Assembly (NCBI GenBank): GCA_043818275.1
Contig: JBDRFY010000073.1
Location: 1 to 33,744 of the forward strand
Length of the DNA: 33,744 nucleotides
Reading direction: 5' to 3'
Source of the DNA: a bacterium
GTDB taxonomy: Bacteria > Babelota > Babeliae > Babelales > JAUWHS01
Shown: positions 1-33,744 of the stretch, one piece after another
How the letters are laid out: every line of letters starts with the position of its first letter
Position numbering within the stretch: position 1 is the stretch's first letter
Program-made: the position numbers and the translations under genes
Notes under the pieces: model-generated
What the model was told of the DNA's origin: nothing
What the model saw: only the letters and a program-made list of their open reading frames with translations
Databases searched by the model: none

Positions 1-137
1 AGCCTGATACATCCATCCTCCGAGCTTCATCCAGTTCGTTACCTCTCTGAATGTCGAATTCTGTTCTTGACGGTTGGCTAGACCTTGTCAAGATCGGATT
101 TGCACCGATTTATTAACATGCGCTTCGCTTGGCACAC
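1..137 (-). mobile_element. Probable group II intron, 5' end (domain I), continuing past the left edge of the window
   Basis: Minus strand begins GTGTG (GUGYG consensus) at 137. It continues ATCGG-TGCAAAT-CCGAT hairpin, CTTGAC...AAGG.CTAGCCAACC...GTCAAG stem, TTCAG...GGTAAC...CTGGA stem, TGAAGC and CAGGC. This order resembles domain I of bacterial group II introns. Domain V and the RT ORF are not in the window. Confidence 0.7.
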
Positions 138-1171
138 TCATTTTCAACTCCTTTTAATTTAACCAAATCAAAATCAAATTTTATCGGTTGACCAAATTTA
201 ACAATATTTAAATTTTTACCTTTTAAAAATTGCTCATTTTCAGACCACCATTTTTTTAAACGTTTTATAGGATCATCAAAATGATCAAAGGCTATTCTGA
301 ACGTTCCCCAGTGCATTGGAATAAAACTGTGGGCATTCAAATCTAAAAACGCCTGTCCGGCCTGCTCGGAACTTACATGCGAGTGAATCACCATTTCTTC
401 AGGTTCATTTGGACCAATTGGCATTAACACCACATCTATTTTTTTAAATTTTTCGCCGATTCTTTTAAAATGATTATCATAAGCGCTATCACCCGCAAAA
501 TAAATTTTATAACCATTAAATTCTATCATCCAGCTACCCCACAAGGATGTGTTCATATCGAAAAGACCTCTTGTAGACCAATGAAATGCTGGTAAAAAAT
601 GAAAAGATATTTCATCTGAATTAAAATCATTTAAAAAGAAAGTCTTCTTGTTATCCCATTTAAATTCCATAACTTTTTCTATTTTTAATTTATTAAACCA
701 TCGCTTATTTCCCTGAGGAATAAGAAAAACTGGATCATATTTTTTAGTCACATATCTTACAGCGTTTATCTCAAGATGGTCTCTGTGATTATGAGAAATT
801 AAAACATAGTCAATTTTAGGTAAATCATTCAAACTAATTCCTGGTGGAAAATTTCTATTAAAACCAAGACCCAGATTCCCAAAAACAGGATCAGTTAAAA
901 TATTTACATTACCTATCTGAATCAAAAAAGTTGCCTGACCAACCCATGTGATAATTGGCTCAAAACTTTTTTCTATTGGTTTTTTATTGCAAATCCATTC
1001 ATCTTTTATGGCGGGAGTAAAAACAAATTTTCTGTTATCCTTTACAAACCGGCTACGCATTATCGCCAAAAAAGATTGTCCGATACTTTTAAAATATTTT
1101 TTAAAATATGTTTTTCTGCTTTCATTAGAATGATTAAAATAATAACCATCTTTAAAAAAATATCTTTGCAT
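113..1171 (-). CDS. MBL-fold metallo-hydrolase (NAPE-PLD/RomA-like)
   Basis: Motifs TDPVF, SHNHRDH, PAFHWSTRG, FAGDS, PIG and PMHWGTF. Start moved to MQRY (1171) behind AGGGAA. The last codons (CAKRSAC*) lie inside the putative intron. Confidence 0.9.
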   Translation of the reverse strand: MQRYFFKDGYYFNHSNESRKTYFKKYFKSIGQSFLAIMRSRFVKDNRKFVFTPAIKDEWICNKKPIEKSFEPIITWVGQATFLIQIGNVNILTDPVFGNLGLGFNRNFPPGISLNDLPKIDYVLISHNHRDHLEINAVRYVTKKYDPVFLIPQGNKRWFNKLKIEKVMEFKWDNKKTFFLNDFNSDEISFHFLPAFHWSTRGLFDMNTSLWGSWMIEFNGYKIYFAGDSAYDNHFKRIGEKFKKIDVVLMPIGPNEPEEMVIHSHVSSEQAGQAFLDLNAHSFIPMHWGTFRIAFDHFDDPIKRLKKWWSENEQFLKGKNLNIVKFGQPIKFDFDLVKLKGVENECAKRSAC

Positions 1172-1179
1172 AAAATTCC

Positions 1180-2277
1180 CTATATTATAACTCCACAACC
1201 TAAACAAATTTCATCATCATAAAAAACAGCAAATTGCCCTGGAGCTATTCCCTGATCTCTTTTATCGATCCTTACAATTCCTAAATTTTCATTTTCAAAA
1301 TTCAATTCACAATTATAAAATTGCTCTCCATGCCTTACTTTTACTTGTAAATTGTTCTTATCAGGCTTTTGACCTGAAATCCAGTTAAAATTTGAAACAT
1401 TAAAAGTATCCCGCGCTTTATCTGATGAAAAATAATTTTTGGAAATATAAACAATATTTTTGGCCGTATCTTTGTCTACTACATACCAGGGACCGCCCGA
1501 AAGACCAATTCCTTTTCGTTGCCCAATCGTGTAATACCAAAAGCCTTCATGTTCACCAATAATTTTTCTTGTTTCAAATTCAATCAAATTACCTTTTTTA
1601 ATACCCAAATGATGTTTCAAAAATTCGTCATATTTAATTTTTCCCAAAAAACAAATTCCCTGACTGTCTTTTCTTTGTTTTGTTGCTAAATCAAATTTTT
1701 CAGCCAAAACTCTCACCTCAGATTTTAAAAGATTTCCAATTGGAAACATAGCCCGCGCAAGCTGTTTCTGATTTAGAAGCGATAAAAAATAAGTCTGATC
1801 TTTAACTTTATCTTTTGCTTTTTTTAATAAAAATTTTCCATTAATTTTCTTTTCCCCTGAGGGGAACCCGCCGAAGCCTTGTGCGAAGGCTGGGCTAACT
1901 TGAGCGTAATGACCTGTTGCAACATGCTCAAAACTCGGATCAATTTTATCGAAAAAAGCTCCAAACTTAATTTGTTGATTACAAAATAAATCAGGACTTG
2001 GAGTGCGACCATTTTTTACTTCATTAATTGCATAAGAAACAACAGATGACCAATATTCTTTTTGCAAAGAAAGAACCTGAAATGGAACATTTAATTGCTC
2101 ACAAACTTTTTCAACATATTCCAAATCTTGTCTCCAGGGACATTCACCCAAATGAGACAATTCTTCTTCTAACCAAATCTTTAAATAAAAGGCGGTAATA
2201 TTATGTCCCTGATCTTTTAATAATTTTAAAGAAACAGAGCTATCAACCCCACCAGAAAATAATACGGCTATTTTCAT
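1180..2277 (-). CDS. mnmA: tRNA 2-thiouridine(34) synthase MnmA, with a 14-aa palindrome-derived insertion
   Basis: Motifs SGGVDS, PDLFCN, ATGHYA, KDQTYFL, DSQGICF, YTIGQRKG and APGQFAVFY. Start taken at MKIAVL. Confidence 0.97.
   Translation of the reverse strand: MKIAVLFSGGVDSSVSLKLLKDQGHNITAFYLKIWLEEELSHLGECPWRQDLEYVEKVCEQLNVPFQVLSLQKEYWSSVVSYAINEVKNGRTPSPDLFCNQQIKFGAFFDKIDPSFEHVATGHYAQVSPAFAQGFGGFPSGEKKINGKFLLKKAKDKVKDQTYFLSLLNQKQLARAMFPIGNLLKSEVRVLAEKFDLATKQRKDSQGICFLGKIKYDEFLKHHLGIKKGNLIEFETRKIIGEHEGFWYYTIGQRKGIGLSGGPWYVVDKDTAKNIVYISKNYFSSDKARDTFNVSNFNWISGQKPDKNNLQVKVRHGEQFYNCELNFENENLGIVRIDKRDQGIAPGQFAVFYDDEICLGCGVII
1855..1896 (+). repeat. Family A GC-rich palindrome plus small hairpin, in frame within mnmA
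   Basis: CCCGCC-GAA-GCCTTGTGC-GAA-GGCTGGG (1867-1894) next to TTCCCC-TGA-GGGGAA (1852-1866). Encodes SPAFAQGFGGFPSG in MnmA. Confidence 0.85.
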
Positions 2278-2346
2278 AAACTCATTTCTTATATAAACAA
2301 ACAATTAATTAAAATGAAAATATAACATAATAGAGCTAAAATATGA

Positions 2347-2373
2347 AAAGGGCCCATCATAAATAGGCCCTTT
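2347..2373 (-). terminator. Probable intrinsic terminator of the nupC-like gene
   Basis: AAAGGGCC...GGCCCTTT inverted repeat just past the stop codon, followed by a T-run on the minus strand. Confidence 0.6.
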
Positions 2374-2381
2374 ATAAGGAT

Positions 2382-3629
2382 TTAAATCAATAAAGCGGCA
2401 ATAGCGGCATTTAATAAATTAACCAAAGTCCCGCCAAGAAGCGCCTTTAATCCCAATCTGGTCAATAATGGCCTTTGTTCAGGGCAAAGAGCTCCAACCC
2501 CGCCAATTAATATTCCAATAACTGAAAAGTTAGACATTCCACAAAGAGCATATGTCATAATAACTTGAGTTCTTTGTGAAATATTTTCTGCTAGAAAATT
2601 AATGTAAGCAATAAACTCATTCAAAACTATTTTTTGCCCTAACAAAGTTCCAGCTACTGCGCTATCAGTTTTCGACACTCCAATCAAATATGTAATTGGA
2701 GAAAAAACTTTCGCAAAAACCATATCAAGGGTATAAGGATTCGTGAATAACCCAAATGAAGTAGCCTTTACTAGTAAAAAATCAACCATAGCAATTAGGC
2801 TTATAAAAGAAATAAGCATCGCGCCAATATTTAGCGCCAAACTTAAACCATCAGTTGTTCCAACGGAAATAGCATCCAAAATATTTGCAGTTGTTCTTGT
2901 GCCATCCATTTTCATTCCGGTTGATGTTTGGGGTATACCTGTTTCCGGAACCAAAATTTTAGCTATCAAAATTGAACCCGGAATTGAGATTACACTTGCA
3001 GCTAATAAATGAATCTCAGGTATTCCAATTGCGCCATAAATAGCAATCAAAGAAGCGTTAAGAGTAGACATTCCTGCAACCATAACTAAAAATATTTCAG
3101 ATTCGGTCATACCTTTTAAATAATTTTTTACAAGAAGAGGCGCTTCTGTTGGCCCGAGCATGCTATTTCCAACAGCGCATAAAGTTTCAGCGCCAGAAGT
3201 TTTTAATAATGGACGAATAAGAAAAGAAATAATTTTCACAAAAAATTGTATAACTTTTAAATGATGCAGCAATGACATTAACGCGCCAAAAAATACTATT
3301 GCCGCTACAACTTTAACCGCAAAAATATATCCCCATGGTCCAGCTTCATTTACCAGGCCGCCAAAAACAAATTCCAACCCTTTATTTGCAAATGAATAAA
3401 CTTTTACAAAACCTTTAGCCAAATATTTAAATGTCGAATACCCAATGTTTGTTTTTAAAATAAAAACTGCAAATAAAAATTGAATAATTAACGCGTTAAT
3501 CATTGATTTGTAATTAATACGCTTTTTGTTATTCGAAAAAATAAAAGCTATAAGAAAAATAAAAAGAATAGAAAGAATTGTAAGATAATGATCATCCTGA
3601 ACCAAATATGATTTTATCCAATTAAACAT
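2382..3629 (-). CDS. NupC/CNT-family nucleoside transporter
   Basis: Multi-TM protein with CNT motifs FVFGGL, IVFFGALMSLL, TSGAE, TEAPLLVK, AMLISFISL, KIVLNEFIAY and YALCG. Confidence 0.93.
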   Translation of the reverse strand: MFNWIKSYLVQDDHYLTILSILFIFLIAFIFSNNKKRINYKSMINALIIQFLFAVFILKTNIGYSTFKYLAKGFVKVYSFANKGLEFVFGGLVNEAGPWGYIFAVKVVAAIVFFGALMSLLHHLKVIQFFVKIISFLIRPLLKTSGAETLCAVGNSMLGPTEAPLLVKNYLKGMTESEIFLVMVAGMSTLNASLIAIYGAIGIPEIHLLAASVISIPGSILIAKILVPETGIPQTSTGMKMDGTRTTANILDAISVGTTDGLSLALNIGAMLISFISLIAMVDFLLVKATSFGLFTNPYTLDMVFAKVFSPITYLIGVSKTDSAVAGTLLGQKIVLNEFIAYINFLAENISQRTQVIMTYALCGMSNFSVIGILIGGVGALCPEQRPLLTRLGLKALLGGTLVNLLNAAIAALLI

Positions 3630-3724
3630 AACAAATTACTCCTCAAAAAAAATAAGTGTTACAACAACTACGCTGTAACACTTTAATAAAAATTTTAGAT
3701 ATTGAAAAATTTATGAAAAATAAA

Positions 3725-3752
3725 ATTAATTTTCCAGCAAACTTTTTTGATG
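3725..3752. repeat. 28-bp direct repeat: duplicate of the prfA 3' end (att-like)
   Basis: ATTAATTTTCCAGCAAACTTTTTTGATG is identical to 4221-4248. Confidence 0.9.
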
Positions 3753-3834
3753 CCACAAAAATATATTCCTATACAAAAAAACACAAAAAAAAGATATTAA
3801 AATGGCACGTGAAAGATTAAAACAATTAATATAA
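3751..3834 (+). pseudogene. C-terminal remnant of a RelE/HigB-like toxin
   Basis: The frame reads ...FLYKKTQKKDIKMARERLKQLI*, resembling RelE/HigB/Gp49 toxin C-termini. No N-terminal part is present. It lies directly upstream of an XRE-HTH gene. Confidence 0.55.
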
Positions 3835-3904
3835 AATTAATAAATTCTAGCAAAAAAAATTACCGATATAAAAAAGGAAAAAAAGGAGAGAAAGGATAAT
3901 AAAA

Positions 3905-4213
3905 ATGAAACGTAAAAATTTTAAAAAATACATTGAAAAACGATTAACCAAAAGTGAAATTACAAAAATTGAACGTCAGGCAAAACTAGAAAAAAACGCT
4001 TTAAAAAATTTACAACAAGATATAACAAGCTTGTTAAGCAACTATATGAAAAAAGAAAAAATTGGATTTAATGAATTAGTTCGTCGTTTAAATGTAAGTC
4101 CTTCACACATCGCAAAAATTCAAAGAGGTGAAGCCAATTTAACATTATCAAGTTTAGCGCGTATTTCCTCTGTTCTTAATTTTTCTCCAAATTTAACGTT
4201 CTCAGACAAATAA
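3905..4213 (+). CDS. XRE-family HTH protein, HigA-like antitoxin
   Basis: C-terminal HTH_3 pattern IGFNELVRRLNVSPSHIAKIQRGEANLTLSSLARI. Strong AAGGA RBS. Confidence 0.85.
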   Translation: MKRKNFKKYIEKRLTKSEITKIERQAKLEKNALKNLQQDITSLLSNYMKKEKIGFNELVRRLNVSPSHIAKIQRGEANLTLSSLARISSVLNFSPNLTFSDK

Positions 4214-4220
4214 TAATTTT

Positions 4221-4248
4221 ATTAATTTTCCAGCAAACTTTTTTGATG
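4221..4248. repeat. 28-bp direct repeat overlapping the last 9 codons of prfA
   Basis: Identical to 3725-3752. Confidence 0.9.
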
Positions 4249-5286
4249 TCTTTGCGCGACATCCCATTCAATTAATGGATCAATTAAATCATCGAGATTA
4301 CCTTGTAAAACTATATCCAATTTTTTCAAAGTTAAATTAATTCTGTGATCAGTTATGCGATTTTGAGGAAAATTATAAGTCCTGACTTTTTCCGCGCGCT
4401 GCCCCATGCCAACTTGTTCTTTTCTTGAAGCCCCCATTTCTGCTTCTTTTCTTTCTTGCTCAGCTTCCAACAAACGCGCGCGCAAAACTTTCATCGCCTT
4501 GGCTTTATTTTTTATTTGCGAACGTTCGTCCTGACACGAAACAACAACTCCTGTTGGAATATGTGTAATTCTTACCGCTGAATCAGTTGTATTAACATGT
4601 TGTCCGCCAGCGCCACTTGCTCTAAAAACATCAATTCGTAAATCTTGAGGATTTATATCAAAATCAACTTCATCAACTTCAGGCAGCACTGCGACTGTTA
4701 CTGTAGATGTATGAATTCTTCCGGAAGCTTCTGTTTTTGGAACCCGCTGCACCCTGTGAACACCAGATTCAAATTTTAAATGTTTATAAACATTTTTACC
4801 TTTAATGTGCAAAATTATTTCTTTAAAACCACCAACTTCTGTTGAATGAGAATCTACAACAGAAACTTCCCAACCTTTGCTTAAAGCATAATTGGTATAC
4901 ATCTTTAACAAATCACCCGCAAATAAAGATGCTTCTTGTCCACCGGCTCCGGCGCGAATTTCCAAAAAAGCTGCTCTTTCATCCTTTTCATCCGCAGGAT
5001 ATAAAAGCTCTTCCAATTCCTGATTTAATTTTTTTAATTTCTTTTGATCAGTTTCAATTTCTTCCTCAAAAAGAACTTTCATTTCATCATCGGCTTGCAT
5101 TAACTGCTTTTTATTATCAGTTATGTTTTTTTCTAATTCGATAATACGCTCATAAACATCCAGTAATTCTGAAAATTGCGTAAATCTTCTTTGTAATTCT
5201 TTTCGTTCTTTTTTATCTAAGGAAGAATCTGAAAGCTTTTGTGATAACACTTCGTATTCTTTTTTAACCAATTCCCAATCAATCAT
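4222..5286 (-). CDS. prfA: Peptide chain release factor 1
   Basis: GAGGQHVN (GGQ), PKT (the RF1 PxT motif), [11 protein letters not shown] and RTYNFPQNR. Confidence 0.98.
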
Positions 5287-5309
5287 TGAAAAACCTCTAA
5301 AAAGCTAGA

Positions 5310-5344
5310 AAAGAGGCGCGCATTTAATTATTGCGCGCCTCTTT
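5310..5344 (-). terminator. Intrinsic terminator-like hairpin between rpmE and prfA
   Basis: AAAGAGGCGCGCA / TGCGCGCCTCTTT 13-bp perfect stem. Confidence 0.75.
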
Positions 5345-5362
5345 AAAACTAAATCAAAATAG

Positions 5363-5590
5363 TTACTTGCCTTTTTTCTTGGCTGCCTTTTTATTTTTTG
5401 CATAACGTTGCTCAAACTTATCTATTCTTCCTGCTATATCAATAAATTTTTGTTGTCCAGTAAAGAATGGATGACAAGCTGAACAAATATCAACGTGCAC
5501 TTCTTTAGAAGTTGACATTGCTTCAAAAGAATTTCCGCACGCGCATCTAAGAGCAACTTCAAAATTTTCTGGATGAATATCTTTTTTCAT
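5363..5590 (-). CDS. rpmE: 50S ribosomal protein L31 (zinc-binding type)
   Basis: [21 protein letters not shown] and GRIDKF. Confidence 0.97.
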
Positions 5591-5602
5591 AAGAAAGCAC
5601 CT

Positions 5603-6619
5603 TTACTTCATATCTTTTTTGTGTTGTTGATATTTATCTTTTAATTCCTTAATTATTTCAACAGGAATAGGATCAACACCACGATGTTTGCCTAGATAAT
5701 AAGACGCAAAATCAGACCATAAAATCATATTAAACAACTGACTTTCCCAAGTATCTCCTAAAAGTGGTGGTTTGTAAAGCTCGATCCCTCTTTCTTCCAA
5801 AATTTGACACATTGAATCAATCGCAATGTCCATGGAAGAAATTACAAAATCTGAATAAAATAAAACCACCAATGTTTTTTTCTTACAATCTGAAAACCCA
5901 ACCAATAAATTATGCGCTAATTCTGGAAAAACCGAATAAACAGCAGCTACCTTACTATTCTCATTAAATTGAGTTGCTGCCCTATATGCGAAAGCCGCAC
6001 TACCATTACTTACTCCCCAAACATGAAAAAATTCTTTATCACCAACACAGTTAATAAATTCTTTAAAATAAGTCTCATCTTCAAGTTTGGGTAAAAACAT
6101 ATCTGTATTTTTCAGCATTGTTTCAACTATTGCTTTCCCCTCAGGCAAAATCTCCATCAATTCAAACAAGGTCAATAAAAAACCCAGACAATTTCCCAGA
6201 GAAAAACGAGGTTGAATAACCTCAGGCAACAAAACAAAAGGAATGTTTTCTTTTTCAGCAATTTCTGCCGCTTTACCTCCATGAGTCAACACTACAGTTG
6301 GTATAAATTTTTTAGATAAAACATCCAACGCTTCTATTGTTTCCCATGTATTACCAGAATATGTTACAACAATTGCTAATGTATCTGCATCTATAAAATT
6401 AGGAACAATTGGACCATCAATAACAAAACTTGGAATATTTGTTTTTTGATCTAAAAAAAATTTTACAATCTTGCCCGAAATGCCTGAACCCCCCATACCA
6501 AAAAATGCAATTTTTTTAACATGCTTTGGTAACCGTACGGCATTATTAAAATGAAAATTATGCGCAAGGTCAGAACCATCTTTTATTTTTTGTGGCCATT
6601 TTTTTAATTCGTTAAGCAT
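5603..6619 (-). CDS. SIS-domain bifunctional phosphoglucose/phosphomannose isomerase
   Basis: GMGGSG, YSGNTWET, QPR, QFNENSK and PELAHN. Confidence 0.88.
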   Translation of the reverse strand: MLNELKKWPQKIKDGSDLAHNFHFNNAVRLPKHVKKIAFFGMGGSGISGKIVKFFLDQKTNIPSFVIDGPIVPNFIDADTLAIVVTYSGNTWETIEALDVLSKKFIPTVVLTHGGKAAEIAEKENIPFVLLPEVIQPRFSLGNCLGFLLTLFELMEILPEGKAIVETMLKNTDMFLPKLEDETYFKEFINCVGDKEFFHVWGVSNGSAAFAYRAATQFNENSKVAAVYSVFPELAHNLLVGFSDCKKKTLVVLFYSDFVISSMDIAIDSMCQILEERGIELYKPPLLGDTWESQLFNMILWSDFASYYLGKHRGVDPIPVEIIKELKDKYQQHKKDMK

Positions 6620-6646
6620 TGAAAGGACTCCTCTTGTTTTTCAAAA

Positions 6647-7351
6647 TCACTTTAACGCAACAATAGTTGCCTGCCTATAATCAGTCTTATTGTCCCTGCG
6701 ATAAGAATGAAAATTTTGAGAACAAATTGTGCAAACATTATATTCCATGCGTATATTTTGTAGCAAAACTCCACGATTTAACAACAACCTTTTATTTAAT
6801 TCAACTAGATTAAAAAATAAACCATGTTTCTTAATTAATAAATCAGCCCCAAAACTATAATGTTCCAGATTTTTTTCAAACCCCTGATCAACCTGGTAAC
6901 AACATGCATCTGCGCAAGCTCCAAAATGAATAATTAAATTTTCAGCCTCAATATTAAAAACATCCTTCATATTATCAATAACTTTATCAATAATATCAGC
7001 CACACTTCCCCGCCAACCAGCATGTATAATAGCAACAACAAATTTTACCGGGTCATATAAAATAACCGGCAAACAATCAGCGGTAAGAACTCCAATCCCA
7101 ATGTTGCGTAAATTTGTAATTAAATAGTCACCATTAATTTTGAATAAATTATTTTTTTTTAATTGATCTGGATCTGAAATAATCAAACCCTGATTGCTGT
7201 GAATTTGATTTAGAAAAAATAGACTTTGTAATTTAAGTTGTTCTTTTAATTGAGAAAGATATCTTTTAGTTAACTGATAATCAGATTTTACACAACGATC
7301 CTTTTTATCCCCAAAATAAATCTGATATGAAGAATCGTTGTGTAAAATCAT
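6647..7351 (-). CDS. pgeF: Peptidoglycan editing factor / purine nucleoside phosphorylase YfiH-like
   Basis: QIHS, LTADCLPV, HAGWRG, CCYQV and FHSYRR. Lies downstream of ftsZ. Confidence 0.92.
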   Translation of the reverse strand: MILHNDSSYQIYFGDKKDRCVKSDYQLTKRYLSQLKEQLKLQSLFFLNQIHSNQGLIISDPDQLKKNNLFKINGDYLITNLRNIGIGVLTADCLPVILYDPVKFVVAIIHAGWRGSVADIIDKVIDNMKDVFNIEAENLIIHFGACADACCYQVDQGFEKNLEHYSFGADLLIKKHGLFFNLVELNKRLLLNRGVLLQNIRMEYNVCTICSQNFHSYRRDNKTDYRQATIVALK

Positions 7352-7354
7352 AAA

Positions 7355-8566
7355 TTAAACTTCTGATTGTTTCTGACCTTCAGCTCCAGATTCTTTTCTT
7401 AAAAAAGTTGGTGTATCCATATCCGTCATATCATAATCCTGAAGCTGTTCATTTGATAAACTTTCTGCTTTTAATTCTTTAGCAACGTTTTCCTGAGGTT
7501 GTAAATTGTGTTCTTCTACTTTATCACTTTTTTCTTCTGCTTCAAGAGGAGCTTTTATCTCAACCTGACTTGAAGCAAAATCCTTAATTTCTGCCACATT
7601 ACTTTCCAAACCGGTCGCAATAACAGTAACTTTAATTTCGTCACCCATTTTCTCATCAATTACAGAACCTAAAATTATGTTTGCGTCTTCACTAACCAGA
7701 TCATAAATAACTTGTGCCGCTTCATGAATTTCATGCAAACCTAAATCTTTGTTACCTGTAATGTTAAGAAGAACTCCCTTTGCGCCATTAATTTTAATAT
7801 TTTCAAGCAATGGTGAATTTATTGCTTTCATCGCTGCCTGTTTTGCTCTATCTTCACCGGAAGAAATTCCGCTTCCCATTAATGCCATACCCATATCTTT
7901 CATGATTGTATAAACATCCGCAAAATCAACATTGATGTGTCCGGGATAAGAAATAATATCTGAAATTCCTTTAATTGCCTGCCTTAAAATATCATTTGAT
8001 TTTGCAAACGCATCAAGCATAGAAATTTTAGGATCAACAATTTCAAGTAATCTTTGATTTGGAACAATTATTAATGTATCAACAAATTCTCTTAATCGTT
8101 CAATGGACTCATCTGCGTTTTTTAATCTTTTTTTACCTTCAAATAAAAAGGGTTTAGAAACTATAGCAATTGATAATACACCCTTTTCTTTTGCAGCTTT
8201 GGCAATAACAGGAAGAGCCCCTGAACCGGTTCCGCCACCAAGCCCAGCTGTTAAAAATAAAATATCCGCTTCAGAAATGTGTTCCATTATTGAAGATAAA
8301 TCTTCTTCAGCCGCGCGCTTGCCAACATCCGGATCAGAACCGGCACCAAGACCTTTAGTAATTTTTGCGCCTAATTGAACTTTGTGTTCAGCGCAAGACA
8401 TTTGTAATGCCTGGCTATCAGTATTTGCAACAACAAATTCTACACTTTCCAGATCGCTAGAGTTAATCATACTGTTAACAGCATTGCCTCCTGCCCCACC
8501 AACCCCTAAAACCTTCAACTTTGCGCCGGATTTAAATTTATTTTCTTCAGTATTTAATTCTATCAT
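7355..8566 (-). CDS. ftsZ: Cell division protein FtsZ
   Basis: GVGGAGGNAV, GGGTGSG, NVDFADV and the C-terminal peptide DTPTFLRK. Confidence 0.99.
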   Translation of the reverse strand: MIELNTEENKFKSGAKLKVLGVGGAGGNAVNSMINSSDLESVEFVVANTDSQALQMSCAEHKVQLGAKITKGLGAGSDPDVGKRAAEEDLSSIMEHISEADILFLTAGLGGGTGSGALPVIAKAAKEKGVLSIAIVSKPFLFEGKKRLKNADESIERLREFVDTLIIVPNQRLLEIVDPKISMLDAFAKSNDILRQAIKGISDIISYPGHINVDFADVYTIMKDMGMALMGSGISSGEDRAKQAAMKAINSPLLENIKINGAKGVLLNITGNKDLGLHEIHEAAQVIYDLVSEDANIILGSVIDEKMGDEIKVTVIATGLESNVAEIKDFASSQVEIKAPLEAEEKSDKVEEHNLQPQENVAKELKAESLSNEQLQDYDMTDMDTPTFLRKESGAEGQKQSEV

Positions 8567-8636
8567 TCCTATCCCCTTTTTAATTTTCCAGGTTAAAAAA
8601 TTTTAATTTCAGTCACATCCCCTTGCCCCCAAAAAA

Positions 8637-9896
8637 TCAAAAGAAGTCTCCAACCCAGGATCTCATTCTTTTAAATACATTTTTAACTAATGAAACATCA
8701 GAACCATATTCGAATTCCACATTCTTTTTTCTTATCGAATAAAGTAATAAACCATAACCGGTGGAATAAATTGGGCTTTTCAATAAATCCGGAATATTAG
8801 AAGTTGTTTCTTTTGATTCAAAAGATTCTGGCTGACCTATCCGAACCTGCATTTTAAATTTTTTCAACGCAATTTCTTTCATACCAGCCAACAACGAGCC
8901 ACCTCCAGTCAAAACAATTCCAGATGGCATAAAAGATTTTAATTTAAACTTTAAAATTTCATCAAAAAGCAATTCGTAAATTTCTTCAGCCCTGGGATTT
9001 AAAATTTCATACAAAGAATAAGTTTCAATCTTTTTCTTTCCTCCTTCATATTCCAAATTAATTTCAACTTTATCCTTATCAAGATCCAGATAATTTTCTT
9101 CATTTACAAAACCATATAAACGTTTTAATTCTTCAGCCTTTTTAATAGGAATACCAAGGCCAATTGCTAGATCATTTGTAAAATGATTTCCGGCAAAAGG
9201 CAAAACTTTTGTATGAATTATTCTGCTGTCTTTATAAACTGCAAAATCTGATGTTCCTCCACCAATATCCAAAATTCCAACGCCCAACTCTTTTTCTGAT
9301 GAAGAAAGAACCGCTTCTGCTGATGCCAATTGTTCCAAAACTAAATCCTGAACCCTAATCCCTGCAAGTTCACAAGCTCTGATAATATTTTGAGCTGAAG
9401 ATATCGCACCTGTAATTACATGAACCTGGGCCTCAAGTCTTACACCATACATTCCCAAAGAATCCAAAACAAATTCCTGACCGTCAACTCTAAAATACTG
9501 TGGCAAAACATGCAAAACTTCCTGATCCTGAGAAATCGCAACCGCTTTTGCAGATTCTATTACCCTGTCAATATCATCTTGTGTAATTTCCTGACCACGA
9601 ATAGCAACAACTCCGGTTGAATTAAATGATTTTATATGCCCACCGGAAATTCCGATTATTGCACTTTCAATTTTTATACCAGCTATTTTTTCCGCTTCAA
9701 CTACAGCCTTTTTAATTGATGTAACTGTTTTTGCAATATTGACAACAACTCCTTTTTTCAAGCCCTCTGATGGATGTTGTCCAACACCAAGAATTTCTAT
9801 GTTTCCCTTGTAGTCAAGACTGGCAATCAAAACACAAATCTTGGTCGTTCCAATATCAATTGCCACCAAATTTTTATTTAAAAACTTACCAGCCAT
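8637..9896 (-). CDS. ftsA: Cell division protein FtsA
   Basis: DIGTTKI, GLKKGVV, DIGGGTSD and VLTGGGS. Confidence 0.98.
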   Translation of the reverse strand: MAGKFLNKNLVAIDIGTTKICVLIASLDYKGNIEILGVGQHPSEGLKKGVVVNIAKTVTSIKKAVVEAEKIAGIKIESAIIGISGGHIKSFNSTGVVAIRGQEITQDDIDRVIESAKAVAISQDQEVLHVLPQYFRVDGQEFVLDSLGMYGVRLEAQVHVITGAISSAQNIIRACELAGIRVQDLVLEQLASAEAVLSSSEKELGVGILDIGGGTSDFAVYKDSRIIHTKVLPFAGNHFTNDLAIGLGIPIKKAEELKRLYGFVNEENYLDLDKDKVEINLEYEGGKKKIETYSLYEILNPRAEEIYELLFDEILKFKLKSFMPSGIVLTGGGSLLAGMKEIALKKFKMQVRIGQPESFESKETTSNIPDLLKSPIYSTGYGLLLYSIRKKNVEFEYGSDVSLVKNVFKRMRSWVGDFF

Positions 9897-10722
9897 TGTC
9901 CCCTCCCCCTTTTATATGCTTTAATGCGTTTCTTCTTAAAGTGCGTACATAAATTTTGTCCCCAAATCTCAGATCAAACGCAAAGACATTTTTCTTGTTT
10001 TTTCTTTGATTTAAAATCCATTCCTGCATCAAATCATTATAAATTGAGTTAACAAAAATAAATTTTTCGGCATTTGAAAAATTATCTTCATCAACATTAA
10101 CTAGATATTCAAAAGAATAATCTTTAGGAATTAAACTAATTTTTGATTTATCAAAATAAAACACATCAAATTTATCCCAACAATTACAAGTTGATGAATC
10201 ATTAAGAAATTGATAAACATTTAAATCCAATTTTTCTCCTAAAAATTTATTTGCAACATTAATTTTTGTAATATTATCAAAACTAAAATTATCAAAATGA
10301 ACTTTATCAAATAAACGTTTTTTATTTCCCAGGATAAATTTATCGTTTATTAAATATTTTGGTTTTATACCATAAATTTTTATTTGGGCATAATCAGGGT
10401 TTGAAAAATCCCACTCAACTTTTTTTACTAATTTATGATCCTTTTTTAATCTGTGATAAAAATTTGCGTAATCAAAACTTTCAAAAGCCTTTGATTCGAT
10501 ATTTTCCTGCACAAATTTTTCCAGCCCTTTTTTCTCGCCTTCAGAATAAATTTCATCAACAGACCATGTTATTGTTTTTGGAGTAACGATTTTTGTGAAA
10601 ATATTTTTGGTAAAAACATTTTTTAGCCAGGCAAATAAAAAATATACAAGCAAAAAGATTGCTATCAATATAGGTAAAGCTACAAGCAAAAATTTTATTT
10701 TATTCTTTCTGTTAAACTTCAT
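9886..10722 (-). CDS. Divergent FtsQ/DivIB-like bitopic membrane protein
   Basis: Single N-terminal TM, C-terminal FDLRFGDKIYV motif typical of FtsQ, and position directly upstream of ftsA. Start is uncertain (10722 vs 10761). Confidence 0.6.
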   Translation of the reverse strand: MKFNRKNKIKFLLVALPILIAIFLLVYFLFAWLKNVFTKNIFTKIVTPKTITWSVDEIYSEGEKKGLEKFVQENIESKAFESFDYANFYHRLKKDHKLVKKVEWDFSNPDYAQIKIYGIKPKYLINDKFILGNKKRLFDKVHFDNFSFDNITKINVANKFLGEKLDLNVYQFLNDSSTCNCWDKFDVFYFDKSKISLIPKDYSFEYLVNVDEDNFSNAEKFIFVNSIYNDLMQEWILNQRKNKKNVFAFDLRFGDKIYVRTLRRNALKHIKGGGDNGW

Positions 10723-10877
10723 CACTTTCCCTTTTTTGCCAGACACTAAATTAATAAACAATATAATTGTAAAAAAATTTAAGTTACTTCTGCAACATAT
10801 CGATTTTTTAGGCTAAAAGAAACCATCTTCAAATTAAATTTGCAAAAAATTTTGAATTTGCCATATATGAAAAAAGA

Positions 10878-11060
10878 TTAAAAAATTTTCCTGAAAAGTC
10901 CGGTAACTATTCCTTTAGGAGTAGCAACCTGTCCCATAATTTTTTTAACAATTAAAGCCTTAACAACCGGATAATAAATCCAGCCAATCAAAGCTAATAT
11001 CACAATAACTATTCCTAAAATTATAAATACTTTTATTACAGCCTTATTTTCCAGCTTCAT
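10878..11060 (-). CDS. Small membrane protein (60 aa)
   Basis: GGAG RBS, ATG start and one clear TM helix. Confidence 0.65.
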   Translation of the reverse strand: MKLENKAVIKVFIILGIVIVILALIGWIYYPVVKALIVKKIMGQVATPKGIVTGLFRKIF

Positions 11061-11100
11061 ATTTTAAACTCCATGATTTACTAAAGTTACTATCTATATA

Positions 11101-11302
11101 TTTAGCCCCTTTGGGGCTAAAGTTAATAGCCTCGGGTTTTAACCCGTGGTTATAAATTAACCCAAAATAATTCGTGCCATTTTATGGTACGAAAGAATTT
11201 TTTCCAATTTCTACCACCGCCATAAATGGGGTGGCTATATATTCTTTAATTAAAACCACGGGTTAAAACCCGAGGCTAATAACTATAACCCTTAACAGGG
11301 TT
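11101..11302. repeat. REP/REPIN-like composite inverted repeat
   Basis: 31-bp inverted pair 11121-11151 / 11254-11284 (1 mismatch), each with an internal CGGGTT/AACCCG hairpin. Outer mini-hairpins at 11101-11121 and 11287-11302. Inner hairpins at 11171-11193 and 11214-11234. Confidence 0.85.
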
Positions 11303-11321
11303 TATTTATAAATTTCAAAAG

Positions 11322-12056
11322 TTACTTAATTTTTTGTGAAACGACAAATAAAAGAATTCCTGCCGCCACGGAAGCATTATAAGAAATATCTGCCGCTTTT
11401 TGAGGCAATGTTATAAGCTGACCATCTTTTTTAATGCTGCCTGTTATTCCTGTAGATTCATTTCCAATAACAAGGCAAACAGGTTTTTTATAATTAATCT
11501 TTGTCGCGTCATTTTTGCTGTCAATTACTGAAAGATACAAATTATATCCAACCCGTTTTAATTCATTTACCGCGACATTAATTGTCGGCGCGACATAAAT
11601 ATCCAAATGTTCCGCATAACCCGCGGATGCTTTAAAAACTGCCGGGGTCAACATTGTTCCGCCTTTCTGGCACAAAACAATACCATCAATTCCTGTGCAA
11701 TAAGCGGAACGCAAAATTGCGCCCAAATTTCCAACATCCTGAATAGAATCAAGAAGCAAAATAAACGGTTTTTTGTTTGGATCAAAAACTTTATTTTGAT
11801 ATTGAAAAGGAGTGGTTAGGGCAACAACACCCATATGCTCAGGACTACCCGCAATTCCGGCCAGCTTATCACGGGACACATACTGAATATTCGCAATGCT
11901 TTTAGGTAAAAAAGGCTTAATTTTATTCCATGATTTTGGCAACGGTTTTGTTGTATAAAGAGATAATAATTTTCTTTTTTTTGATTTAAGTAATTCAATT
12001 ATCGGGTGAACGCCATAAATAACTTCCCGTCTTATATTTTTTTTATTTTTACTCAT
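11322..12056 (-). CDS. rlmB: SpoU/TrmH-family 23S rRNA 2'-O-methyltransferase (RlmB-like)
   Basis: IYGVHPI, HMGV, QDVGNLGAILRSA, GNESTGI and SYNASVAAGI. Confidence 0.85.
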   Translation of the reverse strand: MSKNKKNIRREVIYGVHPIIELLKSKKRKLLSLYTTKPLPKSWNKIKPFLPKSIANIQYVSRDKLAGIAGSPEHMGVVALTTPFQYQNKVFDPNKKPFILLLDSIQDVGNLGAILRSAYCTGIDGIVLCQKGGTMLTPAVFKASAGYAEHLDIYVAPTINVAVNELKRVGYNLYLSVIDSKNDATKINYKKPVCLVIGNESTGITGSIKKDGQLITLPQKAADISYNASVAAGILLFVVSQKIK

Positions 12057-12184
12057 ATTAACCACAATAATTTAAATTTTTTAATTTTAATTCACAGCCT
12101 TATCATGAAAGTTTATAATAAAAAAGCTTTCAGGCAAAAAAGGGCTAAATTCTTATATAAATCCCTATTTATTTAAGGAAACAA

Positions 12185-12895
12185 ATGTACATATTAGAAG
12201 GAAATATAGGTGCCGGTAAATCAACTTTTTTGGAACTTTTGAACAAAAACATTCCTGAAATAAAAACTTACCAGGAACCCAAGGATAATTGGACAAAACA
12301 GGTTTACGGACAATCATTACTTGCCAATTTTTATAAAGAACCAAAACGATGGGCCTATACCATGGAAACTTTAACTATGATGTCCAGAGCAAAATTGTAT
12401 ATGAAAGATCAGTTAATTCCGGATCAAAGATTTGTTTTGGAACGCTCTGTTTATTCCGGACACTATTGTTTTGCTTTAAATGGTTATCAACATGGATTTT
12501 TTACCCAAATTGAATGGGATATTTATACTAAATGGGTAGATTTTTTAATTAATCAAAACTGCAAACCGCCGCACGGATTTATTTACTTAAAAGCAAACCC
12601 CGATGTCTGTTTTAAACGAATTCAAAAAAGAAACAGAATAAGTGAAAAGGACGTTTCTTTATCCTATATAAAACAAATTGATGAACACCATGACAATTTT
12701 TTAATTAAAAGGGATGGGGTTTTTGAAAGTTTAAAAAACGTACCGGTTTTAATACTTGATTGTAATGAAGATTTTGTTGAAAATGAGCAAATTTTAAACA
12801 CACATCTTTATAAAGTTAAAAATTTCATTGAACAAACAATAGGCCTGATTCAGGAACCAAAGACAACCTCTTTGATGAAAGAAACTCAAATTTAG
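12185..12895 (+). CDS. Deoxynucleoside kinase
   Basis: EGNIGAGKST P-loop, EP, ERS and RIQKRNRISE lid. Confidence 0.95.
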   Translation: MYILEGNIGAGKSTFLELLNKNIPEIKTYQEPKDNWTKQVYGQSLLANFYKEPKRWAYTMETLTMMSRAKLYMKDQLIPDQRFVLERSVYSGHYCFALNGYQHGFFTQIEWDIYTKWVDFLINQNCKPPHGFIYLKANPDVCFKRIQKRNRISEKDVSLSYIKQIDEHHDNFLIKRDGVFESLKNVPVLILDCNEDFVENEQILNTHLYKVKNFIEQTIGLIQEPKTTSLMKETQI

Positions 12896-12925
12896 CTTTT
12901 TTTGCATAAAACATGAATTTACTCT

Positions 12926-12954
12926 TTGACTTACTAAATTGTTTTATTTAGACT
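12926..12954 (+). promoter_or_regulatory. Sigma70-like promoter for tRNA-Val
   Basis: TTGACT-N17-TAGACT upstream of the tRNA. Confidence 0.6.
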
Positions 12955-12991
12955 TTCTTCATGTATTTTAAATGAAATTTTTAAAAATGAA

Positions 12992-13068
12992 GGGCGAATA
13001 GCTCAGCTGGTTAGAGCACCTGCCTTACAAGCAGGGGGTCACAGGTTCGAATCCTGTTTCGCCCACCA
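12992..13068 (+). tRNA. tRNA-Val (TAC)
   Basis: Acceptor GGGCGAA/TTCGCCC, anticodon arm CCTGC-CTTACAA-GCAGG, GGTTCGAATCC T-arm and encoded CCA. Confidence 0.98.
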
Positions 13069-13285
13069 GCCTCTGCTTGCTTCGCAAGCTACGGCTGGGC
13101 AGGCCAGCTTTTTAAATTGAATTGATATTAATAGAACCATATTGCGAAGACTGTCCGGCGTAGTAAAACTTACATTAAAACTTAGTAGTTCGAAGACGGA
13201 CTGGCACGGCCAGTTTATCCGGCGAAACCTTAGCAAAGTCGGACCTGTCCCGACGAAGTACCGCTCCTTGCGGCACGAAGTCGGA
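13066..13285. repeat. Cluster of four family A palindromes downstream of tRNA-Val
   Basis: Copies at 13066-13108 (minus; stem uses the tRNA CCA), 13151-13200, 13218-13243 and 13244-13285. All follow stem-G(A/T)A-hairpin-(purine-rich, usually GAA)-stem. Confidence 0.85.
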
Positions 13286-13337
13286 TTGAAATTTTTTCTC
13301 TATTTGATAAATTTTCAATATCATTGAAATAAATTGT

Positions 13338-13413
13338 TCCCCGATAGCTCAGTTGGTAGAGCAAACGACTGTTAATCGTTGGGTCGCAGGTTCGAGTCCT
13401 GCTCGGGGAGCCA
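13338..13413 (+). tRNA. tRNA-Asn (GTT)
   Basis: Acceptor TCCCCGA/TCGGGGA, anticodon arm AACGA-CTGTTAA-TCGTT, GGTTCGAGTCC and encoded CCA. Confidence 0.98.
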
Positions 13414-13581
13414 GCTTTCGCTCTAACGAGCTTCAGCTGGGCAGGCCAGCCAATTAATAAAATTAATATTAATCGAAAAGTTAAGCGAAAGATGCCTTTC
13501 ACTCCATAACTCATTAAAGCAAAGGCGGAAACAAATGGCCTATGAATTTGCCTGCCACGCCGAAGCCTTGGCGCAGGCGGG
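13411..13581. repeat. Family A palindromes downstream of tRNA-Asn
   Basis: CCAGCT-TTC-GCTC-TAAC-GAGC-TTC-AGCTGG-GCAGGCCAGC (13411-13450), a degenerate copy near 13485-13529, and CCTGCCACGCC-GAA-GCCTTGGC-GCA-GGCGGG (13551-13581). Confidence 0.85.
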
Positions 13582-13668
13582 AACGTTATCTTAAAACGTC
13601 ATCCGGTCGTGCGTTTTCTATAAAACGTTTGTAAAACACCTTTGTTTTTTACAAATTTTGGGGAAAAA

Positions 13669-14439
13669 ATGAAAAAATTTATTCTTTTTTTATTTATGTT
13701 CTTTGGGTCTATTTTCGCAAATAAAAATATTTTTGATCACCCAAAAATTCAACAACCAAATCTTCCTTTAATACATGAAACTGGAAATTTTAAATTGTAT
13801 TGTATTGCTGAAGATAAGCAGATTAGCTTAAAGGTTTTAGATGTTGCTGAAAAAAATTTCGAACAATGTTCTATCAATTTTAATCATAAATATAGTAATA
13901 AAATAAACTTATATATTTTTCATTGCTTACAAGATTTGCACGATGCCGTTGGAATGCCAGACGCAAAAGATCGTGTAGTAAACATATACGAACCAGAAAC
14001 ACATTCTTTTTTTACAGTCAATCCAGAGAATCATGGGTCATACTGTTCGGCTGAAGAGATTATTCAATTAAATATACATGGTTTAACTAATTTATTTATT
14101 AAAGATAAATATACAAAAGAAATTCCTTTTTGGTTTACTCATGGTCTTGGTCTTTGGAAAGCTAAATATATAGATAAAAATATTTTAGATGATCTAACTC
14201 TAAATCATGAGCTTGTCCCATCGTTACAACAATTGGAAAACTTTGATTTTTCTACAGATATCCATCGAGCAAGTTCATATTTAATCGTTGAATTTATTAA
14301 TCAAAAATGGGGATGGGAAAAAATATTAGATATTTTAGAAGACTATTCTTCTTTTGAAAAAATATTGGATGTTACCGAAAAAACCTTTAGAGACAAATTA
14401 ATTAACTATTTAGATAATACTATATCGCCAAAGGAATAG
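13669..14439 (+). CDS. Secreted peptidase MA (gluzincin)-like protein with degenerate catalytic motifs
   Basis: Signal peptide MKKFILF. IHGLTN where HExxH is expected and PFWFTHGL where PxWFxEG is expected. SSYLIVEFINQKWG C-terminal pattern. Confidence 0.7.
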   Translation: MKKFILFLFMFFGSIFANKNIFDHPKIQQPNLPLIHETGNFKLYCIAEDKQISLKVLDVAEKNFEQCSINFNHKYSNKINLYIFHCLQDLHDAVGMPDAKDRVVNIYEPETHSFFTVNPENHGSYCSAEEIIQLNIHGLTNLFIKDKYTKEIPFWFTHGLGLWKAKYIDKNILDDLTLNHELVPSLQQLENFDFSTDIHRASSYLIVEFINQKWGWEKILDILEDYSSFEKILDVTEKTFRDKLINYLDNTISPKE

Positions 14440-14463
14440 TGGGTAAAATAATCCAGGAAGCCA
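14422..14463 (+). repeat. Junction repeat: 34 bp similar to 31510-31543, followed by a tRNA-3'-like GGAAGCCA
   Basis: ATATCGCCAAAGGAATAGTGGGTAAAATAATCCA vs ATATCATCAAAAGAATAGTGGTTAAAATAGTCCA, 29/34 identical by manual alignment. Confidence 0.75.
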
Positions 14464-14566
14464 TCCGTCTTTCGACGCAATTATTCTTAATTCAAAAAGA
14501 CTTTCATCATCTTAAAAAATTTATTTAAAAATCTTACTAAAAATACTATTTTCAAAACGTTTTTCA

Positions 14567-14595
14567 TTGATTTTTTAGTCAAAATTCGCTATATT
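14567..14595 (+). promoter_or_regulatory. Sigma70-like promoter for the 14660-17073 operon
   Basis: TTGATT-N17-TATATT. Confidence 0.45.
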
Positions 14596-14659
14596 AAAAT
14601 GCATAGAAAAGCGCTCTAGATCGACAAAAACATACAAATAGCTCGAAAGGCAAAGACCT

Positions 14660-15364
14660 ATGAAATTATTACCCCAACAAATACATTCAATTTCGATAAA
14701 AATTAATTCAAAAAAATATATTTTAGCCGATATTTTTGCAACAGAAGATGAACTTTTTTATCATTTTAAAAAGAACAAAAATCAAGAAAAGAAAACTTAT
14801 AATGTAAATAAAAAAACTGTCATGGGAATCCCAGATCATATTTCATTCCATAAGAATGGCAATACACACGTAACTTATAAAAAAGAAAAACATCCAGACA
14901 AAAAATACACTTCTTTGTCAAAGGCTCCTGATTCTAGCTTCTTACCCATAGAATCAAGTACTACAACCCCTTTACTTATTCATTCAATATATGATGCCAA
15001 TATATTACTTGAAGATGAATCAAATAACAAAGAAAATTGTTTATGGAATCTTGATAAAAATGAAATCGTTAGTATTATTCTTTTTTTAATACCCAAAAAC
15101 AAAAATCCAGAAGAAATATTAAATCAATATGATCTCATTAAATTAAAAAAAACAAATACAAAAATAATAAATCTTGTAAGCTTTCAGCAATATGATGTCA
15201 TTGCAATGTTAAGTGAATGGATTCTGAATGCTCCAAAAGAAATTTCTACGGCCATTATAAAGAAAACAACTCCTGTATGTACTTCATTTGCGATTCCTGT
15301 TTTAATAAATCAAAAAACAAATTTAAATGTTTTTGATAAATTAATTCACAATTCAAAATATTAA
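14660..15364 (+). CDS. Hypothetical cytoplasmic protein (PDHISFHxNGxxH motif)
   Basis: 234-aa ORF with no signal peptide and a His-rich motif; family not recognised. Confidence 0.75.
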   Translation: MKLLPQQIHSISIKINSKKYILADIFATEDELFYHFKKNKNQEKKTYNVNKKTVMGIPDHISFHKNGNTHVTYKKEKHPDKKYTSLSKAPDSSFLPIESSTTTPLLIHSIYDANILLEDESNNKENCLWNLDKNEIVSIILFLIPKNKNPEEILNQYDLIKLKKTNTKIINLVSFQQYDVIAMLSEWILNAPKEISTAIIKKTTPVCTSFAIPVLINQKTNLNVFDKLIHNSKY

Positions 15365-15414
15365 AAAATAAAGAATAAACTAAAACTATTAATTCACTCA
15401 AAAGGGACAAAAAA

Positions 15415-16292
15415 ATGAATGTAAAATTTTCTGAATTATCTGAAAATCAAATTACAAAAATAGCATTTGACACCGCACATAAAATATCTAAGCAATATAC
15501 AACTTCATTAATAAAAATAACCGAAAAAATCAAAAACCCTGAAATAGGTACAGGAACATTTGTACGTATTGGATGTGAATGTGGAATTCTAACTAATCAT
15601 CATGTTGCTGACATATTTATAGATAAAAAGATGAGATATGTTAATGTACCAAATCCCAAAACTGAAAAAACAGAAATATTACCATTTAAATTAATTATTT
15701 CTCTTCCCTATATTTCAAATGAACCTAATGCTTATGATATCGATTTAGCGTTCATTTTATTAAAGAACAACTCAATTGAAACTGTAAATAATATGGGAAA
15801 AGAATTCTGGGATTTAAATCAATCATATGAAATCTTAAAAAAAAACAAAAAAATAATCGATGAAGAACATTGCTTTTATTTTATTTATGGTACAGTTACA
15901 CAAGGAATGAAAACTCGTTTTATAGATAATTTACTAACTTTTATTTTACAAAATGATGGCTCGTACATTGTCGTACCAGATTTGGATAATATTAAATTAG
16001 GAAAATGCCACTACGGCAACTTAACATTTAATTGTGATCTTATTTCTTGTCCTAGTGATACAAAAAAAAATTACCTAAATCTTTTGAAGGGATGAGTGGC
16101 GGAGCATTATGGCAAGTAATTTTAAAAGAAAATACTTCCATAAAAAACATAAATTTATGTGGAGTTGCAACTGAACAAATCCCTGGTAACGGAAAAATTG
16201 AAAAACTTATTTGCCGGGGACCTGTTGCATTATATGAATCGTTTTATCCATTTGCTTTATCAAAACTAAATCAAGAAAAACAATCTAAATGA
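15415..16292 (+). pseudogene. Trypsin-like serine protease split by a frameshift in an A9 tract
   Basis: The first frame has GTGTFV, ILTNHHV (His) and DIDLAFI (Asp). The second frame has FEGMSGGALW (Ser). One extra A in 16062-16070 fuses them into ~292 aa. Confidence 0.8.
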
Positions 16293-16339
16293 TTTAGAAA
16301 AATCATGCTAAAATATATGAATATAACTAGGTAAAATAA

Positions 16340-17073
16340 ATGAACAACGAAATTGATATAAAAAAACTTCATTAATAAATAATGAAACTGATATAGAAAC
16401 GTCTCAATTTTTAGATAGACCATTTACCAAAATATTTGAAGATCTTGCTGGACTTATAAATCTTTTTAAAACCAGCCAAAATAAGGGCTTAAATAATTCA
16501 ATTCGTTATACCCTAACAATAATGCTTGAAGGAATTGCAAATAACATTATTGAGTCTACTAAATTAAATGATGAATTAAAACAAGATTTGGATAAATTGT
16601 CATTAATAAATAAGTTTGACTTAGCATTATTTCTTAAAACTTCCCAAAAACTAAATAGAGAAGATAATCGAGTAAGGGATATTATTCAGTTAACAGGCAA
16701 CAGAAATAAAACAACTCACCCCAAGAGCATTAAAACAAATATAGACTCCGCAGAATACCACGAAAAAACAGATAATATTAACTTCAAAACTCAAAAATCA
16801 TTCCCCATAAAAGAAGATCCTATAACAATTTCAAAAAAAGTTTTTAATTTCTTAGATTATTATCTAATTGATTTGTGTAAATGTGATATAGATTTTTTAT
16901 CAAGCCTATTGTTAAATTCAGTAAAACTTTCTGACAAAGAATATGGAATTTTACAATTAAAACAATTACCGGAATATAAAAAAGCCATAGAATATGACCT
17001 GCAAATAAAAATTAATTTTTTATTTTTTTTAGAAAATAGAAATCTTAAAGTTTTTTATAGAAAAATAAAATAA
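16340..17073 (+). pseudogene. HEPN-like protein (RNKTTH), 5' frameshift in an A7 tract
   Basis: ATG at 16340 stops after 11 codons. The 16522 frame is open back to the A7 tract (16360-16366), and one extra A joins them. Contains LEGIAN and Rx4H (RNKTTH). Confidence 0.65.
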
Positions 17074-17080
17074 AATAAAA

Positions 17081-17112
17081 TATACCAGTGATAAATATTC
17101 ACCACTGGTATA
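17081..17112. terminator. Hairpin between convergent genes (possible bidirectional terminator)
   Basis: TATACCAGTG / CACTGGTATA 10-bp perfect stem. Confidence 0.65.
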
Positions 17113-17147
17113 TAAAAACTTAATATAAACGTAGATTATAAATTTTA

Positions 17148-17441
17148 TTAATCTTGCTTTTTTAAGTCTTCTAAAAGCCGTAAAGCTGTAGGGGTACCAA
17201 TGCTTTTCAAATAAGCATATTCTTGCTCACGTATTTCTTTTCCCATAAGACCAGAATTAATAGCAAATATCACTCTAATTCCACATTGTATATAAAGATT
17301 ATGATATTCATCCTGATTTATATCAGGTGTCATTGGTATAGAAAAAGCTCGAATCGGATTTGAAGATAAATCAAATCTCATATCCGCCTTAGCTTTACCA
17401 ACTATTATTGTTATTAAAATTAATATAAACAATTTTTTCAT
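17148..17441 (-). CDS. Small secreted protein with the 'IGTP' module
   Basis: Signal peptide; DINQDEYHNL...YLKSIGTPTALRLLEDL. Confidence 0.85.
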   Translation of the reverse strand: MKKLFILILITIIVGKAKADMRFDLSSNPIRAFSIPMTPDINQDEYHNLYIQCGIRVIFAINSGLMGKEIREQEYAYLKSIGTPTALRLLEDLKKQD

Positions 17442-17452
17442 TTTATTCCTCT

Positions 17453-18073
17453 TTAGATTTTTAAAATTGGTTTTCCTGTACTTAAAGTAAATTGATCATG
17501 ACTTTCTGCATCAACAAGCTTTATTGAAAATTCTGGATCAAATTTTTCTACAGGTACAAATATTAAACCATTAATTGTGCTTAACGGACTTACTATTTGA
17601 TCACATAATTCTTTCCTAGAAAAATCTTCATCTAATTTTTGATTGGCTTGAGAAGATCCAATGCCATCAACAACTGCAGGAATTGCTAGAGGCAAGAAAA
17701 AGAATGCCCCTACACCATAACTAGTAGCTCTGGTAACGGTAGAAGTATGAACTTTTTGCGCTACTTCTGCAGCAGAAACACACTGGATGCTAATATTTGT
17801 TTTAGAAAAATTAATATATCTATTTGTATTATTAGAAAATGTAATATGTATTGGTTGATATCCTTTAGCAAGAACATCTCGATCAAGATATCTTTTACAA
17901 TCAGCCTTGTTTAATGATTTATATGCAAAGGCAATCAATGGTTCTTTTTTATTTGAAACACAAGTTGCAAGCTGATTAATCGGCTGGGCTCCATATTTTG
18001 CACAACCAAATAAAAGTATTAAACCTCCTACACACACACATAAAGTAACAACATTCTTTTTTAAAATGTTCAT
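17453..18073 (-). CDS. Putative lipoprotein
   Basis: Lipobox LFGC after a hydrophobic leader; internal hydrophobic Gly/Ala segment. Confidence 0.8.
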   Translation of the reverse strand: MNILKKNVVTLCVCVGGLILLFGCAKYGAQPINQLATCVSNKKEPLIAFAYKSLNKADCKRYLDRDVLAKGYQPIHITFSNNTNRYINFSKTNISIQCVSAAEVAQKVHTSTVTRATSYGVGAFFFLPLAIPAVVDGIGSSQANQKLDEDFSRKELCDQIVSPLSTINGLIFVPVEKFDPEFSIKLVDAESHDQFTLSTGKPILKI

Positions 18074-18095
18074 TTAAAATAACCTCCAAAAATAA

Positions 18096-19091
18096 TTAAA
18101 AACGATCAAAATCATTTAACCAATCTGCAGGAACACGCCCCATTTCTATTTGTTTCTTTAAAACCCAAAAAGCTGTTATTGTACCTATATTACGTAGATA
18201 ACTAAAAAAAGCATAAGGATAAGCTGATGACCGCATTCCTCCTATTGAAGCAAATTCTGCTGCTATCTGATTACATCGATCCATTAAATAGTGATATTCT
18301 CTTTTATCTACTCCTTGCGAAAGCATTAAATTCTCTTGTTCTATTCTCAAACGTCTTTCTTTTTCTGCTTTTATTGTAGCTTCTTTTGCCTGTTTTTCTC
18401 GCTCTATAGCTGCAACTCTTTCTCTTTCTGCTCTTACTAACCTTTCAGCTTCAGCTCTTTCTTTTGCCTGTTTCTTTAATTCTTCTTCCCTTTGTTCTTT
18501 CTGTATCGCTTCTTCGAGTTCTCTTTTTCTACGCTCTATTTCTTCTTTATATTCTCGTTCTTTGCGTTCTTGTTCTTTTTTACGTTCTATTTCTTTGCGT
18601 TCTTGTTCCCTGCGAACAATAACCCTATTTCTTTTTTCAATTTCTAATTGTTCTGCTTTTTTAATTTCATCATAAAAAAGATCTTTAGCCTGATTAAGAA
18701 TATTTTCCATTTCCTTTTTATTAATGTAATAACTAGCTCTTATCAAAAAACCGTTTCTATCTATTGATACAACTTTAAAAGAATCAAATTTTTCAAAAAA
18801 TCTAACAAAATCTTTTACTATGGCAATATCAATTTGTCTGTCAAAATCAACCCTTATATTTCCCACTCTTTCCGGGTATTTCTCCAACATTCCTTTATTG
18901 GCATTATTTGTTGAATCATTTTTATGTGACAACTCAGCAGGACTTATACCATGCCAATAAGTTATATTAACTTTAGGTCTAAATCTTCCAATAGTTGTTA
19001 AATCTAAATGAGCTAGTAAAACCTTTGGACAAACAATAAATAATATTAAAATAAAGAAACAGTTTTTTTTTATTAATTTAAAAAATTTCAC
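18096..19091 (-). CDS. Secreted coiled-coil protein with a C-terminal 'IGTP'-like module
   Basis: Signal peptide, long E/R/K-rich helix, then GVDKREYHYLMDRC...YLRNIGTITAFWVL. Confidence 0.85.
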   Translation of the reverse strand: MKFFKLIKKNCFFILILFIVCPKVLLAHLDLTTIGRFRPKVNITYWHGISPAELSHKNDSTNNANKGMLEKYPERVGNIRVDFDRQIDIAIVKDFVRFFEKFDSFKVVSIDRNGFLIRASYYINKKEMENILNQAKDLFYDEIKKAEQLEIEKRNRVIVRREQERKEIERKKEQERKEREYKEEIERRKRELEEAIQKEQREEELKKQAKERAEAERLVRAERERVAAIEREKQAKEATIKAEKERRLRIEQENLMLSQGVDKREYHYLMDRCNQIAAEFASIGGMRSSAYPYAFFSYLRNIGTITAFWVLKKQIEMGRVPADWLNDFDRF

Positions 19092-19124
19092 TTTAAGAAC
19101 CCCCTAAAAAATAATTAATACTTA

Positions 19125-20120
19125 TTATAAACTAGCTCCGTTTTTTAATAAAAAATTTACTATTTCAAGAAAATGATTTCCTCGTTTAGCAGCTTGTGAC
19201 ATTGCTATAGATAGCGGATTATAAAGTCCATTCTTTTTTTCATCGTTATAAATAATATTAATATGACTTTGTTTATTTATATCTGCTCCACATTCTAACA
19301 ATACCTCTAAGGCGCTTTGTTTATAATTCCATGCAGCAAAATTTAGCGGTGTCCACATTCCCAAATTATCACTGCCGTGTTTTACATTGAAAATAAAATT
19401 TGGATCTGCGCCTTTCTCTAAAAAGAACCTAAGAGCTTTTGGCCTATCATAAATAAAGGTATCCCAACCACCGGGCCCAGTAACACCTATTGACCAAACA
19501 TCATTAACATTATATCCACGATTAATTAATTCATAAATTATCTCTTGCGCTAAAGGTGTAAGAATGTCAGAATTTTTAAAGGATGGATTTATTGCTTCAT
19601 ACATCAAAATTGCATAATGCATTATAGTCATAGGCTTATTACCATAAAATATTTCTTTTATTGCACAAGCCCCATTATTTTTTATTGACCACAAAATTAA
19701 TCTTAGAGATATTTCACGAGCATCATCTGTATACGTACAAAGCGCATACTCTAAAAGAGACTTTCCAAAATATAAGGAATTGGCTTTGCCGTGTTTTTGT
19801 TCAAGTTTAAATGCCGTCTTAATATCTTTTGCGCTTATAGCATATTGAATAAATGATTGATCTGTTTGAGCATTTAATTTAAGTAGTGTTTCAACCGCTT
19901 TATTTTTTTTATTAAGCAATGCAAAAACAAAGGGAATCATTCCTGCTTTTTTAGCATTAATGTCAGCCCCCATTTGAAAGGCTTTTTCAATTTCTTCACC
20001 CGAGTCATTCAAGATTGCCTTGTTTAATATTTCTTGCGCAGGTTCAACTGTTTTATTATTGTTTGCAGCAATGTTTGAAAATGCTAATAGAATTATAAAT
20101 ACTAAATTTGATATATTCAT
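19125..20120 (-). CDS. Secreted ankyrin-repeat protein
   Basis: GADIN, GADPN, TPLNFAA and NPLSIA...LLKNGA. Start moved to MNISN behind GGGGG. Confidence 0.9.
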   Translation of the reverse strand: MNISNLVFIILLAFSNIAANNNKTVEPAQEILNKAILNDSGEEIEKAFQMGADINAKKAGMIPFVFALLNKKNKAVETLLKLNAQTDQSFIQYAISAKDIKTAFKLEQKHGKANSLYFGKSLLEYALCTYTDDAREISLRLILWSIKNNGACAIKEIFYGNKPMTIMHYAILMYEAINPSFKNSDILTPLAQEIIYELINRGYNVNDVWSIGVTGPGGWDTFIYDRPKALRFFLEKGADPNFIFNVKHGSDNLGMWTPLNFAAWNYKQSALEVLLECGADINKQSHINIIYNDEKKNGLYNPLSIAMSQAAKRGNHFLEIVNFLLKNGASL

Positions 20121-20141
20121 TTTAATAACCCCCAAAATTAT

Positions 20142-20462
20142 TTAACTTTTCTTTATTTTTCCATCCCTCATAACTTTAATTTCATATCCGCCTACGCCAA
20201 GCTTCCCGACTTTGCCATGCTTCGTCGAGGCGAGCGGCGGGACAGGTTCCATTTTAAGCTCAGTATTTTTTACAGTTTCGTTATTTGAACGGTTGTTGGT
20301 TCTTTTGTTCTCGGTTTCACCAGAAAGTCTATTTTCAATATCTGTTACTTTTTCAACCAGAATATTAAAACCCTTTTCTAACAAATCTACTTTTTGTTCG
20401 AGTGTCGATTTAGCACTTAAACCAGCAACTAAAAACGGTAATAACAAAATAAGCTTTTTCAT
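20142..20462 (-). CDS. Small secreted coiled-coil protein with a nested palindrome insertion
   Basis: Signal peptide MKKLILLL behind GGAGG; LEQKVDLLE coiled coil; 20 aa encoded by repeats. Confidence 0.8.
   Translation of the reverse strand: MKKLILLLPFLVAGLSAKSTLEQKVDLLEKGFNILVEKVTDIENRLSGETENKRTNNRSNNETVKNTELKMEPVPPLASTKHGKVGKLGVGGYEIKVMRDGKIKKS
20187..20246 (-). repeat. Two nested 30-bp family A palindromes, in frame
   Basis: Minus strand: CCTGTCCCGCCG[CTCGCCTCGACGAAGCATGGCAAAGTCGGG]AAGCTTGGCGTAGGCGGA = PVPPLASTKHGKVGKLGVGG. Confidence 0.85.
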
Positions 20463-20533
20463 ATTATTCCTCCAAATAGTCATTGACTAACAATCAACAA
20501 CAAAGCTTAAGATTGATAATTATTTATATTAAA

Positions 20534-21256
20534 TCATTTAAGTCTTGTAAATCTTGCAGAAATTATATCATCAATTTCTTTTTGAAGTTTTTGTTTATAG
20601 GCCTCTTGACTCAAATCTTGTCTATTATTAGGTGTTGAATTTGTTTTCCATGCAGATAATATTTTTTGTGCTTCTGGCTCTCCCAAAGCAGCCGCTTTTG
20701 TTATGTCGCTTACCATCGCATTTTTGTTTCCTATTCCCATATAAACCAAAGCTCTTTCTGAATAATAAAATCCATTCGAAGGACAAAGATTTATTGCCAT
20801 TGTATAGTCAGCAAGGGCCTGATCATATCTTTTCAAAGAAAAATTAGCAGTTCCACGTCTATCCCAAAGAAAACAATTTGATGGAGCTATTTCTATTGCA
20901 AAAGTAAATATAGCAATAGCCTCTTCATTTTTACCGTTTTTCAGTAATTGCAATCCTTCCTTAATGTATTTTTCTACTTGTATAAGATCATTTAAAAGTT
21001 GAAGAGCTACTGGTGTACCTATTTTTTTTAAATATTGAGTAATATATTCATTTGCATATTCATCTGATTGCTGATCAATACTTGTAACACTAAGATGTTC
21101 ACTTAATTGTGCAATCAAATTATAATATTCAACTCCTCTGTTTTTAGAACAGTCGTTTAACTCTCCCTTAGAAGTAACAGTAGTATCGCATTTTATATAA
21201 TTCATTAAAGGAACTGCTGTTCCGACAATTAAAATCGCTATAAAGAGTTTTTTCAT
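20534..21256 (-). CDS. Secreted TPR protein with an N-terminal 'IGTP' module
   Basis: Signal peptide; VEYYNL...YLKKIGTPVALQLLNDL followed by ~3 TPRs (A..F..AI...P, RG.A...L..Y..A..DY..AI.L.P). Confidence 0.9.
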   Translation of the reverse strand: MKKLFIAILIVGTAVPLMNYIKCDTTVTSKGELNDCSKNRGVEYYNLIAQLSEHLSVTSIDQQSDEYANEYITQYLKKIGTPVALQLLNDLIQVEKYIKEGLQLLKNGKNEEAIAIFTFAIEIAPSNCFLWDRRGTANFSLKRYDQALADYTMAINLCPSNGFYYSERALVYMGIGNKNAMVSDITKAAALGEPEAQKILSAWKTNSTPNNRQDLSQEAYKQKLQKEIDDIISARFTRLK

Positions 21257-21285
21257 TTTATTCCTTAATTTAAATTTATCTAAAA

Positions 21286-21609
21286 TTAAACTTTCGGTGT
21301 TGCCTCTTTTTGAATATCTGCAATGAGCCTCTTGGAAGTAGGAGTTCCTATTGTTTGCAAATATGAAGACAACATCTGAATTGTCTCTGCGTTAGTAGCT
21401 TTAAATATAGAGTATGTAAGACACGCCTGACACATTATGCAACAAAGCTGCATAAGATCATTATATTCGTTTTGATTTATATCGGATGAAAAGGGAACTG
21501 AATAAAAACGTCCAGTCTTTTGATCTTGTTGCAGATCAGCCCACAAAGGAGTCGCGAAAAAAACAAGATTTGAAAAAAAAACACACATAATGATGACACG
21601 TGTATTCAT
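21286..21609 (-). CDS. Small secreted protein with the 'IGTP' module (paralogue of 17148-17441)
   Basis: FYSVPFSSDINQNEYNDL...YLQTIGTPTSKRLIADI. Start at MNTR behind GGAGG. Confidence 0.85.
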   Translation of the reverse strand: MNTRVIIMCVFFSNLVFFATPLWADLQQDQKTGRFYSVPFSSDINQNEYNDLMQLCCIMCQACLTYSIFKATNAETIQMLSSYLQTIGTPTSKRLIADIQKEATPKV

Positions 21610-21854
21610 AGAAATTACCTCCAAAATTAAACCTAAAACTATTCCATTTTATATAACCCTATATTATATTGCCTATTTTTTTCATGTTTCGCAAAAGGGC
21701 ACAGACTGTAAAACACCTACCACAAGAACTTAATAAATAATTCAACCAGAAAACCATTGGTTTTACACTATTTTAATCGATTTTTAGGACTAAAAAACGG
21801 TATGATAAAACATAAGAAAAATACTGTCTGGATCAATGAAATCAACTTGGTGAG

Positions 21855-21953
21855 ATGATGAAGAAAAATACAATTTTAACGTTACGGGATTACCAGCGAG
21901 AATCTCATGAGTATGTACAAAAAGAGCTTGAAAATGGCGTTTTTATAAATTAA
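21855..21953 (+). pseudogene. N-terminal remnant of an SF2 (DEAD/ResIII-like) helicase
   Basis: 32-codon ORF MMKKNTILTLRDYQRESHEYVQKELENG... carries the LRxYQ Q-motif and then stops. Confidence 0.5.
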
Positions 21954-22118
21954 AGGCCTAAAAAGCTAATAAATAAATAGAGGCACATTTTATTTAGCTT
22001 CTTCTGTTTTTATTTTTTGTTTTGAGATTTTGTTTGGCATATTTTTATAGAAAAAATTATGAATTAATTTGGTTAATTAATTAATTTAATCAAAAATTGT
22101 GATTAGTTTAAATGAGAG

Positions 22119-22146
22119 TGGATCCTGAAATAAATTCAGAATGACA
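22119..22146 (-). repeat. Solitary GTCAT...GGATCCA palindrome (RPE/WPE/CGTC-like)
   Basis: Minus strand TGTCATTCTGAATTTATTTCAGGATCCA. Confidence 0.6.
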
Positions 22147-22221
22147 AATGGGAGAAAATTATTTTTATAAAGGTTTTATGGTTTTCTTAAAGTCACAACT
22201 TAGGTATAATTAATATAAAAT

Positions 22222-23454
22222 TTAGATATCTACAGAAATATTTTTTAAATATTCATAGTCTCTATTATAAAAAGTGGCAAATGATTCAGAAGTAGAACCA
22301 TCACAAATTGAAGAAATCACAACAGCTCCTTTTTCAACTAATTCTTTTTTTATACTTTCTTCAGATTTTTTTTCGTCTTCAAATACTACGTGATCTAGTA
22401 TCAACCCTGGAGCAGAAACAATATCTTCAAATCCAATACAGTTTTTGAAAGTCATATATGCAAAACACGTAAGCAAAAATTTAGTATTTTTAAAATTTGA
22501 AGACTCTATTATTTTATTGTTTCCTGCAAAGTAACAACCATAAAATTCTGCTTTTTCAAAATTAATTTTATTAAATCCATCACCTGAAGATTTATAAGTA
22601 TTTATTATTAATTCTTTAAAAATTGAATATTTCATATTAACTTCAATGAAACTTGTCGATAAAAAAGAACATTTATTAAAAAAAACATTCTTCATACACA
22701 CATTTTCTAATTTGCAATTATAAAAATTATTATAATCAGATATAAACATAGCGTTTTTAAAATCTATGTTTTTTAGTTCAAGGAATTTAAAGTCAACATT
22801 AATAAATTTTGTACCTATAAATTTGACATTCTCATATTTCCAAAAATCTTCCTCAGAAACAATGTCAGAATCACCACAAAAGCAAGCTTCATCTATAACA
22901 GCATAAGATAAATCAGTATTTTTAAAAATCACCTTATCCAAACATGTAAATCTTCCAAGTCTTGCTCCAACAAGATTTGCGTTTGTAAAATCAACCCCGC
23001 TTAAATCCAAATCTGAAAAATCTACACCTGCTAAATTTGCCCCAACTAAATTTTTGTCACCTTTTTTTAATTTTTTATAATCTTCTTTATCAAAGGAAAG
23101 ATTCAATTTTTTAATAATTTTTAACCGCTCACTCTCTCTAAACTCTTTTATCGCTTCAAATTGAATAATTTTTTTTTCACAAGCCATAGCAAGTTCAACA
23201 TTATATTTACAAATTTGTCTTAAGTTCAGCCAAAAAACAGGATAATAACTTTGACTTATTCGTTGCAAAAGAACATCTGAAGATACGTCTTTAAAAATAA
23301 TATCTGAATTACAGAAAAAAATTTTTTTCTTAGAACATTCAAATGCTTCATCATTCTTATTTTTTCTCTTTAAGCCTCTAATCTCTTTAGGCGGAATCGC
23401 AATCAAAAACATATTTGCAAAAACAATCAAAAACAAAAAAAATCGCTTTACCAT
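22222..23454 (-). CDS. Secreted pentapeptide-repeat protein with an F-box-like segment
   Basis: Signal peptide; FKDVSSDVLLQRISQSYYPVFWLNLRQICKY; ANLAG/VDFSD/ANLVG pentapeptides. Confidence 0.88.
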   Translation of the reverse strand: MVKRFFLFLIVFANMFLIAIPPKEIRGLKRKNKNDEAFECSKKKIFFCNSDIIFKDVSSDVLLQRISQSYYPVFWLNLRQICKYNVELAMACEKKIIQFEAIKEFRESERLKIIKKLNLSFDKEDYKKLKKGDKNLVGANLAGVDFSDLDLSGVDFTNANLVGARLGRFTCLDKVIFKNTDLSYAVIDEACFCGDSDIVSEEDFWKYENVKFIGTKFINVDFKFLELKNIDFKNAMFISDYNNFYNCKLENVCMKNVFFNKCSFLSTSFIEVNMKYSIFKELIINTYKSSGDGFNKINFEKAEFYGCYFAGNNKIIESSNFKNTKFLLTCFAYMTFKNCIGFEDIVSAPGLILDHVVFEDEKKSEESIKKELVEKGAVVISSICDGSTSESFATFYNRDYEYLKNISVDI

Positions 23455-23725
23455 AAAAAACCTTTAAATTACATATTATTTTTAAATTACAAAGTTGGTC
23501 GATGTTAGCAAATAATTGGAAAAAGAAAAAGGCCTGAGTTTTTACCCAAGACCTTTATAATTTTTAAAAGATGGAATAATTAATTTTTTTTTCTTGATTA
23601 ATTTTCATAAACGCAACTTCAAATAAAATAAACCCACTAAAAACATCCTCAACCATACTAAATTCCCGGAATATTCATATATCCCGGGAATTATTTATAA
23701 TATTTATAAATAAATGATTTACGGG

Positions 23726-23821
23726 TTATTTTCTAAAGTAACTCTCTAGCCAAGGTTTAAAAACAAGTAGACCTACCAAGTAAGAAATCATAAATGCAAT
23801 TACTGTAGACCATTCCATCAT
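23726..23821 (-). CDS. Micro membrane peptide (31 aa)
   Basis: MMEWSTVIAFMISYLVGLLVFKPWLESYFRK; ATGA overlap with the upstream micro-ORF. Below the ORF-track cut-off. Confidence 0.55.
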   Translation of the reverse strand: MMEWSTVIAFMISYLVGLLVFKPWLESYFRK

Positions 23822-23922
23822 TTCTTAAACCCTTTTATATAATTTGAAAGAAGTATCTTTAATGTATGCGCGACAAAAGATACAACCAGTAAAATAGATA
23901 AGGTAGATATAAACTTAATCAT
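23818..23922 (-). CDS. Micro membrane peptide (34 aa)
   Basis: MIKFISTLSILLVVSFVAHTLKILLSNYIKGFKK; TAATG overlap with the stop of 23922-24638. Confidence 0.55.
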   Translation of the reverse strand: MIKFISTLSILLVVSFVAHTLKILLSNYIKGFKK

Positions 23923-24638
23923 TAAGCTGGTCCAGTCGCAACGCCTCCAAGTATCCCACCAACCATTGCGCCAACCTGAGAAGCGGCTTCTATTTCAGCG
24001 CCTAAAGCAGCCTCCATTTGCATGAAAGCTGCAGCGGTCGTCGCAGGATTGGCAGTTGCTATTCCTGCGGCAACGCTTGAAACAACTATAAAGCCATGAC
24101 CAACACCGTAAACTACTAATTTACCTATCCAACATCCAACAGCAGCCCCACCTGCGCCCCCACCATTTAACAACTGTTTGCAATGAATAATATATTCACC
24201 TTGCTCTGTTTTTGATAATTCCAAAAGTGAATATGGGCTAAATAAAACTTTAATTTCCGCGACTTCTTCTTTTGACAAATCTCCAAGCTTTGTAATTGGT
24301 ATATTTTGCGCGCTTTTTATCTCTGCTAAATCTTCAAGAGATATTTCCCTGACAGATAAAACATATTCTTTGTCATCAATTACAAAACGTTTATTTATTC
24401 CTAATAAATAAGAAAGTTGCAAATCAGAAATTTCGCGAACTTCTTTATCAACAAAAGCTCGCTCAACGTTGACTCTCTTTCCACTTTCTTCTTCGACAAT
24501 AAAATCATTCCCATTATGAAACAACTTCACATTTTTTAAATTTTTTGTTCGTAAATATTTAGATGGAATTTCCATTTCGTTTGAACGTAAACCAAAAGTT
24601 AAAAAGAAAGGAACCAGCAGCAAGTATTTTTTTAACAT
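23922..24638 (-). CDS. Secreted protein with an LNGGG junction and a Gly/Ala-zipper C-terminus
   Basis: Signal peptide, polar N-domain, ...EYIIHCKQLLNGGG, then ~78 aa hydrophobic GxxxG-rich tail. Confidence 0.85.
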   Translation of the reverse strand: MLKKYLLLVPFFLTFGLRSNEMEIPSKYLRTKNLKNVKLFHNGNDFIVEEESGKRVNVERAFVDKEVREISDLQLSYLLGINKRFVIDDKEYVLSVREISLEDLAEIKSAQNIPITKLGDLSKEEVAEIKVLFSPYSLLELSKTEQGEYIIHCKQLLNGGGAGGAAVGCWIGKLVVYGVGHGFIVVSSVAAGIATANPATTAAAFMQMEAALGAEIEAASQVGAMVGGILGGVATGPA

Positions 24639-24985
24639 TATTTTCCTTTAATAAAAAACCTAAATATCAACCCGCGTACCCCTTCCCTTTTTCTAGTCCT
24701 ACCATAGGCATACTCCTTTATGTTCAGTAGCCGAGATAACCCAAATACTTGGTACCATAAGAAAAATTATTCTTATAATTCTTTACACTTAAAAAGTGTT
24801 TATAATATTCTCATCAAAAAACAAGCAACAAGATCTCATTTTTATCAGTAAAAATCAATATAAATTTAAAACTGAATAAAATAATTTCTTTTTTTGTAAA
24901 AGCAAATAAACGTTTTAAAAAGCTAGAATTTGTTGGATTCCCAAAAATCCCGGATCATCAAATGAAAAAGTTCTAAAATAATCTA

Positions 24986-25891
24986 TCAAGACACATCACT
25001 TTCCATTCTTCTTTGACTAAATTCCATGATTTTTGAAGCGCCTTCATTTGGCATATGCTTTGTAGTATCAATTATAACATCATAAATAATTCGCGGCTTA
25101 ATACATATTGATTTTTTAGATAAATCAAAATTTAGAGACTGTAAAATATCTTCCTTAAACTTGTTAAAAGGCTTAATGCCATCTTTAGGCGTAGAAATTG
25201 CATTATAATTTTCTTGTAATTCTGAAAAAACTTTATTAACTGATTCCTGTGTAAGCACATCAATTTTATGTAAATCATTTTCATCACATTTTTCATATAA
25301 ACAACCAAATCAACGTATAGCCCTAGCCAAATCTCTTTTCTCTAATTTTTCATCTATGGTAGCATCTGTTTTTTTGGCATCTATATTACGAGATTTTACT
25401 CTTTCATTTAAAGTTTCAAAAGGACAATAAGCTAAGGCAAAAATTATATTGCAATCACGAAACTGTTCCAGAAAAATTTGCATTTCCTCCCCAAAAAGAA
25501 TGTGGTCTAAAACAACATCCTTGCCTTGTTTAAAAACGTCATTAATCATTTGAATTATTTGACCTATAATATTTACAGTTATAAACAGATTAGCAACTTC
25601 AAAAGATAAAAAATTATTAACATGGATATCTATATTTTTATAATCATCTAATTCTTTAGAATATTCTTCATAAAATTTATTTTTAACGTATTTATCTATT
25701 GATACAGATTCCCAATTCGGTCCTAACATAGAAATCAATTCATTCCGAATACTTGTTTTTCCTGAACTTGATGTTCCATTAATAAATATTATCGTACGTG
25801 ATTGTAGTTGATTAATCAATAAACAATAGTTTATTAAAATAGCTATGATTACTAACTTTTTAAAATATCCAAAAGTAATTTTAAAGATCAT
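24986..25891 (-). pseudogene. Chloramphenicol-phosphotransferase/AAA-like P-loop kinase interrupted by an in-frame TGA
   Basis: IIFINGTSSSGKTS and VVLDH. TGA at 25312-25310 is followed by an open frame continuous with 24986-25258, ending YDVIIDTTKHMPNEGASKI (typical CPT C-terminus). Confidence 0.8.
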
Positions 25892-26426
25892 ATATTTTCC
25901 CTTTATTTCTAATAATTATAAAATTTATTTTTTCTAATACATTTGAAAGTTCCTTCATCCTTACACCGATAAATTCAAGATTTAGGTTTTCTTCTTTTAA
26001 TTTTTTTTGCGCCTCTTCAATAAAAACACCTGGCTCAGAACATTTAGTTTTTCCAGCTTTATCGCAATAACAATAATCTATGGCGCAAGAAGGAGATCCG
26101 TTTACACAAATAAATCCTAAAATTTTATAATCATCATCAAGATACAGTTTATATCTATCAATTAATTCCTGGGCTTTTTTTGAACAAATTTTACGGTATT
26201 CAGAATTATTATATCTCTCTTTTCCGCAAGCATTTCGTTTTAAACCTTCATAGATAATTTCAGGACAAGAAACAACCGATAATCCAATGCCATTTTTAAT
26301 CAAAAGATCCAATAATTCTGCTACTGGTCCCTGACCTTTCATATTTCCAACACCATAAGCGCGTATGTTTTGATTTACCAGACATTCACTTATGAAAAAT
26401 ATTTTTTTAGATCTAAATGTTGGCAT
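25881..26426 (-). CDS. DUF523 / 2-thiouracil desulfurase-family Fe-S protein
   Basis: SECL, CPE and GSPSC Cys motifs; PGVFIEE. Confidence 0.8.
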   Translation of the reverse strand: MPTFRSKKIFFISECLVNQNIRAYGVGNMKGQGPVAELLDLLIKNGIGLSVVSCPEIIYEGLKRNACGKERYNNSEYRKICSKKAQELIDRYKLYLDDDYKILGFICVNGSPSCAIDYCYCDKAGKTKCSEPGVFIEEAQKKLKEENLNLEFIGVRMKELSNVLEKINFIIIRNKGKIYDL

Positions 26427-26463
26427 CTGAATTTCCCTAAATATTAAGACATTCCTAAAATTT

Positions 26464-26487
26464 AAGGCTCCGAAATATCGGAGCCTT
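26464..26487. terminator. Intrinsic terminator-like hairpin
   Basis: AAGGCTCCGA-AATA-TCGGAGCCTT. Confidence 0.65.
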
Positions 26488-26515
26488 TTGTTTATTTATA
26501 AGTTTTTATCTTTAT

Positions 26516-27463
26516 TCAACTAATGGTACAACCCTCAGGAACATCACTATTTATAAAAACACAATTTTCTACTGTCCCTCCACCTGGCAATGTTCCATTT
26601 AAAACAAAGGCATTTGGTCCAATTTGGGTTTTTACCAATCCTGGACCAGAATAATTATTTTCTTCTTCATCTAAATCATCTTCTCCATAGAATTCATATT
26701 CTCCAGAAATACATTTTCTTTTCAATCCAATAGGAACCAAAACTTTTCCACATCCCTCAAGCTCTAACCAGTGAAGCTCTTTTGCATTTACAAGACTTTC
26801 TGGTAATTTTTTTAGTTTTTTATTTCCTTCAAGATGAAACCACTTTAATTCAGATAACTTCTCAATATCATCAGGCAAAGTTGTAAGATTATTATCACTA
26901 AGATACAAGTGGCTTATTTTTATTTCTTTATCACATTTTAAAATAAAAGGGAAAATAGCCTTTAATTCATAATCTTCTAATTCTAATTCCTCTAAATGAA
27001 CAACATGCCATGGCCTAAGCCTAGAATTAATTTTCTGAATCTTTGCGAACCATTCTTTTAGCCAACTATTTTCAAGCTCTTTACTTTCAAGAATTTTACT
27101 TAGGTTAAAAAGTTTCACGGTATAACATTTATAATAAATATTAAATAAAAATTCTTTTCCATTATCAAATTTTTTATTTAACCCTAATGCAGTTGATAAT
27201 GGACAACATTCGGAATATTGGGATAAAATATATCTAAAAAGAAAATCATTTTTATGTTCTTCTATCCACTTTTCAAAATCCAACAAAGATGAAAAATCAG
27301 AAACTAGAATTTTCATAACCTCAGTATTTATATAACTGGCAGTCTTAGTAAACGATCTCGTATGGACTCTTCTTTGGGGGATTGTTTTATCAGGCGATTT
27401 CGCATATAAACCAAATGATAAAATAAAAGAAAAAGATAAAAATATTTTTTTCATATATTTCAT
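26516..27463 (-). CDS. Secreted leucine-rich-repeat protein ending in CaaX (CTIS)
   Basis: Signal peptide; LYLSDNNLTTLPDDIEKLSELKWFHLEGNKKLKKLPES LRRs; C-terminal GCTIS*. Confidence 0.9.
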   Translation of the reverse strand: MKYMKKIFLSFSFILSFGLYAKSPDKTIPQRRVHTRSFTKTASYINTEVMKILVSDFSSLLDFEKWIEEHKNDFLFRYILSQYSECCPLSTALGLNKKFDNGKEFLFNIYYKCYTVKLFNLSKILESKELENSWLKEWFAKIQKINSRLRPWHVVHLEELELEDYELKAIFPFILKCDKEIKISHLYLSDNNLTTLPDDIEKLSELKWFHLEGNKKLKKLPESLVNAKELHWLELEGCGKVLVPIGLKRKCISGEYEFYGEDDLDEEENNYSGPGLVKTQIGPNAFVLNGTLPGGGTVENCVFINSDVPEGCTIS

Positions 27464-27613
27464 AAAAATTCCTTCGATTAAAAAAATAAAAATTACCGGA
27501 CTAAAGCATAGATATAAATTTTATTTATTCAAGAAAATTTTAAACTTTGCCAAAACCAACTTTCCTGCTAAAATCAAACAACTTTTCATTTTAAAATTTA
27601 AATAGAATAAAAA

Positions 27614-28324
27614 ATGTTTAAAAAATTATTTTTCATCGCAATTCTTTTTTTATTTACTTCAATTTGCGCGAACACAGAAAATCAAACAACTTCCAATATT
27701 GAATCAACGCAACAAGAAAGTAGTTCTATTAAAAACAATTCTAAGGATTTAGATTATTTTTTGGAATTGTATGCAAATGATAAATGGAGATTTATGGGGA
27801 AAAAGTTTATTGATGAATGGAAGAATACTTTTGATAAAAACAAAGCAGTCGATGATGCTGTATTTTTAAACGTATTGTTCATGTTTTTATTTGATCCAAT
27901 AATTATTATTGGATCATTTATAGCTCTTGTATTGTATTCAGAAAAACATTATTGGACGGGCAGAGAAACTGCAAAAACCATTATTGCAACCCTAATCGCA
28001 GAAATAATATTGATTATTATATTACACCATATTGCAAACAAAAAATTAAACTCTCAAATGGATGATAAAGTTAAAGAAAGAAATTATTGGACAATTAAAC
28101 ACTTTTTAAATAATTGGCAAAAATACAAACACATAACCCCAAAGGAACTATATCCTTTATTTGAAAAATTAATACCTATTTTTGACGAATTAAAACGCTA
28201 TGATGACACAAAAATAATTGAGGAAATTCAGCAACAAGTAAGAGATAATCAATCTGTTTATTATGAACAATACAAACAATCAATAACAAAACCACCGGTA
28301 ATAAATAACTATTACTACCACTAA
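27614..28324 (+). CDS. Hypothetical membrane protein (signal peptide plus 2 TM)
   Basis: MFKKLFF leader and two internal hydrophobic helices. Confidence 0.85.
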   Translation: MFKKLFFIAILFLFTSICANTENQTTSNIESTQQESSSIKNNSKDLDYFLELYANDKWRFMGKKFIDEWKNTFDKNKAVDDAVFLNVLFMFLFDPIIIIGSFIALVLYSEKHYWTGRETAKTIIATLIAEIILIIILHHIANKKLNSQMDDKVKERNYWTIKHFLNNWQKYKHITPKELYPLFEKLIPIFDELKRYDDTKIIEEIQQQVRDNQSVYYEQYKQSITKPPVINNYYYH

Positions 28325-28383
28325 ACAATATTATTAAAAAAGGCCTAATTGCAAGGCCTAATTTTATTGGATTTTAAAAAATT

Positions 28384-30255
28384 TTAATTAGCCACAGGCT
28401 CAAATTCGACAGGTTCAACATCCTCTTTACCTGTACCCGTCAAAACTTCTTTTGTAACGCTTTTAAATATCCTGGTTGTTGTACTGTCTTCAGGTTTTTC
28501 TTCGAGGTGTTTTTTCTTAAAATCTTCCAACTCTTCTCCTACTAATTCTTTGCCCTTTTCCCCTATTTTTTTAACTTTTGATTTAACCCATTCAACAACT
28601 TTACTCTTTTCTGGCTCAGGTTCTTTTTCCTCTTCAACCTTTTTTTCTATATCAACTTTTTCTGTTTCAACAATCACTTCCGGTTTTACAATCCCTTCTT
28701 TTTCTGATTTTTGTTCGGCGGTAATTTCTGTTTTTTTAAGATTTTCACCCCGATCATCCTCCCTTCGACTACGCTCAGGGTGAACGGGTTGAAGAATCGC
28801 AACAGGCAAAGGAATTAAAATGTCTTTTTTAGCAATTCCTTCTGGTAAAAAACCAAATATTTTTATCAAATCTATTTCATCAAATTTTGGAGTATGTTGT
28901 TTAATGAGATCTACTGAATTTTGAACAAAACCATAAACTGTATTTTGGCCATCGACAGGAATAAATACGCTTCGTGATTTTAATGTTTTTTCCATTTCAG
29001 ATTTTGCCAGTTCTATTTCTTCTTTTGCTTTTTGAGTTTTTTCAAAGGCTAATATAACTTCTTTATCATCCCGATCACCCTCCCTTCGACTAAGCTCAGG
29101 GTGAACGGATCGAAAGGCATCCTCATTTGCCTTTTGAGCTTGTTCAACCGACAACTCAAATTCGTCAGAATTAAATTCTTCTCCGGACTGTTTTTTATCG
29201 TAAAGTTCTTTTGAATGTTTTTCTGCTTCCTGATAAGCCTTTTCAGCCTCCTGCATTTTTTCCTGATACGGTTTGATAAAATTTTTACCAACAAAAGAAA
29301 TTTCATCACCTTTTAAATCAATAATTTTTATTGGTGTTGCTGATTCCAAAATTAATTTATTCGCTTTAGGCAAAATATTTTGTCTCACATAAGCTGCGAC
29401 CAGATTTAATAAATCATTTGCATCTTGAATGGATAATTCCTGATCTTCGGATAATTTTAATAAATCGTTTGGAGTTATAATTTTTTCCGCCACAACCTTT
29501 TCTTGATCAACGATTTTTTCTTTTTTAGGTTCTTCTGATATTGTTTCAGGTTTAGTCGCTTCAGGCTTTGTAGCTTCTGATTCTTTAAATTCTTCACCGG
29601 AAACTTCACCAACAGGCATTTCAGTTTTATCTTCATCTTTTTTTAATAACGCTTCATCCCATGAAGTGAATTCTGTTACATCTCCAGCCTCAAGCGCTGC
29701 GGCCCCTGCAGTTCCAAGGCCCGCAAGACCAACACTTGCTGTGCCTAAGCCGCCTAAACCCAGTCCACCTCCAGCGCCAACCCCTGTTCCAACTCCAGTA
29801 GATTTTTTAACGGAAGGTCTAATTAAACTTTTGAGCAAATTATATTCATAATGTTCAATTATTTCACTCGCTTTTCCTACATCTGGCGCTAACTTATCAT
29901 ATTGTTTTTGTAAGCGTTTTAATTTTTCTTCAGCAGCCTTTTTTTCTTCTCCTTGTTTTTTTTCAATATCATTTTTCTTTTGATTTATTTTTTCATTTAA
30001 AGTTCTAAATGTTTCAACCATTTCATCGTAAACTTGCTTGCTAGATTTACCATGTACCTTTTCTGATTTTTGCGTATCTGTTAAAGCTGATGAATATTTT
30101 ATATTCTCATATGTCTTATCAACTTTACGAGGCGCAAATTTTTTAATTATTCCCCTTTTTTCCTTGGCGTTTACATTTACAAAAGAAAAAATTATTAACA
30201 CCCCCCACAAAAAAATTACTTTTTTAAAATATTTAATCAAACAAAATTTATACAT
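28384..30255 (-). CDS. Large secreted acidic coiled-coil protein with a Gly-rich segment and two palindrome insertions
   Basis: 623-aa ORF with a signal peptide, GVGAGGGLGLGG segment, E/K-rich composition, and VHPE(L/R)SRRE(G/D)DR twice. Confidence 0.88.
   Translation of the reverse strand: MYKFCLIKYFKKVIFLWGVLIIFSFVNVNAKEKRGIIKKFAPRKVDKTYENIKYSSALTDTQKSEKVHGKSSKQVYDEMVETFRTLNEKINQKKNDIEKKQGEEKKAAEEKLKRLQKQYDKLAPDVGKASEIIEHYEYNLLKSLIRPSVKKSTGVGTGVGAGGGLGLGGLGTASVGLAGLGTAGAAALEAGDVTEFTSWDEALLKKDEDKTEMPVGEVSGEEFKESEATKPEATKPETISEEPKKEKIVDQEKVVAEKIITPNDLLKLSEDQELSIQDANDLLNLVAAYVRQNILPKANKLILESATPIKIIDLKGDEISFVGKNFIKPYQEKMQEAEKAYQEAEKHSKELYDKKQSGEEFNSDEFELSVEQAQKANEDAFRSVHPELSRREGDRDDKEVILAFEKTQKAKEEIELAKSEMEKTLKSRSVFIPVDGQNTVYGFVQNSVDLIKQHTPKFDEIDLIKIFGFLPEGIAKKDILIPLPVAILQPVHPERSRREDDRGENLKKTEITAEQKSEKEGIVKPEVIVETEKVDIEKKVEEEKEPEPEKSKVVEWVKSKVKKIGEKGKELVGEELEDFKKKHLEEKPEDSTTTRIFKSVTKEVLTGTGKEDVEPVEFEPVAN
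28749..28787. repeat. Family B 39-bp palindrome, in frame (copy 1)
   Basis: CCCGATCATCCTCCCTTCGACTACGCTCAGGGTGAACGG; 37/39 identical to 29070-29108. Confidence 0.9.
29070..29108. repeat. Family B 39-bp palindrome, in frame (copy 2)
   Basis: CCCGATCACCCTCCCTTCGACTAAGCTCAGGGTGAACGG; flanks unrelated to copy 1. Confidence 0.9.
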
Positions 30256-30398
30256 TTTTCTCCCAAATTTTAGTTCGTTATTTATTTTTTTAATTTTAAA
30301 TAATTTAGTAACAAAAAAACTATTTTGCAGTCAATTAAAACATTTTTATAAATCTAATTATAATTGATCTATGCAATTTTCTTTTACCCATTCAAAAA

Positions 30399-30428
30399 AA
30401 TTCCCGCAGTAGTTTTACTGCGGGAATT
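30399..30428 (-). terminator. Intrinsic terminator of the ankyrin gene
   Basis: AATTCCCGCAGTA-GTTT-TACTGCGGGAATT with a T-run on the minus strand. Confidence 0.8.
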
Positions 30429-30451
30429 CAACGTTAATAACACTTGAAAGT

Positions 30452-31237
30452 TTATATGTTATATCTTTTAAGATTTTCTTCTCTTTTAGCATTAAAAGTT
30501 TCAACAGAAATTTTATCGTCATCAATAACAAACTTGTTAACTTCTTCTAAAGCATATTTCAAATCCAAAAAACTATATTTTTCGCCTGGATTAAATCCAA
30601 CAAAAAAATTTTCTAACTCTTTATTTTGCAAATCTTTAATATAATGCATATAGTTTGTCAAATTTTTAAAATCATCCACGAACATTAATATCAAAATTAT
30701 TTCAAACAAATAGGTGTTCTTATGATTAGCAAATAATTTTTTCGCTTCCTCACTATTAAAATATTTATCCCAAACCGTTTGTCCTTGTAAATTTTTTATA
30801 TCTACTCTAGCACCAGCCATAAGCAAATAAGCAAAAAGAGCTTTTTTTGTATAAAGACTATCCATAATATAATGCAATGGTGTATCACCATTATCATCTT
30901 GAATGTTTACATCTGCTTTTTCCTTAAATATTAATTCTTTGATAAATGGGATAGCTTCTTTATAATTATTTTTTGTAAGGTTTACAGACAATGCAACATG
31001 CAAAGGTGTACGTCCTTTATCATCTTGCATATTAATCAATTTACTTTGCGGACAATCTTTATCCTTCAAAATATAACCAACAATAGCTGAATTAAAGGCG
31101 GATTTATCGAAATTTGAAGCCGCTTTATGAATAGGAAATTTATTCCTTCGCCCCAAAAACGCAGAAACATTATTGTTTAACATAGAAACTGCCAACAAAG
31201 CGGCAAGAATTATTTTTTTAAAACTCAACGTATTCAT
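30452..31237 (-). CDS. Secreted ankyrin-repeat protein
   Basis: GRTPLHVA, ADVNIQDDNGDTPLH and GARVDIKN; signal peptide. Start at MNTL behind GGAGG. Confidence 0.92.
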   Translation of the reverse strand: MNTLSFKKIILAALLAVSMLNNNVSAFLGRRNKFPIHKAASNFDKSAFNSAIVGYILKDKDCPQSKLINMQDDKGRTPLHVALSVNLTKNNYKEAIPFIKELIFKEKADVNIQDDNGDTPLHYIMDSLYTKKALFAYLLMAGARVDIKNLQGQTVWDKYFNSEEAKKLFANHKNTYLFEIILILMFVDDFKNLTNYMHYIKDLQNKELENFFVGFNPGEKYSFLDLKYALEEVNKFVIDDDKISVETFNAKREENLKRYNI

Positions 31238-31509
31238 CTCTCTAACCTCCAATTTTGGTTAAATAAAAAACTGACATAAAAACCTTGCTATACTTGCAAC
31301 GAAATCTGTCCTTAGATTCCGCATTTATTTCATATATAAAACTTACCATAAGCCTTTATTTATCGCAAAAGGCCGGTTGCAAGAGTAGCAATTTTGGGCA
31401 AAAATCAAATATTTTTGAAAAAAAGCAAGAAAAAGGGCATATTTTTAGAATAAAAATTTATAAACTTATTCCTCAAGAAACAAGAAATTCTCTTATCGCA
31501 AATGGTCTA

Positions 31510-31590
31510 ATATCATCAAAAGAATAGTGGTTAAAATAGTCCAACAGGGGGAGCCAGTCTTCGCCCTTTGGGCTACGCCTGGCACGGCCA
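31510..31590. repeat. attR-like junction: 34-bp flank, tRNA-Asn 3' fragment and family A palindrome
   Basis: AGTCC-AACAG-GGGGAGCCA then GTC-TTC-GCCC-TTT-GGGC-TAC-GCCTGG-CACGGCCA. The following AT tail resembles the tail after the tRNA-Val element. Confidence 0.75.
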
Positions 31591-31707
31591 TTTTTTTAAT
31601 TGAATTAATATTTATTGAATTAAAAAACGAGAAATAACTTGATTGCAAACAATCAGATACCATCAAATGAACAGTGAGTAAAATAGGCCCCAAAAAACAA
31701 TTATGAT

Positions 31708-32325
31708 TTAATTGCCAATAGCAACAACTCGGGCCAAGGCAGAATCTGTTTCTGTCTTTAACGGTAAAGCAAAAACTTTAAAATTTTTAACATCTAATAA
31801 TTTTTCAAGGTTTGTTAAATTTTCAATAATCAAAATATTATTTTTGAAAAACATTTTATGAATTTCGAATGGATATTTATCTGGTGAGAAAAAATCGATT
31901 CCAATCATTTTAATTTTTTGCTCAATGAGTTTTTGCGCAAAACATGGTGAAAGAATTGGATGATTTTCAAAGTATTCTTGTGAACCAAATTTCTTATCAA
32001 ATCCGGTTAAAATTAAAACAATTAAATCTTTTTTATTTGGCATTTTTTTCAGTAATGATTCATCTATTTTTTTATTTCGCGCGTCGATCAAAAAGCCATT
32101 GCCAATAAATTTATCTACAGAAAAATCAGAAAGTAAAATTTTGGAATTTGTTAAATGACCTGGTCCATCAATATGCGTTCCAACATGCATACCGGTAACT
32201 AATTGCCAGTCATTATACTTATCTTTTTTAAGATTTTTTATTTTTTTAATTGATGCCGGTTCATCAAAACGACAAACCGGCATTATTTTTGTAAATTTGT
32301 GAGTTAAATCAATTATTGTTGTCAT
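31708..32325 (-). CDS. Cyclase family protein (kynurenine formamidase-like)
   Basis: HVGTHIDGPGH, GIDFFSPD, IIENL and ALPLK. Confidence 0.92.
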   Translation of the reverse strand: MTTIIDLTHKFTKIMPVCRFDEPASIKKIKNLKKDKYNDWQLVTGMHVGTHIDGPGHLTNSKILLSDFSVDKFIGNGFLIDARNKKIDESLLKKMPNKKDLIVLILTGFDKKFGSQEYFENHPILSPCFAQKLIEQKIKMIGIDFFSPDKYPFEIHKMFFKNNILIIENLTNLEKLLDVKNFKVFALPLKTETDSALARVVAIGN

Positions 32326-32331
32326 TAATAA

Positions 32332-32553
32332 TTATATGTCCCAATTTTTAATTAACTTACCTTCTTTATCTTTCATCATTCCCGAAGCAGCCATTATAAA
32401 ATCGATAATCGCCCAAAAACCAAGGCCACCTAAAGTCAATAACATCAATATTGCTGTGCCAGTTTTTCCAAGATAAAATCTGTGGGCTCCAAAAACGCCA
32501 AGAAAAAATGCAAATAACGTTGTAGCCAATCTTGATTTATTAGATATTTCCAT
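32332..32553 (-). CDS. TM2-domain protein
   Basis: KSRLATTLFAFFLGVFGAHRFYLGK...TLGGLGFWAIID. Confidence 0.93.
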   Translation of the reverse strand: MEISNKSRLATTLFAFFLGVFGAHRFYLGKTGTAILMLLTLGGLGFWAIIDFIMAASGMMKDKEGKLIKNWDI

Positions 32554-32659
32554 AACATCTCCTTTTTGAAATTTGTTTTAAACATAACCAAATATTATCA
32601 TAATAGGCTAAATCAACTCAATTAAAACAAATTTTTCGCATTAAGATATTCAATCCAGT

Positions 32660-33316
32660 TTACTCACAACCCTCCCATTCATTTAAAAATCTATCTAAAT
32701 ATTGCTGCATAAAAATATGGCGTTGCTCAGCGATCTGTTTTCCGGTTTTTGTATTCATCAAATCTTTGAGTAACAACAATTTTTCATAAAAATGATTAAT
32801 TGTCGTTCCATTGCATTTTGAATATTCTTCAAATGAATCATGCATTTGAGTTTTTACTGCAGGATTATACATTTCATTTCCCTTATTCCCTCCAAAAGCA
32901 AAAGTACGCGCGATTCCAATTGCGCCAATCGCGTCAAGGCGATCGGCATCCTGCACTATCATTCCCTCTTTGGTTGACATTGGAGTCGCAACACGCGCCC
33001 CTTTAAATGAAATTTCAGAAATTATTTTTGCAACATGATCTATAACGTTAGAAGAAACATTAAGACTAGCTAACCATTCACGTGCTTTTGTTGGTCCAAT
33101 TGTTAAATCACCGCCATGAAATTTAAAATCTGCAATGTCATGTAACAATGCAGCAAGTTCAACAACAAAAAGATCTACATTTTTTTCATCTTCTGCAATT
33201 CGAATGGCCATTTTCCAGGCACGATACACATGCCACCAATCATGTCCAGATGAATCTTTTTTTAAAACTTTTTTAACATGCTCAACTGTTTTTTCAATTA
33301 TTTCTTTTTTATTCAT
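32660..33316 (-). CDS. HD-domain phosphohydrolase (YedJ-like)
   Basis: GHDWWH, ALLHD, VQDADRLDAIGAIGIAR and HFYEKLL. Confidence 0.95.
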   Translation of the reverse strand: MNKKEIIEKTVEHVKKVLKKDSSGHDWWHVYRAWKMAIRIAEDEKNVDLFVVELAALLHDIADFKFHGGDLTIGPTKAREWLASLNVSSNVIDHVAKIISEISFKGARVATPMSTKEGMIVQDADRLDAIGAIGIARTFAFGGNKGNEMYNPAVKTQMHDSFEEYSKCNGTTINHFYEKLLLLKDLMNTKTGKQIAEQRHIFMQQYLDRFLNEWEGCE

Positions 33317-33376
33317 TGTTATTCTCTACTTAAAAATATTTAATTTAAATTTCAATCAAGTCTAAAACCTTATACG

Positions 33377-33413
33377 AAAAAAGAAAACTCCGAAATCTCG
33401 GAGCTTTCTTTTT
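33377..33413. terminator. Intrinsic terminator-like hairpin
   Basis: A-run, CTCCGA-AATC-TCGGAG, T-run. Confidence 0.65.
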
Positions 33414-33443
33414 ATTAATAATAATTAATTTTTGATTCTTTGA

Positions 33444-33744
33444 TTAAGCTTTAGCCATTTTTTCCGCATCTTCAATTGTCGGTAAAACATTACTAAAACC
33501 ATCATTAAGATTTTTATATACAATATATATTCTATTTTTCTGACATTCTTTTTTAATATGTTCTTCTAAGTTTGCAGAAGCTTTTTTAATCAAATTTTCT
33601 ATTAAATTTTTAATAATATCCTTTTTTCTATCAGCTAATATTTTTTTTAATTGGTCAACTTCTACTGCTTTTAAATTTTTAGAAACTTCATCTTTATCAA
33701 AAAAACCTCCTACTATAGATTCTTTATCACTTACTTGATTCAAT
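33444..33744 (-). CDS. C-terminal part of a hypothetical protein (5' end outside window)
   Basis: Frame is open to the window edge. Confidence 0.6.
   Translation of the reverse strand, partial: LNQVSDKESIVGGFFDKDEVSKNLKAVEVDQLKKILADRKKDIIKNLIENLIKKASANLEEHIKKECQKNRIYIVYKNLNDGFSNVLPTIEDAEKMAKA

Follow-up and report, generated by a model that had tools for sequence, protein, structure and literature searches.

The window, that is, the whole stretch of 33,744 nt that was analysed, carries copies of a short, GC-rich interrupted hairpin, here called family A, which is a real family that exceeds chance in its host genome. On the balance of the evidence, with confidence somewhat above even, family A would be the non-autonomous hairpin module of a selfish element that sits at tRNA ends and encodes a GIY-YIG nuclease, and for which an action like that of the Ssn/NTS system is predicted.

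Written in the orientation that shows the purine loop words, the family A consensus reads CNTG, YCCNNC, GWA, an inner hairpin, GWA and GNNGGR. Behind the 5' tag CNTG stands an outer stem of 6 bp whose sequence is free; next come a 3x3 internal loop, G(A/T)A facing G(A/T)A, which can close through sheared G-A pairs, and an inner hairpin that is swappable. A preliminary description of this DNA had reported a CCTGYC-like leader; the leader itself stands, but its wording is better given as CNTG (CCTG, CTTG, CATG or CGTG). The host genome (G000; 1.33 Mb, 31% GC) holds about 110-125 copies: a refined descriptor found 124, against 15 in a reversed-sequence control, and the covariance model R1, a check suggested earlier, located further genomic copies (it scored 150 of 323 candidates and gave 127 matches at E<=1). 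When all pairs of 3-nt loop words were scanned in this genome, GAA/GAA came out on top (55), with TTC/TTC next (43) and GAA/GTA and GTA/GAA at 20 each. The exact core (22-base-equivalent) recurs in at least 121 places across many phyla, where by our estimate fewer than one would be expected by chance. A search with the Rfam covariance models matched no family to any copy at E<=1, and its convincing matches were limited to tRNAs and a group II intron fragment.

The stems of family A covary, as had been proposed from the window together with a constraint on structure. The test was made without presupposing pairing, on 80 loci from many phyla that were fetched with a pattern leaving two stem positions free. 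The free stem cells were paired in 87.5% of cases, versus 53% in permutations (maximum of 2000, 64%), and both free pairs were formed at 76% of the loci versus 28%.

Within the window, GC-rich interrupted hairpins occupy all ten places at which copies had been claimed (Table 1). R1, run on the window with filters off, recovered eight of the ten; these were its only matches at E<=10, five of them being seeds of the model, and the degenerate copy at 13218 and the outer copy at 20187 went unscored at that threshold. Folded as DNA, the copies at 13066, 13249 and 13411 adopt the predicted interrupted hairpin, and that at 31554 one that differs little from it, with z from -2.7 to -4.4 for the four. 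The three predicted nested helices also form in the nested copy at 20188, but at z -0.05 they are no better than shuffles, as was found too for the copies at 13218 and 13556, and the copy at 1867 takes a different fold (z -1.8). Copies that lie in ORFs occur in both orientations.

Table 1. Family A copies and associated features in the window (trailers and the copy at 31554 are written in tRNA sense or trailer orientation)
Feature	Position	Strand	R1 score and DNA fold	Sequence and remarks
Family A copy inside mnmA	1854..1896	+ (ORF on -)	30.2 bits	Encodes in-frame insert SPAFAQGFGGFPSGE
Mini-hairpin of mnmA copy	1854-1864			CCCC-TGA-GGGG; precedes core
Core of mnmA copy	1867-1893			CCCGCC GAA GCCTTGTGC GAA GGCTGG
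tRNA-Val(TAC)	12992..13068	+		Encoded CCA (13066-13068) is the first 3 nt of the trailer outer stem
tRNA-Val trailer copy	13066..13108	-	29.6 bits; z -4.39	CCAGCC TCT GCTTGC-TTCG-CAAGC TAC GGCTGG GCAGG CCAGC, T-run after
Block of about 100 nt, missing from the congener	13109..13213	+	Non-seed match 13146-13202, E 0.029	AT-rich spacer (TTTTTAAATTGAATTGATATTAATAGAA...), leader GCGAAGACTG, long-form copy TCCGGC GTA (29-nt inner part) GAA GACGGA (13154-13200; claimed copy 13150-13200, +), terminal CTGGCACGGCCAG
Degenerate copy	13218..13243	+		TCCGGC GAA ACCTTAGC AAA GTCGGA; positional counterpart in the congener
Copy with leader CCTGT and long inner hairpin	13244..13285	+	Non-seed match 13240-13287, E 0.018; z -2.66	CCCGAC GAA GTACCGC-TCCTT-GCGGCAC GAA GTCGGA
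tRNA-Asn(GTT)	13338..13413	+
tRNA-Asn trailer copy	13411..13451	-	37.1 bits; z -3.68	CCAGCT TTC GCTC-TAAC-GAGC TTC AGCTGG GCAGG CCAGCC
Spacer arm, probably decayed, of an element without an ORF	13452..13550	+		AATTAATAAAATTAATATTAATCGAAAAGTTAAGCGAAAGATG...; by-eye likeness to the spacer upstream of GIY-YIG genes
Copy	13551..13581	+	38.1 bits	CCTGC CACGCC GAA GCCTTGGC GCA GGCGGG
Nested double copy in ORF 20142-20483	20187..20246	-	Inner copy: non-seed match 20203-20237, E 0.033	Outer CCTG TCCCGCC ... GTA GGCGGA; inner TCGAC GAA GCATGGC AAA GTCGG
Trailer-type copy after ...GGGGGAGCCA	31554..31590	-	38.0 bits; z -2.89	CCAGTC TTC GCCC-TTT-GGGC TAC GCCTGG CACGG CCA, then T-run and AT-rich spacer

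The module of the 13109..13213 block recurs after other tRNAs and ahead of GIY-YIG genes. All four class-2 GIY-YIG genes of the host genome (80 aa) lie downstream of a tRNA, and a trailer, spacer and hairpin clearly precede three of them, the remaining locus, on contig C6, being less clear. In 12 loci from 12 related genomes, R1 matches within the 400 nt upstream of the GIY-YIG homologue at every one, and in nine a called tRNA or tmRNA faces the ORF. A GIY-YIG ORF in a congeneric genome (G001, contig C47) has hairpins on both sides, and three loci from alphaproteobacteria (L058, L059 and L115) show the same layout on inspection by eye. The nuclease is a single-domain protein of 80 aa (PF01541 at 61 bits) with an intact catalytic set, Y5, R27, H31 and E63 being invariant in 11 homologues; among solved proteins the nearest to it are SLX1 (E 4.6e-5) and UPF0213 BH0048 (E 1.6e-4). 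In a survey of 31 genomes, a class-2 GIY-YIG match accompanied at least ten R1 copies in 13 of 14 genomes and was found in none of the six with zero copies. It was missing from seven of the 25 genomes with R1 matches, and one genome, 85% complete, has 36 copies and no such match. Most copies in the host genome (97 of 117) are away from tRNA ends and far from any nuclease gene.

A trans-acting enzyme encoded outside the window had been predicted from the sequence, and as far as computation shows this prediction is borne out: neither a GIY-YIG nor a Y1 gene was found on the contig of the window (C73), and the genome encodes both small GIY-YIG and RAYT-like Y1 genes. By adjacency and co-occurrence the GIY-YIG gene is the better partner; the link is correlative, and an action of this enzyme on family A is inferred.

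It is possible, but unlikely, that family A is instead a REP-type repeat mobilised by RAYT-like Y1 (HUH) transposases, which would cleave and join single-stranded hairpins in the manner of REPs and BIMEs. The host genome encodes five intact Y1_Tnp genes plus a fragment, and the four RAYT-like ones (about 150 aa) do have inverted hairpin repeats on their flanks; these are, however, a different repeat (CCACGGGT..ACCCGAGGCTAATAAC) and not family A proper, and at none of the four was the gene flanked by inverted family A copies. One such flank, on contig C76, reads TCGGGT GTA GCCRTTAGGC GAA ACCCGT and resembles family A in its stem, 3x3 G-A loop and inner-hairpin layout, the loop architecture being all that the two have in common. 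Beside the RAYT on contig C59 a family A copy is nested in that gene's own REP, a composite found about seven times. Many family A copies have GTAG at the joint of loop and stem, a word that recalls the REP tag, but their G(A/T)AG lies inside the hairpin and not at its end. A Y1_Tnp (PF01797) match was present in seven of the 14 genomes with at least ten copies and missing from the other seven, against the 13 with a GIY-YIG match, and no RAYT adjoined a tRNA trailer in the loci examined. Moreover, the strand of family A copies shows no bias relative to GC skew (41 vs 37); a replication-coupled single-strand mechanism might have left such a bias, and its absence counts against the nuclease explanation as well as against the RAYT one.

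The anchoring of family A at tRNA ends invites another explanation, in which the copies are RNA structures selected by the host, namely trailers at the 3' ends of tRNAs with a role in ending transcription or in directing processing through pairing with the CCA, the other copies being duplicates or exaptations. A family A copy starts at the CCA of about 23 of the 46 tRNA and tmRNA genes; a loose descriptor finds a CCA-paired trailer at 27 of the 46, with T-N-C-like loop words in 23 of these. In copies at tRNA 3' ends the purine loop words stand on the strand antisense to the tRNA, and a T-run follows the distal CCA in 11 of 23 trailers (by eye), so that trailers may have a terminator role, a point against the nuclease explanation. 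The covarying stems and the tRNA-Val trailer, which the congener has kept with an altered outer stem, fit this explanation too. The tail of that trailer (13093-13109 and the T-run) was flagged as terminator-like, but it is the one such site in 12900-13700, where shuffles gave a mean of 1.1. Strict copies have one orientation at tRNA 3' ends (15/15), but family A also lies directly at tRNA 5' ends, where it is turned the other way (4/4). Together with the copies of both orientations within ORFs, the lack of family A in six of 31 related genomes and the turnover of trailers described below, this makes the explanation by host-selected RNA structures quite improbable.

Comparison of the host genome with its congener reveals copies gained or lost, in-frame inserts in MnmA and UvrC included. 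The tRNA-Asn trailer is present in the host and absent from the congener, and the orthologous tRNA-Arg(CCT) of the latter is followed by another trailer and lacks the nuclease gene. One region has three copies in the host versus one in the congener, the copy at 13244..13285 has no counterpart there, and that in ORF 20142 is missing from the orthologue. The mnmA insert is missing in 11 of 11 orthologues from other families, and the MnmA copy of the congener holds a further 57-nt nested insert. The UvrC copies of the host are not in the congener; the second represents a net gain of 3 aa relative to the congener and of 4-5 aa relative to other families, and looks like a replacement rather than a simple insertion. 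The copy at 13551..13581 occupies the place of the hairpin just 3' of the congener's GIY-YIG ORF: BLAST aligned 13571-13635 with G001:C47:522-586 at 85%, and by eye the shared flank starts right after the hairpin, at about 13582. In the congener, sequence homologous to that upstream of 31554..31590 is followed by a trailer and a GIY-YIG gene. The comparison of empty and filled sites that had been proposed thus yielded polymorphic copies, but for solo copies outside coding sequence it gave no clean junction.

That the copies are no family at all, but unrelated GC-rich hairpins (terminators, REPs and products of coding bias) with a chance resemblance to one another in a genome rich in AT, might be read from the degenerate window copies (13218 unscored, three with E 0.02-0.03) and from those that fold no better than shuffles, but is refuted by the loop-word ranking, the recurrence of the core across phyla, the covariation, and the excess over the reversed control.

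By analogy with recently described systems of nuclease and hairpin, family A most likely spreads as selfish DNA. The full element would run from the CCA of a tRNA or tmRNA through a trailer hairpin, a spacer rich in AT and another hairpin to the gene for the 80-aa single-domain GIY-YIG protein. The nuclease is predicted to recognise the folded hairpin and its tag on single-stranded DNA and to nick beside the hairpin, in the way that SsnA treats NTS repeats. The module, alone or together with the gene, could then be copied through break repair or gene conversion to the ends of other tRNAs, into the loops of palindromic repeats of other kinds, and into surface loops at which proteins tolerate an insert; there, copies that are GC-rich and free of stop codons may persist in frame.

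Several known systems resemble the GIY-YIG element proposed here. The Seg family of phage T4 consists of free-standing GIY-YIG homing endonucleases, with SegB in a tRNA cluster; Seg proteins have DNA-binding domains and cut double-stranded DNA. Common to both is a small selfish GIY-YIG gene among or beside tRNAs, with spread presumed to occur via break repair and co-conversion of flanks, whereas here a bare catalytic core of 80 aa is accompanied by structured hairpin arms and by more than 100 solo copies. The Rickettsia palindromic elements (RPE), reportedly described by Ogata and colleagues in 2000 at about 100-150 bp, are likewise said to be GC-richer palindromes of an AT-rich intracellular bacterium that lie in frame in protein genes and add a short peptide without breaking the protein. 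They are longer and of a different sequence family, and no tie to the CCA ends of tRNAs is known for them.

REP, BIME and REPIN sequences with their RAYTs share with family A the high copy number of short palindromes, variable loops possibly holding inner hairpins, occasional copies in genes, and a dedicated enzyme gene with repeat flanks, as described in PMC3733652. RAYT genes with such flanks are present in the host genome, but family A is not their flanking repeat. The REP is a simple palindrome of 20-40 bp with a conserved unpaired GTAG (or CGTC) tag, whereas the tag of family A is CNTG. TGTC, common among family A copies (CCTGTCC, CTTGTCC), is listed as a CGTC variant by Di Nocera et al. 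(2013, PMC3733652), who also identify RPE-4 and RPE-6 with CGTC repeats; the stems of 8-9 bp starting with AT given there for CGTC repeats were not seen in family A. The latter differs further in its anchoring at tRNA ends and its 6-bp, sequence-free outer stem, and it tracks GIY-YIG genes better.

The closest parallel is the Ssn/NTS system. SsnA is a 94-aa GIY-YIG enzyme that binds NTS hairpins in the ssDNA form alone, its cut falling a few nucleotides upstream (Chenal et al., Nat Commun 2025, PMC11893778), and Ssn nucleases are described there as single-domain GIY-YIG proteins of about 90 aa (CDD family cd10448). Systems of this kind, a tiny GIY-YIG nuclease with hundreds of hairpin repeats, have thus been in print since 2025, which makes family A less novel than the preliminary description assumed. 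Its view of the element as uncharacterised still agrees with the Rfam result. The SRM search pattern given in the Methods of that paper, HGTCWYN(0-2)YYVSBRHN(0-5)WNVSBRGN(0-2)RNCYNB, had 0 matches on both strands of the host genome and 1 in the reversed control; in Supplementary Data 4 of the same paper, Candidatus Babela massiliensis has an SRM count of 0 and is entered as lacking an ssnA homologue. The tags differ (CGTC-AT vs CNTG), the family A hairpin is interrupted by a G-A loop of 3x3 and has an inner hairpin that can be swapped, and it is anchored at tRNA and tmRNA CCA ends, 'tRNA' appearing nowhere in the main text of PMC11893778. Both systems nevertheless pair a GIY-YIG protein of one domain and about 80-95 aa with a short hairpin repeat that has a conserved 5' tag and tens to hundreds of copies, and both are strongly enriched in small-genome symbionts. 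The ssnA gene is flanked by repeats, a layout of repeat, gene and repeat that its authors liken to an insertion sequence (PMC11893778), and family A repeats likewise flank the nuclease gene and are enriched in the genomes that carry it.

At every position for which the preliminary description claimed a copy of family A in the window, a GC-rich interrupted hairpin is found. Read on the strand that carries the purine loop, the plan consists of CNTG, a 6-nt half-stem (T/C)CC-NNC, G(A/T)A, an inner hairpin whose first base is G and last base C, a second G(A/T)A, and the returning half-stem GNN-GG(A/G). The inner hairpins belong to a small number of interchangeable classes: the 8-nt GYYTTRRC, stems of 4-6 bp, GTRCCGC-N4-GCGGYAC, and two long types (about 30 and 37 nt). 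R1, a covariance model built from 25 copies (5 in the window and 20 on other contigs), yields eight matches in the window with filters off, three of them non-seeds, and nothing besides at E<=10; the degenerate copy at 13218 and the outer shell of the nested copy at 20187 are seen by eye only. In DNA folds, four copies adopt the predicted structure, with z-scores of -2.7 to -4.4 (a near variant in the case of the 31554 copy), while the nested 20188 copy forms the predicted nested helices at z -0.05 and the short-hairpin forms fold no better than shuffled sequences.

An initial strict descriptor (five perfect pairs, inner stem of at least 3) missed most copies, and later descriptors were loosened. 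When genome G000, to which the window belongs, was scanned for a 6-bp stem interrupted by 3 nt on either side of a hairpin, with any loop words allowed, GAA/GAA ranked first (55), followed by its complement TTC/TTC (43), GAA/GTA (20) and GTA/GAA (20). The refined descriptor recovers 124 copies in this genome versus 15 in the same genome reversed but not complemented, and R1 finds at least 127 matches at E<=1 from the 150 of 323 first-look candidates that were scored. A scan of the whole window against Rfam at E<=1 placed no family on any family A copy. The matches listed for the exact core come from Patescibacteria, Alphaproteobacteria, Verrucomicrobiota and Bacteroidota, among other groups. 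As a repeat family, family A is genuine, widespread and, it appears, previously undescribed, and many GC-rich islands of a reduced genome (1,325,288 bp in 92 contigs, 30.8% GC) are due to this one small family.

The observation that the stems change in sequence yet keep their pairing is correct, as judged by an unbiased test. In the 25-seed alignment pairing reaches 95.6%, and none of 500 shuffles gave as high a value; this result is circular, since a pairing rule had been used to select the seeds. The unbiased set comprised 80 loci from public genomes, retrieved with a pattern that fixed the core and left two middle positions of each half-stem free. Here, the free stem cells are paired in 87.5% of cases versus 53% after permutation of the partners (maximum 64% in 2000 permutations), and both free pairs are formed at 76% of the loci versus 28%.

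The window itself encodes MnmA, a prfA-like RF-1, FtsA, FtsZ, a nucleoside transporter, a deoxynucleoside kinase and several ankyrin, LRR, TPR and pentapeptide proteins, a gene set that fits a host-dependent bacterium. Coordinates of individual features are collected in the table.

Features of the window, of other contigs (C-numbers) of G000, and of the congeneric genome G001
Feature	Location	Remarks
Group II intron D1-D4 model fragment	window 1-102 (-)	38.2 bits (gathering score 49), E 1.1e-7; cut by the contig end
Family A copy in mnmA	window 1854-1896	encodes a 15-aa in-frame insert
100-nt block	window 13109-13213	same spacer-plus-hairpin module as at class 2 loci, without a class 2 gene
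ORF with nested family A copy	window 20142-20483	nested copy absent from the G001 orthologue
GC-rich stretches, not family A	window 24031-24169, 29672-29800	look like low-complexity Gly/Ala/Pro-rich coding sequence, - strand
Near-identical GC-rich stretch	C32:679-730	
Family B type copy (...CCTTCGACTACGCTCAGGGTGAACGGG...)	window 28748-28789	within ORF 28384-30255 (-), 623 aa, no Pfam match
Conserved sequence before the 31554 copy (..AAAAGAATAGTGG..ATAGTCCAA.AG.GGGAGCCA)	window 31500-31556; G001:C47 ~960-1010	
Class 1 GIY-YIG genes (about 95 aa, YhbQ-like)	C18:20566-20778, C75:30805-31020	inverted family B copies on the flanks
RAYT-like Y1 genes	C36:2823-3164, C59:425-766, C60:13535-13876, C76:3903-4241	each with inverted palindromes of its own type
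IS200/IS605-type TnpA	C33:18482-18841	
ORF of a 666-aa membrane protein	C21:3787-5787	at least 3 repeat-encoded peptides (PSTSLPTSPRLRRAGRTSG, ARPACPAKPWRSRERSRRV, RCSQLHQGFAGQAGRTG)

Positions were counted for 117 non-overlapping strict copies in G000. Fifteen lie at the 3' end of a tRNA or tmRNA gene, always with the pyrimidine-loop strand in tRNA sense; four abut a tRNA 5' end (three tRNA-Ser and a tRNA-Thr), always in the opposite orientation; and 41 lie, in both orientations, within open frames of at least 100 codons. Since such frames make up 89.6% of the genome, family A avoids coding DNA without being excluded from it. With a looser descriptor anchored on CCA, a trailer, that is, a copy at the CCA end, is found at 27 of the 46 tRNA/tmRNA genes, with T-N-C-like loop words in 23 of these. 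In tRNA sense the trailer runs CCA-NNN, TWC, hairpin, TWC, N'N'N'-TGG, a loop of 4-5 nt (CAGG, CACGG, CGCGG or CATG) and CCA(N), often with a T-run; in this order, the tRNA's own CCA supplies the opening three bases of the outer stem. The extra upstream complement TGG-CNTG-CCA is present in 9 of 19 tRNA-linked copies versus 1 of 97 others; a target-specific word then stands in three mutually matched copies (CCA-NNN, N'N'N'-TGG, CCA-N). If the matched words arise at insertion, part of the element's stem would be built from its target, a target-templated formation of palindromes by a bare GIY-YIG nuclease at the CCA ends of stable-RNA genes; this reading is regarded as unlikely. Were it true, it would amount to a new transposition or homing chemistry, common to numerous phyla of bacteria, through which essential proteins also acquire in-frame peptide inserts.

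Family A copies are also found nested within the loops of a second repeat family, B (CCGCTCGYCCTG|AGCGWAGTCGAAGG), and of the REP beside a RAYT gene. At three loci from Bradyrhizobium and an alphaproteobacterial MAG (L093, L107, L127), the family A core is nested in a palindromic repeat (CGTCATTGCGAGCG.AGCGAC[..]AGCAATCCA). At the Bradyrhizobium loci this host repeat is taken to be the CGTC-type repeat of Di Nocera et al. (PMC3733652); at all three it looks like a CGTC-type REP, which is the SsnA-type repeat of the 2025 paper (PMC11893778), in which case both hairpin systems would interleave within the same genomes. The sequence that precedes the 31554 copy shares GGGGAGCCA with the tRNA-Asn 3' end, and a pseudo-tRNA was considered; ARAGORN and Rfam called nothing on it. 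It also overlaps the terminal part of an open reading frame that is conserved in G001, where the homologous sequence is followed by a trailer and a GIY-YIG gene.

The preliminary description placed the acting enzyme outside the window, and indeed G000 has six small GIY-YIG ORFs besides UvrC, none of them on the window contig. Two form class 1, which together with family B looks like a second nuclease-plus-repeat element. The other four, class 2, encode 80-aa proteins that start M-x-Y-V-Y, and each is located downstream of a tRNA. Three of these loci show a clear order, in which the trailer is followed by an AT-rich spacer, a further family A hairpin, some 20-50 nt and the ATG; the order is less clear at the C6 locus. 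For homologues of class 2 in 12 genomes of different families, an R1 match lies less than 400 nt upstream of the ORF at 12/12 loci, a called tRNA or tmRNA has its 3' end facing the ORF at nine, and at the other three the trailer follows an uncalled ...CCA. At G001:C47 a trailer precedes the ORF, and a family A hairpin lies just past its stop codon; by BLAST the flank beyond this hairpin matches window 13571-13635 at 85%, and by eye the shared flank starts right after the hairpin, so that the 13551 copy marks the distal limit of an element whose ORF has been lost from G000. The same order of trailer, hairpin and ATG-TTY-TAT-GTT-TAY is seen at three alphaproteobacterial loci fetched by the core motif only, and a tRNA lies within 328 nt at 11 of the 80 core-motif loci.

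In the class 2 protein, Y5, R27, H31 and E63 are invariant and Y17 and N32 nearly so across 11 homologues of 51-66% identity. Its domain matches are PF01541 and, weakly, T5orf172, with nothing else; the closest solved structures are SLX1 and UPF0213, and by language-model similarity the protein resembles 80-aa GIY-YIG clusters of several phyla. NCBIfam names neither GIY-YIG class, its sole match being a group I intron endonuclease at a sub-threshold 18.7 bits (cutoff 56).

Mobilisation of family A by a RAYT/REP system, in which a Y1 transposase is the acting enzyme, has real support: four RAYT-like genes of G000 have flanking palindromes, and a flank of the C76 gene shares the 3x3 G-A loop plan, with GTA-hairpin-GAA in place of the TAAA loop of the C59/C60 repeat. 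However, the RAYT genes are flanked by palindromes of a different family, and the distribution of Y1_Tnp follows that of family A less closely than the distribution of the GIY-YIG gene. Among 31 genomes, whose counts are descriptive because related genomes are not independent, class 2 GIY-YIG occurs in 13 and Y1_Tnp in seven of the 14 genomes with at least 10 R1 copies, in five and eight of the 11 with 1-9 copies, and in none of the six without copies.

Comparison between genomes speaks to whether family A moves. The MnmA insert is absent from 11/11 orthologues from other families of the order; G001 MnmA has the same insert plus a 57-nt insert nested within its 3' loop, with the frame kept. 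Two loci from other families, L014 (G027) and L015 (G022), have different GC-rich in-frame inserts of about 35-45 aa in the same MnmA loop, which apparently receives or tolerates inserts repeatedly. UvrC holds two copies (DPPKLYAKAG, SCFAKASQD), both missing in G001 and the second also in three more distant orthologues. Between tRNA-Val and tRNA-Asn, G001 has one copy versus three plus the 100-nt block in G000; it keeps the tRNA-Val trailer, with an uncompensated stem change, and lacks the trailer of tRNA-Asn. Its orthologous tRNA-Arg(CCT) has a different trailer and no nuclease gene. Copy number ranges from 0 (six genomes) to 81 across the 31 related genomes and varies within families, and 111 of 151 genomes of the phylum sample (150 besides G000, all within one order) have a match at E<=1e-4. 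Such differences in presence and copy number are typical of DNA that is mobile or, at the least, turns over rapidly; a fixed housekeeping signal would not behave in this way. For the complete GIY-YIG element, synteny with G001 breaks immediately beyond the tRNA cluster at both loci compared, so the right boundary of the element is placed only by a by-eye comparison of the two G000 copies. That trailers are host RNA signals for termination or processing may hold for some of them, but this leaves unexplained the opposite orientation at tRNA 5' ends, the ORF copies in both orientations and the presence/absence polymorphism.

The most likely proposal is that the class 2 nuclease acts on family A as SsnA of Neisseria does on its NTS hairpin. 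According to PMC11893778, SsnA is a 94-aa GIY-YIG protein that binds NTS solely in single-stranded DNA form and cleaves a few bases to its 5' side, cleavage is governed by the three bases before the palindrome, and the ssnA gene is often flanked by the repeat. By analogy, the 80-aa nuclease would read the family A hairpin and the CNTG tag on one DNA strand and nick alongside, after which the module would be copied by repair. Two elements of G000, one at tRNA-Arg(CCT) and the other near tRNA-Arg(TCT), have a common trailer, spacer and hairpin, their ORFs are 83% identical, and they diverge right after the stop codon, which suggests a mobile unit that extends from the base after CCA through the end of the ORF. 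A single-strand mechanism like that of IS200/IS605 might give a replication-strand bias; none was found relative to GC skew (41 versus 37 copies), and a replication-fork mechanism gains no support.

Family A occupies about half of the tRNA 3' flanks and contributes short peptide inserts to MnmA, UvrC and other proteins, and annotators should be warned that tRNA trailers, though conserved and covarying, need not be RNA elements. If the nuclease does act on family A, the Ssn principle, in which a bare GIY-YIG core reads a hairpin in single-stranded DNA, would gain a second target class of distinct structure, one with a defined genomic address, the CCA end. New site-specific ssDNA nucleases would be on offer, and a common source of spurious GC-rich "hypothetical proteins" and of part of the assembly breaks in metagenome-recovered genomes would be explained.

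The view of family A as an uncharacterised element is supported: there is no Rfam match, the published SRM pattern (PMC11893778) has 0 matches in the G000 genome, and the openly available literature that was searched described neither a GIY-YIG element at tRNA ends nor palindromic repeats of Dependentiae; nor is such an element treated in the accessible part of the Minerva preprint (10.64898/2026.09.22.753630). The kind of system, however, has been known since 2025. Di Nocera et al. (PMC3733652) describe GTAG and CGTC repeats with variable inner-hairpin loops and copies inside repair genes, the CGTC repeats being without a known transposase; family A fits neither tag class, as given there, cleanly. 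Babela massiliensis is listed in PMC11893778 as having no SRM and no ssnA. The main text of that paper makes no mention of tRNA, whereas family A is anchored at tRNA CCA ends. SsnA with NTS is the closest worked example to the class 2 nuclease and family A.

Follow-up and report, generated by a model that had tools for sequence, protein, structure and literature searches.

A putative selfish cassette with a predicted GIY-YIG nuclease gene directly after the CCA ends of bacterial tRNA genes

GC-rich hairpins that begin exactly at the encoded CCA of tRNA genes occur in the genome of a bacterium of the phylum Babelota. Then, what could such hairpins be? Here, we suggest, with a probability of about 70%, that they (family A) are the 5' end-pieces of a small selfish cassette, which is located directly after the CCA of tRNA and tmRNA genes and carries the gene of a predicted nuclease. 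The analysis started from a stretch of 33,744 nucleotides (contig JBDRFY010000073.1 of assembly GCA_043818275.1), called the window below. We show the anatomy of the element, its exact junction with the CCA, its presence or absence at orthologous sites, and its physical link to the nuclease gene across phyla. The three copies in the window are non-autonomous or decayed.

The coordinates of the features in the window are listed in Table 1. A first-pass annotation of this DNA had proposed that the hairpin begins exactly at the CCA after tRNA-Val, after tRNA-Asn and at 31554, and both the sequence and the folds agree with it: the stems close with TGG, and the CCA:TGG pairing is kept in the minimum-free-energy folds of all three copies. 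In the copy behind tRNA-Val (-25.4 kcal/mol with the CCA paired), the segment S1 (CCAGCC, 13066-13071) pairs with S2 (GGCTGG, 13093-13098), and between them lie the loop TCT, the stem P2 (13075-13089, with the inner stem GCTTGC/GCAAGC) and the loop TAC; S2 is followed by the loop GCAGG, the segment S3 (CCAGC, 13104-13108) and a T-run. For the copy behind tRNA-Asn, S1 (CCAGCT, 13411-13416) pairs with S2 (AGCTGG, 13435-13440), P2 is GCTC/GAGC, and the loop GCAGG is followed by S3 (CCAGC, 13446-13450) without a T-run. In the third copy, the partner of CCAGTC (31554-31559) is GCCTGG, with a single mismatch, and CACGG, CCA and a T-run follow. The common continuation and the similar AT tail noticed in the first pass are also present, as a C..G loop, the second CCA, and direct repeats between the Val and Asn copies (13087-13115 versus 13429-13457, 83%; 13115-13136 versus 13456-13477, 82%), and so are the inverted copies behind both intact tRNAs, where GCGAAGAC (13144) and GCGAAAGAT (13485) stand before oppositely oriented hairpins.

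Table 1. Features of the window related to the family A hairpins (+ and -, strand).
Feature	Position	Strand	Basis and remarks
tRNA-Val(TAC)	12992..13068	+	ARAGORN; Rfam tRNA 77.9 bits; stem P1 starts with the encoded CCA (13066-13068)
Family A hairpin, copy 1 (Val)	13066..13113	+	Sequence, inverted repeat, model match 36.2 bits
AT-rich spacer AAATTGAATTGATATTAATAGAACCAT...	13114..13143	+	Common to family copies; direct repeat 82%; same tail after other tRNAs
S4 (GCGAAGACTG) and inverted hairpin B (GTCCG...CGGAC), 3' end TGGCACGGCCA	13144..13213	+	Sequence, repeats
Further GC-rich hairpins, arm-GWAG-stem-GWAG-arm type, nested or adjacent	13217..13286	+	Sequence; hairpin census
tRNA-Asn(GTT)	13338..13413	+	ARAGORN; Rfam tRNA 72.3 bits; stem P1 starts with the encoded CCA (13411-13413)
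Family A hairpin, copy 2 (Asn)	13411..13452	+	Sequence, minimum-free-energy fold, model match 42.4 bits
AT spacer, S4-like GCGAAAGATG (13485-13494) and degenerate hairpin B (GCCTTT...AAAGGC)	13453..13533	+	Sequence, repeats
Oppositely oriented A-like hairpin	13550..13582	-	Inverted repeats, 82% complementary to 13430-13446; long-range pairing in fold
GIY-YIG nuclease remnant, last 17 codons and stop (ERYLKTSSGRAFSIKRL*)	13581..13634	+	tblastn, translation
Unit of about 85 nt ending GGGGGAGCCA, upstream of copy 3	31472..31556	+	Twice in G001; not a recognisable tRNA
Family A hairpin, copy 3, and AT tail	31554..31620	+	Sequence, fold, model match 48.3 bits

The stem P1 is formed by the tRNA's own CCA and three element bases XYZ, paired with Z'Y'X'TGG of the element. 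The two arms of P1 are repeated further downstream, in S3 as another CCA-XY and in the distal S4 as GCGAA-Z'Y'X'-TG. Therefore, the module can fold either as two hairpins or as a central hairpin and a long-range helix. For the Val copy, S4 is the near-complement of S1 followed by TTCGC. The same S4 and hairpin B module also precedes GIY-YIG open reading frames (ORFs) at C50 and C18, and in other phyla. The reverse complement of the oppositely oriented hairpin at 13550..13582 reads CCCGCC-TGC-GCCAAGGC-TTC-GGCGTGG-CAGGC.

The three copies differ in what is left of them. The tRNA-Val copy keeps the whole non-coding module and has no ORF; no ORF remnant was found in the hairpins at 13217..13286 either, where tblastn gave nothing convincing. 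In the tRNA-Asn copy, the nuclease gene is reduced to the last 17 codons and the stop. Each of the four query proteins has its best tblastn match of the window here (E 6.6e-4), and 12 of the 17 residues are identical to residues 63-79 of the C50 protein. At 31554, only hairpin A and the AT tail are left, without S4, hairpin B or an ORF downstream. The sequence before 31554 had been called a tRNA fragment, which is not supported: it has only about 9-14 nt in common with the 3' end of tRNA-Asn (GGGGAGCCA and a few bases, nothing more), and Rfam gives no tRNA match there at E<=10. It belongs instead to the unit of about 85 nt in Table 1, one of whose two occurrences in the sister genome is directly upstream of an intact GIY-YIG cassette. 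The unit was also considered as a tRNA or other structured RNA and rejected, with a fold of -5.4 kcal/mol, zero compensatory pairs on three sequences, and no conserved fold.

The tabulation of tRNA 3' flanks in this genome and its relatives revealed the enrichment at CCA ends. The pattern CCA-N3...N3'-TGG (at least 5 of 6 pairs) is present within 100 nt at 27 of the 42 CCA-ending tRNA genes of the genome. This loose pattern also matches 6,274 of the 31,765 CCA sites of the background, but with the second CCA added the background falls to 332 of 31,765 (1%), against 21 of 42 at the tRNA genes. A covariance model gave 25 full-length matches (at least 32 bits; eight of them belonged to its training set) in the same genome, namely 23 tRNA CCA ends, the tmRNA end, and 31549. 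Among the best 40 model matches in relatives, 35 are CCA ends of tRNAs called by ARAGORN, four are tmRNA-type ends, and one is a tRNA end cut by the contig start. It had been suggested that the element targets tRNA 3' ends whatever the isotype, and this is supported by 15 isotypes in the genome (Ile, Lys, Leu, Arg, Ser, Pro, Asp, Met, Ala, Val, Tyr, Phe, Asn, Gln, and Glu) as well as tmRNA, by presence and absence at orthologues, and by the ORF-bearing form described below. No Rfam family matches the trailers, at gathering thresholds in the whole window or at E<=10 in 12900-13700 and 31200-31650, where only the tRNAs and sub-threshold noise appear. In the openly accessible literature, we found no account of GIY-YIG cassettes, or of hairpin elements, located at the CCA ends of tRNAs.

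The variation of P1 and P2 is compensatory. With S2 located by a motif that is blind to XYZ (the three bases after CCA), XYZ is perfectly complementary in 69 of 84 trailers with 14 different triplets, whereas shuffles reach 8.6 on average and 20 at most. In 67 aligned copies, 97.4% of the cells pair (20-45% in slid controls), and both sides are changed in 105 cells versus 29.8 in shuffles. The observed pairing was reached by 0 of 500 and 0 of 1000 shuffles.

An ORF-bearing, presumably autonomous form, as envisaged in the first-pass annotation, does exist. Behind four tRNAs of the genome, an 80-aa GIY-YIG gene follows hairpin A and the inverted hairpin; that is, four of the six small GIY-YIG ORFs of this genome are located 130-310 nt behind a same-strand tRNA. 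The complete cassette has the order hairpin A, spacer, inverted hairpin (S4 and B) and the gene of a bare 80-aa GIY-YIG protein of the SLX1/UPF0213 branch, and it ends at the stop codon or within a few bases of it. No Y1 ORF is present in any cassette examined. The four tRNA-linked ORFs match Pfam GIY-YIG (PF01541) with 47.5-60.2 bits (cut-off 22.6), and the protein alignment has the invariant residues Y3, Y5, Y17, G19, R27, H31, N32, and E63, to which we presumptively assign the catalytic roles of the GIY-YIG motif residues (Y-x-Y ... Y-x-G, Arg, His/Asn, Glu). The nearest solved sequences are SLX1 (E 3.7e-9), named a structure-specific endonuclease in its PDB entries, and UPF0213 BH0048 (E 1.7e-8). 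There is no DNA-binding module in the 80-aa protein, since PF01541 covers it from end to end (PF01541 positions 1-72 of 78) and the PDB matches are nuclease domains only. No named NCBIfam family was matched, and one protein has a sub-threshold match to a group I intron endonuclease. In addition, C6 has an intact ORF with another C-terminal remnant downstream of it, and at C18 a complete ORF-less module lies between the tRNA and an older module that lost its CCA partner; both arrangements suggest repeated invasion.

The link to tRNA genes is not confined to this genome. Among 536 relatives from many phyla, the best 80 loci were taken, and in 63 of the 80 a tRNA or tmRNA ends no more than 500 nt upstream of the GIY-YIG gene; seven of the 17 without a tRNA in this range had less than 400 nt of upstream sequence. 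The type-A CCA hairpin is present at 54 of these best 80 loci, and 41 of the 54 begin at the CCA of an intact tRNA or tmRNA. Among the other 26, several (e.g., L028, L044, and L078) start right after the CCA with a stem that does not include it. Therefore, the CCA pairing is common but not obligatory. Cultured carriers of the gene include Asticcacaulis taihuensis, Sneathiella sp., and Pelagibius sp.

Comparison with relatives shows both empty and occupied sites. In the Val-Asn-Asp tRNA cluster of G024, G008, G040, and G015, AT spacers of 7-29 nt represent the empty sites, while the sister genome G001 of the same genus has the hairpin behind tRNA-Val and none behind tRNA-Asn, and G020 has minimal units of 31 nt. 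The site behind tRNA-Asn is thus empty in these four genomes and G001, carries a full cassette in G030, and carries the decayed cassette in the window; a gene-bearing insert is polymorphic (present or absent) at a conserved tRNA-Asn site, as would be expected of a free-standing homing endonuclease gene. In G030, the next gene begins 9 nt past the stop codon of the cassette. For the ORF-bearing copies, closely related sites with and without the insert were not found, so the right boundary rests on the G030 case and the window remnant. Two further candidates for this boundary were rejected, namely the tRNA-Asp cassette of G001 (another sub-lineage, with rearranged downstream DNA) and the Asn-Asp spacer of G027 (with an unrelated reverse-strand gene inside). 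The hairpin co-occurs with the nuclease gene among relatives: 22 of 40 have the hairpin and a strong GIY-YIG match, six the hairpin only, one a GIY-YIG match only (a fragment), and 11 neither, in a table where kin genomes are not independent and the association is overstated. The six of 28 hairpin-bearing relatives without a strong GIY-YIG match include G011, which is 99% complete and has seven hairpins.

How could such a cassette spread? We propose a homing-like process, in which the nuclease would break unoccupied tRNA-gene ends and repair would copy the cassette in. The 3' part of the tRNA may serve as the upstream homology in repair, which would explain the short tRNA-like ends at ectopic sites and the stacked older copies. 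ORF-less modules may be relics, or may have been moved in trans. The pairing with the terminal bases of the target would then reflect insertion or recognition at the DNA level by a structure-specific nuclease, rather than a benefit for the tRNA. Where the host is AT-rich, the S2/S3 hairpin with its T-run may double as a tRNA terminator. It is conceivable, if unlikely, that the CCA:TGG stem itself works in targeting, with a bare SLX1-like nuclease aimed at tRNA gene ends by base pairing of the hairpin arms. The guide pairing with the last bases of the target would then take place in folded or branched DNA of the a-a'-a-a' module, or in a tRNA-like fold of the single-stranded gene. A related, similarly unlikely idea is that S1:S2 (with the tRNA's CCA) and S2:S3 with the T-run form an anti-terminator/terminator pair, so that transcription would continue into the nuclease gene depending on the state of the 3' end of the tRNA.

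If the cassette reading is true, tRNA and tmRNA gene ends in many bacterial phyla have been colonised by a minimal selfish cassette of 0.1-0.5 kb, consisting of a few hairpins and an 80-residue nuclease, which recognises a feature common to all tRNA genes. It would explain the small 'UvrC-like / GIY-YIG' genes of unknown role behind tRNAs and the build-up of structured GC-rich trailers and tRNA-like fragments there, and would provide a source of some tRNA terminators. Moreover, so small a nuclease with a defined class of target sites would be interesting mechanistically, and possibly also in practice. Annotators should not label such trailers pseudo-tRNAs or new regulatory RNAs.

A quite unlikely alternative is that the hairpins are REP-like palindromes tagged with GTAG/GAAG, moved to the 3' side of CCA by Y1 (RAYT/IS200-type) transposases, with the GIY-YIG gene as a passenger or neighbour. 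The genome has five intact Y1 genes and a broken one, and the census contains 138 hairpins of the build arm-TWC-GC..GC-TWC-arm, in which, read on the opposite strand, G(T/A)AG lies on both sides of the inner palindrome. The target of IS200/IS605 elements is the 3' side of a tetranucleotide, and a short target sequence that pairs with a segment inside the element, with the insertion just 3' of it, recalls the guide/target pairing of IS608. However, the hairpins beside the Y1 genes of the genome are of other types (GGGTTTTAACCC / CCCTAACGGG) and do not belong to family A. No Y1 match was found in 12 of the 28 hairpin-bearing relatives, including G032 (16 hairpins) and G020, which is 98% complete in one contig and has 11 hairpins and three GIY-YIG matches, while Y1 genes are present in three of the 12 hairpin-free relatives. 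Moreover, the hairpin is joined physically to the GIY-YIG ORF across phyla. GTAG-tagged REPs and RAYTs are on record (PMC3733652). REPs and REPINs are short and GC-rich palindromes between genes, which have many copies and frequently form inverted pairs; G(T/A)AG lies next to the inner palindrome, some REP classes have CCA tails, and the palindromes can act as terminators or RNA hairpins. Family A partly resembles them, and hairpins A and B do form an inverted pair; in contrast, its outer arms and its location are not REP-like, being tied to tRNA and tmRNA 3' ends where REPs are scattered behind ORFs, and its presence among relatives does not track Y1. We also considered whether family A could be one of the CGTC-tagged REPs that have CCA tails, and rejected this, since the published families have stems of 8-9 bp starting with A/T, and the stems and loops of family A are unlike them (PMC3733652).

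A distinctly improbable reading is that of a host device, in which a conserved 3' trailer ends tRNA transcription and/or guides 3' maturation through the CCA pairing, and the nuclease genes are incidental tenants of a convenient, highly transcribed site. S2/S3 with the T-run has the textbook shape of an intrinsic terminator, a T-run is present in nine of 22 copies of the genome, a terminator scan picks 13093-13109 with TTTTT in the Val copy, the CCA-containing stem is the thermodynamically favoured fold, and ORF-less copies outnumber ORF-bearing ones (about 23 hairpin-bearing tRNAs versus four ORFs). However, 11 of the 40 same-order relatives have no copy at E<=1e-6, with short AT spacers at the orthologous tRNAs, and only eight of 44 GIY-linked copies of other taxa have the T-run. 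Copies are nested, stacked, and decayed, and nearly the same architecture recurs with the nuclease gene in unrelated phyla. All four tRNA-Ser genes have a mirror-image copy at the 5' end, which pairs with G1-G2 of the tRNA and would compete with the acceptor stem; together with the cassettes whose stems are free of CCA, these copies argue against an aid to tRNA maturation as the hairpin's reason for being. As its other alternative, the first-pass annotation had proposed that the trailer may sequester the CCA in the pre-tRNA and influence 3' processing, which the favoured fold would permit. These 5' copies are genus-specific: in 54 tRNA-Ser genes at 30 loci the pattern flags only two (the locus of this genome), and one more was seen by eye in G001. 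No sequencing run matched more than 0.13 of the words sampled from 12600-14200, a level that fits matches to common tRNA words alone.

Finally, that GC-rich palindromes of an AT-rich genome merely happen to abut CCA has a next to negligible probability: the loose pattern has the high background given above, but the counts refute chance, with the drop on adding the second CCA, the absence of any shuffle reaching the observed pairing, and the best 40 matches in relatives all at tRNA or tmRNA-type ends.

The proposed cassette could also be compared with other known systems. Integrative islands and phages use the 3' ends of tRNA and tmRNA genes as attachment sites, and share with the cassette the class of targets and the short copies of the tRNA 3' end beside the element; the cassette differs in that it has no integrase, is only 0.1-0.5 kb long, and joins after the CCA, not inside the gene. 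IS200/IS605 elements and their miniatures insert directly 3' of a fixed sequence that pairs with a segment beside a hairpin, have no terminal inverted repeats, and have gene-less derivatives. The cassette is similar in all four respects, and their guide pairing is analogous to the hairpin-guided insertion considered above, here built on a GIY-YIG enzyme; in contrast, the cassette has no Y1 transposase or TnpB, and its hairpin module is seen at the left end only. To our knowledge, GIY-YIG nucleases do not transpose DNA.

A further parallel is SegB of phage T4, a free-standing GIY-YIG homing endonuclease gene in a tRNA gene cluster (PMC2330249). In both cases, tRNA genes have a GIY-YIG gene between or behind them, which occurs at some of the otherwise conserved sites and is missing at others, and which presumably spreads when a break is repaired and adjacent tRNA sequence is co-converted. 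However, the cassette protein is a bare catalytic domain of 80 aa, closest to SLX1/UPF0213 and not to Seg/I-TevI, and the cassette is chromosomal in many bacterial phyla, with the junction exactly after the CCA of any isotype or tmRNA, a conserved 5' module of several hairpins with the CCA of the target in its stem, and abundant ORF-less derivatives. SLX1 and UPF0213 (YhbQ-like, COG2827) belong by sequence to the same branch of the GIY-YIG superfamily, and UPF0213 proteins have a similar size. For Caulobacter, small COG2827 genes of unknown role are described, and a link to tRNA ends or to a hairpin module is not mentioned for them in the accessible text of that paper (PMC1839093). The genome also has two UPF0213-like paralogues, at C18:20566 and C75:30805, the latter with no ARAGORN-called tRNA near it; counted from the first Met, their length is about 95 aa, with open frames of 128 and 94 aa, respectively, and they constitute a separate subfamily.

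Each of the two tRNA genes in the window is followed by a GC-rich hairpin, here called hairpin A, that begins at the encoded CCA itself and reads CCAGCC-TCT-GCTTGC TTC GCAAGC-TAC-GGCTGG at tRNA-Val and CCAGCT-TTC-GCTC TAAC GAGC-TTC-AGCTGG at tRNA-Asn, with GCAGG-CCAGC and an AT-rich tail 3' of both. The repeat finder joins the 3' piece and AT tail of the copies at 82-88% identity, and CCA:TGG pairing is retained in single-strand folds of all three window copies (see the table). Thus, the first-pass annotation, which had described hairpins starting at CCA with similar following bases and tail, was accurate. Rfam finds the two tRNAs and no further family in the window. Of the two ORFs flanking the tRNA pair, one looks deoxynucleoside-kinase-like from its sequence, and the other (265 aa) is of unknown function.

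Coordinates of the features discussed (C, contigs of this genome; L, comparison loci from relatives)
Feature	Location	Coordinates	Strand	Remark
tRNA-Val(TAC)	window	12992-13068		CCA encoded; ARAGORN, Rfam agrees
tRNA-Asn(GTT)	window	13338-13413		CCA encoded; ARAGORN, Rfam agrees
Third family A copy	window	from 31554		CCAGTC...GCCTGG-CACGG-CCA-T7
ORFs flanking tRNA pair	window	12185-12895; 13669-14439		
A-like hairpin	window	13550-13582		opposite orientation
Nuclease remnant	window	13581-13631		with stop codon, ERYLKTSSGRAFSIKRL*
~85-nt unit	window	31472-31556		ends GGGAGCCA
~85-nt unit	L146 (sister genome G001, C47)	962-1052		
~85-nt unit	L148 (sister genome G001, C28)	1492-1582		
Generic hairpins (examples)	window	20460-20496; 31852-31878	-	
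Generic hairpin	C18	20826-20855		
UPF0213/YhbQ-like gene	C18	20566-20778	-	open frame 128 aa
UPF0213/YhbQ-like gene	C75	30805-31020	+	open frame 94 aa
GIY-YIG ORF and second remnant	C6	11653-12017		behind tRNA-Glu(TTC)
Intact Y1 gene	C36	2823-3164		
Intact Y1 gene	C59	425-766		
Intact Y1 gene	C60	13535-13876		
Intact Y1 gene	C76	3903-4241		
Intact Y1 gene	C33	18482-18841		
Mirror-image units at tRNA-Ser	C13	27616-27658; 27866-27908		
Mirror-image unit at tRNA-Ser	C50	~52470-52527		
Mirror-image unit at tRNA-Ser	C78	~52450-52508		
Second trailer kind	C18; C62	25598-25780; 45046-45135		tRNA-His, tRNA-Gly(TCC) trailers
Second trailer kind	L012	1584-1700		

The module consists of S1 (CCA plus three bases XYZ), an inner stem P2 with GC at its start and end and bounded by two T(T/A)C loops, S2 (Z'Y'X'TGG), a loop of 4-5 nt (C..G), S3 (CCA plus XY) and, farther 3', S4 (GCGAA-Z'Y'X'-TG), after which hairpin B follows in opposite orientation with the same build (GTCCNCC-GAAG-stem-CGAAG-GNGGAC). 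Since S2 and S4 are both complements of the like-oriented S1 and S3, either two successive hairpins or an S2:S3 hairpin within a long-range S1:S4 helix could form. With S2 located by a motif blind to XYZ, the hairpin was found in 84 of the 156 trailers of tRNA and tmRNA genes sampled in this genome, in relatives and in other phyla, and XYZ, represented by 14 different triplets, was perfectly complementary to Z'Y'X' in 69 of the 84 (shuffles: mean 8.6, maximum 20). In a 67-sequence alignment, 97.4% of the P1 and P2 cells are paired and 105 are changed on both sides relative to the commonest pair, compared with 29.8 after shuffling, while sliding one strand by 1-3 columns leaves a pairing of only 20-45%. 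P1 is the best supported helix; S4 is a perfect complement of XYZ in 23 of 44 cases, and S3 repeats the full XYZ in 17 of 74.

In this genome (1.33 Mb, 30.8% GC), 42 of the 44 tRNA genes end in CCA. The pattern CCA-N3...N3'-TGG (5 or 6 of 6 pairs, within 100 nt) occurs at 27 of these 42, and at 21 a second CCA is additionally present, compared with 332 of 31,765 CCA sites genome-wide. A covariance model trained on 67 distinct copies gave 25 full-length matches of at least 32 bits (8 of them training sequences), of which 23 start at a tRNA CCA; the other two start at the tmRNA gene's CCA and at 31549. Matches were also present in 28 of 40 relatives of the same order. Among the best 40 matches outside its own genome, examined with 150-nt flanks, 35 begin at the CCA of a tRNA called by ARAGORN, 4 adjoin a tmRNA-type end, for which the flank is too short for a tmRNA call, and one adjoins a tRNA end truncated by the contig start. 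The outcome that the first-pass annotation had named as refuting, copies not enriched at CCA ends, is thus clearly contradicted.

A search of this genome with PF01541 returned six small ORFs besides UvrC, four of which (about 80 aa) are located 130-310 nt 3' of a tRNA gene on the same strand, namely tRNA-Arg(CCT), tRNA-Arg(TCT), tRNA-Asp and tRNA-Glu(TTC). Upstream of the first three stand hairpin A, a spacer, S4 and hairpin B, so that the autonomous, ORF-bearing form that had been anticipated does exist. The trailer of tRNA-Glu(TTC) lacks the type-A motif and pairs its CCA in another, longer stem. The tRNA-Asp gene, 3' of tRNA-Asn in relatives, lies here with its full cassette on a separate contig, C21. 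A profile built from the four proteins and searched against contigs of one genome per species found 536 relatives, and the best 80 of the 536, examined for context, come from Dependentiae, Alphaproteobacteria, Verrucomicrobiota, Saccharibacteria and other CPR, Cloacimonadota, Bdellovibrionota and others. Among these 80 loci, 63 have a same-strand tRNA or tmRNA that ends no more than 500 nt upstream, and 54 have a type-A hairpin beginning with CCA, be it that of an intact tRNA/tmRNA (41), of fragments or contig-cut genes (5) or of short degenerate tRNA-like ends (8). Hairpin and strong nuclease-family match occur together in 22 of the 40 relatives, the hairpin only in 6, the protein only in 1 (a fragment) and neither in 11, a count that is descriptive only because kin genomes are not independent.

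The tRNA-linked protein consists of the catalytic domain alone, in which the conserved GIY-YIG family residues are present, and NCBIfam has no named family for it. Its nearest solved relatives by sequence are the SLX1 nuclease domain (E 3.7e-9) and the UPF0213 proteins BH0048 and EF2693, and the Seg/I-TevI homing enzymes are not among its close relatives. Recognition of DNA structure is favoured, since the protein is too small to read a long sequence and PDB entries call SLX1 a structure-specific endonuclease; the nuclease would then recognise either the hairpin module or a tRNA gene end in folded single-stranded form. We class the cassette as a homing-type nuclease gene of the free-standing kind, accompanied by miniature derivatives. 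No description of cassettes of this kind was found in searches of open full text, where the closest printed items include SegB of phage T4 (PMC2330249), followed by work on REP/RAYT (PMC3733652). For Caulobacter, three small COG2827 genes have been reported without an assigned role (PMC1839093). The two remaining small GIY-YIG genes belong to a different, UPF0213/YhbQ-like subfamily (about 95 aa from the first Met); that on C75 is far from every ARAGORN-called tRNA, and that on C18 adjoins a generic hairpin.

Could the hairpins originate from Y1 (IS200/RAYT-like) transposases instead? The genome has five intact Y1 genes, and 138 generic hairpins carry REP-like G(T/A)AG tags (PMC3733652); however, the Y1 genes are flanked by repeats other than family A, a Y1 match is absent in 12 of the 28 hairpin-bearing relatives, including a single-contig genome with 11 hairpins, and across phyla it is the GIY-YIG gene to which the hairpin is physically joined. 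These points argue against the Y1 origin. Hairpin repeats of their own, of the GGGTTTTAACCC and CCCTAACGGG types, flank four of the five intact Y1 genes, and on C59 a generic TWC-type hairpin is nested within such a repeat. The generic build (6-nt arm, T(T/A)C, GC..GC stem, T(T/A)C, arm'; 138 matches) occurs with many other arms (TCCNCC, CCCTAC, TTCTCT, TCAGCC), often nested in longer palindromes.

The nuclease cassette has also left remnants. In a tblastn search of the window with the four proteins, the one consistent best match lies in the tRNA-Asn trailer, with 12 of 17 residues identical to the last 17 of the family; thus, this trailer is a cassette minus codons 1-62, with an A-like hairpin at the break. 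The same search found an ORF remnant neither behind tRNA-Val nor after the third copy. The next host gene is 35 nt 3' of the remnant stop, and 9 nt 3' of the nuclease stop in the relative G030, which places the right end of the cassette near the stop codon, without a right-end hairpin. Downstream of the intact ORF behind tRNA-Glu(TTC) lies a second remnant, C-terminal, 34 residues long and from another copy, which suggests successive insertions at one tRNA. On C18, tRNA-Arg(TCT) is separated by a complete ORF-less module from an older one, which still has the ORF and no longer has its CCA partner, and in several trailers (Ile, Lys, Glu-CTC, Phe) a new unit begins at the CCA of S3. With about 23 hairpin-bearing tRNAs versus four ORFs, we infer that most copies are relics or moved in trans. 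The tRNA fragment formerly proposed ahead of the third copy did not hold up: the ~85-nt unit there is not recognisable as a tRNA and has no supported fold; it could be what is left of a target carried along, or else an RNA gene of unknown kind that ends in CCA. Hairpin A comes next in all three occurrences of this unit in the genus, with an intact GIY-YIG gene following in one.

The Val-Asn-Asp tRNA cluster is kept in relatives, and its spacers are AT-rich, hairpin-free and 7-71 nt long in four of them (G024, G008, G040 and G015). The sister genome, from the same genus, has an orthologous hairpin behind tRNA-Val and plain sequence behind tRNA-Asn; G020 has minimal 31-nt units behind both, G007 and G019 have other variants, and G030 has a complete cassette behind tRNA-Asn. 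By this comparison, the 269 nt between tRNA-Val and tRNA-Asn in the window, and the trailer of the latter, are insertions. A trailer serving purely the host is contradicted by the patchy distribution, the decay and the cross-phylum spread.

All four tRNA-Ser genes of this genome have a mirror-image family A copy at the 5' end, in which the outer stem uses the complement of tRNA G1-G2, with CCC.../...GGG in place of CCA/TGG (CC-CGAC...GTCG-GG, then GCAGG-CCCGAC and the usual AT tail). The covariance model recovers two of the four, and among 30 tRNA-Ser loci examined only this genus shows the mirror form. Such pairing is unlikely to serve the tRNA, since it would compete with the acceptor stem in the pre-tRNA, and pairing with CCA probably belongs to the DNA level. 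Nor is it obligatory, because some cassettes in other taxa begin just behind the CCA with a stem that leaves it out, and a few lie behind tRNA genes without an encoded CCA. S2:S3 with T-rich sequence has the shape of an intrinsic terminator at the Val copy and in 9 of 22 copies of this genome, and in only 8 of 44 nuclease-linked copies of other taxa; a terminator role looks like a secondary use in an AT-rich host. As S1:S2 (with CCA) and S2:S3 are mutually exclusive, a putative attenuation-like switch between them may exist. A second trailer kind begins immediately 3' of the CCA, reads T(T/C)CGTCTTCGC TCTTACGAGC TACGA... and has a stem that excludes the CCA; in G030, it lies upstream of the intact GIY-YIG gene behind tRNA-Asn.

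Follow-up and report, generated by a model that had tools for sequence, protein, structure and literature searches.

The nested hairpin block described here is at positions 20187 to 20246, on the minus strand, of a stretch of 33,744 nucleotides that is referred to throughout as the window and that makes up contig C73 of the host genome (G000). This genome is a 1.33-Mb assembly of 92 contigs with a G+C content of 30.8%, and it is 94% complete; 40 of its relatives all have genomes of 0.8-1.9 Mb. The bacterium that carries these hairpins is AT-rich and probably host-dependent. The block is in the 3' part of a small gene for a putative secreted protein (ORF P0001, 20142-20483, minus strand), of 113 aa or, from its MKK start, 106 aa, with a signal-peptide-like N-terminus and a poorly conserved C-terminus. 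Genes for ankyrin and TPR proteins are found around it. A protein search for homologues of this ORF returned only the ORF itself.

The 60 nt of the block are made up of two nested 30-nt units of a GC-rich hairpin family, family A, and encode 20 aa in frame. Read along the minus strand, a 12-nt 5' piece of the outer unit ending in CCG (20235-20246; the leader, the 5' stem arm, and the G of the 5' GAA) is followed by the 30-nt inner unit (20205-20234) and then by the 18-nt 3' piece of the outer unit, which starts with AAG (20187-20204; the AA of the 5' GAA, the 7-nt centre, GTA, and the 3' stem arm). The inner unit has a 5-nt leader and a 25-nt hairpin, with a perfect 6-bp stem, GAA and AAA side loops, and a 7-nt centre. 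It is lodged in the 5' GAA side loop of the outer unit, and the reading frame is kept. A preliminary description of this DNA had recognised two 30-bp palindromes, one within the other and both in frame, and the arrangement is as it was described there; the units are not perfect palindromes, though, but hairpins with internal loops.

It had also been claimed that removal of the inner unit restores a canonical outer one, with no obvious target duplication. When each internal segment of 10-58 nt was removed from the 60-mer, giving 1225 deletions, and the remainders were compared by edit distance with 87 intact copies from other places in the genome, the best deletion was one of 30 nt at offset 11 or 12, which leaves a remainder three edits away from the unit at C3:8047-8076. 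For the deletions neighbouring this parse the edit distance is 4. No target-site duplication is seen at 20187-20246, where the junction is ambiguous by 1 nt, falling either before or after the G of GAA. Both points are therefore upheld. An origin of the inner unit by local duplication of the outer one was rejected, as 10 of the 30 positions differ between them and both are nearer to copies elsewhere in the genome, the nearest being at edit distance 6 for the inner unit and 3 for the outer.

Family A units share a layout of a 4-nt leader, a 6-bp stem, G(A/T)A, a central hairpin, a second G(A/T)A, and the complementary stem arm. The leader is mostly CNTG, with C-n-T-G as the consensus over the 31 units of alignment A1, and the central mini-hairpin is GCCTTGGC, GCTTTAGC, GTTTTAAC, or a variant of 7-11 nt. 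Almost any sequence can be found in the stem, while the loops are conserved. At the 3' side the unit ends with the last stem base and at the 5' side it ends 4 nt ahead of the stem. In alignment A1 both sides change in 7 of 9 model pairs; since these units were selected with a pairing filter, the 98.6% of paired cells is partly by construction and a control that uses the loops only gives a fairer picture. In this control, the 14-nt consensus of the loop has 260 matches at up to 3 mismatches. Five or more of the six flanking pairs are present in 85 of these, with 39 distinct 5' arms, compared with 20.5 (maximum 32) after the arms are redistributed over the matches. The full architecture is present 27 times in the GC-rich islands of the genome, as opposed to 0.2 times in shuffled islands. 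The DNA fold energy was no better than that of shuffled sequence for the 60-mer (z -0.31), for the inner unit (z -0.28), or for a second nest, in psd, which is described below (z +0.68), so that no support comes from thermodynamics by itself.

A covariance model, R1, was built from the class of family A units with an 8-nt centre. With 150 of 438 candidates scored, there are at least 125 matches to it in this genome at E<=1 and at least 107 at E<0.01. Scored alone, the inner unit reaches 13.1 bits with R1 (E 0.18 in the window), which is weak because of its 7-nt centre and its AAA side loop. Across the order, 120 of 151 genomes are positive at E<=0.001 with at most 48 candidates scored per genome. 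The copies are in genes and in spacers, in both orientations, and their nearest-neighbour edit distance has a median of 4. Orientation within genes is mixed, and there is no bias with respect to local GC skew (26/53). It had been thought that every unit might be open in all six frames, which is contradicted by the 33 units scanned, only 7 of which are. At G000:C39:284-343 two 30-nt units are placed head-to-tail within a 130-aa open frame, with the same leader and stem as the outer unit of the window and another centre. There is also a composite repeat of well over 100 nt, built of several family A hairpins in both orientations, with at least half a dozen copies on contigs C12, C41, C57, C62, C72, C86, and others; one copy is just upstream of the reverse transcriptase gene at C79:793-1488.

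Several other family A units are present in the window. The best R1 match, of 35.7 bits, is an intergenic unit on the plus strand at 13552-13581, and on the same strand there are two adjacent family A-type units at 13214-13285 (13214-13243 and 13244-13285), the second of which has a longer central hairpin. On the minus strand, family A-type hairpins detected with R1 are found at the 3' ends of tRNA-Val (13066-13102) and tRNA-Asn (13411-13444), and in both cases the CCA is part of the stem. A single unit, also detected with R1, is in mnmA (ORF 1183-2304, minus strand) at 1863-1893 on the plus strand, in frame and antisense. A further family A-type hairpin on the minus strand, at 31554-31586 (R1, 28 bits), has no called tRNA beside it. 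Here, at 31539-31594, a hairpin of the tRNA-trailer type with the usual AT-rich spacer comes after a stretch that ends like an acceptor end followed by CCA, and this preceding stretch may be a tRNA remnant. Neither ARAGORN nor Rfam identifies an RNA gene at 31539-31594. At gathering thresholds Rfam reports two tRNAs only in the window, and at 31150-31750 it gives one weak match to an rRNA model, with 22.1 bits against a gathering score of 60 bits.

Relatives without the nested block were identified. In run X3, from a related population, a 200-nt contig with a depth of 3.6 shows 1 difference from 20147-20187 and 13 from 20261-20409, so that its flanks are 91-97% alike to the window, and 10 other letters are present in place of 20188-20260. 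In translation, the X3 relative has T-VPRE-YEIK and the window T-ELKME-[20 aa]-YEIK, and the relative is therefore without the insert between conserved GAA and TAT codons. The contigs of runs X1 and X2 do not extend over the nest and are neutral in this respect. In G001, which is of the same genus, the host ORF has two homologues, and both of these, with 75 and 86 aa compared with 106 aa, are without the 20 aa. The preliminary description had looked to orthologues with no insert or with one; those with none are represented by the X3 contig and the two G001 homologues, whereas no allele with one unit was found at 20187-20246.

A second nest is in the gene for phosphatidylserine decarboxylase, psd, on contig C56, with units around 9128-9157. 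Cutting out 30 nt between CCG and AAG (or between CCGA and AG) restores an outer unit with 0 stem mismatches. Exactly 20 residues are absent in all 12 of the 12 aligned orthologues, including that of G001 (70% identity), and removal of the 60 nt leaves an AAA codon at a position where Lys is found in G001 and in most of the 12. The stems of this nest are quite unlike those of the nest in the window. The third nest is in mnmA. The family A unit in this gene is common to G000 and G001, with no insert in four other genomes, and in G001 it has received an extra 57-nt inverted dimer, placed unambiguously between the GA and the A of its 5' GAA. The MnmA protein of the window has 64% identity to a Candidatus Babeliales bacterium protein and 76% to a closer match.

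In all, there are at least 12 in-frame copies of family A in 10 genes confirmed by Pfam: psd, uvrC (2 copies), alaS, mnmE, glmS, leuS, priA, fic, tilS, and mnmA. The family A-containing inserts of uvrC and glmS in G000 are absent from G001, and at all five of the genic sites compared the occupancy differs between these two species of the genus. At residues 480-489 of uvrC (L018, G000:C38:3400-5600) a family A unit apparently takes the place of some six orthologous codons and is not just an addition of 10, which suggests an insertion with a small adjacent deletion. In glmS (L021, G000:C62:57000-59600) there is a second GC-rich insert of 10 aa, near residue 174, which is absent in the same-genus orthologue and is from another hairpin family.

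Filled and empty sites are also provided by a second hairpin family, family B. There are 41 empty copies of this family with a loop of 7 or 8 nt, and 9 in which the loop is longer by exactly 30 nt; in these the extra 30 nt are a family A unit with its leader, situated between G and A at the 5' edge of the loop. Two more family B loops, of 37 nt, have a leaderless A hairpin and are of another B subtype, and longer B loops contain an A unit plus further hairpins. Two RAYT paralogue loci (C59 and C60), which are about 93% alike, differ by clean hairpin inserts of 56 nt and 42 nt. An inverted A dimer makes up the 56-nt insert, and its landing site, at the C59 locus, is in a small hairpin, immediately behind the 5' arm. 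Inverted dimers, of 56 nt here and of 57 nt in G001 mnmA, each act as one insert, and 30-nt monomers insert alone too. Within the window there are empty family B hairpins at 28761-28786 and 29082-29107, in an ORF of 623 aa with no Pfam match (28384-30255, minus strand), and family B therefore also occurs inside open frames.

In each of the three nests found, those of the window, psd, and G001 mnmA, the host unit is interrupted within its 5' GAA, at a point that varies by 1 nt. The excise-and-rescan search for nests permitted any host position and the mnmA nest came from a protein alignment, so the shared site is not an artefact of the search, although the number of nests is three. Target-site duplication is absent from the nests in psd and G001 mnmA as well. 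Apparent nests in opposite orientation in G000 were discarded, as they are adjacent inverted dimers. In a second genome, G020, a search of 1,194,100 of 1,228,744 bases, with 45 relaxed matches, found no true nest and seven false joins at a tRNA arm. No flanking motif is shared by the insertions into unique sequence (the outer units of psd and the window), nor is there a fixed target tetra- or pentanucleotide for family A, the flanks differing between sites.

These loci bear on the remaining claims made for the nest. That family A is mobile as a discrete unit agrees with the 9 family B copies that have exactly 30 nt more than the 41 empty ones. That the nest defines the ends of the element is borne out by psd, where loss of 60 nt restores the Lys codon AAA, and by the 10 nt that X3 has for 20188-20260. 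The GAA proposed as the target position is the one used in all three nests. A common insertion position in nests elsewhere had been suggested as a check, and it is seen in psd and G001 mnmA, while G020 has no nests to add to the three.

These comparisons of sequence show that a family A insertion is the addition of a discrete 30-nt block without target-site duplication, and that the family moves as a discrete unit that tends to land in hairpin loops. It is considered likely that the family A unit is a miniature gene-less hairpin element of 30 nt, composed of a 4-nt leader of the CNTG type and a hairpin of about 26 nt, and that it inserts into the 5' GAA of another unit. At 20187-20246, one unit would have been inserted into the 5' GAA side loop of another. 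Since the unit is 30 nt, each genic insertion adds 10 codons, and insertions causing a frameshift would not survive. In the mechanism that is favoured here, the donor and the target would both be hairpins, extruded as single strands or as cruciforms, which a structure-specific nuclease would cut at the stem-loop junctions, the pieces then being rejoined.

The two units need not have come to this gene separately. The whole block of 60 nt could have arrived in one event, as a ready-made composite from a nested donor, in which case the nesting itself would be an older event that took place elsewhere. That the X3 relative lacks both units at once, without a one-unit allele having been seen, would fit with this, as would the movement together of two-unit blocks such as the 57-nt inverted dimer of G001 mnmA and the 56-nt dimer at one RAYT paralogue locus. 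However, neither the 60-mer nor the inner unit is present a second time in the assembly, although at 94% completeness a donor could be missing from it. The next best match to the inner unit has 9 mismatches and an edit distance of 6, and the stems of the psd nest are quite different. Arrival in one event is rather unlikely.

As to what moves family A, the best candidate, and a tentative one, is a group of stand-alone GIY-YIG nucleases of 80-95 aa, the genes of which are bracketed by family A or B hairpins. There are six small GIY-YIG genes in the genome (among them those at C50:67836, C18:26387, and C75:30805) and all six have family A or B hairpins beside them, two being bracketed by inverted family B hairpins. 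Four of the six come after a tRNA gene or a tRNA-like stretch, with A-type hairpins before three of these four and a trailer-like stretch only before the C6 copy. Matches to GIY-YIG are found in 147 of the 151 genomes of the order, with two or more in 109. Two or more matches are present in 81 of the 88 genomes that have at least five family A copies, compared with 28 of the 63 others, and the counts of family A and GIY-YIG are correlated over the 151 genomes (Spearman 0.59, with at most 48 family A candidates scored per genome); this association, like the gene linkage of 6/6, is partly circular, in that the hairpins are parts of GIY-YIG elements, and the Fisher and Spearman values make it look stronger than it is, the genomes being related to one another. 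In six genomes there are at least 10 family A copies and at most one GIY-YIG match, as in G082 with 31 copies. GIY-YIG enzymes are not known to join DNA.

Another kind of mover, such as a reverse transcriptase, is less likely. Two reverse transcriptase genes (RVT_1) are present in this 1.3-Mb genome, at G000:C16:7283-7906 and C79:793-1488, and an RNA route by way of them is possible. A more specific proposal is that family A units are the gene-less partners of the GIY-YIG nucleases of 80-95 aa, which would recognise the shape of the hairpin and cut the 5' stem-loop junction, in a form of hairpin transposition that is not of the HUH type. As a complete account this is unlikely. If it were true, it would account for the nesting in GAA, for the sites after tRNA CCA, and for the in-frame copies in essential genes across the Dependentiae.

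A dedicated enzyme may not be involved at all. The units could be copied at stalled forks or breaks, by template switching or short-patch gene conversion, with fragile hairpin loops as the favoured places. This would be consistent with the persistence of family A in genomes that have no Y1 genes, and in some with a single GIY-YIG match, and with the diversity of the copies (median edit distance 4) and their lack of a target motif or a strand bias. The conserved flanks of family B could support conversion between filled and empty copies. The borders, however, are exact and recurrent, all 9 of the clean family B cases being longer by 30 nt, the unit ends are constant in unrelated host sequences, and insertions have also occurred in unique coding sequence, where there is no homology to a donor. 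Movement without an enzyme is accordingly rather improbable.

It is likewise unlikely that family A is an ordinary REP or REPIN, moved by RAYT-like Y1 (HUH) transposases through single-stranded hairpin intermediates as in IS200/IS605. The genome does have five Y1 genes of these kinds, one IS200-type gene and four RAYT-like genes (152-162 aa), one of the latter at C59:425. The absence of target duplication, the hairpin-defined ends, the 4-nt tag, and the inverted dimers all fit the REP/RAYT model as it is set out in PMC3733652, where a tetranucleotide, GTAG or CGTC, is conserved at one end. The tag here is CNTG instead, and the RAYT-like genes are flanked not by family A but by another family, family R, which has 35 copies and forms inverted pairs. 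Y1_Tnp matches are present in 52 of the 151 genomes and their presence is unassociated with that of family A (44 of 120 genomes with the family against 8 of 31 without, p 0.3), the counts being weakly related (Spearman 0.22). Of the 71 genomes that have at least 10 family A copies, 44 are without a Y1_Tnp match. The absence of strand bias also speaks against a strict targeting of the lagging-strand template. In the window, at 11134-11271, there is an inverted family R pair with no gene between its copies, which looks like a gene-less derivative.

That the block is not mobile DNA, but a selected coding or mRNA feature of the host gene or an artefact of assembly, is very improbable: a poorly conserved C-terminus would tolerate an extra 20 aa and the contigs of run X1 do not cover the block, but there are 107 or more copies of family A, within genes as well as in spacers and in either orientation, the family is found in 120 of the 151 genomes of the order, relatives without the block exist (the G001 homologues and the X3 contig), and the assembly, which has no second copy of the block, places it within a single open frame of a contig of 33.7 kb.

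Hairpin-defined ends and single-strand transposition without target duplication are features of the IS200/IS605 family, and IS1397 and its relatives are IS elements that insert into the loops of REPs. Family A resembles these in the absence of target duplication, in having ends defined by a hairpin, and in the use of loops as landing sites. It is unlike IS200/IS605 in that it has no fixed target tetranucleotide, no strand bias, and no transposase gene in the unit. It is unlike a MITE as well, with no target-site duplication at the three nests and one hairpin without IS-like ends. IS elements that target REPs are mentioned in PMC3733652.

A functional parallel is found in the GC clusters of yeast mitochondria, such as GC42 (Wu and Hao 2015, PMC4478555), which are small mobile elements that form GC-rich hairpins in a genome of very high A+T content. 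According to that paper, there is selection on the hairpin, the units merge and shuffle, and either an endonuclease or a reverse transcriptase is proposed as the mobiliser. The clusters are described there as having a putative AG target-site duplication and as being mostly between genes. Family A likewise consists of GC-rich hairpins in an AT-rich genome, but it makes no duplication and is often in genes.

Small palindromic repeats in genes have been known since the palindromic elements (RPEs) of Rickettsia. Those elements, attributed to Ogata and colleagues in 2000, are reportedly palindromic repeats that lie in frame in functional genes of an obligate intracellular bacterium with an AT-rich genome. 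The length of RPE-1 is about 100-150 bp. Family A is like the RPEs in its in-frame insertion into protein genes, with copies in psd, mnmA, uvrC, and glmS that are absent from orthologues. A summary of the palindromic in-gene repeats is given in PMC3733652, where the short RPE-4 and RPE-6 are noted as having a CGTC tag. The family A unit, of 30 nt and with a CNTG rather than a CGTC tag, differs from them in size and in the tag.

What the present case contributes is the exact length of the unit, the exact empty sites, the recurrent insertion point, and the negative RAYT result. Family A offers clean material, with an exact 30-nt unit, pairs of filled and empty sites, and three independent nests in the same 3-nt loop; there is also turnover between two species of one genus, and a candidate nuclease other than the usual RAYT. 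With the exact unit, the filled and empty pairs, the nests, and the candidate nuclease, the cut sites and the enzyme are directly testable with oligonucleotides. For the annotation of Dependentiae genomes, it is of consequence that family A copies put blocks of 10 aa into housekeeping proteins and lengthen spurious ORFs. A search of the literature for hairpin repeats in Dependentiae, or for the nesting of one such unit in another, which covered sources other than the supplementary lists of intragenic REPs in PMC3733652, found nothing.

The closest comparison is with the REPs (Bertels and Rainey 2011, PMC3116915; Di Nocera et al. 2013, PMC3733652). These are imperfect hairpins of 20-40 nt that have a high copy number and carry a tag of 4 nt at one of their ends. 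According to Di Nocera et al. (PMC3733652), REPs are also found within genes, often as dimers that code for 20-30 aa and in repair and tRNA synthetase genes; some REP classes have no dedicated transposase, and some RAYT-like genes have unrelated inverted repeats as their flanks, which the family R of this genome resembles. Family A is similar to a REP as a short imperfect palindrome (30 nt) with many copies and a 4-nt tag. It is unlike one in that the stem varies freely while the loops are conserved, in its CNTG tag, in the absence of RAYT flanking or co-occurrence, and in having copies that are intragenic rather than extragenic. The nesting of a unit in the loop of another unit is not described in that paper, where 'nested' is not among the words used. 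Family A works like a REP or a short RPE, but it differs from the REPs in its tag, in its lack of linkage to RAYT genes, and in its location, which is not extragenic.
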